Source: a bacterium (lineage in GTDB: Bacteria; JAHJDO01). Taken from it: DNA of 34,568 nucleotides. The notes below the pieces were generated by a model. It worked only from the letters and a program-made list of their open reading frames with translations. It did no database searches and had not been told where the DNA came from. Positions 1 through 34,568 of the stretch are shown here, piece after piece. Numbering within the stretch: position 1 is the stretch's first letter; each line of letters begins with the position of its first letter. The stretch spans positions 1 to 34,568 of the forward strand of contig JBDRTG010000004.1 of the NCBI GenBank assembly GCA_043824255.1, given 5' to 3'. The position numbers were made by a program, and so were the translations under genes.

Positions 1-31
1 TGCCAAAGGCTAATAGTTTAGGAGGATAATT

Positions 32-1264
32 TTGGAAATGAATATAAAAGGAAAAGAAACAGAAGGACTTGTTCTGGAATTTGACGTGGCAAGAATGTTT
101 CTTGCAGAAGAAGAAGAAGAAGAAGAAGAAGAAGCCAGTATTGTCGTATCACTTAAAGATGTTACCGAGCGCAAGAAAGCAGAGAAGGTATTGCAGGAGA
201 ACAAAGAATTTAATAGAGCCCTGTTTGAGTACAATCCTATTGAGACTATAATCGTGGATTTGGAAGGGAAAATAATAGACTTCAACCTTGCAAAAAAGGT
301 CTCAGGTGATAGATTGCCTAATATTGGAGATGTAATGTATAGTAATTATGCAGCTCATCATGAGATTGATATGCATGCTGAATTGATGAAATGCATCAAA
401 GCAGGGAATGGGAGAGAGTTTCATGAGCAAAAATACAAGAACAGGTTTCTATCTATAACAATAGCTCCCTTTCCTAAAGGAGCTATTATAACATCTCTAG
501 ACATCACCGGGCACAAGGAGTGGACAGAAAAAGAGAAAAAAAGAGCTATAGAGTCGCAAAAGGCTTATGAACAACTGCAAGCCAGTAAGGACGAGTTGAT
601 TCGCTCCGAGAGACTCGCCTTTACCGGCCGCATAGCCGCAAATATTGCGCATGAGATAAGAAATCCCCTGACCAATGTAGCTATGGCAGTCCAGCAGCTT
701 AGGAAAGCCATTAAGACAGAAGACCCCATGTCTAAAAATATGGACATCATTAAAAGAAACACAGAAAGGATTAACTACTTAATTACTGAACTCCTAAACT
801 GTGCCCGCCCGCCAAAACTTAATATACAGCCATGTAATATTCATAAGGTATTAGAAGATATTTTAGAGTCCAACAAGACTAAGATTACTTCAAAAAGGAT
901 AAAGATAATTAAAAGGTTTACCTCTGACACATTCATAATAAAGATTGATAAAGAACAAATGCAGCGTGCCTTCTTAAACATAATCATTAATGCTATTGAA
1001 GCGATGCCCAAGAGAGGCAAATTGACCATTATTACAGAGTTTAAAGGAAACCTTTTTGAGGTGAAGATTCAAGATACAGGTAAAGGCATTCCTGAAGAAG
1101 ATATTATCAGGATATTTGACCCTTTCTTTAGCTCCAAGTCCGGGGGTGTAGGCTTAGGGTTAACTATATGTTATGGGATTATTGTCAGCCATGGCGGTAC
1201 TATAGAGGTAGAAAGCAAGCCGAAAGAAGGGTCTATCTTTATGGTCTCTTTGCCAGTAAGCTAG
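32..1264 (+). CDS. Cytoplasmic PAS/PAC sensor histidine kinase (NtrB-like HisKA + HATPase_c)
   Basis: H-box IAHEIRNPL, N-box NIIINAIEAM, G1 DTGKG, F-box FDPFF, G2 GVGLGL; PAC-type ends DVTERK and DITGHK; no transmembrane stretch; SD AGGAGG at 20-25 and in-frame stops at 11-16, so the gene starts in this window (TTG 32 or ATG 38). Confidence 0.92.
   Translation: MEMNIKGKETEGLVLEFDVARMFLAEEEEEEEEEASIVVSLKDVTERKKAEKVLQENKEFNRALFEYNPIETIIVDLEGKIIDFNLAKKVSGDRLPNIGDVMYSNYAAHHEIDMHAELMKCIKAGNGREFHEQKYKNRFLSITIAPFPKGAIITSLDITGHKEWTEKEKKRAIESQKAYEQLQASKDELIRSERLAFTGRIAANIAHEIRNPLTNVAMAVQQLRKAIKTEDPMSKNMDIIKRNTERINYLITELLNCARPPKLNIQPCNIHKVLEDILESNKTKITSKRIKIIKRFTSDTFIIKIDKEQMQRAFLNIIINAIEAMPKRGKLTIITEFKGNLFEVKIQDTGKGIPEEDIIRIFDPFFSSKSGGVGLGLTICYGIIVSHGGTIEVESKPKEGSIFMVSLPVS
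107..133 (+). repeat. (GAA)9 trinucleotide microsatellite encoding a poly-Glu tract in the kinase
   Basis: Nine perfect GAA units read directly from the sequence; protein AEEEEEEEEEA. Confidence 0.95.
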
Positions 1265-1303
1265 AACAGATCGTATACGGAATACGAACGACGGAGTGTA
1301 ATA

Positions 1304-1903
1304 GTGGAAATAAAATATGATATTAGAAGAGGCGCAGATATATATCGGGCAATTTATGGAGCTCGATTACAGAAATGGATTCTTGCAGGTAAGATAAAGC
1401 GAGGAGAAGTAATTGTCTGGCGAAGCGGTCTTTCAGGCTGGCGCAAACCTGAAGAACTTGAGGAACTGGCGGTATTTTTTAAACAGTGGGAAAAAGAACA
1501 ATTAAGAGAAAAAAAGAGGTTAGAAGAGCAAATCTTCCCGAAGAAGAAGATAAAGAATATTTTAATAATAGACGATGAGAAGGATTTATGTTCGCTTCTG
1601 TCTGATGCCTTAATCCAGAGAAACTACAATGTATCGATTGCAAACACAAAAAGAGAAGCTATGGCTTGTCTTAAAAAGGAATCACCCGATTTAGTTCTGT
1701 TAGACCTAAAACTACCTGATGGTGATGGAATAAAAATCCTTCCTAAAATCAAAAGAGTAAATCCAGAGACAGTAGTAATTGTAATTTCTGCCTATGGAAG
1801 CGAAGAAGCCAGACAAATGGCAAAAAAGGGAGGAGCTTTTACCTTTATAAACAAGCCATTTACTGAAGAAGATATATTGAAGGCTATAAAAGTACTCTCA
1901 TAA
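1304..1903 (+). CDS. Response regulator: N-terminal GYF_2 (DUF4339)-like domain plus C-terminal receiver domain
   Basis: Receiver motifs ILIIDDE, LLDLKLPDGDG, ISAY, NKPF; N-terminal LQKWILAGKIKRGEVIVWRSGLSGWRKPEELEEL resembles the GYF_2 pattern (G.I...TLVWR.G...W.P..E..EL). Confidence 0.85.
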   Translation: MEIKYDIRRGADIYRAIYGARLQKWILAGKIKRGEVIVWRSGLSGWRKPEELEELAVFFKQWEKEQLREKKRLEEQIFPKKKIKNILIIDDEKDLCSLLSDALIQRNYNVSIANTKREAMACLKKESPDLVLLDLKLPDGDGIKILPKIKRVNPETVVIVISAYGSEEARQMAKKGGAFTFINKPFTEEDILKAIKVLS

Positions 1904-1904
1904 G

Positions 1905-1955
1905 AAATGTAAAAATAAAAAATAAAAATGCAAAACGACAAATCAAAATTTAAAA
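1905..1955. repeat. Left arm of an imperfect inverted repeat (heptamer-periodic, A-rich) flanking the four-helix-bundle gene
   Basis: Ungapped match to the reverse complement of 2300-2350, 37/51 by manual count; overlaps the start of the 1928 gene. Confidence 0.7.
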
Positions 1956-2299
1956 AGGAATTCAAAAGAAGATTATATAACTTCGCCCTGAAACTTATAG
2001 AATTCATAGATAAATTACCAAAAGACAATGTTTCAAGAAGAATCGGAGATCAATTGTTGCGAAGTGGGACAAGCATTTTGGGGAATTATATTGAGGGGCA
2101 GTCAGCCAGCAGTAAAAAAGATTTTACTAACTATTTTAATATTTCGTTGAAATCTACAAATGAGAGCAAATTGTGGGTTTCACTGCTTCGGGATACTAAG
2201 CGTGTTAGTCCTGAGGAAGTTACTTGGTTTTTGCAGGAGTTGAAGGAAATTGGCAATATTTTTGGCACGAGCATTTTAACTCTTAAAAACAGGAAATGA
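1928..2299 (+). CDS. Four-helix-bundle protein (23S rRNA intervening-sequence protein / bAvd-like family)
   Basis: 123 aa with family motifs QLLRSGTSILGNYIEG, SKKDF..Y..ISLKS.NES..W..LL. Confidence 0.9.
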   Translation: MQNDKSKFKKEFKRRLYNFALKLIEFIDKLPKDNVSRRIGDQLLRSGTSILGNYIEGQSASSKKDFTNYFNISLKSTNESKLWVSLLRDTKRVSPEEVTWFLQELKEIGNIFGTSILTLKNRK

Positions 2300-2350
2300 T
2301 TTTGGATTTTAATATGTAATTTTGATATTTGATTTTTAATATTTAATTTT
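2300..2350. repeat. Right arm of the inverted repeat flanking the four-helix-bundle gene
   Basis: T-rich TTTTGATATTTGATTTTTAATATTTAATTTT with 7-nt period; reverse complement aligns to 1905-1955. Confidence 0.7.
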
Positions 2351-2372
2351 ACTTAAATGGGGTTCTAACGAA

Positions 2373-3752
2373 GTGGAAACAATCCTAATAGTAGATGATG
2401 AGAAGGATTTACGTTTTAACCTTTCCAATATTTTGAAGGACGAAGGTTACAACGCAATCGCTGTGGGAGACGGAAGGAAAGCACTTAATGCAGTTAAGAA
2501 AAATTCTCCCAATTTAGTCCTGCTGGATATGAAGCTTCCTGAAATGGATGGGATGCAGATTTTAGAGAAGATGAAGCTGATTGATGAGGATTTGGTTATT
2601 ATAATGCTTACTGCTTATGGAAATCTAAATGGAGCGGTAAAAGCAATGAAATTAGGGGCATTTGACTATCTTGCCAAGCCTTTTGATAATGAAGAATTAA
2701 TTCTTGTAATAAAAAGGGCTCTTCGGACCCAGTATTTAACCAAGGAAGTAGAAACTCTAAAAAAACGGTTTGGTGAAAAAGTTACAGCAGAAGAGCTGAT
2801 GGGAGAAAGCCCTCAAATAAAGCAAGTCTTAAAGCAGATTAAGATAATCGCTCCGACCAATATGACTGTAATACTTCAAGGCGAAAGTGGGACAGGCAAA
2901 GAATTAATTGCCCAGATGATTCATCAAGAAAGCCCGCGAAAAAATAACCCTTTTATTGCTATAGACTGCGGCGCAATTCCCGATACATTGGCTGAGAGTG
3001 AACTCTTTGGTCATGAAAAAGGCGCCTTTACAGGAGCTGATGCTCAAAAAGAAGGCAGGTTCGAAGAGGCTAATGGAGGAACTCTGTTTCTGGATGAGAT
3101 TACAAATCTCTCTTCTACTACGCAGAGAAAACTTCTCAGAGTGATACAGGAAAGAAGGCTTCAGCATATAGGCGGCAAGAGAAGTATAAAAGTTGACGTC
3201 AGAATAATCGTGGCTACGAACATTAATCTCTCAGGTGCGGTAAGGCGTGGTAAATTTAGAGAGGACCTCTTCCATAGGTTAAATGAATTTCATATTTCGC
3301 TTCCCCCGCTTAGGGAAAGAAAAGATGACATCCCTCATTTAGCCATGCGTTTTTTGGAGGGAGGAAATCAAGAATTAAATAAAAAAATAGAAGGGTTTTC
3401 TTCTGATGTAATGAAATTGCTTCTGGATTACCCCTGGCCGGGCAATGTTAGAGAATTAAAGAATGTAATCAGAAAAGCAGTACTTCTATGTGATTCCAAT
3501 CATATCAAACCGGGACACTTTCCATTAGATAATATTGCTTCCACTAAAAAGCCCGAATTTCAGCAGGATTTGGATAAAGGAGTCTCCCTCAAAGAGATAA
3601 CTAAAAAAGCGACAAAACAGATAGAAAAGGAAGCCATTGAGCAAGCACTGGCAAAAGCCGGTGGCAATAAAACTAAAACCGCCAAAATCCTCAAAATAGA
3701 CCGCATGACCCTCTATTCTAAGATGAAAGAATACCAAATACGGCACGTGTAA
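2373..3752 (+). CDS. NtrC-family sigma54-dependent response regulator (REC - AAA+ - Fis HTH)
   Basis: Receiver ILIVDDE/LLDMKLP; Walker A GESGTGKE; GAFTGA loop; Walker B LFLDEI; WPGNVRELKN; C-terminal GGNKTKTAKILKIDRMTLYSKM. Confidence 0.96.
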   Translation: METILIVDDEKDLRFNLSNILKDEGYNAIAVGDGRKALNAVKKNSPNLVLLDMKLPEMDGMQILEKMKLIDEDLVIIMLTAYGNLNGAVKAMKLGAFDYLAKPFDNEELILVIKRALRTQYLTKEVETLKKRFGEKVTAEELMGESPQIKQVLKQIKIIAPTNMTVILQGESGTGKELIAQMIHQESPRKNNPFIAIDCGAIPDTLAESELFGHEKGAFTGADAQKEGRFEEANGGTLFLDEITNLSSTTQRKLLRVIQERRLQHIGGKRSIKVDVRIIVATNINLSGAVRRGKFREDLFHRLNEFHISLPPLRERKDDIPHLAMRFLEGGNQELNKKIEGFSSDVMKLLLDYPWPGNVRELKNVIRKAVLLCDSNHIKPGHFPLDNIASTKKPEFQQDLDKGVSLKEITKKATKQIEKEAIEQALAKAGGNKTKTAKILKIDRMTLYSKMKEYQIRHV

Positions 3753-3755
3753 CGC

Positions 3756-3839
3756 TGTAGAACAAACTCTACACTTCCCAAACGAACGCTGAAAGCTGTT
3801 GTAAGATAAATTCTACACAGACGTAGAAACAACTCTACA
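3756..3839. promoter_or_regulatory. Three 18-bp palindromes TGTAGA-N6-TCTACA; probable upstream activator sequences for the adjacent NtrC-family activator
   Basis: 3756-3773 TGTAGAACAAACTCTACA; 3800-3817 TGTAAGATAAATTCTACA; 3822-3839 CGTAGAAACAACTCTACA; starts 44 and 22 bp apart; about 105-190 bp upstream of the -24 box. Confidence 0.82.
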
Positions 3840-3943
3840 CTTTTGCATTTAAATTTTCTCCATTTTTAAGCTCCTCAGAATTCTTTCAAAAGATATTTTT
3901 AAAAAAGAGGATACGCAGGTCGGAAAATTTTTTAGTAGATAAA

Positions 3944-3960
3944 TTGGCACGGAAGTTGCT
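3944..3960 (+). promoter_or_regulatory. sigma54 (-24/-12) promoter of the gvpA operon
   Basis: TTGGCACGGAAGTTGCT matches the consensus YTGGCACG-N4-TTGCW; GG 3946-3947 and GC 3958-3959 are separated by exactly 10 nt. Confidence 0.92.
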
Positions 3961-3975
3961 TCTATACTTAAGTAA

Positions 3976-4008
3976 CAGAAAACAGAGCGCAGGTTTTTCT
4001 GCTTTCTG
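3976..4008 (+). other. Hairpin in the gvpA 5' UTR
   Basis: CAGAAA-A-CAGA ... TCTG-C-TTTCTG arms, just after the expected sigma54 start site (~3971). Confidence 0.5.
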
Positions 4009-4035
4009 AATTTTAAACGAGGGGAGGTGGAAAAA

Positions 4036-4242
4036 ATGGCAGTAGAAAAAGCAATCGGTTCATCTAGTTTGGTGGAAGTTATTGACAGAATCCTTGATAA
4101 GGGTGTTGTGGTTGATGCATGGGTTAGAGTTTCTTTGGTCGGTATTGAAATACTGGCTGTTGAAGCAAGAGTCGTAGTCGCATCAGTCGAGACATACCTG
4201 AAGTATGCTGAAGCAATTGGTCTAACCGCAACAGCAGCTTAA
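4036..4242 (+). CDS. gvpA: Gas vesicle major structural protein GvpA (68 aa)
   Basis: [63 protein letters not shown] is the GvpA signature; SD GGAGGTG at 4023-4029 favours ATG 4036 over GTG 4027. Confidence 0.98.
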
Positions 4243-4252
4243 GGATAGTTAA

Positions 4253-4335
4253 GAGAAAGGATTCTTGCCGAGCCACCCTTATGAACACAGTCTGTGCTCA
4301 GAAAAGCATGGCTCGCCAAGAGATTCCTTCTTCTC
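4253..4335 (+). terminator. Large stem-loop after gvpA (partial terminator or mRNA-stabilising structure)
   Basis: Arms GAGAAAGGATTCTTG-C-CGAGCCA (4253-4275) and TGGCTCG-C-CAAGAGATTCCTTCTTCTC (4309-4335), inner hairpin at 4282-4300; no classical U-tract. Confidence 0.6.
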
Positions 4336-4357
4336 CCTAAGGTAAAAGAAAGAGGAA

Positions 4358-5077
4358 ATGAAGATGGCAGAAGCGCTAGATTTAAAGGATGTAGTTGAGG
4401 ATGTTGTTTCTTCCTATGAGAAGAGAATCCAGAGCATTGGTTCTGTTTTTGATGTTGATACTGCTCGTCTAATTTTTGGCGACTCTCAAGGGTCTCTCAT
4501 TCACACCAGAGAGGAAAGAGGGAAAATTAATACTCAGCTTCGGGATACCCTTGCCAGAAAAGAGCATCTCAGGAAAAAAGACTTTGACAATATGATGCAG
4601 AGCACCTTATCAGTTCAGGATCAACGGGAAAAAGAAGTAAGAGGTTCGTTAAATACTTATCTTAATGAACAAAAAGAGATGGCTCAGGTTTTAAGGGAAA
4701 ACTTAGAGAAGTTTAGAAATTCTCTTGCCATAGGTGAGGTCGGAAGAGTCAAGGAATTCCAAACAATAATTAAAGAGGTCCTTTCAAAGCAGGAAAAGAG
4801 AAAAGAAGAGATTACTTCTAAACTAAAGGATTTTCAGAAAGAACAACAGGAAATGGCAAAAAGACTCAAGGAACTTCTAGCAAAGGGAAGGGAGCTTAGG
4901 ATAAAGGATTTCAAATCAATGCTTAAGGAATTCAATGTTCAAAGAGATGAACGATTGGTGCTTCAAAAGAGCAGGAAACAAGAAGTGACCAAAATGCTCA
5001 GTGGCTTTAGAGAAGAAAGACAAAGAGCAGTAAAAGAGGACACAAGTAAGAAACGGAAAATTAAAAAGGAGGAATAA
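4358..5077 (+). CDS. Charged alpha-helical/coiled-coil protein, weakly GvpC-like
   Basis: Lies between gvpA and the GvpC-like gene; recurring units EVRGSLNTYLNEQKEMA / EITSKLKDFQKEQQEMA / EVTKMLSGFREERQRA. Confidence 0.6.
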   Translation: MKMAEALDLKDVVEDVVSSYEKRIQSIGSVFDVDTARLIFGDSQGSLIHTREERGKINTQLRDTLARKEHLRKKDFDNMMQSTLSVQDQREKEVRGSLNTYLNEQKEMAQVLRENLEKFRNSLAIGEVGRVKEFQTIIKEVLSKQEKRKEEITSKLKDFQKEQQEMAKRLKELLAKGRELRIKDFKSMLKEFNVQRDERLVLQKSRKQEVTKMLSGFREERQRAVKEDTSKKRKIKKEE

Positions 5078-5079
5078 AG

Positions 5080-5982
5080 ATGGGAATAGCAGAGAGTATG
5101 AGAAGTATGGTAGATGATATCGTTGTATCTCATGATTCACGGTCAAAGGCAATTGGCAGTATAGTGTCTGATACACAAGACATTCTGGGTAATGCCAGAA
5201 AAGCTGTGAAAGACTTTGCTGCCGATAGAAAAAAGATGAGTGCAGAACAGGCCAGGAACCTGGCTGATTTTGCAAAGGATTTGTCAAAGAGCACAGGAGA
5301 TATGCTTAACATATTCCATACTAATCGTAAACAGATGAGTGCGGAACAGGCAAAGAGCTTAGCAGATTTTGTTAAGGGTATATCAAAGAACGTAGAAAAA
5401 CTGCGACAGAATGCAAAAGATATGATTAAGGGGTTCCATAAAGACCGTAAACAGACGGGTGCAGAACAAGCAAGGAACTTAGCAGATTTTGCTGGCAGTC
5501 TGGCCAGGGATGTAGATTCGATGTTGATTGGTTTTGGGAAGGACCGCAGCAAGATGTCAAAGGAACTCAAGGACAAACTTGGCAAAGCAATAAAAGATAT
5601 TAAAGTATCTGTTGCTGAGACAATCAAAGGTGCCAGAAAACTCGTAGACGAATATAGCTCTGATATGGCAAAGGCAAAAGATGCATGGGAGAGCATGTCT
5701 TCCACTTCGGCTAAGGCTAAAAAAAGTGGTGTTGCGCCCAAGATTGAAGTCAAAGAAAAGGTAGCTACAGTTAAAGAAGCAGCGAAAGCAAAACCAAAAG
5801 CTAAGCCTAAAACTGTAGAAGGTCAGATATTAGCGTTGCTCGAGGAGCATCCGCGGGGAAGAACCATGGTCCAGATGGGAGAGGAGATGGGTGTCCACTT
5901 TGCCAGCCTCCTTCATCCAATGAAAAAACTGCTTGAAAGCGGTAAAGTCAATAAAATTGATAAAAAGTACCGTTTAGTCTAA
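5080..5982 (+). CDS. gvpC: GvpC-like repeat protein with a Lys/Pro linker and C-terminal winged helix-turn-helix
   Basis: Repeats F..DRK.MSAEQARNLADF with periods 33, 40, 33 aa; DNA repeats start at 5235, 5334, 5454; linker AKAKPKAKPK; tail QILALLEEHPRGRTMVQMGEEMGV...MKKLLESGKVNK. Confidence 0.75.
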   Translation: MGIAESMRSMVDDIVVSHDSRSKAIGSIVSDTQDILGNARKAVKDFAADRKKMSAEQARNLADFAKDLSKSTGDMLNIFHTNRKQMSAEQAKSLADFVKGISKNVEKLRQNAKDMIKGFHKDRKQTGAEQARNLADFAGSLARDVDSMLIGFGKDRSKMSKELKDKLGKAIKDIKVSVAETIKGARKLVDEYSSDMAKAKDAWESMSSTSAKAKKSGVAPKIEVKEKVATVKEAAKAKPKAKPKTVEGQILALLEEHPRGRTMVQMGEEMGVHFASLLHPMKKLLESGKVNKIDKKYRLV

Positions 5983-5994
5983 GAGATCGTAACA

Positions 5995-6318
5995 GTGGCG
6001 AAATTAATAACTTGTGCTTTCTGTAAAGGGACAGGAAAAGATCCTTTTCGCCTGCTTTCCAAGCTAGCCGACTGCCAGGTGTGCAGTGGCACAGGAAAGA
6101 TTAAGGTTGATGAACCTATAGTTGAATGTGCTTTTTGTAAAGGGAGCGGTGTTCATCCTCATAGTAGAGTTACTTGTTCTGCTTGTAAAGGGAGAGGTAG
6201 CGCTACACATAAAGGGACTAAAGAAAAATGTCCCAATTGTGGCGGAGCAGGATATAAAATAGATGGAAATCTTCCATGTAGTATTTGTGGAGGTAAGGGA
6301 GTCATTAAGAAAAATTAA
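5995..6318 (+). CDS. Stand-alone DnaJ-type cysteine-rich zinc-finger protein
   Basis: Six CxxCxGxG motifs: CAFCKGTG, CQVCSGTG, CAFCKGSG, CSACKGRG, CPNCGGAG, CSICGGKG. Confidence 0.88.
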   Translation: MAKLITCAFCKGTGKDPFRLLSKLADCQVCSGTGKIKVDEPIVECAFCKGSGVHPHSRVTCSACKGRGSATHKGTKEKCPNCGGAGYKIDGNLPCSICGGKGVIKKN

Positions 6319-6339
6319 AAAAGAGAAAGGTAAAGTAAA

Positions 6340-7254
6340 ATGATTGATGAGATGACTACAGTAATTGAACCAAATCCTTTGCCGGATTTTGTGGAAACAA
6401 AGTATATAAAGGATATTACTGGCAGAGCCCTTTCCTATATTAAGGCCGGCTTTCCAGTTCATTTTCGAGGACCTTCAGGTACAGGAAAAACTACTCTTGC
6501 TATGCATGTGGCCAGTAAACTAGGCAGACCGGTAGTGATGATTCACGGGGATGAGGAGTTTACAACCTCTGATTTAGTTGGTGGAGAACATGGCTACAGA
6601 TTTAAAAAGGTTGTAGACCGCTTTATCTCAACTGTTTTAAAGACAGAAGAAGATATGGTAAAGCGCTGGGTGGATAACCGTCTAACAGTTGCCTGCAAAT
6701 ACGGGTTTAGTTTAATATATGATGAGTTTACGCGTTCCAGGCCAGAAGCGAATAATGTTCTTCTTTCCATTTTGCAGGAGAAAATGATGGATTTGCCAAT
6801 TGGAAGAGGAGGGGAAGAACCGTATTTAAAGGTTGATCCCGATTTTACCGCTATTTTCACCTCAAACCCTGAGGAATACGCAGGAGTTCACAGGAGTCAG
6901 GATGCGCTCAGGGACAGAATGATAACCATGGATTTAGACCACTTTGATTACGATACAGAAATAGGTATTACCAGAGCAAAATCCAAACTCTCTAAAAAAG
7001 ATTCCATGAGAATAGTTGATATTGTAAGAGGCTTGAGAGAATCTGGAAAGTGTGAATTTGCGCCTACTGTTCGTGGCTGTATCATGATTGCCAAAACTCT
7101 TAAGGTTCTAAAAATTTCTTCTTCTAATACAAATGGCCATTTTAGCCAGATGTGTCAGGACATACTTGCTTCTGAGACGAGCAGAGTCGGCTCGAAGACG
7201 AATCAGGACAGGGTAAAGGAGATAGTTAAGGGGTTAATTAAGAAATATAGTTAG
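6340..7254 (+). CDS. gvpN: Gas vesicle AAA+ ATPase GvpN
   Basis: PVHFRGPSGTGKTTLAMH, WVDNRLTVAC, LIYDEFTRSRPEANNVLLSIL, FTSNPEEYAGVH..QDALRDRM. Confidence 0.96.
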   Translation: MIDEMTTVIEPNPLPDFVETKYIKDITGRALSYIKAGFPVHFRGPSGTGKTTLAMHVASKLGRPVVMIHGDEEFTTSDLVGGEHGYRFKKVVDRFISTVLKTEEDMVKRWVDNRLTVACKYGFSLIYDEFTRSRPEANNVLLSILQEKMMDLPIGRGGEEPYLKVDPDFTAIFTSNPEEYAGVHRSQDALRDRMITMDLDHFDYDTEIGITRAKSKLSKKDSMRIVDIVRGLRESGKCEFAPTVRGCIMIAKTLKVLKISSSNTNGHFSQMCQDILASETSRVGSKTNQDRVKEIVKGLIKKYS

Positions 7255-7285
7255 ATTTCTGAATAAGAGAGGAGGTGTATTAATA

Positions 7286-7588
7286 ATGATGACACAACGC
7301 ACTTTAGGTGTTAAGGCTGTAAAAAGTTTACGTTCTGTAGGCGCCCGGTCTATTCCAAAGAGCCAAAGGTCAAGCTCTCTAGAGTTATATACGCTTGGAA
7401 CAGTAAAGGATAGATTGGAGAAAGAAGCATTTGCGTTGGATAAGAGAAGAGACACTGTTAAAAGACAATTTGATGATGTAAAAAAGAGAATCAAAAAATT
7501 GCAAAAAGAAGTATATCAAGAACAAGAGGTAAAAACTCATAAGAATGTGCCTGCTAAGCCTCTGAAAACTATGGCTATAAACTATTAA
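7286..7588 (+). CDS. GvpV-like coiled-coil protein
   Basis: Follows gvpN; SIPKSQRSSSLELYTLGTVKDRLEKE followed by a coiled coil resembles GvpV as I recall it; SD GAGGAGG upstream. Confidence 0.55.
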   Translation: MMTQRTLGVKAVKSLRSVGARSIPKSQRSSSLELYTLGTVKDRLEKEAFALDKRRDTVKRQFDDVKKRIKKLQKEVYQEQEVKTHKNVPAKPLKTMAINY

Positions 7589-7593
7589 TAATT

Positions 7594-7608
7594 GCTGCCA
7601 AAGGCAGC
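7594..7608. repeat. Short perfect palindrome GCTGCC-AAA-GGCAGC (REP-like)
   Basis: Read directly; the core TGCCAAAGGC is also at window positions 1-10. Confidence 0.55.
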
Positions 7609-7626
7609 CTTACTTAAGGGAAAAAA

Positions 7627-8157
7627 ATGGCTAAAGAAAAGAAAAAAGAAGAGGGTTTAGATATTGATTTTGGGATGGAGAAACTCGGTTTAGGGGGACT
7701 ATTTAAGGGAATTGAGAAATTAGTTAATCTGGCAGCAGATTTAAAAGAAGCCGGAGGGGAGATTAAAAAAGAAGGCGAAATAGACCTGAGCCATCTTAAG
7801 AAAGGGATGAAGGGAGTATTTGGCTTTTCCGTAAAAAGCGCAGTGGGAGGAAAACCAACAGTTGAGACGTTCGGCCACAAAATTAAGAAGACCCCTGAAG
7901 GTCCCACGGTTGAAGAAGAGAGAGAGCCTATCGTAGATGTATTTGATGAAAAAGAAGAGATCCGAGTCTATGCTGAGATGCCAGGGGTAAATGACGAATC
8001 TATATCGGTCGATTTAAAGGGCGACATACTAGAAATAACAGCTGTAAGTAAGGATAGAAAATACCGCAAGGAAATTTTACTTCCTGCTAAAGTTGAACCT
8101 AAAACTTTAGAGAGGAGTTTTAAAAACGGTATCCTAGAGATTAAGATGAAGAAGTGA
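7627..8157 (+). CDS. Hsp20/alpha-crystallin small heat-shock protein (GvpH-like)
   Basis: REPIVDVFDEKEEIRVYAEMPGV...YRKEILLP...SFKNGILEIKMKK alpha-crystallin domain. Confidence 0.9.
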   Translation: MAKEKKKEEGLDIDFGMEKLGLGGLFKGIEKLVNLAADLKEAGGEIKKEGEIDLSHLKKGMKGVFGFSVKSAVGGKPTVETFGHKIKKTPEGPTVEEEREPIVDVFDEKEEIRVYAEMPGVNDESISVDLKGDILEITAVSKDRKYRKEILLPAKVEPKTLERSFKNGILEIKMKK

Positions 8158-8164
8158 ATGGATA

Positions 8165-9100
8165 ATGGCATTAACAGGATTAAGGGAAGATGCGTTAAAA
8201 CTGATTTTATTTGGAGGGAAGGGTGGCGTAGGAAAGACAACCTGTGCAGTTAGCGCAGGCTTTTATTTATCAAAGAATTTTAGGACATTACTTTTTTCAA
8301 CAGACCCGGCACATTCACTCTCTGATAGTTTAGAACGGAAAATTGGCAGTAACATAATAGAGGTGAAAGGAACAAAAAACTTGAGTGCTTTTGAAGTAAG
8401 CGCAGAAAAGGCTCTTTCCAGATTCAAAATAAAACATGAAGACCAGATAAAAAAGATTTTGGATACCTCTACCTATTTAGATGAGGAAGACATTGATTCC
8501 ATCTTTGATTTGCCTATTCCCGGGATGGATGAAGTGATGGGGTTCAAGACAATTGTTGATTTAATAGAGGAAGCGAAGTTTGACAAGTACATTGTAGATA
8601 CTGCGCCTAGCGGTCATGCGATGAGACTTCTGACTTTACCTGACCTGCTGGATGACTGGGTCAAGGTTATGGCAAAGATGAGATGGAAGTATCGGTATAT
8701 GGTGGAAAGATTTGGCGGAAGATATAATCCTGACGAAGGAGATGATTTCTTATTAACTATGAAAAAGACCGTAAAGAGAATAGAAAATCTTCTTAAGGAT
8801 CAAAAAAGGTGTGAATTTATAGCAGTTACCATTCCGGAAGATATGGCTATTTTAGAAACAGGGAGAATGATAAATAATTTGAACGACTATGGCATAAAGG
8901 TGAGGCAATTAGTAATAAATAATGTTGTAGAATCGCAGGATTGCGGATTTTGTAGAGAAAGAAGAAAAGGGCAGGAGAAACATATAAACCAAATAATGGA
9001 AAAGTTCGATAACCTAAAAATAACAATTGTCCCTTTGCAATCGAGAGAGGTCAAAGGCACAGATGCTTTGAATAATTTTAAGGAGGTGTTATTTCAATAA
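8165..9100 (+). CDS. ArsA/GET3 (TRC40) family ATPase, single nucleotide-binding domain
   Basis: [38 protein letters not shown]-terminal CxxC (CGFC). Confidence 0.93.
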
Positions 9101-11274
9101 TGGCAAAAAAGAACTCAACCCTTACACTTAAAGTAAAAGAAGCTCTGCCAAAGGATGCAGGAAGGGCTATCGCCAGGATTGACCCGGAAGATATGAAAAC
9201 GCTTGGAATAGAAGTAGGCGAGGTTGTAGAGATTGACGGTAAAAGAAAAACTCCTGTCAAAGCAATGCCGTCTTACGCAGAAGATAGAGGGAAAAAGACT
9301 ATTCAAATGGATGGAATATCCAGAGAGAATGCGCAGATTGGACTGGATGAAAAGGTAAATATCAGCAAGATTTCCTATAAGGCTGCTAACAAAATCACAC
9401 TCTCTCCTCTGACTGCATCGAGCCTGCTTCAAAGAGATAAAGATACCAGATATATCGGCTCGCTTATGGAGGGGCTTCCTGTAACCAGCGGCGATAGGAT
9501 TAGAGCTACGCTTTTTGGCTCAAGATCCTGCGATTTTAAGGTATTGGATGCTATTCCTGCGGGTGTAGTTTTAATAAACCAGACTACTTCAATAAAGATG
9601 GAGACAAAGGGGGTAGAAAAAGAGAGGTCAGCCAAAGTTTCATATGAAGATATTGGCGGGCTTGATAAGCCAATCCAAAGAATTAGGGAGATGATAGAGC
9701 TTCCTCTGAAATATCCTCAAGTATTTGAAAGATTGGGAATTGATCCGCCGAAAGGCGTTTTTCTTCATGGTCCTCCGGGTTGTGGGAAAACTTTAATCGC
9801 TCGGGCCGTGGCTAATGAAACAGATGCTTATTTTACCAGCATAAGCGGACCGGAAATTATGGGGAAGTTTTATGGGGAGAGCGAAGCCCGCCTCCGTTCC
9901 ATATTTGAAGATGCTCAAGCACATGCACCTGCTATCATATTTTTGGATGAGATTGAATCTATTGCTCCAAAAAGAGAAGATATGGGCGCTGAAAAACAGG
10001 TTGAGCGAAGAGTGGTAGCTCAGCTTCTGGCTCTGATGGATGGATTAGAATCAAGGGGACACGTTGTTGTTATAGCTGCAACCAATTTACCTAATACAGT
10101 TGATCCGGCTTTGAGACGGCCAGGCCGTTTTGACAGAGAATTATCTATCCCTATTCCGGATAAAAATGGGCGATTAGAAATTTTACAGATACATACAAGA
10201 GGAATGCCTCTGGCAGAAGATGTGACTTTAGAGAAGTTAGCTGAGATTACTCATGGATTTGTGGGCGCTGATTTAGAATCATTAGCAAGAGAAGCAGCAA
10301 TGTCAGCGTTAAGAAAGATTTTGCCTAAGATAGATTTTGAGTTAGCGGAGATACCTTATGAGACTCTTTTAGAATTGCAGGTTACTATGGATAATTTTTT
10401 GGAGGCATTGAAAGAAATAGAGCCTTCTGCTATCCGCGAGGTGTTTGTTGAAGTTCCTGATGTAAAGTGGAGTGAGATTGGTGGATTAGATGAAATAAAG
10501 AAGACTTTAATTGAAGCAGTAGAATGGCCTCTTAAATACAGCAGATTATTTGAGCACGTCAAAACAGAGCCGCCTACAGGCATTTTGCTCTCCGGTTCTC
10601 CTGGCACGGGAAAGACTTTGGTAGCCAAAGCATTAGCTACTGAGAGCGGGGTTAATTTTATTTCTGTTAAAGGCCCTGAGATTATGAGTAAGTATGTGGG
10701 TGAGTCAGAACGCGCTGTCCGTGAGATATTTAAAAAGGCAAGAATGGCAGCTCCCTGTATTTTGTTCCTGGATGAAATAGACAGTCTGGTTCCTAAACGC
10801 GGAAGCGCTGGAGGGGATTCACAGGTAACCGAGAGAGTAATCAGCCAATTTCTTACTGAACTTGGCGGGATAGAGAGATTAAAGGGCGTAGTAGTGATTG
10901 GTGCGACCAATAGATTAGATATGATAGACACCGCAATATCAAGGGCTGGAAGGTTTGATATCCATTTAAACTTTCCATTACCTGACAAAAAGACAAGACT
11001 CAGAATTTTTGAAATTCATGCTAAAAGCAAACCATTAGATAAAGATGTAAATTTAGAAAAATTAGCAGATCAAACAGAAGAATATTCCGGGGCAGATATT
11101 GAAGCTATTTGCCGTCGCGCGTCTATGCTTGCTATAAGAGGATATATAAAAAATCAAAAATCCCCGAAGGACAAGCCTACGGGGCAGGCAAAAAGCAAAG
11201 ATCAAAAATTAGAACTCAAGATATCAAAGAGCAATTTTGAAGAAGCTATTAAACTGGTTGAGAGTCAAAGGTGA
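9100..11274 (+). CDS. CDC48/VCP/p97-family AAA+ ATPase (N domain + two AAA modules)
   Basis: N domain [20 protein letters not shown]1 [31 protein letters not shown]2 [21 protein letters not shown]. Confidence 0.95.
11151..11210. repeat. Heptamer array (AAATCAA-like) interrupted by a 27-bp GC-rich palindromic insert, inside cdc48
   Basis: Removing 11162-11188 (CCCCGAAGGACAAGCCTACGGGGCAGG) leaves AAATCAA AAATCAA AAAGCAA AGATCAA AAATT; the insert folds as CCCCG-A-AGG/CCT-A-CGGGG. Confidence 0.7.
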
Positions 11275-11277
11275 TTA

Positions 11278-11748
11278 ATGCCAAGAAGTGTACAGCTAAA
11301 GACGATGAGAGATGTATGGAAAAGACATGGTAGAGTTCCAAGTAGTGTAGGATTAGGCGTGGGAGCACCTTCTAAATTAACAAAGCATTCTTCAACAGAA
11401 ATTAGTACAAGCTATAAAGGTAAGGTTTATGAGAAACCAAGAGAGTGGCAGTATATAACCAAACCTTTCTTTAAAAGGATAAAGGAACCGATTGTAGATG
11501 TATTTAAGGAAGCAGAAGAGATACAAATTATTATAGATTTGGGCAATTTCACCAAGGGCGAACTTGATTTTGAATTAAAGCAAGGAAAGTATTGTATCTT
11601 CGGTAAACATGGAGATTGCGAATTCCATGAAGAGATCCCTTTACCTAAGGGCGTAGATACAAAAAAGATAAAAGAAATATTTCGAAATAATATCTTAGAA
11701 CTTACTATGCCTAAGAAGACTATTAAAAAACGTGGAGAAAGAAAATGA
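11278..11748 (+). CDS. Second Hsp20/GvpH-like protein
   Basis: KEPIVDVFKEAEEIQIIIDL...FHEEIPLP...FRNNILELTMPK alpha-crystallin-like C-terminal half. Confidence 0.78.
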   Translation: MPRSVQLKTMRDVWKRHGRVPSSVGLGVGAPSKLTKHSSTEISTSYKGKVYEKPREWQYITKPFFKRIKEPIVDVFKEAEEIQIIIDLGNFTKGELDFELKQGKYCIFGKHGDCEFHEEIPLPKGVDTKKIKEIFRNNILELTMPKKTIKKRGERK

Positions 11749-12368
11749 AAAACAAACTACAAATCTTAGTAATTGATGACGAGAAAGATATTTGCGATCT
11801 TTTTAGGGAAATTTTAACCCCGGAAGGTTATATAGTACTTACAGCCCTGGATGGAATGAGAGGTCTTGAGATAGCCGAGGAAAAGAAGCCAGACATTGTG
11901 TTATTAGATTTAAAGATGCCTAAGATGGATGGGATTGAGGTGCTTCGCCGTATTAAGAAGATAGATAAAAATATCATAGTTATCATAATCACTGCTTATG
12001 GGACAATGGATACTGCTCGACTAGCTATGAAGTTAGGTGCTTATGATTATATTACCAAACCATTCGATATTAATTATGTAAAGGCAGTCATCAAAGATGG
12101 GGTAAAATCAACCCTTCAGGCCTTTGCAGATCAGATGAAGGAGAGGAAGGTCTTGAAGGATGTCAGGTCTAAACAGGCTACGCTGGCTAAGGTAAGGCAT
12201 TGCAGAGAAACTCGAGCCTGTTTGTGGGAGGTAGCTATAAGGGCCTTTGTATTAGGCGACGATAGTTTTATGGTAGGATGGATGGAGGATCCTAAAGCGA
12301 GTAAAGAAGAAAAATTAGGATTAATACAAATTGCTCAGATTCTCAAAGCAGATATGGCAAAAAAGTAA
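11745..12368 (+). CDS. Response regulator receiver protein with an uncharacterised C-terminal extension
   Basis: ILVIDDE, LLDLKMPKMDG, ITAY, TKPF; ~85-aa tail with no recognisable output domain. Confidence 0.88.
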   Translation: MKNKLQILVIDDEKDICDLFREILTPEGYIVLTALDGMRGLEIAEEKKPDIVLLDLKMPKMDGIEVLRRIKKIDKNIIVIIITAYGTMDTARLAMKLGAYDYITKPFDINYVKAVIKDGVKSTLQAFADQMKERKVLKDVRSKQATLAKVRHCRETRACLWEVAIRAFVLGDDSFMVGWMEDPKASKEEKLGLIQIAQILKADMAKK

Positions 12369-12419
12369 AAATTAGTCTATTAGAAGGACAGGAAAACGAA
12401 ATGAAGGGGGGTGGTTAAG

Positions 12420-12554
12420 ATGGCAGGGATTATTGAGAAAATTAAAAACTTTTTTAGCAGCATGTGTATATGCAAAGTTAAGAAGGAAAAAGAAGAACCT
12501 AAACTGCAACAGGAAGAGCCTAAGGTAGAGGAAAAACCTAAAGAACAAAAATAA
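12420..12554 (+). CDS. Small 44-aa protein absent from the ORF track (MAGIIEKIKNFFSSMCICKVKKEKEEPKLQQEEPKVEEKPKEQK)
   Basis: Translated by hand: ATG 12420, TAA 12552-12554; SD-like AAGGGGGGTGG at 12404-12414; fills the gap before the next gvp gene. Confidence 0.65.
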   Translation: MAGIIEKIKNFFSSMCICKVKKEKEEPKLQQEEPKVEEKPKEQK

Positions 12555-12569
12555 TAACCAAGGTGTAAA

Positions 12570-13574
12570 ATGGCTGAAATTGGAAAATATATTTATGGAA
12601 TTATAAGTGCTAATACGGACTTCCGCCTTTTTGTCTCGGAGGATAGCATACATGCGATTCCTTCTCAGGATATCTCGGCTGTAGTAGGAGACTCCGAGAT
12701 AATCGATTACACTTGTATATCTAAAGGTGATGTGGCGAAGATGCTGGTCAGGCATCAAAAGGTTATTGAAAGAATTATGAGTTCAGGGATTACAATTATT
12801 CCTATGAAATTAGGCACATTCGCTGTTTCGGAAATTGAGGTCAAGTATGTTTTGGATAGAGGCTATAATCTCATTAAGGAGACTATGGAGAAGACGGGCA
12901 ACAAAATAGAGATTGATATAGTCGCCACATGGAGTGATTTTCCTTCAATTCTTAAAGAGGTTGGGGAAGAGAGAGAAATTAAAGAATTAAAAGAAAGGCT
13001 TTTAGCTAGTCCAAAAGAGATAACTATAACTGACCAGATGAAAGTAGGGCTTATGGTTAAGAAAGCATTGGATATAAAAAAAGGGAAATATGCTGAAAAG
13101 ATAAAGAATACACTGGAAACTCTAAGCCAGGATCTAAAGTTGCATGAACTCATGGACGATAATATGGTTGCTAATATAGCCTTTTTGATAAATAAAACCC
13201 GGCAAATAGAATTTGATAAAAAGATAGAAGACCTAAACACTGAATTTCACGATGAGTTAAATTTTAGATGTGTAGGTCCGCTTCCGCCTTATAGTTTCTA
13301 TACGCTTGAGATAAAAAAGATGCAATTTGGCGAGATTGATTGGGCAAAAAAGAAGTTGGGTTTAAATGATTTTGCAGATAAAGATGAAATTAAGAAAGCC
13401 TATCGAAGAGTAGCCGCTTCTTTCCATCCTGATAGAAATCCGGACATACCAGCTAAAATTTTTGATGATGTAAACAAAGCCAATAAGATACTTATTGACT
13501 ATTGCAAAGCTCGTGAACAAGCAGGCGAGGAAGAATTTAAAAAGAACGCAGTATTGATCAAAGTGAGGGAGTAG
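12570..13574 (+). CDS. GvpL/GvpF-family protein fused to a C-terminal DnaJ J-domain
   Basis: KYIYGII, TIIPMKLGT, ANIAFLI, VGPLPPYSF (GvpF/L), then LGL...DEIKKAYRRVAASFHPDRNP (HPD motif at 13425-13433). Confidence 0.88.
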   Translation: MAEIGKYIYGIISANTDFRLFVSEDSIHAIPSQDISAVVGDSEIIDYTCISKGDVAKMLVRHQKVIERIMSSGITIIPMKLGTFAVSEIEVKYVLDRGYNLIKETMEKTGNKIEIDIVATWSDFPSILKEVGEEREIKELKERLLASPKEITITDQMKVGLMVKKALDIKKGKYAEKIKNTLETLSQDLKLHELMDDNMVANIAFLINKTRQIEFDKKIEDLNTEFHDELNFRCVGPLPPYSFYTLEIKKMQFGEIDWAKKKLGLNDFADKDEIKKAYRRVAASFHPDRNPDIPAKIFDDVNKANKILIDYCKAREQAGEEEFKKNAVLIKVRE

Positions 13575-13581
13575 TAGGAAT

Positions 13582-14352
13582 ATGGAGAAAGAAGGGAAAT
13601 ATATCTATTGTGTTGTTGCAACATCACAGGAGAGGAATTTTGGGCCAATAGGAATAGGCGGCAGGTGCGATGAGGTTTTAACTGTTGGCTATAATGACCT
13701 GAGCATGGTTGTAAGCAGTCATCCAATGACTAAATTTACTGTTAATCGCGAGAATATGCTGGCTCACGAGAAGATAATTGAAGAAGTGATGAAGGAATTT
13801 GATAGCGTACTTCCAGTCAGGTTTGGCACTATTGCCTCTAATGCTGATGAGATAAGAAATCTTTTAGATAAAAGATATAGAGAATTTAAGAACGCATTAA
13901 GGGATATGGACCATAAAATAGAATTAGGCGTTAAAGGAATATGGAAGAATATGGAAATAATCTTTAAAGAGATTGTGCAGGAGAATAAAGAGATTAAGAA
14001 GGCAAAAGTGAAAATTCAAAACGGCAAAGGGAAAAAGAATATACAATCTAAGAGGGAGGTTGGTAAAGAGGTTTTTGAAGCTCTGCAAAAGAAAAAAGAG
14101 AAAGAGGCAGAGAAGATAGTAGATGCCTTAAGAAGAACATCCTTTGACCATAAACTTAATAAGACTATTACAGATGAGATGTTTATGAATGCAGCCTTTT
14201 TGGTAGATAAAGGGAGAGAGAAAGAATTTGATAATATAATGGATGATTTAAGTGAAGAATATAAGGATAGAGTAAAGTTTATGTATGTAGGTCCTTTACC
14301 TGTTTTTAATTTTGTGAGCATTGCCATTTATCCTGAGGAATGGGAAAAGTGA
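13582..14352 (+). CDS. gvpF: GvpL/GvpF-family gas vesicle protein
   Basis: KYIYCVV, AHEKIIEEVM, VLPVRFGT, NAAFLVDK, GPLPVFNFV. Confidence 0.88.
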   Translation: MEKEGKYIYCVVATSQERNFGPIGIGGRCDEVLTVGYNDLSMVVSSHPMTKFTVNRENMLAHEKIIEEVMKEFDSVLPVRFGTIASNADEIRNLLDKRYREFKNALRDMDHKIELGVKGIWKNMEIIFKEIVQENKEIKKAKVKIQNGKGKKNIQSKREVGKEVFEALQKKKEKEAEKIVDALRRTSFDHKLNKTITDEMFMNAAFLVDKGREKEFDNIMDDLSEEYKDRVKFMYVGPLPVFNFVSIAIYPEEWEK

Positions 14353-15104
14353 AAGAAGGTAAGTACATATATTGTGTAATAAAAATTAACGAACCAAAAA
14401 CTTTCGGTCCACTGGGAGTTGGCGGAAGAGGGGACGAACTGCATACTATTTGCTTTAATGATATAGCAGTTGTAGTGAGCAATTCTCCAATAATAAAATA
14501 CCCGGTATCAAGGGAGAATACACTTGCTCATGAAAAGGCAATTGAGGAAGTAATGAAAAAGCATGTAGTTTTGCCGGTAAGATTTTGTACAATTGCTGAA
14601 GACGAAAAGAAGGTAAAGAAGATTTTAGAAAGAGAGCATGATAAATTCAAAGATCTGTTGGACAAAATTAATAATAAAAAAGAGCTTGGGTTAAAAGCAA
14701 TATTTAAAGAGGATGTTATTTATAAAGATATCTTGGAAAAACATGAAGACATAAGAAAGTTAAAGGAAGGGCTGGCTTCTAAACCCCCTGAAGCGACTCA
14801 TTACGAACGTATGGAAATAGGGAAAATGGTGGAAACTGCTCTGCAAAAAGAGAAAGAGATTTGTGAAAAGGATATTATTAATACTCTTTCGCCTTTGGCA
14901 GTAGAGCATAAGACGAATAATACCTATGGCGAACGCATGATTATTAATGCGGCTTTTTTAGTGGAGAAAAGCAAAGAAACAGAATTTGACCGGAATGTTC
15001 AGGAACTGGACGGAAAATATGGGAATAAAATAAAATTTAAGTATGTAGGAACCATACCGCCATTTAATTTTGTCAATTTAGTAATTAATATAGGAGAGTA
15101 TTAA
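14340..15104 (+). CDS. gvpF: GvpL/GvpF-family gas vesicle protein (alternative GTG start at 14349)
   Basis: KYIYCVI, AHEKAIEEVM, VLPVRFCT, NAAFLVEK, GTIPPFNFV; directly upstream of gvpG. Confidence 0.88.
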   Translation: MGKVKEGKYIYCVIKINEPKTFGPLGVGGRGDELHTICFNDIAVVVSNSPIIKYPVSRENTLAHEKAIEEVMKKHVVLPVRFCTIAEDEKKVKKILEREHDKFKDLLDKINNKKELGLKAIFKEDVIYKDILEKHEDIRKLKEGLASKPPEATHYERMEIGKMVETALQKEKEICEKDIINTLSPLAVEHKTNNTYGERMIINAAFLVEKSKETEFDRNVQELDGKYGNKIKFKYVGTIPPFNFVNLVINIGEY

Positions 15105-15343
15105 TGTTTTTAATTGATGATATATTCCTTGCGCCATTGAAAGGGGTGGTTTGGCTTGGCAAGAAGATTAATGAGGTTATAGAGAAGGAAATCTCTGATG
15201 AAGGGCGGATAAAAGAGAAACTCATGGAATTACAAATGCGGTTTGAGTTGGATGAAATAAACGATGAAGAATATAAGAAGCAGGAAGAAGAACTTTTAGC
15301 GCGATTAGACGCTATTAGAAAAGCAAAAGAAGAGGAGGTGTGA
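15104..15343 (+). CDS. gvpG: Gas vesicle protein GvpG
   Basis: MFLIDDIFLAPLKGVVWL...LMELQMRFELDEINDEEYKKQEEELLARL. Confidence 0.92.
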   Translation: MFLIDDIFLAPLKGVVWLGKKINEVIEKEISDEGRIKEKLMELQMRFELDEINDEEYKKQEEELLARLDAIRKAKEEEV

Positions 15344-15345
15344 AG

Positions 15346-15600
15346 ATGGCTAATATGGAAGAAGCTAAGAAAGCAGTTGCTGAGTTTTTGAGAAAGACCC
15401 TTAATGTCAAAGATGTAAAGGTTATTAAGGTTGGAAAGAGTGAAAAGGGCTGGGAGACAGAAACAGAAGTATATGAGGAGAGTTCATTTATAAAGGCTCT
15501 TGGACTTCCAACAAGAGTAAAGGACCGGAATATCTATGAGGTTAAATTGGATGATAAATTAGAAGTCCAATCCTACGAATGCAAGAGTAAAGAAGAATAA
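15346..15600 (+). CDS. gvpO: Gas vesicle protein GvpO/GvpR family
   Basis: GWETETEVYEE...IYEVKLDDKLEVQSYE pattern; SD GGAGGTG at 15334-15340 favours ATG 15346. Confidence 0.75.
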   Translation: MANMEEAKKAVAEFLRKTLNVKDVKVIKVGKSEKGWETETEVYEESSFIKALGLPTRVKDRNIYEVKLDDKLEVQSYECKSKEE

Positions 15601-15621
15601 GAATAGGAACAGGATATAAGG

Positions 15622-16437
15622 ATGAAAGGATTATATCTCTATTGTATTAGAGAGAAAACCGAAGGTGTCGTAGCTTTTTCTGCCAAAGGTATTGACGGGA
15701 AGGGAAAGGTTTTTACTCTTCCTTATCGCGAATTAGAGGCAGTGGTAAGCAATATCTCTTTAGAAGAATTTGGGTCGAGTAAGATTCAGAAAAAGGCACA
15801 GGAAGATCCAATCTGGATTAAAGAGAAAGCGCTTGCTCATGAAGAAGTTATAGAAAAATCTATGAATAATAATAAAATTTTAGGTCTAATTCCGATGAGA
15901 TTCGGTATCATCTTTAAGAATAAAGCGAGATTAGAAGAAATCTTAGATAAAGACTATTCCAAAATTAAAGATTCTTTAGAAAAAATTAGAGGGAAACAGG
16001 AGTGGGGTGTGAAGGTATATCTGAAGGACAGGAAGAAATTCGAGCAAATGATAAAGGAGAAAAATAAAACAATAAAAGGAAAAGAGAAAGAAATAGCAGC
16101 TTTAGATGAGGGTATGGCCTTTTTTATGGAAGAAGAATTAAAAGAGGTTATTTCTAGAGAAGTAGAAAAAAACTTAGCGAACATTGCGGAAGTCTTTTTT
16201 AAGAGTTTGAAGAAGCACGCAGTAGAGTCGGTTGAAAATAAAATTTTGGGGAAAGAATTAACAGGAAGGCAGGAGCTTATGATCTTAAATACAGCCTATT
16301 TAGTTGCTAAGGAGAAAATCAGCGATTTTAAGAAGGAGGCTGATAATTTAAATCAAGGAATGCAAACAAAGGGATTCTATCTTGAATCCACTGGTCCCTG
16401 GCCTGCTTATAATTTTACCAAGTTAGAGATTAAATAA
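15622..16437 (+). CDS. gvpL: GvpL/GvpF-family gas vesicle protein (GvpL-like)
   Basis: GLYLYCI, AHEEVIE, LIPMRFGIIF, EWGVKVY, LNTAYLV, TGPWPAYNF. Confidence 0.88.
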   Translation: MKGLYLYCIREKTEGVVAFSAKGIDGKGKVFTLPYRELEAVVSNISLEEFGSSKIQKKAQEDPIWIKEKALAHEEVIEKSMNNNKILGLIPMRFGIIFKNKARLEEILDKDYSKIKDSLEKIRGKQEWGVKVYLKDRKKFEQMIKEKNKTIKGKEKEIAALDEGMAFFMEEELKEVISREVEKNLANIAEVFFKSLKKHAVESVENKILGKELTGRQELMILNTAYLVAKEKISDFKKEADNLNQGMQTKGFYLESTGPWPAYNFTKLEIK

Positions 16438-16444
16438 TAAGATT

Positions 16445-16999
16445 ATGGCTACTCTATTAAAGAACACGGCTATTGAAAAAAGCAATGTAACTCTGGTAGA
16501 TGTCCTGGATAAAGTTTTAGAGAAAGGGGCAGTTATAAACGGAGATATTGTCATAAGGGTAGCGGATGTTGATCTTGTGTTTTTAGGTTTAAGACTTATT
16601 CTCACCTCAGTTTCTAAGGCGGAGGAGCTTTCTGGCAAGAATTTCAGTGACCGAGAGAAGGAAGCTACCCCGGAAGATATAGCGTATATGCAAAAATTGC
16701 AAAGAGAGATAAGAAGGGCCGAAGAAAATATTCCTAAACTAATTGATGTTAGTGATCCAAAAAAGACAGAGCAGGGCTTAGCCAAGTTGGTTTTGACCCT
16801 GGTTGAATTGATAAGAAGATTGATGGAGAAGGAGGCTTTTCGAAGAGTAAAGAGAGGCACGCTTTCCCCTACAGAGGTTCAAAAATTGGGATTGAGCCTT
16901 AAAGCAGTAAAGAAAAAGATAAAAGAGATTCAGGCAATCTTTGGTATTGAAGATGAAGAATTAAATTTGGATTTGGGTCCTTTAGGAAATTTAATGTGA
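16445..16999 (+). CDS. gvpK: Fusion of a GvpS/GvpJ-type (GvpA family) domain with GvpK
   Basis: N-terminal LVDVLDKVLEKGAVINGDIVIRVADVDLVFLGLRLILTSV; C-terminal GLAKLVLTLVELIRRLMEKEAFRRV...LNLDLGPLGNLM. Confidence 0.88.
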   Translation: MATLLKNTAIEKSNVTLVDVLDKVLEKGAVINGDIVIRVADVDLVFLGLRLILTSVSKAEELSGKNFSDREKEATPEDIAYMQKLQREIRRAEENIPKLIDVSDPKKTEQGLAKLVLTLVELIRRLMEKEAFRRVKRGTLSPTEVQKLGLSLKAVKKKIKEIQAIFGIEDEELNLDLGPLGNLM

Positions 17000-17017
17000 A
17001 AAAAGGAGGGATAAACG

Positions 17018-17323
17018 ATGGCTGACTCACGAGTAGGAAGTGCACTTAATACTACCAATTTAGCTGACATCTTAGAGAGGGTTCTGGATAAAGGAATTGT
17101 TATTGCCGGGGATATTAAGATTCAAATTGCCGATATCGACCTTCTCACCATCAAGATAAGACTTATGATTGCTTCAGTGGATAAGGCTAAGGAGATGGGG
17201 ATAAATTGGTGGGAGCAAGATTCTTATTTATCTACAAAAGCAAAGGATGCAGAAATCGAAAAGGAGAAAGCAGCATTGCAGAAGAGATTAGAGCAGTTGG
17301 AAAAAAAGATCAAAGTCAAATAG
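17018..17323 (+). CDS. gvpJ: Gas vesicle protein GvpJ
   Basis: LADILERVLDKGIVIAGDI....ADIDLLTIKIRLMIASVDKAKEMGINWW; SD AGGAGG upstream. Confidence 0.93.
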   Translation: MADSRVGSALNTTNLADILERVLDKGIVIAGDIKIQIADIDLLTIKIRLMIASVDKAKEMGINWWEQDSYLSTKAKDAEIEKEKAALQKRLEQLEKKIKVK

Positions 17324-17341
17324 CAGAATCAGCATTTTATT

Positions 17342-18019
17342 ATGAAAACGTTAATTTATGTTCCAATCATACATATGAGTGCAGACTTAGGTAGTATTGC
17401 CAAGCAGGTAAACAAAAGAGGTATTGCAGATTTTGGAGAGGAATTCTGGAAGAAACACAGAGAGACTGTGTCTGGCTTTTGGGATTCGATTGTAAAATAT
17501 TTTGCCAATTTAGAGGTTAAAGATTTTAAAATATACCAGGATGGCTTAGTAGCTGATGGAGAAGTTGGCCAAAAAATAGTGGAGGAAGGCGTTAAATCTG
17601 GTAGTAAAAATTATTCAGTTATCAATAATTTATTGAAGAAAGGTGCCGTTTTGGTTCAAACGGAGGATTTCCCTCTGGTTAAAAAAGAAAGAGATCGTAT
17701 TGTTGAAATTACCCAGGCTAAGACGATGACAATGAAGTTAATAGCTTATTTAAGGTATAGATTGACTAAGGATTGGTTACTAAAGAAAAGAGATAATTAT
17801 ATAACTAAAAGGATAGATGAAACCTTAGAACATGGAGAAAAAGGTATCCTCTTTTTAGGTGCATATCACAACATAATACCTGAACTCTCCAAAAAAATTC
17901 AGATAACTGAGGTGAAAGAAGCAAAGAAGGTAAAGGATTATCAAAGATTGCTTCTCTCATTTAAAAAGAATAAAGAAGAATTTGAAGAGTTAGCAAGATA
18001 TTTAATCTCACCAATATAA
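17342..18019 (+). CDS. Hypothetical protein closing the gvp operon (possible TraB/Tiki-like fold)
   Basis: 225-aa ORF 18 bp after gvpJ; motifs PIIH, YQDG, RDNYI, LFLGAYH; the fold assignment is inference. Confidence 0.7.
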   Translation: MKTLIYVPIIHMSADLGSIAKQVNKRGIADFGEEFWKKHRETVSGFWDSIVKYFANLEVKDFKIYQDGLVADGEVGQKIVEEGVKSGSKNYSVINNLLKKGAVLVQTEDFPLVKKERDRIVEITQAKTMTMKLIAYLRYRLTKDWLLKKRDNYITKRIDETLEHGEKGILFLGAYHNIIPELSKKIQITEVKEAKKVKDYQRLLLSFKKNKEEFEELARYLISPI

Positions 18020-18027
18020 AAGAACCC

Positions 18028-18147
18028 TTTACTGCTTTTTTCTCTTTCATCGTTAATCCCATAGACCATCTCCTGTTTTAATCTTTTCCCCGCCTTTATA
18101 TCAGGGTCTATAACCTAAATTTTTGTGTAGATTTTTACCTGATGCAA
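18028..18147 (-). mobile_element. Probable truncated left end of an integrase-type (ISNCY/IS481-like) insertion sequence
   Basis: Minus strand: SD AGGAG (18070-18074), ATG 18062, MGLTMKEKKAV, which resembles a transposase N-terminus from recall; candidate terminal repeat GTAGATTTTTACCTGATGCAA at 18127-18147. Confidence 0.5.
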
Positions 18148-18156
18148 TGATATAAT
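18128..18156 (+). promoter_or_regulatory. sigma70-type promoter upstream of tRNA-Ala
   Basis: Extended -10 TGaTATAAT (18148-18156); weak -35 TAGATT at 17-bp spacing. Confidence 0.6.
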
Positions 18157-18187
18157 TCCCTGTTAACTAAAATCCGTGGTACTATAA

Positions 18188-18260
<73 letters not shown>

Positions 18261-18290
18261 CAAACTTATCATAACTTTATGGGAGAATGT

Positions 18291-18647
18291 ATGGCAAAAC
18301 ACAAAGTTTTTAAAATACATGATAAATTGCATGTTACTATAACAAGTAAACAAACAGAATTAACACCTAAACTTAGGGATTATATTCAGCAGAAAACTTC
18401 AAAATTAACAAAATACTTCTCTCATATATCTGACATACATATTATTATAAGCGAAGAAAAATATGGACATGTTATAGAAGTTAATGCATTAACTAATGGA
18501 ATAACAATGCCGGGCAAAGCAAAGCATACAGATGTTCATACAGCGTTTGATAAAGCACTTGCTAAGGTCAAAAACCAAATCAGAAGATATAAGGACAAAA
18601 TCGTAACTCATACATCTAAGCAAGAAAAGACAGGGAGTGTTTCCTGA
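18291..18647 (+). CDS. hpf: Ribosome hibernation promoting factor (short HPF/RaiA)
   Basis: ITSKQTELTPKLRDYIQQKTSKLTKYF...DVHTAFDKALAKVKNQIRRYKDK; ATG 18291 after GGAG (ORF track start 18279). Confidence 0.9.
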   Translation: MAKHKVFKIHDKLHVTITSKQTELTPKLRDYIQQKTSKLTKYFSHISDIHIIISEEKYGHVIEVNALTNGITMPGKAKHTDVHTAFDKALAKVKNQIRRYKDKIVTHTSKQEKTGSVS

Positions 18648-19137
18648 TAAAAAGGGATATAAGGTGAGACTAACTGATTTTATTAATAAAGATGCGGTTT
18701 GTATAGATTTGAAATCAAATGATAAAACAGCTGTGCTTTATGAACTGGTTGATATTCTCCTGAAATCTGGAGGAATTAAAAATAGTAATAGTAATAGAGA
18801 AAAATTGTTTAACATTCTATGTGAGAGAGAGAAACTCGGCAGCACAGGAATTGCTAATGGAGCGGCTATCCCGCATGGAAAATCTGATTTGGTAAAAAGC
18901 ATAACCATTGCTATTGGTATTTCTCCTAATGGAGTTGATTTTGATTCTATTGACGGGCAAAAGACATGTATATTCGCTCTTTTAATTGCGCCTCCTAGCT
19001 CTGCAGCTCCTCATTTAAGAGCACTGGCCAGAATAGCCCGTCTTTTTAAAAATAAGACTTTCAGGGATGTTTTGATAAATGCTAAATCTCCAGAAGACGT
19101 AATAAGACTAATTGCAACGGAAGAGAAAACTCTTTGA
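18637..19137 (+). CDS. ptsN: PTS EIIA (Ntr/fructose-mannitol type)
   Basis: EREKLGSTGIANGAAIPHGK, GVDFDSIDG, HLRALARIARL; follows hpf. Confidence 0.9.
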   Translation: MFPDKKGYKVRLTDFINKDAVCIDLKSNDKTAVLYELVDILLKSGGIKNSNSNREKLFNILCEREKLGSTGIANGAAIPHGKSDLVKSITIAIGISPNGVDFDSIDGQKTCIFALLIAPPSSAAPHLRALARIARLFKNKTFRDVLINAKSPEDVIRLIATEEKTL

Positions 19138-19144
19138 GGGGCCA

Positions 19145-19696
19145 ATGATAAAAGCGGCAGTTAAGACAGAAAAAAGAACAATGACTCATGGAGTTTTATT
19201 GGATGTGCATGGATCCGGTGTGTTAATTACAGGTAAAAGCGGTGTGGGAAAAAGTGAAGCAGCACTTGATCTGATTACAAGAGGACAGCGGTTGGTTGCA
19301 GATGACGTTGTTAATATTAAATTAGTCGCAGAGAAATTTCTGATGGGCTCCGGGTCTGAACTCACTAAACATAAGATGGAGATCAGAGGTCTGGGCATTA
19401 TAGACGTTTGCGCTATCTTTGGAATAGGAAGCATAAGAAATCGTAAAAGGATAGAATTGGTGATAAAACTTGAACACTGGGACAGCAGCAAGGAATATGA
19501 AAGATTGGGGCTGGAAGAAAAAATGCGCTGTATATTGGGAATAGGCATTCCAATGATAATTATTCCTGTGAGGCCTGGACGTAATATTGCAACAATTATT
19601 GAAGTTGCTACGAAAAATCACAGATTAAGAAGAATGGGGGCTTTTGCAGCAAGAGAGCTGGATGAAGAATTAATTAATATGTCAAAAAATAAATAG
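19145..19696 (+). CDS. hprK: HPr kinase/phosphorylase, catalytic domain only (183 aa)
   Basis: HGVLLDVHGSGVLITGKSGVGKSE.ALDL, LVADD, MEIRGLGIID, PVRPGRN; ATG 19145 after GAGGG (ORF track start 19112). Confidence 0.92.
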   Translation: MIKAAVKTEKRTMTHGVLLDVHGSGVLITGKSGVGKSEAALDLITRGQRLVADDVVNIKLVAEKFLMGSGSELTKHKMEIRGLGIIDVCAIFGIGSIRNRKRIELVIKLEHWDSSKEYERLGLEEKMRCILGIGIPMIIIPVRPGRNIATIIEVATKNHRLRRMGAFAARELDEELINMSKNK

Positions 19697-19719
19697 TAAA
19701 TTAAGAGAGGAAAAGGTAT

Positions 19720-20481
19720 ATGCGTAAGCCGTTAATAGCTGGGAATTGGAAAATGAATAAAACTGTGAGCGAAGCAGTAGATTTTGCAAACAACTTAAAG
19801 TCAGCATTAAGGGATCTGCAATATGTTGGAATTGTTATATGTCCTGCTTTCGTTGCTTTAAGTGAAGTTAGTAAAATACTGGAAGGAAGCAGCGTAAAGT
19901 TGGGTGCTCAGAATATGTATATGCAGGAGAATGGCGCATATACAGGAGAAATATCGCCTCTAATGTTAAAGGAACTAGGTTGCAGGTATGTTATAATAGG
20001 GCATTCCGAAAGGAGAGAATATTTTAAGGAAGATAATAAATTAATTAATGCTAAGATAAAGTTGGCCTTAAAATACCAGTTGCGTCCAATTTTGTGCGTT
20101 GGCGAAACTCTCTCAGAATACCAAAACAATCAAACTATTGATATTGTAAAAACAGAAATTAGAGAGGGTTTAGCTGGTATAAATAAGGAGCAAATGAGTC
20201 AAGTAGCTATTGCATATGAGCCGATTTGGGCTATTGGAACAGGGAAAACCGCTACTCCAGATGATGCTAATAGAGTTCATAAGATTATAAGAAAGATTAT
20301 ATCAGAGATGTTTGATGCTAAAACTGGCGAAAAAACGAGAATACAGTATGGCGGCAGTGTAAAACCAGATAATATAAGCGCTTTGATGGAAAAATCCGAC
20401 ATAGACGGGGCTTTAGTAGGTGGAGCAAGTTTGTCTGCAGAATCATTTATAAGAATAGTCAATTATGATAAAAAAGACTGA
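19720..20481 (+). CDS. tpiA: Triosephosphate isomerase
   Basis: IAGNWKMN, GAYTGEIS, IGHSERR, AYEPIWAIGTG, YGGSVKP, LVGGASL. Confidence 0.98.
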   Translation: MRKPLIAGNWKMNKTVSEAVDFANNLKSALRDLQYVGIVICPAFVALSEVSKILEGSSVKLGAQNMYMQENGAYTGEISPLMLKELGCRYVIIGHSERREYFKEDNKLINAKIKLALKYQLRPILCVGETLSEYQNNQTIDIVKTEIREGLAGINKEQMSQVAIAYEPIWAIGTGKTATPDDANRVHKIIRKIISEMFDAKTGEKTRIQYGGSVKPDNISALMEKSDIDGALVGGASLSAESFIRIVNYDKKD

Positions 20482-20746
20482 TATAAAAAGAATAGTTGTT
20501 ATAAAGAATACGCTTGGTTTGCATGCAAGACCAGCGGCTTTATTTGTTCAACTTGCTAATAAATTTCAATCAGAGATTTTTGTAGAGAAAAAAGAGCAAA
20601 AAGTAAATGGGAAAAGCATCATGGGAATAATGACATTGGCTGCTGGCAAAGGGCAGAAAATAACTATAACAGCAGACGGAAATGATGCTGAAGAAGCTGT
20701 AAAGGCCTTAGAAAAATTACTTAAAGATAAATTTGGAGAGGAGTAA
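20465..20746 (+). CDS. ptsH: Phosphocarrier protein HPr
   Basis: GLHARPA (His15) and NGKSIMG (Ser46). Confidence 0.96.
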   Translation: MIKKTDIKRIVVIKNTLGLHARPAALFVQLANKFQSEIFVEKKEQKVNGKSIMGIMTLAAGKGQKITITADGNDAEEAVKALEKLLKDKFGEE

Positions 20747-20752
20747 ACTAGA

Positions 20753-22501
20753 TTGTTAAATGGAATTCCTGTATCACCCGGCATAGTAATTGGTAAAGTC
20801 CTGTTATTGGACAGTCGAATATCTGCTGTGCCCAAGTATAAGATTAACAAAGATGAAATAGTAAAAGAAATAATCCGCTTTACAAGAGCGCTTAGCAAAG
20901 CTAAAAGGGAGCTTACAGAGATTCAGAGAAAATTTGTTGACAAGGTTGGAGAAACGCACGCCGCTATCTTTGATGCGCATTTGTTAATTCTAGAGGATTC
21001 ATCACTAATAGAAAAAACTATAGAACAAGTAAGAAATGAACAGTTTAATGTGGAGTTTGTATTTTCACAGGTACTGGAGAAGGTAATTAAAAAGTTTTCT
21101 GATATTAATGATGAATACATGGGGGAACGTGTAGCTGATATAAACGACGTTGGCAGACGCGTTCTCAAAAATCTTTTAGTCAGGAAGCATATGGATTTGT
21201 CTAATTTAAAAGAAAGGGTTGTGCTCGTAAGCCATGATCTTTCTCCATCAGACACTGCCCAAATGAATAAGAATAAAGTCATAGGCTTTGCGACTGAAAT
21301 AGGCGGGCGAACTTCGCATACAGCAATCATGGCAAGAACGTTAGAGATTCCTGCTGTTGTAGGAGTAGAAAGCATTACTCAAAAAGTGATTACAGGGGAC
21401 ACTATTATTATAGATGGGGTTAAGGGAATAGCAATAGTAAATCCTTCTCCGTTTATTCTTAAGAAATATTTGAAGAAGCGGGCAGAAATTAAGTCATTAG
21501 AAAGAAAGCTCTCAAGACTTAGATACGTACGCGCAGATACGCTTGATGGGCAGAAAATTTTGCTGGCGGCAAATATAGAATCACGAGACGAAGTCCATTC
21601 AATAATAACACATGGCGCAAACGGAATAGGACTTTATAGAACAGAATTTCTCTACTTAAAGAGAAACACTATGCCTAGCGAAGAAGAGCAGTTTAACGCT
21701 TATAGGTATGTTGCTCAAAAAATTAATCCGCAGAATGTGGTTATAAGAACTCTTGATCTGGGAGGAGATAAGTTTATATCAGAGTTAGGAATGCCAAAAG
21801 AAATGAATCCCCTTTTAGGTTTGAGGGCTATTAGATTTTGTTTGAAACGGCCGGATATATTCAAGCCTCAGTTACGGGCTATTCTAAGAGCAAGCCATTA
21901 CGGTAATGTGTCAATGATGTTCCCCATGATATCAGGATTGTCAGAACTAAGAGAGGCAAAAGTGCTTGTTGAGGGGGTAAAAAAGGAACTGGATAGGGAA
22001 AATCTTCCTTACGACAGGAATATTAAGGTTGGCGCTATGATAGAGGTGCCTTCCGCGGCATTAATAGCTGATATATTGGCGAAGGAAGCAGATTTCTTTA
22101 GCATAGGAACTAATGACTTAATTCAGTATTCTTTTGCGCTAGACAGAGTTAACGAAAAAATCTCCTATCTCTATAGACCTAATCATCCGGCAGTTTATCG
22201 TTTGATCAAAATGATTATAGACGCTGCGAATAAGGCTGATATTCCTGTCACTATATGTGGAGAGATGGCAGGAGTGCCAGCATCTGTATTGGCTTTATTG
22301 GGATTGGGATTGTTTCGTTTCAGTATGGCCTCTGTAATAATTCCTGAAATTAAAAAGCTGATTCGCCACGTAAACACTGATGATGCAAAAAAAGTTGCCA
22401 AACATATTCTCGAATTATCAACAGGTAGGGAAGTAGACAGGTATCTGAGATCTAAGATTAAAAAGATTATCTCAAGGGCTGAAATTGAGATATATGGCTA
22501 A
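20753..22501 (+). CDS. ptsI: PTS enzyme I (PEP-protein phosphotransferase)
   Basis: GGRTSHTAIMAR, GIGLYRTEF, RTLDLGGDK, NPLLGLRAIR, SIGTNDLIQY, CGEMAG; no N-terminal GAF domain. Confidence 0.97.
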   Translation: MLNGIPVSPGIVIGKVLLLDSRISAVPKYKINKDEIVKEIIRFTRALSKAKRELTEIQRKFVDKVGETHAAIFDAHLLILEDSSLIEKTIEQVRNEQFNVEFVFSQVLEKVIKKFSDINDEYMGERVADINDVGRRVLKNLLVRKHMDLSNLKERVVLVSHDLSPSDTAQMNKNKVIGFATEIGGRTSHTAIMARTLEIPAVVGVESITQKVITGDTIIIDGVKGIAIVNPSPFILKKYLKKRAEIKSLERKLSRLRYVRADTLDGQKILLAANIESRDEVHSIITHGANGIGLYRTEFLYLKRNTMPSEEEQFNAYRYVAQKINPQNVVIRTLDLGGDKFISELGMPKEMNPLLGLRAIRFCLKRPDIFKPQLRAILRASHYGNVSMMFPMISGLSELREAKVLVEGVKKELDRENLPYDRNIKVGAMIEVPSAALIADILAKEADFFSIGTNDLIQYSFALDRVNEKISYLYRPNHPAVYRLIKMIIDAANKADIPVTICGEMAGVPASVLALLGLGLFRFSMASVIIPEIKKLIRHVNTDDAKKVAKHILELSTGREVDRYLRSKIKKIISRAEIEIYG

Positions 22502-22508
22502 CTATTAT

Positions 22509-22620
22509 AAATTCGAAGCACGAAGCACTAAATACGAAACAATATCAAATGACCAAAATATAAATGTTCAAAACAAGGTTTTGAATTTTAAATTTGTTTC
22601 GAGTTTCGATATTCGGATTT
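22509..22620. repeat. Intergenic imperfect inverted repeat with 7-nt periodic arms (MITE-like or empty four-helix-bundle-type element)
   Basis: Centre TTCAAAAC-AAG-GTTTTGAA (22567-22585); CGAAACAA (22535-22542) pairs with TTGTTTCG (22594-22601); outer AAATTCGAA with TTCGGATTT. Confidence 0.75.
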
Positions 22621-22666
22621 GTTATATAACGGAGTTCTATAAACAAAGAGAGGGAGGGGGTTTTTT

Positions 22667-23725
22667 ATGGATGTTTTGGATAACTTAGAGTCAATAAAGA
22701 AAATAGATGTATCTAATATGTTTGATTTGATATTGAATTTTGACTCTCAGTGCGAGCGAGCTGTTTCTGCTGCCCGGTCTTGTGATATTCCTCGGGAATA
22801 TTCACAGGTTGAGAAAATTATAGTCATAGGTATGGGAGGTTCAGCAATTGGTGGAGATATCTTATCAAAACTTCTCATAGATGAAATAAAAGTTCCAGTA
22901 TTTGTTAACCGCAATTATCATTTGCCCAATTTTGCAGATAAGAAAACTCTTGTATTTGCTACAAGTTATTCAGGTAACACTGAAGAGACACTTTCGTCTT
23001 ACAACGATGCGAAGGGACGTGGTTGCAGGATAATTTGTGTAACAAGTGGGGGGAAACTAGCTGATAATGCAGAGTCTGACAGTCTTCCACTCATAAAAAT
23101 ACCCGGTGGTCAGCCTCCGAGAAGTGCGTTAGGATACATGTTTCTTCCTGTATTAATAGTTATGCAAAGTCTAGGACTTACTACTTCAAAGATGGAAGAT
23201 ATAAATGAAGCTATAAGTATTTTGAAGAGGTTTAAAACTGTGTGGGGAAATGAATCCTCTGATTCAAACATGGCAAAGAAACTTGCAAAGATATTATACA
23301 ATAAGTTTCCCCTGATCTATTCTGTAGACGGCTGTCTTGGGCCGGTAGCTCTAAGATGGAAAACACAGTTAAATGAAAACAGTAAGATTCTGGCATACAA
23401 TAATGTTTTCCCTGAGCTGGATCATAATGAAATAGTTGGCTGGGAAGGGCTGGATAATTTAACAAAGAGTATGTCAGTAATAATACTCAGAGATAAAGAC
23501 GATTTTGAGAGAAATTCAAAGCGTATTGCTATAACAAGCTCAATCATAAAAGACAAACCAAGTGAAATTACTGAAATCTGGACAGAGGGTAGTTCCGTAT
23601 TAGCCAGAATGTTTTCACTCATTTATCTTGGAGATTTTGTGAGTTTTTATCTTGCAATATTGTATGGAGTTGATCCAACACCTGTTGAGAGGATAGAGAT
23701 ATTAAAGAAAAAACTAGTGGAATAG
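22667..23725 (+). CDS. Bifunctional phosphoglucose/phosphomannose isomerase (PGI/PMI)
   Basis: SIS domain [46 protein letters not shown]. Confidence 0.93.
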
Positions 23726-23741
23726 CAAAAGGAGAAATCAG

Positions 23742-24905
23742 ATGGTAACAAAGAAAAACAACAGATATTTATTTACATCAGAGTCTGTAACTGAAGGACA
23801 TCCTGATAAAATGGCAGACCAAATATCCGACAGTATTTTAGATGTCATTATGGAGAGTGACCCAAATGGAAGAGTTGCATGCGAGACACTTGTTACAACA
23901 GGCATCGTATATATTGCAGGAGAGATTACAACTTCGTGCTATGTAGATATTCCTACGATTGCACGAAAGACTATCAGAGAGATTGGCTATACTAATGCTT
24001 CTTATGGATTTGATTACGAAACATGCGGTGTTCTTACTGCTATACAATCTCAGTCTCCGGACATTGCTCTTGGTGTTGATCCAGGCGGTGCGGGGGACCA
24101 GGGTATGATGTTTGGTTATGCGACTGAGGAGACAAAGGAACTTATGCCACTGCCAATCATGCTTGCTCATAAACTTTGCAGAAGACTGGCTAAGATAAGA
24201 AAAGAAAAAGTATTAAATTACTTAAGACCTGACGGAAAGTCGCAGATAACAGCCGAATATGTAGATGGAAAACCATGCCGCATAGAAGCAATAGTAGTAT
24301 CAGCACAACATGACGGCGATATTGATATGAACATCTTAAAGGATGATATAAAAGAACATGTGATAAGACCTGTCATTCCTTCTAATCTGATGGATAGCAA
24401 AACCAAGATTTTCATAAATCCAACAGGTCGCTTTGAGATAGGTGGACCGCATGGAGATACTGGTCTTACAGGAAGGAAGATCATAGTTGATACCTACGGC
24501 GGTGTAGGCAGTCACGGCGGAGGCTGCTTTTCTGGTAAGGATTGCACCAAAGTTGATAGGTCTGCATCTTATTTTGCCCGCTATCTTGCAAAGAATATAG
24601 TAGCAGCTGGTTTAACATCTGAATGTGAGATTCAGCTGGCATACGCAATTGGAGTCCCTGAACCAGTTTCAGTTATGGTAAATACATTCAATAAAGGCAA
24701 GATAGCCAAAGATAAAATTAAAAAGCTTCTTATTGATAATTTTGATATGAGCCCGAAAGGAATAATTAATCATCTAAAACTTCGCAGGCCAATCTATAGA
24801 AAAACTGCCTGCTATGGTCATTTTGGTAGAGAAGAAAATACCTTTACATGGGAAAAGACAGATAAAGCAGATTTTCTTAGGAAAAAAGCTGGACTGTACT
24901 CGTAA
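23742..24905 (+). CDS. metK: S-adenosylmethionine synthetase
   Basis: [49 protein letters not shown]. Confidence 0.98.
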
Positions 24906-24916
24906 TTAATATATAG

Positions 24917-26185
<1,269 letters not shown>

Positions 26186-26223
26186 CTTCAAAGAACTACT
26201 AGAGTTACTCGAAAAACATCAAA

Positions 26224-27057
26224 ATGATACAAAAAGGAGAACAAGTGAAAAATCCAGATTATATCATTGATGTGCATCAGCATCTTTGGGGACAGCAAAA
26301 AGAGGATTACAGTGAAAATACGCTGGAGTTGTTGTTGGAAACAAATGGAAAGGATAACATCAAAGAAAGTTGGCTGAGTTGTGTCGAGCTTGATGGCCGA
26401 CCGTGGGACGGCACTGGCGATGATTTTATTGAAGACGCTTTTCAACGTTATCCCGATAAGATTAGAGGAATGGGCTTTATTCTTCTCGGCCGTGACGGAG
26501 CTGATAAAGTACGTGAATTCAAAGATCGTGGATTTTTTGGCTTGAAGATAATTTTCCCGCTAAGTTCGTATGATGATCCGGCTTTCAATGAAGTATGGGA
26601 AGAAGCGATAAAACAAAAAATGCCGGTAACCTTCCATACAGGCGAAAGTGTGGGTGGTTTTCCTCCAAATCATTCGTTTCATCCGTTGGACATGGCGCCA
26701 GATAGGCTATTTCGGGTAAAAGGATATTTCCCTAAACTGATAATGTTGATCGCCCATATGGGTAATACACGATTTCAGGACGCTTGTGCTTTGGCAATGG
26801 GAAAAAACATTTATCTTGATTGCTCTGGAGGAGGTAACCTAAAAGCAATGCCGAAATCATATTTTGACAATACGGTTTACTGGAAAGAGGTGCAGCATAA
26901 AATTGCGTTCGGCGTAGACCAGCTTTTTTCAGGAATTCCCAATATGATCCAAAACAGTGCAAGATTTGCGGAAACAGTTGAGTTGTCCGAAGAGAATCAG
27001 CAACTGATGTGGCATGGTAATGCGGAAAGAATAATTGCGCAGACGAAAGCGAAATAA
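26224..27057 (+). CDS. Amidohydrolase_2-family TIM-barrel metallohydrolase
   Basis: IDVHQH, GLK, PVTFHTG, IAHMG, NIYLDCS, FGVD. Confidence 0.85.
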   Translation: MIQKGEQVKNPDYIIDVHQHLWGQQKEDYSENTLELLLETNGKDNIKESWLSCVELDGRPWDGTGDDFIEDAFQRYPDKIRGMGFILLGRDGADKVREFKDRGFFGLKIIFPLSSYDDPAFNEVWEEAIKQKMPVTFHTGESVGGFPPNHSFHPLDMAPDRLFRVKGYFPKLIMLIAHMGNTRFQDACALAMGKNIYLDCSGGGNLKAMPKSYFDNTVYWKEVQHKIAFGVDQLFSGIPNMIQNSARFAETVELSEENQQLMWHGNAERIIAQTKAK

Positions 27058-27089
27058 TTAAGGATGAATAAAAGCTGGAGAAAAAAACA

Positions 27090-28106
27090 ATGCTTATCAA
27101 AGAAGTAAGGGAAACATTAAAAACAGGAGGAATTTTAACTGTAAAAGTATTAGAATCTCCTTTGGAAGAATATGTAGAGAAGTTAGAAGATTACACGAAA
27201 TCAAAAATGCCGTATGCACCGGATAACGAAAAAAGATTCAGAGGAAGATTAACTAAAGAATGCAAGGATATGTTTTTTATTGGCGAGATAAATAACGAAA
27301 TTGTTTCTTTAATGTGGTATACAATAAGCGAAGATGTAGGCACTTATGGGATGGTATCTACAAAAGAAGAATATAGAAGAAAAGGAATTAGTAATTGTCT
27401 GATGAAACATTGTTTAAAATTTATGGATAAAGAAAGAAATCTTTTAGCAATGTATTTGGGTGTAACCAATCCTATTGCCAAGAAGATCTATGAGAAATAC
27501 GGCTGGGTTTCTTATAATGATTGTCCTAATACCTGCATTATGAGAAGATTGAAAAAGAATATCAATCAGGAAAATTTTGATAAAGAATATTATAGAATTG
27601 ATAGAAAAATCAGGATAAGAGGAGTTAAACGAGGTGATTTGCCCAAAATTGAAGCGCTATATAATTGGACAGGGAATAAACAGTTAATTAAAAATTATCT
27701 ATCTCATATTTTCAATAATACTGCGGTAGAAGGCCAAATTATTTCTTTGAATAATAAAGTAGAAAATAATGAAGGGAAATTTTTATGTATTGAAAACAGT
27801 TTAAATCATATTGTAGGCATAGCAACACTTTTTGATTCTAATTTAAATTATCAAACTCATTTGAAGGTACTGGATTTTCTTGTTCATCCAAACTATTGGG
27901 ATTACACTATGAAATTGCTGGATTCTATTATTGTTGAAGATGAGAAGCGGACAAAAAAGGAAATAATTTCTTATTTAGCCTCTTGCGATAAGGAAAAGAT
28001 AAATTGGTTAAAAGAATTAGGGTTTAAAGAAAGAGGGATTATCCGCGATTATTTCAGAAGAGAAGAAGAAAAAGTTAATCTTCTAATTTTCTCAAAGGAG
28101 GTCTAA
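27090..28106 (+). CDS. Tandem GNAT-family N-acetyltransferase
   Basis: VSTKEEYRRKGIS acetyl-CoA motif, NPIAKKIYEKYGW; second GNAT-like half with FLVHPNYW and LKELGFKERG. Confidence 0.82.
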   Translation: MLIKEVRETLKTGGILTVKVLESPLEEYVEKLEDYTKSKMPYAPDNEKRFRGRLTKECKDMFFIGEINNEIVSLMWYTISEDVGTYGMVSTKEEYRRKGISNCLMKHCLKFMDKERNLLAMYLGVTNPIAKKIYEKYGWVSYNDCPNTCIMRRLKKNINQENFDKEYYRIDRKIRIRGVKRGDLPKIEALYNWTGNKQLIKNYLSHIFNNTAVEGQIISLNNKVENNEGKFLCIENSLNHIVGIATLFDSNLNYQTHLKVLDFLVHPNYWDYTMKLLDSIIVEDEKRTKKEIISYLASCDKEKINWLKELGFKERGIIRDYFRREEEKVNLLIFSKEV

Positions 28107-28162
28107 AAATGGCAGAGGAAAGAAGTGTATGCCTTTGAAGCCTCGTTATATCAAGCTTCCAA

Positions 28163-31100
28163 TTACCACTCCCAGCACACACCCCTAAAATTGCAAATAT
28201 CGCATTTTGTTTTATCGTATTCTGAAAGCTTTTCAAATTCAAGATTGTGAATCCTCTTCCACACATCAACAATGAGCTTCTTCATGTCTTCTGCCATGTT
28301 ATCGGTTATTGTAAGCTCAAGTGTTTTATATTCTCCTTCTTCTATATTGTATTTTTTAACTGTAGTTTTTGAGGGCTCTAAAAACTCAAGTTTGCATGAT
28401 GCGACTTTATAAGGATTAGGCTGATTTTCGAGTATTAGCTTATATGCTATTAGCTGGTGAAGGTATGGATCGCAGTCTTTATTGGTAGGATCATTGTTGT
28501 CTGTAATGCTTTTTATATGTGTGTACGCATCTCCGGTTTTGTAATCAATAACACAAACGTTTCTATTGCTTCCAACAGTATCTATTCTGTCAAACCTCCC
28601 TGAAAAAGGGATATTCTCATTTATAAATATTTCAAGTCTTTTCTCTATGAATAAAACGCATGCAGGGCTTTCAGCCTTCTTCTGATACCAGTTTCTGAGC
28701 TCGTCGATTTTCCCAAGGCAGCCTTGTTCTATTCTTTGTCCCGGGGACATATTTTTCAGACAGGTCTTAAAAACATTCTCAAAAAAACTAAATCCGGGGA
28801 GACTTCGTCTCTTTTTATATATTTCATAGGTTTTGCTCAATGCTTTGTGTACACATGTTCCAAATAGCAGGCTTTCAGTTAATTCGCTAGGAATCATTAA
28901 CAGGTTATTGTAGAGAAAATATCTCTTGCATTTTACATAGTTATTTACATTTGTTGGATTTAGGGTTATGGATTTTACGTAGTCTTTGAGAATTTCCTCT
29001 GTTTGCAAAAAGGGCGGACGTTCTTTAACCGTATCTATGGAAAATCTAAGAACATGTTCTTCAGGTATGAGGCATGGTTGAGGCTCAATATCCATGTTCT
29101 TAAGAAACATGCTGGTAATGTCTTTTTCCAGAGGAGCAGCAGTAAAAAATAGATTCGCTTTAGCTCTTGTACACGCTACATAGAATAGTCTTATTTCATC
29201 GTATATATGGAGTTTTTTCATCGCTTCCAAGGAACATACACTTTCAGGTATTTGAAGAATAGTTTGTGGGATAGGTATTAGGTCTGTAATTAGTTTTTTA
29301 GGCCATTTTTTATCATGAATACAAAAAGGAATAAAGACAGTATGAAATTCTGTTCCCTTTGCCTTGTGAGTTGTTAATACCCTGACCCCTTTTTGATGAG
29401 AACTTGCAAGTATACCTTGAATTCCTATGCCGTAAGATTGCTGTAAATTGATATTTTCCACTAAATCAGTAATCGTCATTATAGGATTGGCCGCCGCCTG
29501 TTCCTTTACATACTCAATAAAAGAAGAGATTGCTCTTAAATCTCTTACTTTTAATATCTGGTCTGTTTCATATTGCGCCAATATAAACTCTAGCATTCCG
29601 GAATCCTTTATATACTGAAGTATTAACTGATGAACCGGACGCGTGCTGGAATCCTTAATAAGTCTTTGAATCGCCCATGAGAATTTATGTAACTTTAGAG
29701 GGTCTTTAAGAGCAAGCCGTTTTGCCATTTCAAGCTGATGCGCTTCGTGCTCCGTTGGCAGAGTGTTTCCTGAAAATCCTGATGTTATTTCTTCGAAGAG
29801 AGTAATTGATTTATTCCCATTAATATTTTTCCTCTTTTTTAAGCTTACATAACTCAGCAACGCAGTCATATCACTTATGTCTATTTCAAAATAATCTGAA
29901 GCAAGCAGCTCAAATATATACCTATCTGCATGCTCAGGATTATGTGAATTTACTGCAAGGTTTAGAGCTGAAAGCAGCTGCCTGACACGCAGATGGGAGC
30001 TTATATCCTCTTTACCATCTGTTACATATGGAATTCCTGTTTGCAGGAATGCATCAATAATAGGCAATATGTCTTTTCTTGTTCTAAGGAGTATAGCTAT
30101 ATCGCTGTATGGAACGTCGCTTTTTTTAATTTCCTCTACAATAAATGATATCTCTTCTCTGAGGGAACCGAATTTTAATGATTTTACCACATTAGAGAAA
30201 ACCACTGACTTCAGTCGGTGGTGCGGGACTAAAAATTTCTGTGATATTCTATTATGCGAAGGGATTTCTTCTATGAGTTTTCTTGATATATTGAGTATTT
30301 CCAGAGTTGAACGATAGTTTTCTGTAAGCGTCATTTGCGTTATATTCTTAAATTTGTCCTTTACTGTCTTAAAGTTTGCAATAGATGCACCTTGAAATCT
30401 GTATATTGACTGGTCATCATCTCCAACTACACATAGATTAGTTTTCTTAGGATTAATAAGACTCAGAAGTAGCTTGAGTTGAGCTTTGTTTGTATCCTGA
30501 AACTCATCCACCATAATATAGTTGAATTTTTCCCTGTACTTTTTACCTAGATTCTTGTCGTGACTTAGAATATGAGTTGCCATAATTATCATATCATCAA
30601 AATCATATCTTCCCCTCTCATCAAGAACATGTTTTTCTCCTGAATCCTTGAGCTCTTCATACATTCTGTAAACCTTTCCAAACTGGTTAAGTTTTGGGAT
30701 ATGTTTTTCCTGAATAATCTCTCCGTCAGTAGAGATATTACTCAGACATTGGGAAAAATCGTCGGGGGTGATACCTTCCCTTTTTAGAATATTTATGTTT
30801 CTGACAATCTCCTTTTCGTAATGATAAGGCGCTCTAAAGGGTCTGATTTGTGAGATATTATCTAAATTGTCCAGAATGTATCTTATAAGTTTGATTCTCT
30901 CTGTGTCATGCAGTTCTATTTTTTCTCCAAAGGCCTCAGATACTTCCTCTGATTCAGTAATGATGGAATTTGCAAGACTGTGATATGTCCCAACTTCTAC
31001 AAAGTAACCATCCATACCAATGATTTCAACAATCCTTTCTCTGATAGTTCCGGCGGCAGCATTGGTAAAACTCAGGATAAGGATATTTGACGGAGAAACA

Positions 31101-31249
31101 TTGGGATTTTTTAGTATATTTGCTGTTCTTACAGAAAGCACCTGGGTTTTTCCAGTGCCTGGTCCAGCCAGTGTAACAACATGGTCTTTAATATTATCAA
31201 CAACTGCTTTTTGTTTATCATTTAATTGATTATAATAATTGCTGTACAT
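28163..31249 (-). CDS. UvrD/Rep SF1A helicase fused to a PD-(D/E)XK nuclease with a probable 4Fe-4S cluster (AdnB/AddA-like)
   Basis: AGPGTGKT, VDEFQD, VGDDDQSIYRFQGA, ENYRS, TTHKAKGTEF, RLFYVACTRAK; nuclease GRFDRID, IDYKTG, QLIAY; Cys in YVKCKR plus terminal CDICNFRGVC. Confidence 0.93.
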   Translation of the reverse strand: MYSNYYNQLNDKQKAVVDNIKDHVVTLAGPGTGKTQVLSVRTANILKNPNVSPSNILILSFTNAAAGTIRERIVEIIGMDGYFVEVGTYHSLANSIITESEEVSEAFGEKIELHDTERIKLIRYILDNLDNISQIRPFRAPYHYEKEIVRNINILKREGITPDDFSQCLSNISTDGEIIQEKHIPKLNQFGKVYRMYEELKDSGEKHVLDERGRYDFDDMIIMATHILSHDKNLGKKYREKFNYIMVDEFQDTNKAQLKLLLSLINPKKTNLCVVGDDDQSIYRFQGASIANFKTVKDKFKNITQMTLTENYRSTLEILNISRKLIEEIPSHNRISQKFLVPHHRLKSVVFSNVVKSLKFGSLREEISFIVEEIKKSDVPYSDIAILLRTRKDILPIIDAFLQTGIPYVTDGKEDISSHLRVRQLLSALNLAVNSHNPEHADRYIFELLASDYFEIDISDMTALLSYVSLKKRKNINGNKSITLFEEITSGFSGNTLPTEHEAHQLEMAKRLALKDPLKLHKFSWAIQRLIKDSSTRPVHQLILQYIKDSGMLEFILAQYETDQILKVRDLRAISSFIEYVKEQAAANPIMTITDLVENINLQQSYGIGIQGILASSHQKGVRVLTTHKAKGTEFHTVFIPFCIHDKKWPKKLITDLIPIPQTILQIPESVCSLEAMKKLHIYDEIRLFYVACTRAKANLFFTAAPLEKDITSMFLKNMDIEPQPCLIPEEHVLRFSIDTVKERPPFLQTEEILKDYVKSITLNPTNVNNYVKCKRYFLYNNLLMIPSELTESLLFGTCVHKALSKTYEIYKKRRSLPGFSFFENVFKTCLKNMSPGQRIEQGCLGKIDELRNWYQKKAESPACVLFIEKRLEIFINENIPFSGRFDRIDTVGSNRNVCVIDYKTGDAYTHIKSITDNNDPTNKDCDPYLHQLIAYKLILENQPNPYKVASCKLEFLEPSKTTVKKYNIEEGEYKTLELTITDNMAEDMKKLIVDVWKRIHNLEFEKLSEYDKTKCDICNFRGVCWEW

Positions 31250-31273
31250 GATTTAACATATTAGCATAAAACT

Positions 31274-31302
31274 GAGACATGATAAAGAAAGCGTGCTATA
31301 AT
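31274..31302 (+). promoter_or_regulatory. sigma70-type promoter upstream of rodA
   Basis: GAGACA (31274-31279), 17 bp, TATAAT (31297-31302) with extended TG at 31294-31295. Confidence 0.6.
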
Positions 31303-31331
31303 AAACTCGAAAACGGATATTTGGATAGTAT

Positions 31332-32417
31332 ATGATTGATAGAAGATTGCTGGAAAATTTTGATTTCATTTTGTTTTTTACAACGATTATATTATGTCTG
31401 GTGGGCATAATATTTATCAAAAGCGCTACCAGTACACTGGAAATTGACTACGCAAAAAGGCAGCTTTTATACTTCTCTATTGGATTAGTCGTGCTGATAA
31501 TTGCAATAATGTTCAATTATTCTAAGATAGCTAAGCATACAATACCAGTTTATGCGTTATCTGTTTTGTTATTAATGATGGTTCTTCTTATAGGCGAAGG
31601 CGTAGGTGGGGCAAAAAGGTGGATCTCTCTTGGTATAGTAAGTTTTCAGCCGTCGGAATTATTTAAAATTACATCTATATTAATGATAGCGTATTATTTG
31701 GACAAGGTGGGTAAGGGAGTAAGTAGTTCTAAAATATTAAGTTACGTTTTTTTAATTGTGGTTTTACCAGTTTTACTTATTATTATTCAACCGGATCTTG
31801 GCACTGCTCTCTCTCTAATTTTTGTGATCTTTACTGTTGTATTTGTCTCAGAAGGAAGCATTCGGAATATGTTGATTGTAATTGGAATAAGTCTTGTTAG
31901 TTGTCCGTTTTTATGGAAAATTTTAAGAACGTATCAGAAGAAAAGACTGCTGGTTTTCATAAATCCAGATGTAGATCCTTTAGGTGCTGGTTATGCTATA
32001 ATTCAGTCAAAGATAGCTGTTGGAGCCGGTGGATTGTTTGGATATGGATGGAAAAGAGGTTATCAGACGCATCTTAACTTCATACCAGAACATCACACGG
32101 ATTTTATCTTCTCAACAGTAGCCGAGGAATGGGGTTTTATAGGAGCATGTGTATTGTTATTACTTTATGCTATTCTTTTCTGGCGTATGTTTAGTCTGGC
32201 AACCTTGGTAAGAGATAAATTAGGCTTACTTATAATTGTTGGGGTAATTTCTCTTTTTGGGGCACAGGTTTTTATTAACATAGGAATGGCAATAGGGATA
32301 ATGCCTATTACAGGGCTTACACTGCCGTTTTTGAGTTATGGAGGCTCATCCTTAATTGTAAATATGTGTTTAATAGGCTTAGTGCTTAATATAGGAATGA
32401 GGAGGTTTAGAATTTAA
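31332..32417 (+). CDS. rodA: Rod shape-determining SEDS glycosyltransferase RodA
   Basis: GAKRWI, FQPSE, QPDLGT, YQKKRL..F..P..DPLGAGY, IPEHHTDFIF, LPFLSYGGSS; multiple transmembrane segments. Confidence 0.93.
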   Translation: MIDRRLLENFDFILFFTTIILCLVGIIFIKSATSTLEIDYAKRQLLYFSIGLVVLIIAIMFNYSKIAKHTIPVYALSVLLLMMVLLIGEGVGGAKRWISLGIVSFQPSELFKITSILMIAYYLDKVGKGVSSSKILSYVFLIVVLPVLLIIIQPDLGTALSLIFVIFTVVFVSEGSIRNMLIVIGISLVSCPFLWKILRTYQKKRLLVFINPDVDPLGAGYAIIQSKIAVGAGGLFGYGWKRGYQTHLNFIPEHHTDFIFSTVAEEWGFIGACVLLLLYAILFWRMFSLATLVRDKLGLLIIVGVISLFGAQVFINIGMAIGIMPITGLTLPFLSYGGSSLIVNMCLIGLVLNIGMRRFRI

Positions 32418-32418
32418 T

Positions 32419-32796
32419 ATGAATGTTATAGGAATTGGTGTAGATATAGTTGAGGTGAATAGAATTGAAGCCGCTATTAGAAGATTTGGAGACAGATTCC
32501 TGAAGAAAATATACACAGACATAGAAATAAAATATTGTAATACCGGAAAAGTAGCTTGTCAGCATTTTGCGGGGAAGTTTGCAGCAAAAGAAGCAGTATA
32601 TAAAACATTAAATATTGATTGTGTTATAAAATGGACAGAGATAGAGATTAGAAATTCAGAGCAAGGTCAGCCGTATGTAGCTCTTCATGGTAAAGTAAAG
32701 AAAATTGCTAAAGAGAAGAACATTTTAAGCATTTTGGTAAGCATTTCTCATATAAAGACTCGCGCAGTAGCTTCTGCAGTGGCTCTGAGTGTTTAA
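32419..32796 (+). CDS. acpS: Holo-[acyl-carrier-protein] synthase
   Basis: GIGVDIVEV.RI, FAAKEAVYK, GQP, VSISH. Confidence 0.95.
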   Translation: MNVIGIGVDIVEVNRIEAAIRRFGDRFLKKIYTDIEIKYCNTGKVACQHFAGKFAAKEAVYKTLNIDCVIKWTEIEIRNSEQGQPYVALHGKVKKIAKEKNILSILVSISHIKTRAVASAVALSV

Positions 32797-34357
32797 AATA
32801 TCGGAATTTAAAAATCTCTCCCTGTCTTTTATCTCAGGAATACTGCTTGCAATTTCCTTCCCGAAGATTGATTTTGAATATGGTGTATGGATAGCTCTAG
32901 TTCCTTTATTCTTAATTTTAGTAAGTGTTGATTCAAAAAAAGCTTTTACTTTCTCCTATGTAACAGGGGTAGTTTTTTTTGCATCCACAATTTATTGGAT
33001 ATCCTTTGTCAGCACGTTAGGCACGGTGTTGCTTGTTCTATATCTTAGTCTTTACATAGCTGTATTTGGGGTTATTACAAACCGTCTTTTTAGGAGGCTC
33101 GAATTTCCGCTAGCGCTTATTGCTCCTCCTATCTGGGTATTGCTCGAATTTGCAAGAGCACATTTTCTTACTGGATTTCCATGGGCATTATTAGGATATT
33201 CTCAGTATAAACAGATTACACTTATTCAGAGTGCATCTTTTATTAGTGTTTATGGCATATCGTGTTTAATTGTTCTCATTAATGCATCAATTGCTGATGT
33301 ATGGTTATTTTTAAAGAATAGAAGGAGAGGCTGGAGGCTCTTAATAGGTCCAGTATTATCAGTTATTGCTGTTATTGTTTTTTTGATTTATGGCAATATC
33401 AGTGTAAGGACAGAAAAGAGAGGAGGCGTTAAAGAGGGCATTAAGGTTGGAATTGTTCAGCCAAACATAACGCATGAAGAAAAAGCAGAGGATAGTTATA
33501 GCTCAAGAGAGGGAGTTCTAAATGTTCATCTAAATCTGAGTGAGAAACTTCTAAAATTTAAACCTGATATTATTATTTGGCCTGAAACTGCGCTAACCTA
33601 TGTAGATAATTACGACGAGAAATTAATTGCTAAACTCAAAAATTTTGCAAAGCATAATAATTTACATCTTCTGACAGGTGTTTGTTACAGATCGCTCTCA
33701 ACAAGTAAATTTTATAATAGTGTGTTCCTTTTTGCTCCGAATGGCGCAATGAGACAACGCTATGATAAAATACATCTTGTGCCGTTTGGTGAATATATTC
33801 CTCTTAAGAACCTTTTCCCATTTTTGAGCAAAGCGGTTCCCATAGGGGATTTTGATCGTGGAAAAGAGTACACAGTGTTGAATTTTTACAGAAAAGGCAA
33901 ACTAGATTCAGATCGAAAAATTAAGTTTGCTTGTACAATCTGTTTTGAAAATATATTTTCAGGCTTTACTCGGCAATTTGTAAGAAGTGGTGCACAGTTT
34001 CTAGTTAATGTTACAAATGACAGCTGGTTTGGTATATCATCAGCTCCATATCAGCATATGTCAATGTCTGTATTTAGAGCTGTAGAAAATCGTATACCAG
34101 TGATTTTCAATGCAAATACAGGTGTTTCTTGCTTTATTGATAAATACGGGAGAATAAGCAATAGAGTAAACAAGGGCAATGATGATATCTTTATTGCAGG
34201 GACTGGTTTTGCTAATGTATCTTTTAATGATGAGAAAACTTTTTATACAAAGTATGGAAATCTGTTTGTAATATTTAATATAATTTGGCTGGTAATATTG
34301 ACAGGTATTTATATATTTGCTAGAATCGCTGCCTGTCCTAATATTTTGCCCACATAG
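32789..34357 (+). CDS. lnt: Apolipoprotein N-acyltransferase
   Basis: N-terminal transmembrane helices, GFPW, WPETA, YDKIHLVPFGEY, ICFE, NVTNDSWF, RAVEN, NTGVS. Confidence 0.95.
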   Translation: MFKISEFKNLSLSFISGILLAISFPKIDFEYGVWIALVPLFLILVSVDSKKAFTFSYVTGVVFFASTIYWISFVSTLGTVLLVLYLSLYIAVFGVITNRLFRRLEFPLALIAPPIWVLLEFARAHFLTGFPWALLGYSQYKQITLIQSASFISVYGISCLIVLINASIADVWLFLKNRRRGWRLLIGPVLSVIAVIVFLIYGNISVRTEKRGGVKEGIKVGIVQPNITHEEKAEDSYSSREGVLNVHLNLSEKLLKFKPDIIIWPETALTYVDNYDEKLIAKLKNFAKHNNLHLLTGVCYRSLSTSKFYNSVFLFAPNGAMRQRYDKIHLVPFGEYIPLKNLFPFLSKAVPIGDFDRGKEYTVLNFYRKGKLDSDRKIKFACTICFENIFSGFTRQFVRSGAQFLVNVTNDSWFGISSAPYQHMSMSVFRAVENRIPVIFNANTGVSCFIDKYGRISNRVNKGNDDIFIAGTGFANVSFNDEKTFYTKYGNLFVIFNIIWLVILTGIYIFARIAACPNILPT

Positions 34358-34420
34358 CTCAGTTGGCAGAGCACATGCATGGTAAGCATGAGGTCATCGG
34401 TTCAATTCCGATTGTGGGCT
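34348..34420 (+). tRNA. tRNA-Thr (anticodon GGT)
   Basis: Acceptor GCCCACA/TGTGGGC; D arm GCTC/GAGC; anticodon arm CATGC-ATGGTAA-GCATG; T arm ATCGG-TTCAATT-CCGAT; CCA not encoded. Confidence 0.96.
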
Positions 34421-34436
34421 CTGTCAAAAAAAGGAC

Positions 34437-34464
34437 TTGCAAGAGAAAAAGTATATGATATAAT
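34437..34464 (+). promoter_or_regulatory. Strong sigma70-type promoter for the next gene
   Basis: TTGCAA (34437-34442), 16 bp, TATAAT (34459-34464) with extended TG. Confidence 0.7.
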
Positions 34465-34560
34465 CCGTGAACTTATTTAAATGCCCATGGGCAGACGATG
34501 TATGCGTGATTTATAGACTGTGGTCCGTGGACTGATTTTAAAAGAAGGAGGGACAGGACG

Positions 34561-34568
34561 ATGGCAAA
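34561..34568 (+). CDS. Start of the next CDS (MA[K/N]..., truncated by the window edge; EF-Tu is plausible after tRNA-Thr(GGT) but cannot be shown)
   Basis: SD AGGAGG at 34546-34551 and ATGGCAAA at the window end. Confidence 0.4.

What the first reader, a model, noticed from the sequence alone, without database searches (positions are those of the whole stretch)
32..18019. Complete two-component/sigma54-controlled gas vesicle island carrying its own proteostasis toolkit
Seen: gvpA, C-like x2, N, V-like, F/L x4, G, O, S/J-K and J, all co-oriented with a kinase, three receiver proteins and six chaperone-type genes. Established: gas vesicles are best studied in cyanobacteria, haloarchaea, Bacillus megaterium and Serratia 39006, and the Serratia cluster has NtrC-type/two-component regulators, so sigma54 control alone has precedent. 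Inference: the flanking core genes (lnt, PTS-Ntr plus HprK, PGI/PMI, ahcY) suggest an AT-rich diderm unlike those models, possibly an uncultured lineage. The domain fusions and chaperone set point to a distinct gas vesicle assembly type.
Basis: partly seen in the sequence, partly recalled or inferred. Interest (0 to 1): 0.82.

Follow-up and report, generated by a model that had tools for sequence, protein, structure and literature searches.

The report
Mobile gas-vesicle island with chaperone arm
This uncultured bacterium carries an inserted gene island for gas-filled flotation organelles, of the same broad type as the Serratia model and shared by many unrelated bacteria, with extra chaperone genes that likely keep the sticky shell protein from clumping rather than building the shell in a new way.

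Summary
The genes are real, intact and co-oriented. The island is an insertion (empty site in congeners), and its regulatory arm continues off the contig, so the window is not the whole island. A sigma-54 box and three activator-type palindromes precede gvpA; the box tracks the activator gene in related loci (11 of 19 versus 1 of 26). The Hsp20-Get3-like-Cdc48-GvpF/J-domain block recurs in about 15 phyla (Cdc48 in 47 of 50 loci). It is less new than claimed. Published Serratia deletion primers read as Cdc48 (gvpZ) and as the last unknown gene's family (gvpY); gvpH, gvpY and gvpZ are dispensable there. ArsA plus Hsp20 were noted in 2010. Cultured Methylocella, Methylosinus and Octadecabacter carry the Cdc48 or the J-fusion. 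Not found in my paper searches: Cdc48 identity of GvpZ, the GvpF-J fusion, the zinc-finger and second helical protein. An RNA stem after gvpA is conserved in 60 of 60 loci and has no Rfam match. The Serratia gvpZ deletion appears to keep the D2 motor. The scan found this cluster type before on other DNA. Verdict: new variant of a known kind.

The parts
32..1264 (+). Cytoplasmic histidine kinase (PAS-like, HisKA, HATPase_c); GvrB-like by role
   Evidence: homologues at 61-67% before the same regulators in L010, L011, L029, L037
1304..1903 (+). Receiver protein with a weak GYF_2-like N-terminal domain; GvrC-like by role
   Evidence: same architecture in 6 of 80 loci
1928..2299 (+). Four-helix-bundle (23S rRNA IVP/Avd-like) protein, likely a passenger
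   Evidence: present in G004, not in G007 or L001-L080
2373..3752 (+). Sigma-54 activator (receiver, AAA+, Fis HTH); GvrA-like
   Evidence: phospho-Asp motif and GAFTGA present
3756..3839 (.). Three palindromes TGTAGA-N6-TCTACA (3756, 3800, 3822), predicted activator binding sites
   Evidence: only matches in the genome (pattern taken from these sites); kept in G004, G007; close after the activator gene in 5 more loci
3945..3960 (+). Sigma-54 -24/-12 promoter box upstream of gvpA
   Evidence: host rpoN on contig C32
4027..4242 (+). gvpA, main shell protein (likely start ATG 4036)
   Evidence: 88-99% identical in 59 loci
4258..4327 (+). Conserved RNA stem after gvpA with two fixed pyrimidine-pyrimidine mismatches; no Rfam match
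   Evidence: z -3.1; 60 of 60 loci, compensatory changes
4358..5077 (+). C1: unnamed all-helical protein with a 51/58-residue internal repeat, possibly a second outer-surface protein
   Evidence: 53 of 53 loci; no profile hit in Pseudomonadota or cultured loci
5080..5982 (+). C2: GvpC-like protein with 33/40-residue repeats and a weak C-terminal winged helix
5995..6318 (+). Free-standing zinc-finger protein, six CxxCxGxG motifs
   Evidence: 38 of 53 loci
6340..7254 (+). gvpN AAA+ ATPase
   Evidence: TIGR02640 340.8 bits against cut-off 266.8
7286..7588 (+). GvpV-like coiled-coil protein
   Evidence: 49 of 50 loci; family profile hits the gene after gvpN in cultured clusters; pairwise BLAST finds nothing
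7627..8157 (+). GvpH-like small heat-shock protein of archaeal Hsp20 type
   Evidence: 136.2 bits, just under the NF041800 cut-off 140; 48 of 50 loci
8165..9100 (+). Single-domain Get3/ArsA-type ATPase with C-terminal CxxC
   Evidence: 43 of 50 loci
9100..11274 (+). Cdc48/VAT-type N-D1-D2 AAA+ ATPase, the GvpZ of Serratia
   Evidence: 47 of 50 loci
11278..12368 (+). Second Hsp20 plus receiver protein, inserted into the 3' end of cdc48 in this lineage
   Evidence: absent in G004 and G007; the family-type cdc48 tail lies stranded after 12370
12420..12554 (+). Conserved 44-aa ORF with N-terminal amphipathic helix
   Evidence: (G004, G007, G015 and at least 8 of L001-L080)
12570..13574 (+). GvpF/L fused to a J-domain with HPD
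   Evidence: HPD 44 of 44; also in Octadecabacter arcticus 238
13582..15104 (+). Two further GvpF/L proteins (13582-14352, 14340-15104)
15104..15600 (+). gvpG (15104-15343) and gvpO/R (15340-15600)
15622..16437 (+). Fourth GvpF/L, GvpW-like by position
16445..16999 (+). GvpS/A2-GvpK fusion
   Evidence: fused in 10, split in 18 of 28 loci
17018..17323 (+). gvpJ/A3
17342..18019 (+). GvpY-family protein; predicted ChaN/HopBA1-like alpha/beta fold, possible hydrolase
18188..18261 (+). tRNA-Ala(GGC), host gene at the right edge; the island lies 5' of it

Best explanation
This is a horizontally inserted, Serratia-type gas-vesicle island whose gvp operon is likely switched on by its own kinase and sigma-54 activator, and whose chaperone genes likely form an optional quality-control arm for the aggregation-prone shell proteins. 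Shown: intact gvp set, promoter box and palindromes, insertion into an empty site, intact catalytic motifs, conservation across phyla. Inferred: the kinases phosphorylate the activator, which binds the palindromes and opens the sigma-54 promoter; the RNA stem after gvpA biases output towards GvpA; GvpF/L, G, K, J, S and GvpN build the vesicle as in the models; GvpF-J hands GvpA-family monomers to host DnaK; Hsp20 and the Get3-like dimer hold exposed hydrophobic segments; Cdc48 (GvpZ) unfolds stuck or aggregated subunits for reuse or for host proteases.
For: Every Serratia-essential class has a counterpart by family or position. Sigma-54 box before gvpA in 11 of 19 related loci with the activator and 1 of 26 without (shuffle expectation 0.02 and 0.04; kin not independent); Serratia gvpA1 has the same control. 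Empty site in G002, G006, G008 and, with an HD remnant, G003; gvp genes in 3 of 9 genomes of the genus. GvpN is 78-87% identical across about 15 phylum labels while TPI is 41-54% in 23 of 24 of those genomes. Hsp20 is directly or one gene upstream of Cdc48 in 58 of 58 loci. Cdc48 pore-loop and arginine-finger motifs 47 of 47, HPD 44 of 44, ArsA P-loop 51 of 51; host DnaK present. GvpA aggregation is toxic and GvpF is proposed as its chaperone (PMC12848028, PMC11445434, passages). Optional role: Serratia gvpH, gvpY, gvpZ deletions keep vesicles natively but lower or remove signal in E. coli; three sampled Pseudomonadota regions of 17-20 kb have no Cdc48. RNA-library contigs identical to the window lie over gvpA, C1, C2, the zinc finger, gvpN, V, Hsp20, ArsA and later gvp genes.
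Against: No vesicle, flotation or chaperone activity was observed; all chaperone roles are inferred. Near-universal retention of the block in this clade (47 of 50) fits a more essential role than 'optional'. The Serratia gvpZ allele appears to keep the D2 domain (primer rows), so 'dispensable' may be overstated. Eight of 19 activator loci lack a strict sigma-54 box within 1.8 kb, and the palindrome count there (6 of 19) is only modestly above chance (2.8). RNA contigs cannot show level or exclude DNA carry-over. The best-holding runs are labelled groundwater, where a buoyancy benefit is not obvious.
Confidence: 0.66

Rival explanations
1. The chaperone genes are obligatory assembly factors of a distinct, ATP-driven vesicle assembly route.
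For: Block kept in 43-48 of 50 loci and translationally coupled inside the operon; HPD invariant; C1 and the zinc finger are confined to this clade in my sample; the Serratia gvpZ allele may retain D2.
Against: Vesicle-forming models lack these genes or tolerate their deletion; ArsA is missing in 7 and Cdc48 in 3 of 50 loci; GvpA is of the ordinary family.
Confidence: 0.17
2. The Cdc48/Hsp20/GvpY arm mainly takes apart finished or collapsed vesicles so that cells can sink again and recover the protein.
For: Cdc48-type motors are segregases (established knowledge); GvpY sits next to Cdc48 in Methylocella, Methylosinus, four sampled Pseudomonadota and four related loci and has a predicted hydrolase-like fold with invariant His/Asp/Glu; this would explain the lack of an assembly phenotype in Serratia.
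Against: The genes share one apparent operon and promoter with gvpA, so they would be made during assembly; the fold match is borderline (Z 8.3); deletions lowered vesicle signal in E. coli rather than raising it.
Confidence: 0.12
3. The island makes vesicles or GvpA assemblies for a purpose other than flotation (gas access, larger surface, staying suspended), or is largely silent.
For: Best-holding runs are labelled groundwater; Streptomyces has a cryptic cluster; 6 of 9 genomes of the genus lack it.
Against: All frames intact with a consensus promoter; RNA contigs cover the operon; no flagellin found in this 87% complete genome; gas-vesicle genes are reported in anoxic-lake candidate phyla.
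Confidence: 0.05

Closest known systems
Serratia sp. ATCC 39006 gas-vesicle locus (gvpA1 C N V F1 G W A2 K X A3 Y; gvrA gvpH Z F2 F3 gvrB gvrC), PMC4982088
   Same: Sigma-54 NtrC-type activator and -24/-12 box before gvpA; A-C-N-V start; G-W-A2-K-A3-Y end; H-Z-F2-F3 block; primers place GvpZ in the Cdc48 family and GvpY in the family of the last ORF.
   Different: One apparent operon with regulators in front; extra Get3-like ATPase, zinc finger, C1, GvpO, S-K fusion, RNA stem.
ArsA/Hsp20-linked gvp clusters of Polaribacter irgensii, Pelodictyon luteolum, Geobacter uraniireducens (Castillo and Saier 2010, PMC2963123)
   Same: ArsA homologue, Hsp20, several GvpF/L paralogues and GvpO inside gvp clusters.
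   Different: Their vesicle-linked ArsA has two domains (about 600 aa); here it is single-domain, about 311 aa, with Get3-type CxxC. The main text does not mention Cdc48, DnaJ or Get3.
Plasmid gvp clusters of cultured Methylocella tundrae T4 and Methylosinus sp. C49 (RefSeq annotation)
   Same: Sigma-54 regulator, kinase, receiver, gvpA/N/F/G/J/K, Hsp20, GvpY-family gene and CDC48.
   Different: No ArsA, zinc finger, C1, J-fusion or RNA stem found; different order.
Octadecabacter arcticus 238 plasmid gvp cluster
   Same: Hsp20 and a GvpL/F protein with an HPD J-domain. That the species is gas-vacuolate is recalled.
   Different: No Cdc48, ArsA or sigma-54 regulator in the 29 kb fetched.
Archaeal Hsp20-Cdc48 (VAT) heat-shock pair
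   Same: Best solved relative of the Cdc48 is VCP-like ATPase 5g4f; the Hsp20 is archaeal-type; the two are co-regulated in archaea (PMC5852551 passages) and adjacent in 2 of 5 haloarchaeal loci fetched.
   Different: No C-terminal HbYX in 45 tails printed and the only proteasome-family gene in the host is HslV beside HslU, so no 20S proteasome coupling is expected.

Membership tests
Gas-vesicle gene cluster | GvpA shell protein | tested here: met
   NF006874 130.5 bits over cut-off 100
Gas-vesicle gene cluster | Core accessory set GvpN, F/L, G, K, J, S | tested here: met
Gas-vesicle gene cluster | GvpC outer protein | tested here: inconclusive
   no Pfam/NCBIfam GvpC match; 33/40-residue repeats and position fit C2
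Gas-vesicle gene cluster | Forms pressure-collapsible vesicles | not testable with these tools
   needs microscopy or expression
Serratia-type cluster | NtrC-type activator with sigma-54 box before gvpA | tested here: met
Serratia-type cluster | gvpH-gvpZ-gvpF2-gvpF3 block and gvpY | tested here: met
   by order and by primer translation, 6-residue matches only; full Serratia proteins not seen
Serratia-type cluster | Two separate operons; gvpX | tested here: not met
   genes run in one direction with short gaps and regulators in front; no ORF between the S-K fusion and gvpJ
Cdc48/VAT/p97 type II AAA+ | N-D1-D2 with Walker A/B, aromatic pore loops, arginine fingers | tested here: met
   TIGR01243 930.6 over 802.65
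Cdc48/VAT/p97 type II AAA+ | C-terminal HbYX for 20S proteasome docking | tested here: not met
   none in 45 tails printed
Cdc48/VAT/p97 type II AAA+ | Hexamer with unfoldase activity | not testable with these tools
   needs biochemistry
Get3/TRC40 | Single domain, P-loop, switch motifs, C-terminal CxxC | tested here: met
   (CxxC in at least 42 of 51)
Get3/TRC40 | Binds and delivers tail-anchored helices | not testable with these tools
   needs binding assay
Arsenite-pump ArsA | Two ATPase domains, about 600 aa, in an ars operon | tested here: not met
   311 aa, far below arsenical ArsA cut-offs; no ars genes nearby
J-domain protein | J-domain with HPD | tested here: met
   PF00226 44.1 over 27.8; HPD 44 of 44
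ChaN/EreA-like hydrolase fold (GvpY family) | Structural match | tested here: inconclusive
   Foldseek E 0.036; VIA Z 8.3, rmsd 4.6, 162 aligned, at the level common for unrelated folds
tRNA-targeted integrative element | Integrase and duplicated tRNA 3' end | tested here: inconclusive
   island lies 5' of an intact tRNA-Ala; no integrase recognised in the window or in G004/G007 at this site; no dedicated att-site search run

The most novel reading that the evidence does not exclude
A widespread anaerobe lineage of gas vesicles is built or recycled by a eukaryote-like triage line (Get3-type holdase, J-domain-fused GvpF recruiting DnaK, and a proteasome-free Cdc48 motor), tuned by an unknown RNA element after gvpA; GvpZ's necessity was never truly tested because the published deletion keeps its D2 motor.
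Probability: 0.22. Interest if true: 0.75.

Novelty: new variant of a known kind. Interest (0 to 1): 0.43.

Why it matters
How GvpA is kept soluble and inserted is an open question, and its aggregation limits gas vesicles as ultrasound reporters in E. coli. This work names what GvpZ is (Cdc48), points to a GvpF that would recruit Hsp70, and finds cultured carriers (Methylocella, Methylosinus, Octadecabacter), so the question is directly testable. It also shows a mobile, recombining island in a one-genus candidate phylum, with RNA-library support from runs labelled groundwater. The organelle, its regulation and most accessory genes already have precedent, which caps the interest.

Tried and rejected
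Complex prediction of Hsp20 with Cdc48 N-D1 gave no verdict (median 0.15, mark 0.32) and is not used either way. C1 fold search found nothing at E<=0.001; its Atlas link to Gas_vesicle_C is a weak lead (0.84, 11% of members). The gvpH_3R primer did not place best in Cdc48, so only gvpZ_3F and gvpY_5R are counted. Pairwise BLAST of V against the Methylocella gene found no alignment. Sigma-70 promoters (37 versus 35 expected) were not enriched and no clear terminator marks the island ends. RNAalifold on the raw post-gvpA alignment gave no structure because of indels; anchored counting was used instead. No RNA contig was listed over cdc48 or GvpF-J in run X2; holes prove nothing. Naming the host phylum failed: TPI was at most 54% identical to 23 named genomes and the 16S gene had no named library to compare with. 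CdhC and flagellin were not found in the 87% complete genome. GC content does not mark the island (0.379 versus 0.364). The Serratia protein sequences could not be reached; 10 of 22 supplements of PMC10344784 were not searched and paper figures are not held. Archaeal origin of the Cdc48 is not shown: the tree had only 8 non-gvp rows and its midpoint root fell among gvp rows.

Full report
Observation. The window is the whole contig G000:C4 of a 2.02 Mb, 38% GC genome. Most gaps are under 40 bases and four gene pairs overlap. Neither C-like protein matches a GvpC model; C2 has 33- and 40-residue self-repeats (scores 81-87, shuffle maximum 41) and C1 a 58/51-residue repeat.

Host and island limits. 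The host phylum holds 9 genomes, all one genus; an Omp85 match supports a diderm. GvpN, Cdc48 and Gas_vesicle matches occur in 3 of these 9 (the other six are 62-95% complete). In G002, G006 and G008 an HD-domain gene abuts tRNA-Ala and hpf, in G003 an HD remnant does, G001 has one other gene there and G005 another neighbour. In G004 and G007 the island fills this site, with further PAS/MEDS kinases and receivers left of the window; matching genes lie on own contig C30. So it is an insertion and the window lacks its left regulatory arm. G007 is mosaic: its GvpN is 89% and C1 39% identical while its flanking island genes are above 90%. The second Hsp20-receiver pair is a local insertion into the cdc48 tail.

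Distribution. 256 GvpN relatives were found and the best 80 kept, 78-87% identical, all from uncultured genomes with about 15 phylum labels. TPI in 23 of 24 of those genomes is only 41-54% identical, which points to horizontal spread. Among 50 loci with at least 4.5 kb downstream of gvpN: V 49, Hsp20 48, ArsA 43, Cdc48 47, GvpF-J 47. Among 53 with 3.5 kb upstream: gvpA 53, C1 53, C2 52, zinc finger 38. These loci are the closest relatives, not a random sample. The S-K fusion is in 10 of 28 loci. In a blind draw of 400 Pseudomonadota genomes 12 had GvpN; 6 of the 12 had Cdc48 in the cluster (three are near kin), three long regions lacked it and three contigs were short.

Regulation. A sigma-54 box lies at 3945-3960, one of 7 strict matches in the genome, and three palindromes at 3756-3839 are the only matches to a pattern taken from them. 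G004 and G007 keep all four sites. The box precedes gvpA in 11 of 19 loci with the activator and 1 of 26 without; palindromes occur in 6 of 19 (2.8 expected), five of them just after the activator gene. The host has rpoN. Serratia gvpA1 has the same control. An RNA stem follows gvpA in 60 of 60 loci, with two never-paired positions and compensatory changes (middle stem 0.90 paired; best of 1000 shuffles 0.87, relatedness not controlled) and no Rfam match. [quoted passage not shown] In RNA run X2, contigs with no differences cover 4046-4800, 4903-5342, 5434-6551, 7098-8354 and four later pieces; in the flank the listed pieces were at most 371 nt. Contigs cannot give level or exclude DNA.

Chaperone arm. 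Cdc48 keeps KFYG and RRPGRF in 47 of 47 full-length relatives and has no HbYX tail in 45 printed; its best solved relative is a VCP-like ATPase; the host has HslUV but no other proteasome-family match. In a 35-row tree the 27 gvp-linked and 8 unlinked Cdc48s were split with 100/99 support, but sampling and rooting are too thin to claim one origin. The ArsA is single-domain and closer to Get3-type structures than to the arsenite pump. The J-domain has HPD in 44 of 44 and DnaK is present. The last ORF folds confidently (pLDDT 91) with a borderline match to ChaN and HopBA1.

What is known. An earlier scan note suggested that the motor was already named. I tested this. Serratia's order is gvrA-gvpH-gvpZ-gvpF2-gvpF3, and G265 has Hsp20-Cdc48-F-F in that order. 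The published gvpZ_3F primer translates to VRWEDV, whose best of 16,668 placements among window proteins is the start of Cdc48 D2; gvpY_5R gives LIHFPI, best placed at the start of the last ORF. A third primer was uninformative. These are 6-residue matches, so the mapping is strong but indirect. The same primer design implies that the gvpZ deletion joins the first codons to the start of D2, leaving D2 encoded (inference). Deleting gvpH, gvpY or gvpZ keeps vesicles in Serratia but lowers or removes the signal in E. coli. ArsA plus Hsp20 were described in 2010. Cultured Methylocella and Methylosinus plasmids carry regulator, kinase, receiver, Hsp20, GvpY-family and CDC48 genes, and Octadecabacter arcticus 238 has the GvpF-J fusion. 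C1 and the zinc finger had no profile hit in these 20 outside stretches.

Not found in print. Searches: 'gas vesicle' with cdc48 gave 8 papers, seven on haloarchaea and one degron review by title (only PMC6107691 was opened and is unrelated); with p97 and AAA 2 unrelated titles; gvpZ 21 papers, 20 listed; gvpF with DnaJ 2; broader searches. The library omits most subscription papers, the original 2011 Serratia paper (cited) was not read, and figures and unread supplements may name GvpZ as an ATPase.

Papers seen: PMC4982088 parts 1-3 of 7, passages and rows of supplements 2 and 3; PMC10344784 passages and a search of 12 of 22 supplements; passages only for PMC2963123, PMC7325909, PMC9324843, PMC8382752, PMC6107691, PMC12848028, PMC10158934, PMC11445434, PMC5852551, PMC9501494 and 10.1101/2023.09.17.558112; all others as search listings. 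Recalled, from no call: GvpC repeat lengths, the HbYX and Get3 CxxC conventions, the segregase role of Cdc48, the ChaN/EreA family label, and that O. arcticus is gas-vacuolate.

Verdict. Observation confirmed; interpretation partly supported. A mobile Serratia-type gas-vesicle island of a widespread anaerobe subtype, likely sigma-54 controlled, with a likely optional quality-control arm. New variant of a known kind; interest 0.43. The scan has reported this cluster type many times on other DNA.

Noticed in passing
L016:9319-10883 and L005, L019, L037, L080, L091: Some related gvp clusters carry a volactin-family actin homologue (Pfam PF25216, E 4e-100) behind a 175-aa gene, between gvpF genes; it could position vesicles.
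   Followed up: partly
G000:C30:3821-4228 (-); L087:6202-6963: A 253-aa protein with a sigma-54 DNA-binding-like domain lies in the island's left regulatory arm, separate from the host rpoN.
   Followed up: partly
L090:6010-11089 (G007): G007 has a different tail block including a GvpA-family domain fused to PH/GRAM-like domains and a 402-aa protein ending in an Hsp20-like domain; a second such fusion may lie on G007:C4.
   Followed up: no
L057:19459-19722 and 15 more loci: An unnamed 87-aa gene sits between gvpK and gvpJ in related loci, the position of Serratia gvpX; absent from the window.
   Followed up: partly
L057:8437-9138 and 11 more loci; L053:6164-7720 and 7 more: A mechanosensitive-channel-like membrane gene lies within, and MEDS-PAS-LuxR regulators upstream of, related clusters that mostly lack the sigma-54 activator.
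   Followed up: no
window 18279-26185: Host operon hpf, PTS EIIA, HprK, tpi, HPr, EI, pgi/pmi, metK, ahcY; the HprK ORF has only the C-terminal kinase domain.
   Followed up: no
window 26224-28106: Amidohydrolase and tandem-GNAT genes absent at this site in G004; the GNAT gene is 30% GC.
   Followed up: no
window 22500-22660: Intergenic stretch absent from G004 and G007, with a high-depth partial contig in RNA run X2; possibly a repeat or small RNA.
   Followed up: no
window 1-175: The kinase start, with a poly-Glu run, has a 90% identical copy on contig C30, a likely cause of the assembly break.
   Followed up: partly
window 34348-34421: tRNA-Thr(GGT) overlapping the end of lnt.
   Followed up: no

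Follow-up and report, generated by a model that had tools for sequence, protein, structure and literature searches.

A diverged GvpC-like protein with a predicted winged-helix tail in a bacterial gas-vesicle cluster: a possible tether of vesicles to the nucleoid

The window, that is, the whole stretch of 34,568 nucleotides that was analysed, carries a large gas-vesicle cluster in which gvpA, ORF239, ORF300, a zinc-finger gene and gvpN follow one another, an order that is also found in related loci. The gene of interest here is ORF300, which has an AGGAGG motif 7 nt upstream of its ATG and directly adjoins the stop codon of the ORF before it. Its parts are given below together with the two neighbours needed for the discussion. 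Conservation is taken from an alignment of 24 rows, called A1, the search having found 23 homologues of ORF300.

4027..4242, + strand: gvpA, the shell protein that ORF300 would coat (Pfam Gas_vesicle)
4358..5077, + strand: ORF239, a paralogous helical protein of 239 aa between gvpA and ORF300 (BLASTP, hhalign)
5080..5982, + strand: ORF300, whole gene, 300 aa plus stop (ATG at 5080, stop at 5982)
5080..5199, + strand: N-terminal segment, residues 1-40, the most conserved part of the family (A1)
5200..5298, + strand: 33-residue repeat R1, residues 41-73, with 16-17 of 33 residues in common with R2 and R3
5299..5397, + strand: 33-residue repeat R2, residues 74-106 (repeat search and protein-level comparison)
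5398..5418, + strand: 7-residue insert, residues 107-113, which makes the second spacing 40 aa or 120 nt
5419..5517, + strand: 33-residue repeat R3, residues 114-146 (repeat search and protein-level comparison)
5518..5616, + strand: degenerate repeat R4, residues 147-179, with 9-11 of 33 residues in common with R1-R3
5617..5724, + strand: last helical segment, residues 180-215, with the invariant W203 (A1; helix 161-215 in the full-length model)
5725..5814, + strand: flexible linker, residues 216-245, net charge +6 (full-length model, pLDDT 38-53)
5815..5979, + strand: predicted winged helix-turn-helix domain, residues 246-300 (AlphaFold2, Foldseek, VIA-align)

The gvpA gene is identified by its Pfam Gas_vesicle match of 56.1 bits (cut-off 25). 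ORF239 is related to ORF300 (BLASTP E 0.003; family-to-family hhalign 98.5%, E 2.9e-15), and a homologue of it occupies the same slot in related loci, the number of paralogous helical proteins being two to four per cluster. The ORF239 family scores 16.8 against a Nostoc GvpC in hhalign, below the best of 30 shuffles (22.8), and only ORF300 can be linked directly to GvpC. The cluster also encodes two Hsp20 proteins, an ArsA-like ATPase, a Cdc48-like AAA+ ATPase, a DnaJ-type zinc-finger protein, a GvpF/L with a J domain, the GvpO-like ORF100 and a sigma-54 enhancer-binding protein. Upstream of gvpA lie paired inverted repeats together with a TGGCAC-N5-TTGC promoter.

GvpC is the protein that straps gas vesicles from the outside, and in cyanobacteria it stiffens the shell. 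We now consider how far the body of ORF300 resembles it. A nucleotide repeat search returned one family with three 99-nt copies, at 5199-5297, 5298-5396 and 5418-5516, with 64% and 73% identity to the middle copy. They are spaced by 99 and 120 nt because the 7-residue insert precedes R3. The residues shared among the repeats can be compared with composition shuffles (n=20,000), for which the mean is 2.6 and the maximum 10 of 33, and the BLOSUM autocorrelation of the protein peaks at lags 33 and 40. Tandem Repeats Finder, applied to 4300-6100, reported only two tiny unrelated arrays, the copies in ORF300 being too diverged for it. The GvpC-like repeats with a 33/40/33-residue period and 99/120 bp spacing described in the first-pass annotation were recovered, as three good copies and a degenerate fourth. 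Of the 24 rows of A1, 22 lack R3 and the insert.

In the full-length model, residues 3-215 are predicted to be helical with low pLDDT, as would be expected of a helix that packs only against a partner. In A1, the nearly invariant columns of the N-terminal segment are M1, A4, I14, S17, R21, K23, G26 and D31, and those of the repeat region are F46, R50, M53, Q57, L61 and L68, in a pattern that recurs in R1-R3. The latter have a 4-3-4-4-7 spacing, which places them on one face of the helix. F64, between L61 and L68, is also counted in this conserved F-R-M-Q-L-F-L stripe. The stripe agrees with the motif of arginine, leucine and phenylalanine by which GvpC binds GvpA (PMC10903477, in excerpt).

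As to the known families, no Pfam model matches the repeat region above its cut-off. In particular, PF01304 (Gas_vesicle_C, gathering cut-off 21 bits) gives no match to ORF300 at E<=0.1, and the same model finds no canonical GvpC at E<=1 in the window's own genome, which is 87% complete. NCBIfam yields nothing above cut-off for ORF300, ORF239, the zinc-finger protein or ORF100. A relation to cyanobacterial GvpC is detected at the profile level, with the Nostoc sphaeroides protein (plasmid p4 gvpC, NZ_CP031945.1, locus L041) as reference, a single sequence that itself scores 160 bits on PF01304. The A1 profile matches it in hhalign with 91.4% and E 9e-7, and the N-terminal segment of the family aligns with the Nostoc N-terminus. 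With the repeat region only, the result is 92% and a score of 47.5 over 141 columns, to be compared with 13.7 for the reversed control and a maximum of 17.7 among 60 shuffles (mean 11.0, sd 2.2). For the haloarchaeal family, there is no Pfam match to Halo_GVPC (PF05465) in ORF300, and with Halobacterium salinarum pNRC100 gvpC (NC_001869.1, locus L042) the hhalign probability is 0.3%, with no repeat relation detectable.

The description of the protein as GvpC-like is supported by the position after gvpA, the 33-residue period, the predicted helical body, the stripe and the Nostoc profile match, with the caveat that it fails PF01304. We therefore regard ORF300 as very probably a strongly diverged GvpC-like coat protein, its binding to the shell being what these features lead us to infer.

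We now turn to the C-terminal part. The basic stretch AKAKPKAKPK covers residues 235-244 (5782-5811), and the tail begins with T245 at 5812, both exactly at the positions first assigned to them. In the full-length model the linker lacks regular structure except for one short helix. An AlphaFold2 model of the tail alone, based on 12 aligned sequences, has a mean pLDDT of 95.9 and a pTM of 0.81, and within the full-length model the tail has a pLDDT of 91-94. The DSSP order of the elements, H-(strand)-H-H-strand-strand, is the layout of a winged helix-turn-helix. Foldseek gives TM values of 0.82-0.86, and VIA-align superimposes 54-59 of 59 residues on Zalpha, MarR and IclR domains with Z of 10.0-10.7 and rmsd of 1.0-2.5 Å. 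The top structural neighbours in the two programs are all DNA- or RNA-binding winged helices. It is important to point out that Foldseek returned no row at E<=0.001 against the PDB (best 5.2e-3), as is expected of a 59-residue query, and the fold assignment is consequently based on the TM, rmsd and VIA-align Z values.

For the window's tail the Pfam matches are all below cut-off (EutK_C 16.5, HTH_24 13.6 and MarR_2 13.6 bits), sub-threshold MarR_2 matches occur in 10 of 12 tails, and the tail of one relative, P0029, passes this model (29.7 vs 27 bits). The ESM Atlas scores are 0.82-0.83, below the 0.9 level, and the EutK_C and IclR-type clusters found there are to be taken as leads only. A complex prediction with two copies of the tail, run without controls, gave no answer (score 0.00, mark 0.42). 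The AlphaFold2 models support the assignment of the tail as a small winged-helix domain on a floppy linker, so that the initial proposal of a winged helix at the end of the protein stands with a pLDDT near 96 and a Z of about 10. No description of GvpC repeats combined with a winged-helix tail was found in the literature search. The accompanying remark that no characterised GvpC has such a domain is thus correct for the literature searched, but it has to be qualified in that a compact C-terminal domain borne on a linker is already known for haloarchaeal GvpC (PMC10903477, in excerpt).

The architecture is widespread. A search with the tail profile gave 1023 representatives at E<=1e-3, of which 251 reach E<=1e-10, and the repeat domain (E<1e-5) is also present in 94 of the best 148 tail representatives. 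Among the 80 metagenome loci fetched with the tail, it is fused to the repeat domain in 78, and other gas-vesicle genes are present in 74. These loci were gathered with a narrow alignment of 7 tails (A3) and therefore represent the major clade of tails and not the subclade to which the window belongs. The synteny of ORF300 is conserved across them and across 40 genome loci. In its own genome the tail profile finds only ORF300, plus one weak match on contig 5 (E 0.008). Judging from the fold, the profile matches and the fusion to the repeat domain, the tail is a real, selected module. A related winged helix, preceded by a long linker, also ends the GvpN of Nostoc (hhalign E 0.0012 over 53 columns, residues 372-424 of 429), and this C-terminus has sub-threshold Pfam matches to TrmB and MarR.

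The winged helix is not the only ending of these proteins. In 36 of the 40 species-genome loci the orthologue has a C-terminal tail rich in K/R and no winged helix, with 11-19 K/R within the last 45 residues. A repeat-region tree with 87 rows requires 7 or more changes of tail type, compared with a mean of 29 after shuffling, and the starred branches force at least 4 changes. At three loci (L045, L046 and L050) the winged-helix form occurs together with a basic-tailed paralogue, which means that the two tail types need not be equivalent. No gene was seen by eye to co-vary with the tail type across 120 loci.

What, then, may the tail bind? In the reading that we prefer, the helical body (residues 1-215) would lie along the GvpA ribs outside the vesicle, presumably stiffening the shell, and the linker of ca 30 residues would hold the 55-residue winged helix off the shell, so that each mature vesicle would display it in many copies. 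One can speculate that the domain binds a polyanion without sequence specificity, most likely chromosomal DNA, and that such a multivalent hold on the nucleoid spreads the vesicles through the cell and shares them between the daughter cells. Indirect support for this reading comes from basic residues conserved in the recognition helix and the wing, from the repeated swapping of the domain for K/R tails and from the precedent of EutK (see below). In 155 unique tails, K or R occupies position 32 in 63%, position 34 in 62%, 40 in 94%, 47 in 85%, 49 in 59% and 50 in 98%. The nucleic-acid-binding nature of the top structural neighbours and the match of the end of Halobacterium GvpC to a family of DNA-binding zinc fingers lean the same way.

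On the other hand, the family's tail domains have a net charge of only +0.3 on average (range -10 to +6), which counts against a tether, and the linker is acidic in most tail-bearing relatives, which makes it ill-suited to DNA binding. Where the recognition helix begins, the window's subclade has lost both basic residues, with F at position 32 and S at 34, and most members of the family have an acidic tip of the wing (D or E at position 52 in 81%). Also, with a winged helix present on Nostoc GvpN, a protein or shell partner is an easier explanation than DNA. For the tail itself we consider a tether to the nucleoid or another polyanion and a hub for protein interactions to be about equally likely. 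The whole statement, a GvpC-like coat whose winged-helix tail tethers vesicles to a polyanion or the nucleoid, is our tentative choice, which we find plausible while stopping short of calling it probable.

The protein-hub alternative keeps the same coat but makes the tail an adaptor that links GvpC copies, head-to-tail or tail-to-tail, and/or docks assembly factors, which may include GvpN, the GvpO-like ORF100, GvpF/L and the neighbouring zinc-finger protein. Its best precedent is Halobacterium, where a globular fragment from the C-terminus of GvpC (residues 329-382) interacted with itself, the GvpC N-terminus, GvpN, GvpO, GvpF, H, I and L in split-GFP assays (PMC9372576, in excerpt). Within the excerpted literature these are the only experiments on a GvpC C-terminal domain, and what they show is contacts between proteins, DNA not being addressed. 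Haloarchaeal GvpC has the same succession of repeats, extended linker and compact C-terminal domain (PMC10903477, in excerpt), and the domain on Nostoc GvpN suggests a module that unites vesicle proteins. Acidic linkers and a near-neutral domain would suit a protein partner, and winged helices that serve protein contacts only do exist, the dimerisation domains of O-methyltransferases and the activation domain of T4 MotA being among the Foldseek rows. However, the conserved exposed residues are basic and are placed where winged helices touch nucleic acid. A specific protein interface is furthermore hard to square with repeated replacement by K/R-rich tails, and the absence of a visibly co-varying gene in the 120 loci also speaks against it. 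We see the adaptor as a possibility to be taken seriously, if a somewhat doubtful one.

Another option is that ORF300 is a soluble protein akin to phasins or apolipoproteins, which would cover the hydrophobic GvpA before or during assembly as a scaffold or chaperone, with the tail localising this activity. The sole Pfam similarities that bear on it are sub-threshold matches to amphipathic-helix families (FAM184 31.2, Apolipoprotein 25.5 and PhaP_Bmeg 17.3 bits), the cluster is unusually rich in chaperones, and it belongs to a type with several paralogous helical proteins. Nevertheless, the profile match to a true GvpC is specific and begins at both N-termini, the period of 33 residues is one that in GvpC spans four GvpA subunits (PMC10903477, in excerpt), and the R/L/F stripe is conserved in the ORF300 family, which makes a scaffold improbable. 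Finally, a feedback regulator, in which vesicle-free ORF300 would use the winged helix to bind an operator of the gvp cluster and so adjust its transcription, has nothing specific in its favour beyond the fold of the MarR and IclR regulators and the frequent sub-threshold MarR_2 matches. It is very unlikely, as the single winged helix lacks an element for dimerisation, the domain varies most at position 37, which is in the recognition helix (0.73 bits), the domain has been exchanged for unstructured basic tails at least seven times among orthologues, the cluster already has its own sigma-54 activator, promoter and upstream inverted repeats, and GvpC is an abundant structural protein with a GvpA:GvpC ratio of 25:1 (PMC10903477, in excerpt).

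The tether reading can be extended to a more general one, which we rate as rather unlikely, namely that outer gas-vesicle proteins of both bacteria and archaea have repeatedly acquired unrelated nucleic-acid-binding appendages, the reason being that the nucleoid serves vesicles as a scaffold for their spacing and inheritance. If true, it would be a principle of gas-vesicle partition without a dedicated ParA-type motor, parallel to EutK and PhaF/PhaM. The appendages that would fall under it are the winged helix of ORF300 and cyanobacterial GvpN, the K/R-rich tails of Planctomycetota and Omnitrophota, and the ROS/MucR zinc finger of haloarchaea.

GvpC is the handle by which gas vesicles are tuned and functionalised as ultrasound and MRI reporters, and a large unannotated branch of it with a built-in folded display domain would widen this toolbox. 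The gas-vesicle clusters of Omnitrophota, Planctomycetota, Nitrospirota, Thermodesulfobacteriota and others would then not be without GvpC. A surface protein with a domain of DNA-binding type also provides a directly testable hypothesis for the positioning and inheritance of vesicles. If the tail is instead a protein hub, the role of the GvpC C-terminus as an organiser of assembly factors, found in haloarchaea, would become a more general one.

It remains to compare ORF300 with known systems. With cyanobacterial GvpC it shares tandem 33-residue repeats, a predicted all-helical structure and a gene position just downstream of gvpA and before gvpN. The common repeat core is D/E-R, five residues, Q-A, and then L, F and L in helical spacing. 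The differences are that ORF300 has only 3-4 repeats, one of them with the 7-residue insert, that its body is basic whereas that of cyanobacterial GvpC is acidic, that the additional paralogue ORF239 precedes it in the cluster, and that Nostoc GvpC has neither the linker nor the winged-helix domain.

PhaF and PhaM tether polyhydroxyalkanoate granules to the nucleoid, the granules being partitioned by holding on to the chromosome. Like ORF300, they have an amphipathic helical surface part followed by a basic tail rich in lysine, proline and alanine. In ORF300, by contrast, the K/P/A stretch is only 10 residues long and the protein closes with a domain predicted to fold as a winged helix; its match to PhaP_Bmeg is, as given above, below cut-off. 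Zalpha, a domain that binds Z-DNA and Z-RNA, has high fold similarity to the ORF300 tail, while its contact residues in helix 3 and the wing (Asn173, Tyr177 and Trp195 of ADAR1) are absent. In a HMMER alignment to ADAR1 Zalpha these places correspond to family positions 36 (mostly G), 40 (K/R in 94%) and ca 58 (L/V).

EutK is a shell protein of the ethanolamine-utilisation microcompartment. Like ORF300, it is assigned to the surface of an organelle enclosed by protein and bears a small winged helix that faces the cytoplasm. Its C-terminal domain has weak similarity to the ORF300 tail (Pfam EutK_C, PF16365, E 0.0088; PDB 3i71, E 0.028), below the EutK_C cut-off (16.5 vs 27.5 bits). The shell part of EutK is a BMC hexamer domain, which is unrelated to the GvpC repeats and absent from ORF300. 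EutK is needed for the compartments to spread from the cell poles, where they remain static when eutK is deleted, and nucleotide binding by the EutK tail is a proposal of the authors (PMC12487888, in excerpt).

Haloarchaeal GvpC has the same layout, and its gene in Halobacterium is likewise flanked by gvpA and gvpN. In the Halobacterium protein, 7 repeats precede a match at residues 317-371 to Pfam ROS_MUCR, a family of DNA-binding zinc fingers (28.3 bits, cut-off 25.4). It is very acidic, unlike ORF300, and its C-terminal domain is a ROS/MucR-type zinc finger where ORF300 has a predicted winged helix. In both proteins, helical repeats lead over an extended linker to a compact C-terminal domain of nucleic-acid-binding type (PMC10903477, in excerpt).

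The first-pass annotation had described ORF300 (5080–5982, + strand; 300 aa) as a GvpC-like gene with repeats spaced by 99 and 120 bp, a basic AKAKPKAKPK linker and a tail resembling a winged helix, and this description was confirmed in every particular. A nucleotide repeat search yields one repeat family with three 99-nt copies (5199–5297, 5298–5396 and 5418–5516), which are 64–73% identical to the middle copy and spaced by 99 and 120 nt. In the protein, the units are residues 41–73, 74–106 and 114–146, with a 7-residue insert at 107–113, and a degenerate fourth unit is found at 147–179. The three good units have 16–17 of 33 residues in common, compared to a mean of 2.6 and a maximum of 10 in 20,000 shuffles of unchanged composition. 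The AKAKPKAKPK segment is residues 235–244, which is exactly 5782–5811. The full-length model is helical over residues 3–215 with low confidence (pLDDT 35–55) and mostly unstructured over 216–245, while the tail is again confident.

The tail model has a mean pLDDT of 95.9 and consists of a helix, a short strand, two helices and a two-stranded wing. Its Foldseek neighbours are Zalpha, IclR/TtgV, MarR/OhrR, Sso10a and IdeR domains (TM 0.73–0.86, no row at E ≤ 0.001), and VIA-align gives like kinds of domain at Z 10.0–10.7, with rmsd 1.0–2.5 Å over 54–59 of 59 residues. As judged from these predicted structures, the tail is a true winged helix, and a conserved one. Binding of Z-DNA is not indicated, since the tails do not keep the Zalpha signature residues at the positions that align with them.

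Concerning the rest of the protein, ORF300 passes no Pfam or NCBIfam model and therefore falls outside PF01304 in the model's present form. Its top Pfam matches, all sub-threshold, are amphipathic-helix families; PF01304 is absent from them at E ≤ 0.1 and has no match at E ≤ 1 in the window's genome (2.0 Mb, 87% complete). For a direct homology test, the plasmid collection was searched with GvpA of the window as query, which provided an authentic GvpC (160 bits on PF01304) encoded on a plasmid of Nostoc sphaeroides. The family alignment of ORF300 has 24 members, and its profile matches this GvpC with 91.4% probability (E 9e-7), aligned from both N-termini. The repeat region alone scores 47.5 over 141 columns, compared to 13.7 for the reversed control and at most 17.7 for 60 shuffles (mean 11.0, sd 2.2). 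The aligned core is the repeat motif, that is, D/E-R, five residues, Q-A, then L, F and L at helical spacing, and the nearly invariant columns of the family alignment (F46, R50, M53, Q57, L61 and L68) form one helix face. In a review (PMC10903477), the GvpA-binding motif of GvpC is given as arginine, leucine and phenylalanine on one face, with four GvpA subunits spanned per 33-residue repeat. ORF239, the 239-aa helical protein encoded just upstream, is a paralogue of ORF300 (hhalign 98.5%, E 2.9e-15); on its own it gives no link to the Nostoc GvpC. The GvpC-like character is supported by the profile match with its controls and by the one-face columns. We conclude from sequence that the product of ORF300 belongs, as a divergent member, to GvpC in the wider sense, and it is probably a divergent GvpC-like coat protein.

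ORF300 is a real gene. It has a strong ribosome-binding site and its start abuts the stop of the preceding gene. It lies in a large gas-vesicle gene cluster, with the genes in the following order.

Genes of the gas-vesicle cluster in the window
Histidine kinase, first of the cluster
Response regulator, after the histidine kinase
2373–3752, sigma-54 enhancer-binding protein, upstream of gvpA
4027–4242, gvpA (Pfam Gas_vesicle, 56 bits)
4358–5077, ORF239, helical protein, 239 aa
5080–5982 (+), ORF300, 300 aa
5995–6318, DnaJ-type CXXCXGXG zinc-finger protein, 107 aa, directly after ORF300
gvpN, after the zinc-finger gene
Coiled-coil protein, 100 aa, after gvpN
Within 7627–11748, Hsp20, ArsA-like ATPase, two-ring Cdc48-like AAA+ ATPase, second Hsp20
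Response regulator, after the second Hsp20
Four GvpF/L paralogues, one with a J domain, after that response regulator
GvpJ- and GvpM-like proteins, after the GvpF/L paralogues

The histidine kinase has a stretch of nine glutamates close to its N-terminus, encoded by nine GAA codons in a row (about 107–133). In the gvp regulatory module, the genes for the response regulator and the sigma-54 activator are separated by one for a '23S rRNA-intervening sequence protein' (1928–2299; PF05635, 68 bits). Chaperone-type genes are abundant (the zinc-finger protein, two Hsp20, ArsA-like and Cdc48-like), and most related loci have the same set. The J domain is C-terminal in its GvpF/L paralogue (12570–13574; GvpL_GvpF 165 bits, DnaJ 44 bits), a fusion found again in related loci as proteins of 330–375 aa. 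A 225-aa ORF (17342–18019) closes the cluster; in locus L032, a relative of 197 aa is encoded upstream of the cluster instead.

A word-indexed search gave 23 homologues of ORF300; with the window included, 13 of the 24 C-termini are winged-helix tails, 10 are short and K/R-rich, and one is different. When 1.84 billion representatives were searched with a profile built from 12 tails, 1023 proteins matched at E ≤ 1e-3, of which 251 also reached E ≤ 1e-10. The repeat domain is also present in 94 of the 148 best matches (E < 1e-5), the remainder being mostly short fragments or generic multi-HTH proteins. All 40 species-representative loci, from Omnitrophota, Planctomycetota, Desantisbacteria, Nitrospirota, Thermodesulfobacteriota, Elusimicrobiota, Sumerlaeota and others, have the order gvpA, paralogue, ORF300 orthologue (one or two copies), zinc-finger gene, gvpN. 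The winged helix occurs in four of them, and in 36 the tail has 11–19 K/R among the last 45 residues. In 80 metagenome loci retrieved with a 7-sequence tail alignment, which represent the major tail clade and not the subclade of the window, the gene is always in the same cluster context (80/80), with the tail fused to the repeat domain in 78 and the other two cut by the contig end; other gas-vesicle genes are found in 74 and gvpN in 59. A FastTree tree restricted to the repeat region (87 rows, after dropping those incomplete, N-containing or with E above 1e-40) requires at least seven switches between winged-helix and basic tails, with at least four forced by well-supported branches (shuffled mean 29); as the tree is quick and unrooted, these switches do not distinguish tail gains from losses.

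In many related clusters, a third small paralogue of the helical family (110–125 aa, basic C-terminus) follows the zinc-finger gene (for example L007:4535–4891, L027:6974–7312 and L026:6983–7330); the window is without one there. In a metagenome subgroup (L099, L105, L111, L118 and L122), gvpA lies between the two helical paralogues, gvpN occurs in a second copy, and the zinc-finger protein present is about 250 aa long.

We now consider what the tail may bind. On a coated vesicle, the ORF300 tails could provide a multivalent, non-specific grip on the nucleoid, which would serve vesicle spacing and inheritance. This form of the vesicle–DNA tether suggested in the first-pass annotation, taken as one claim with the GvpC-like coat, is the reading that we favour, if tentatively. 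As to the ligand, we lean towards nucleic acid or another polyanion. Every close structural neighbour of the tail binds DNA or RNA, and plain K/R tails have repeatedly been swapped with the winged helix. The exposed residues that are conserved among 155 unique tails are basic; they occupy the beginning and the middle of helix 3 as well as the first wing strand, with K/R at positions 32, 34, 40, 47, 49 and 50 in 63%, 62%, 94%, 85%, 59% and 98%, respectively. However, the tail is near neutral on average, the linkers are acidic in most relatives, the window's own subclade is without the two basic residues at the helix 3 start, and a similar domain stands at the end of the Nostoc GvpN. In addition, the only known experiments on a GvpC C-terminal domain (PMC9372576) show a protein-interaction hub: the split-GFP partners of the Halobacterium domain are itself, the GvpC N-terminus, GvpN, GvpO and GvpF, H, I and L. 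Such a hub role for the ORF300 tail is almost as likely as the nucleoid hold.

A feedback regulator, the other suggestion of the first-pass annotation, is unlikely, because the cluster encodes a sigma-54 activator of its own, and gvpA is preceded by a sigma-54 type promoter (TGGCAC-N5-TTGC, 3945–3959, about 70 nt upstream) and by two copies of an inverted repeat (GTAGA-N6-TCTAC, about 3757–3772 and 3823–3838), which are probably binding sites for the enhancer-binding protein of 2373–3752.

In the literature searched, which excluded subscription journals and supplements, neither GvpC nor GvpN was found described with a winged helix. The gvpN of Nostoc sphaeroides plasmid p4 (L041:4766–6055) encodes 429 aa, that is, an AAA+ part, an acidic proline-rich linker of about 80 residues and a winged-helix-like domain (372–424) that aligns with the ORF300 tail (hhalign E 0.0012) and has Pfam matches to TrmB and MarR that stay below cut-off. 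Two known systems lean towards nucleic acid or another polyanion as ligand. The Halobacterium salinarum pNRC100 GvpC (L042:3306–4454) has a C-terminal globular domain (317–371) that scores 28.3 bits with the Pfam ROS_MUCR model, above its cut-off of 25.4; ROS_MUCR is a family of zinc fingers that bind DNA. The ORF300 tail is also weakly similar to the winged helix at the C-terminus of EutK, a shell protein of microcompartments; according to PMC12487888, compartments in Salmonella without EutK are static at the poles, and nucleotides are suggested there as the ligand of the positively charged EutK tail.
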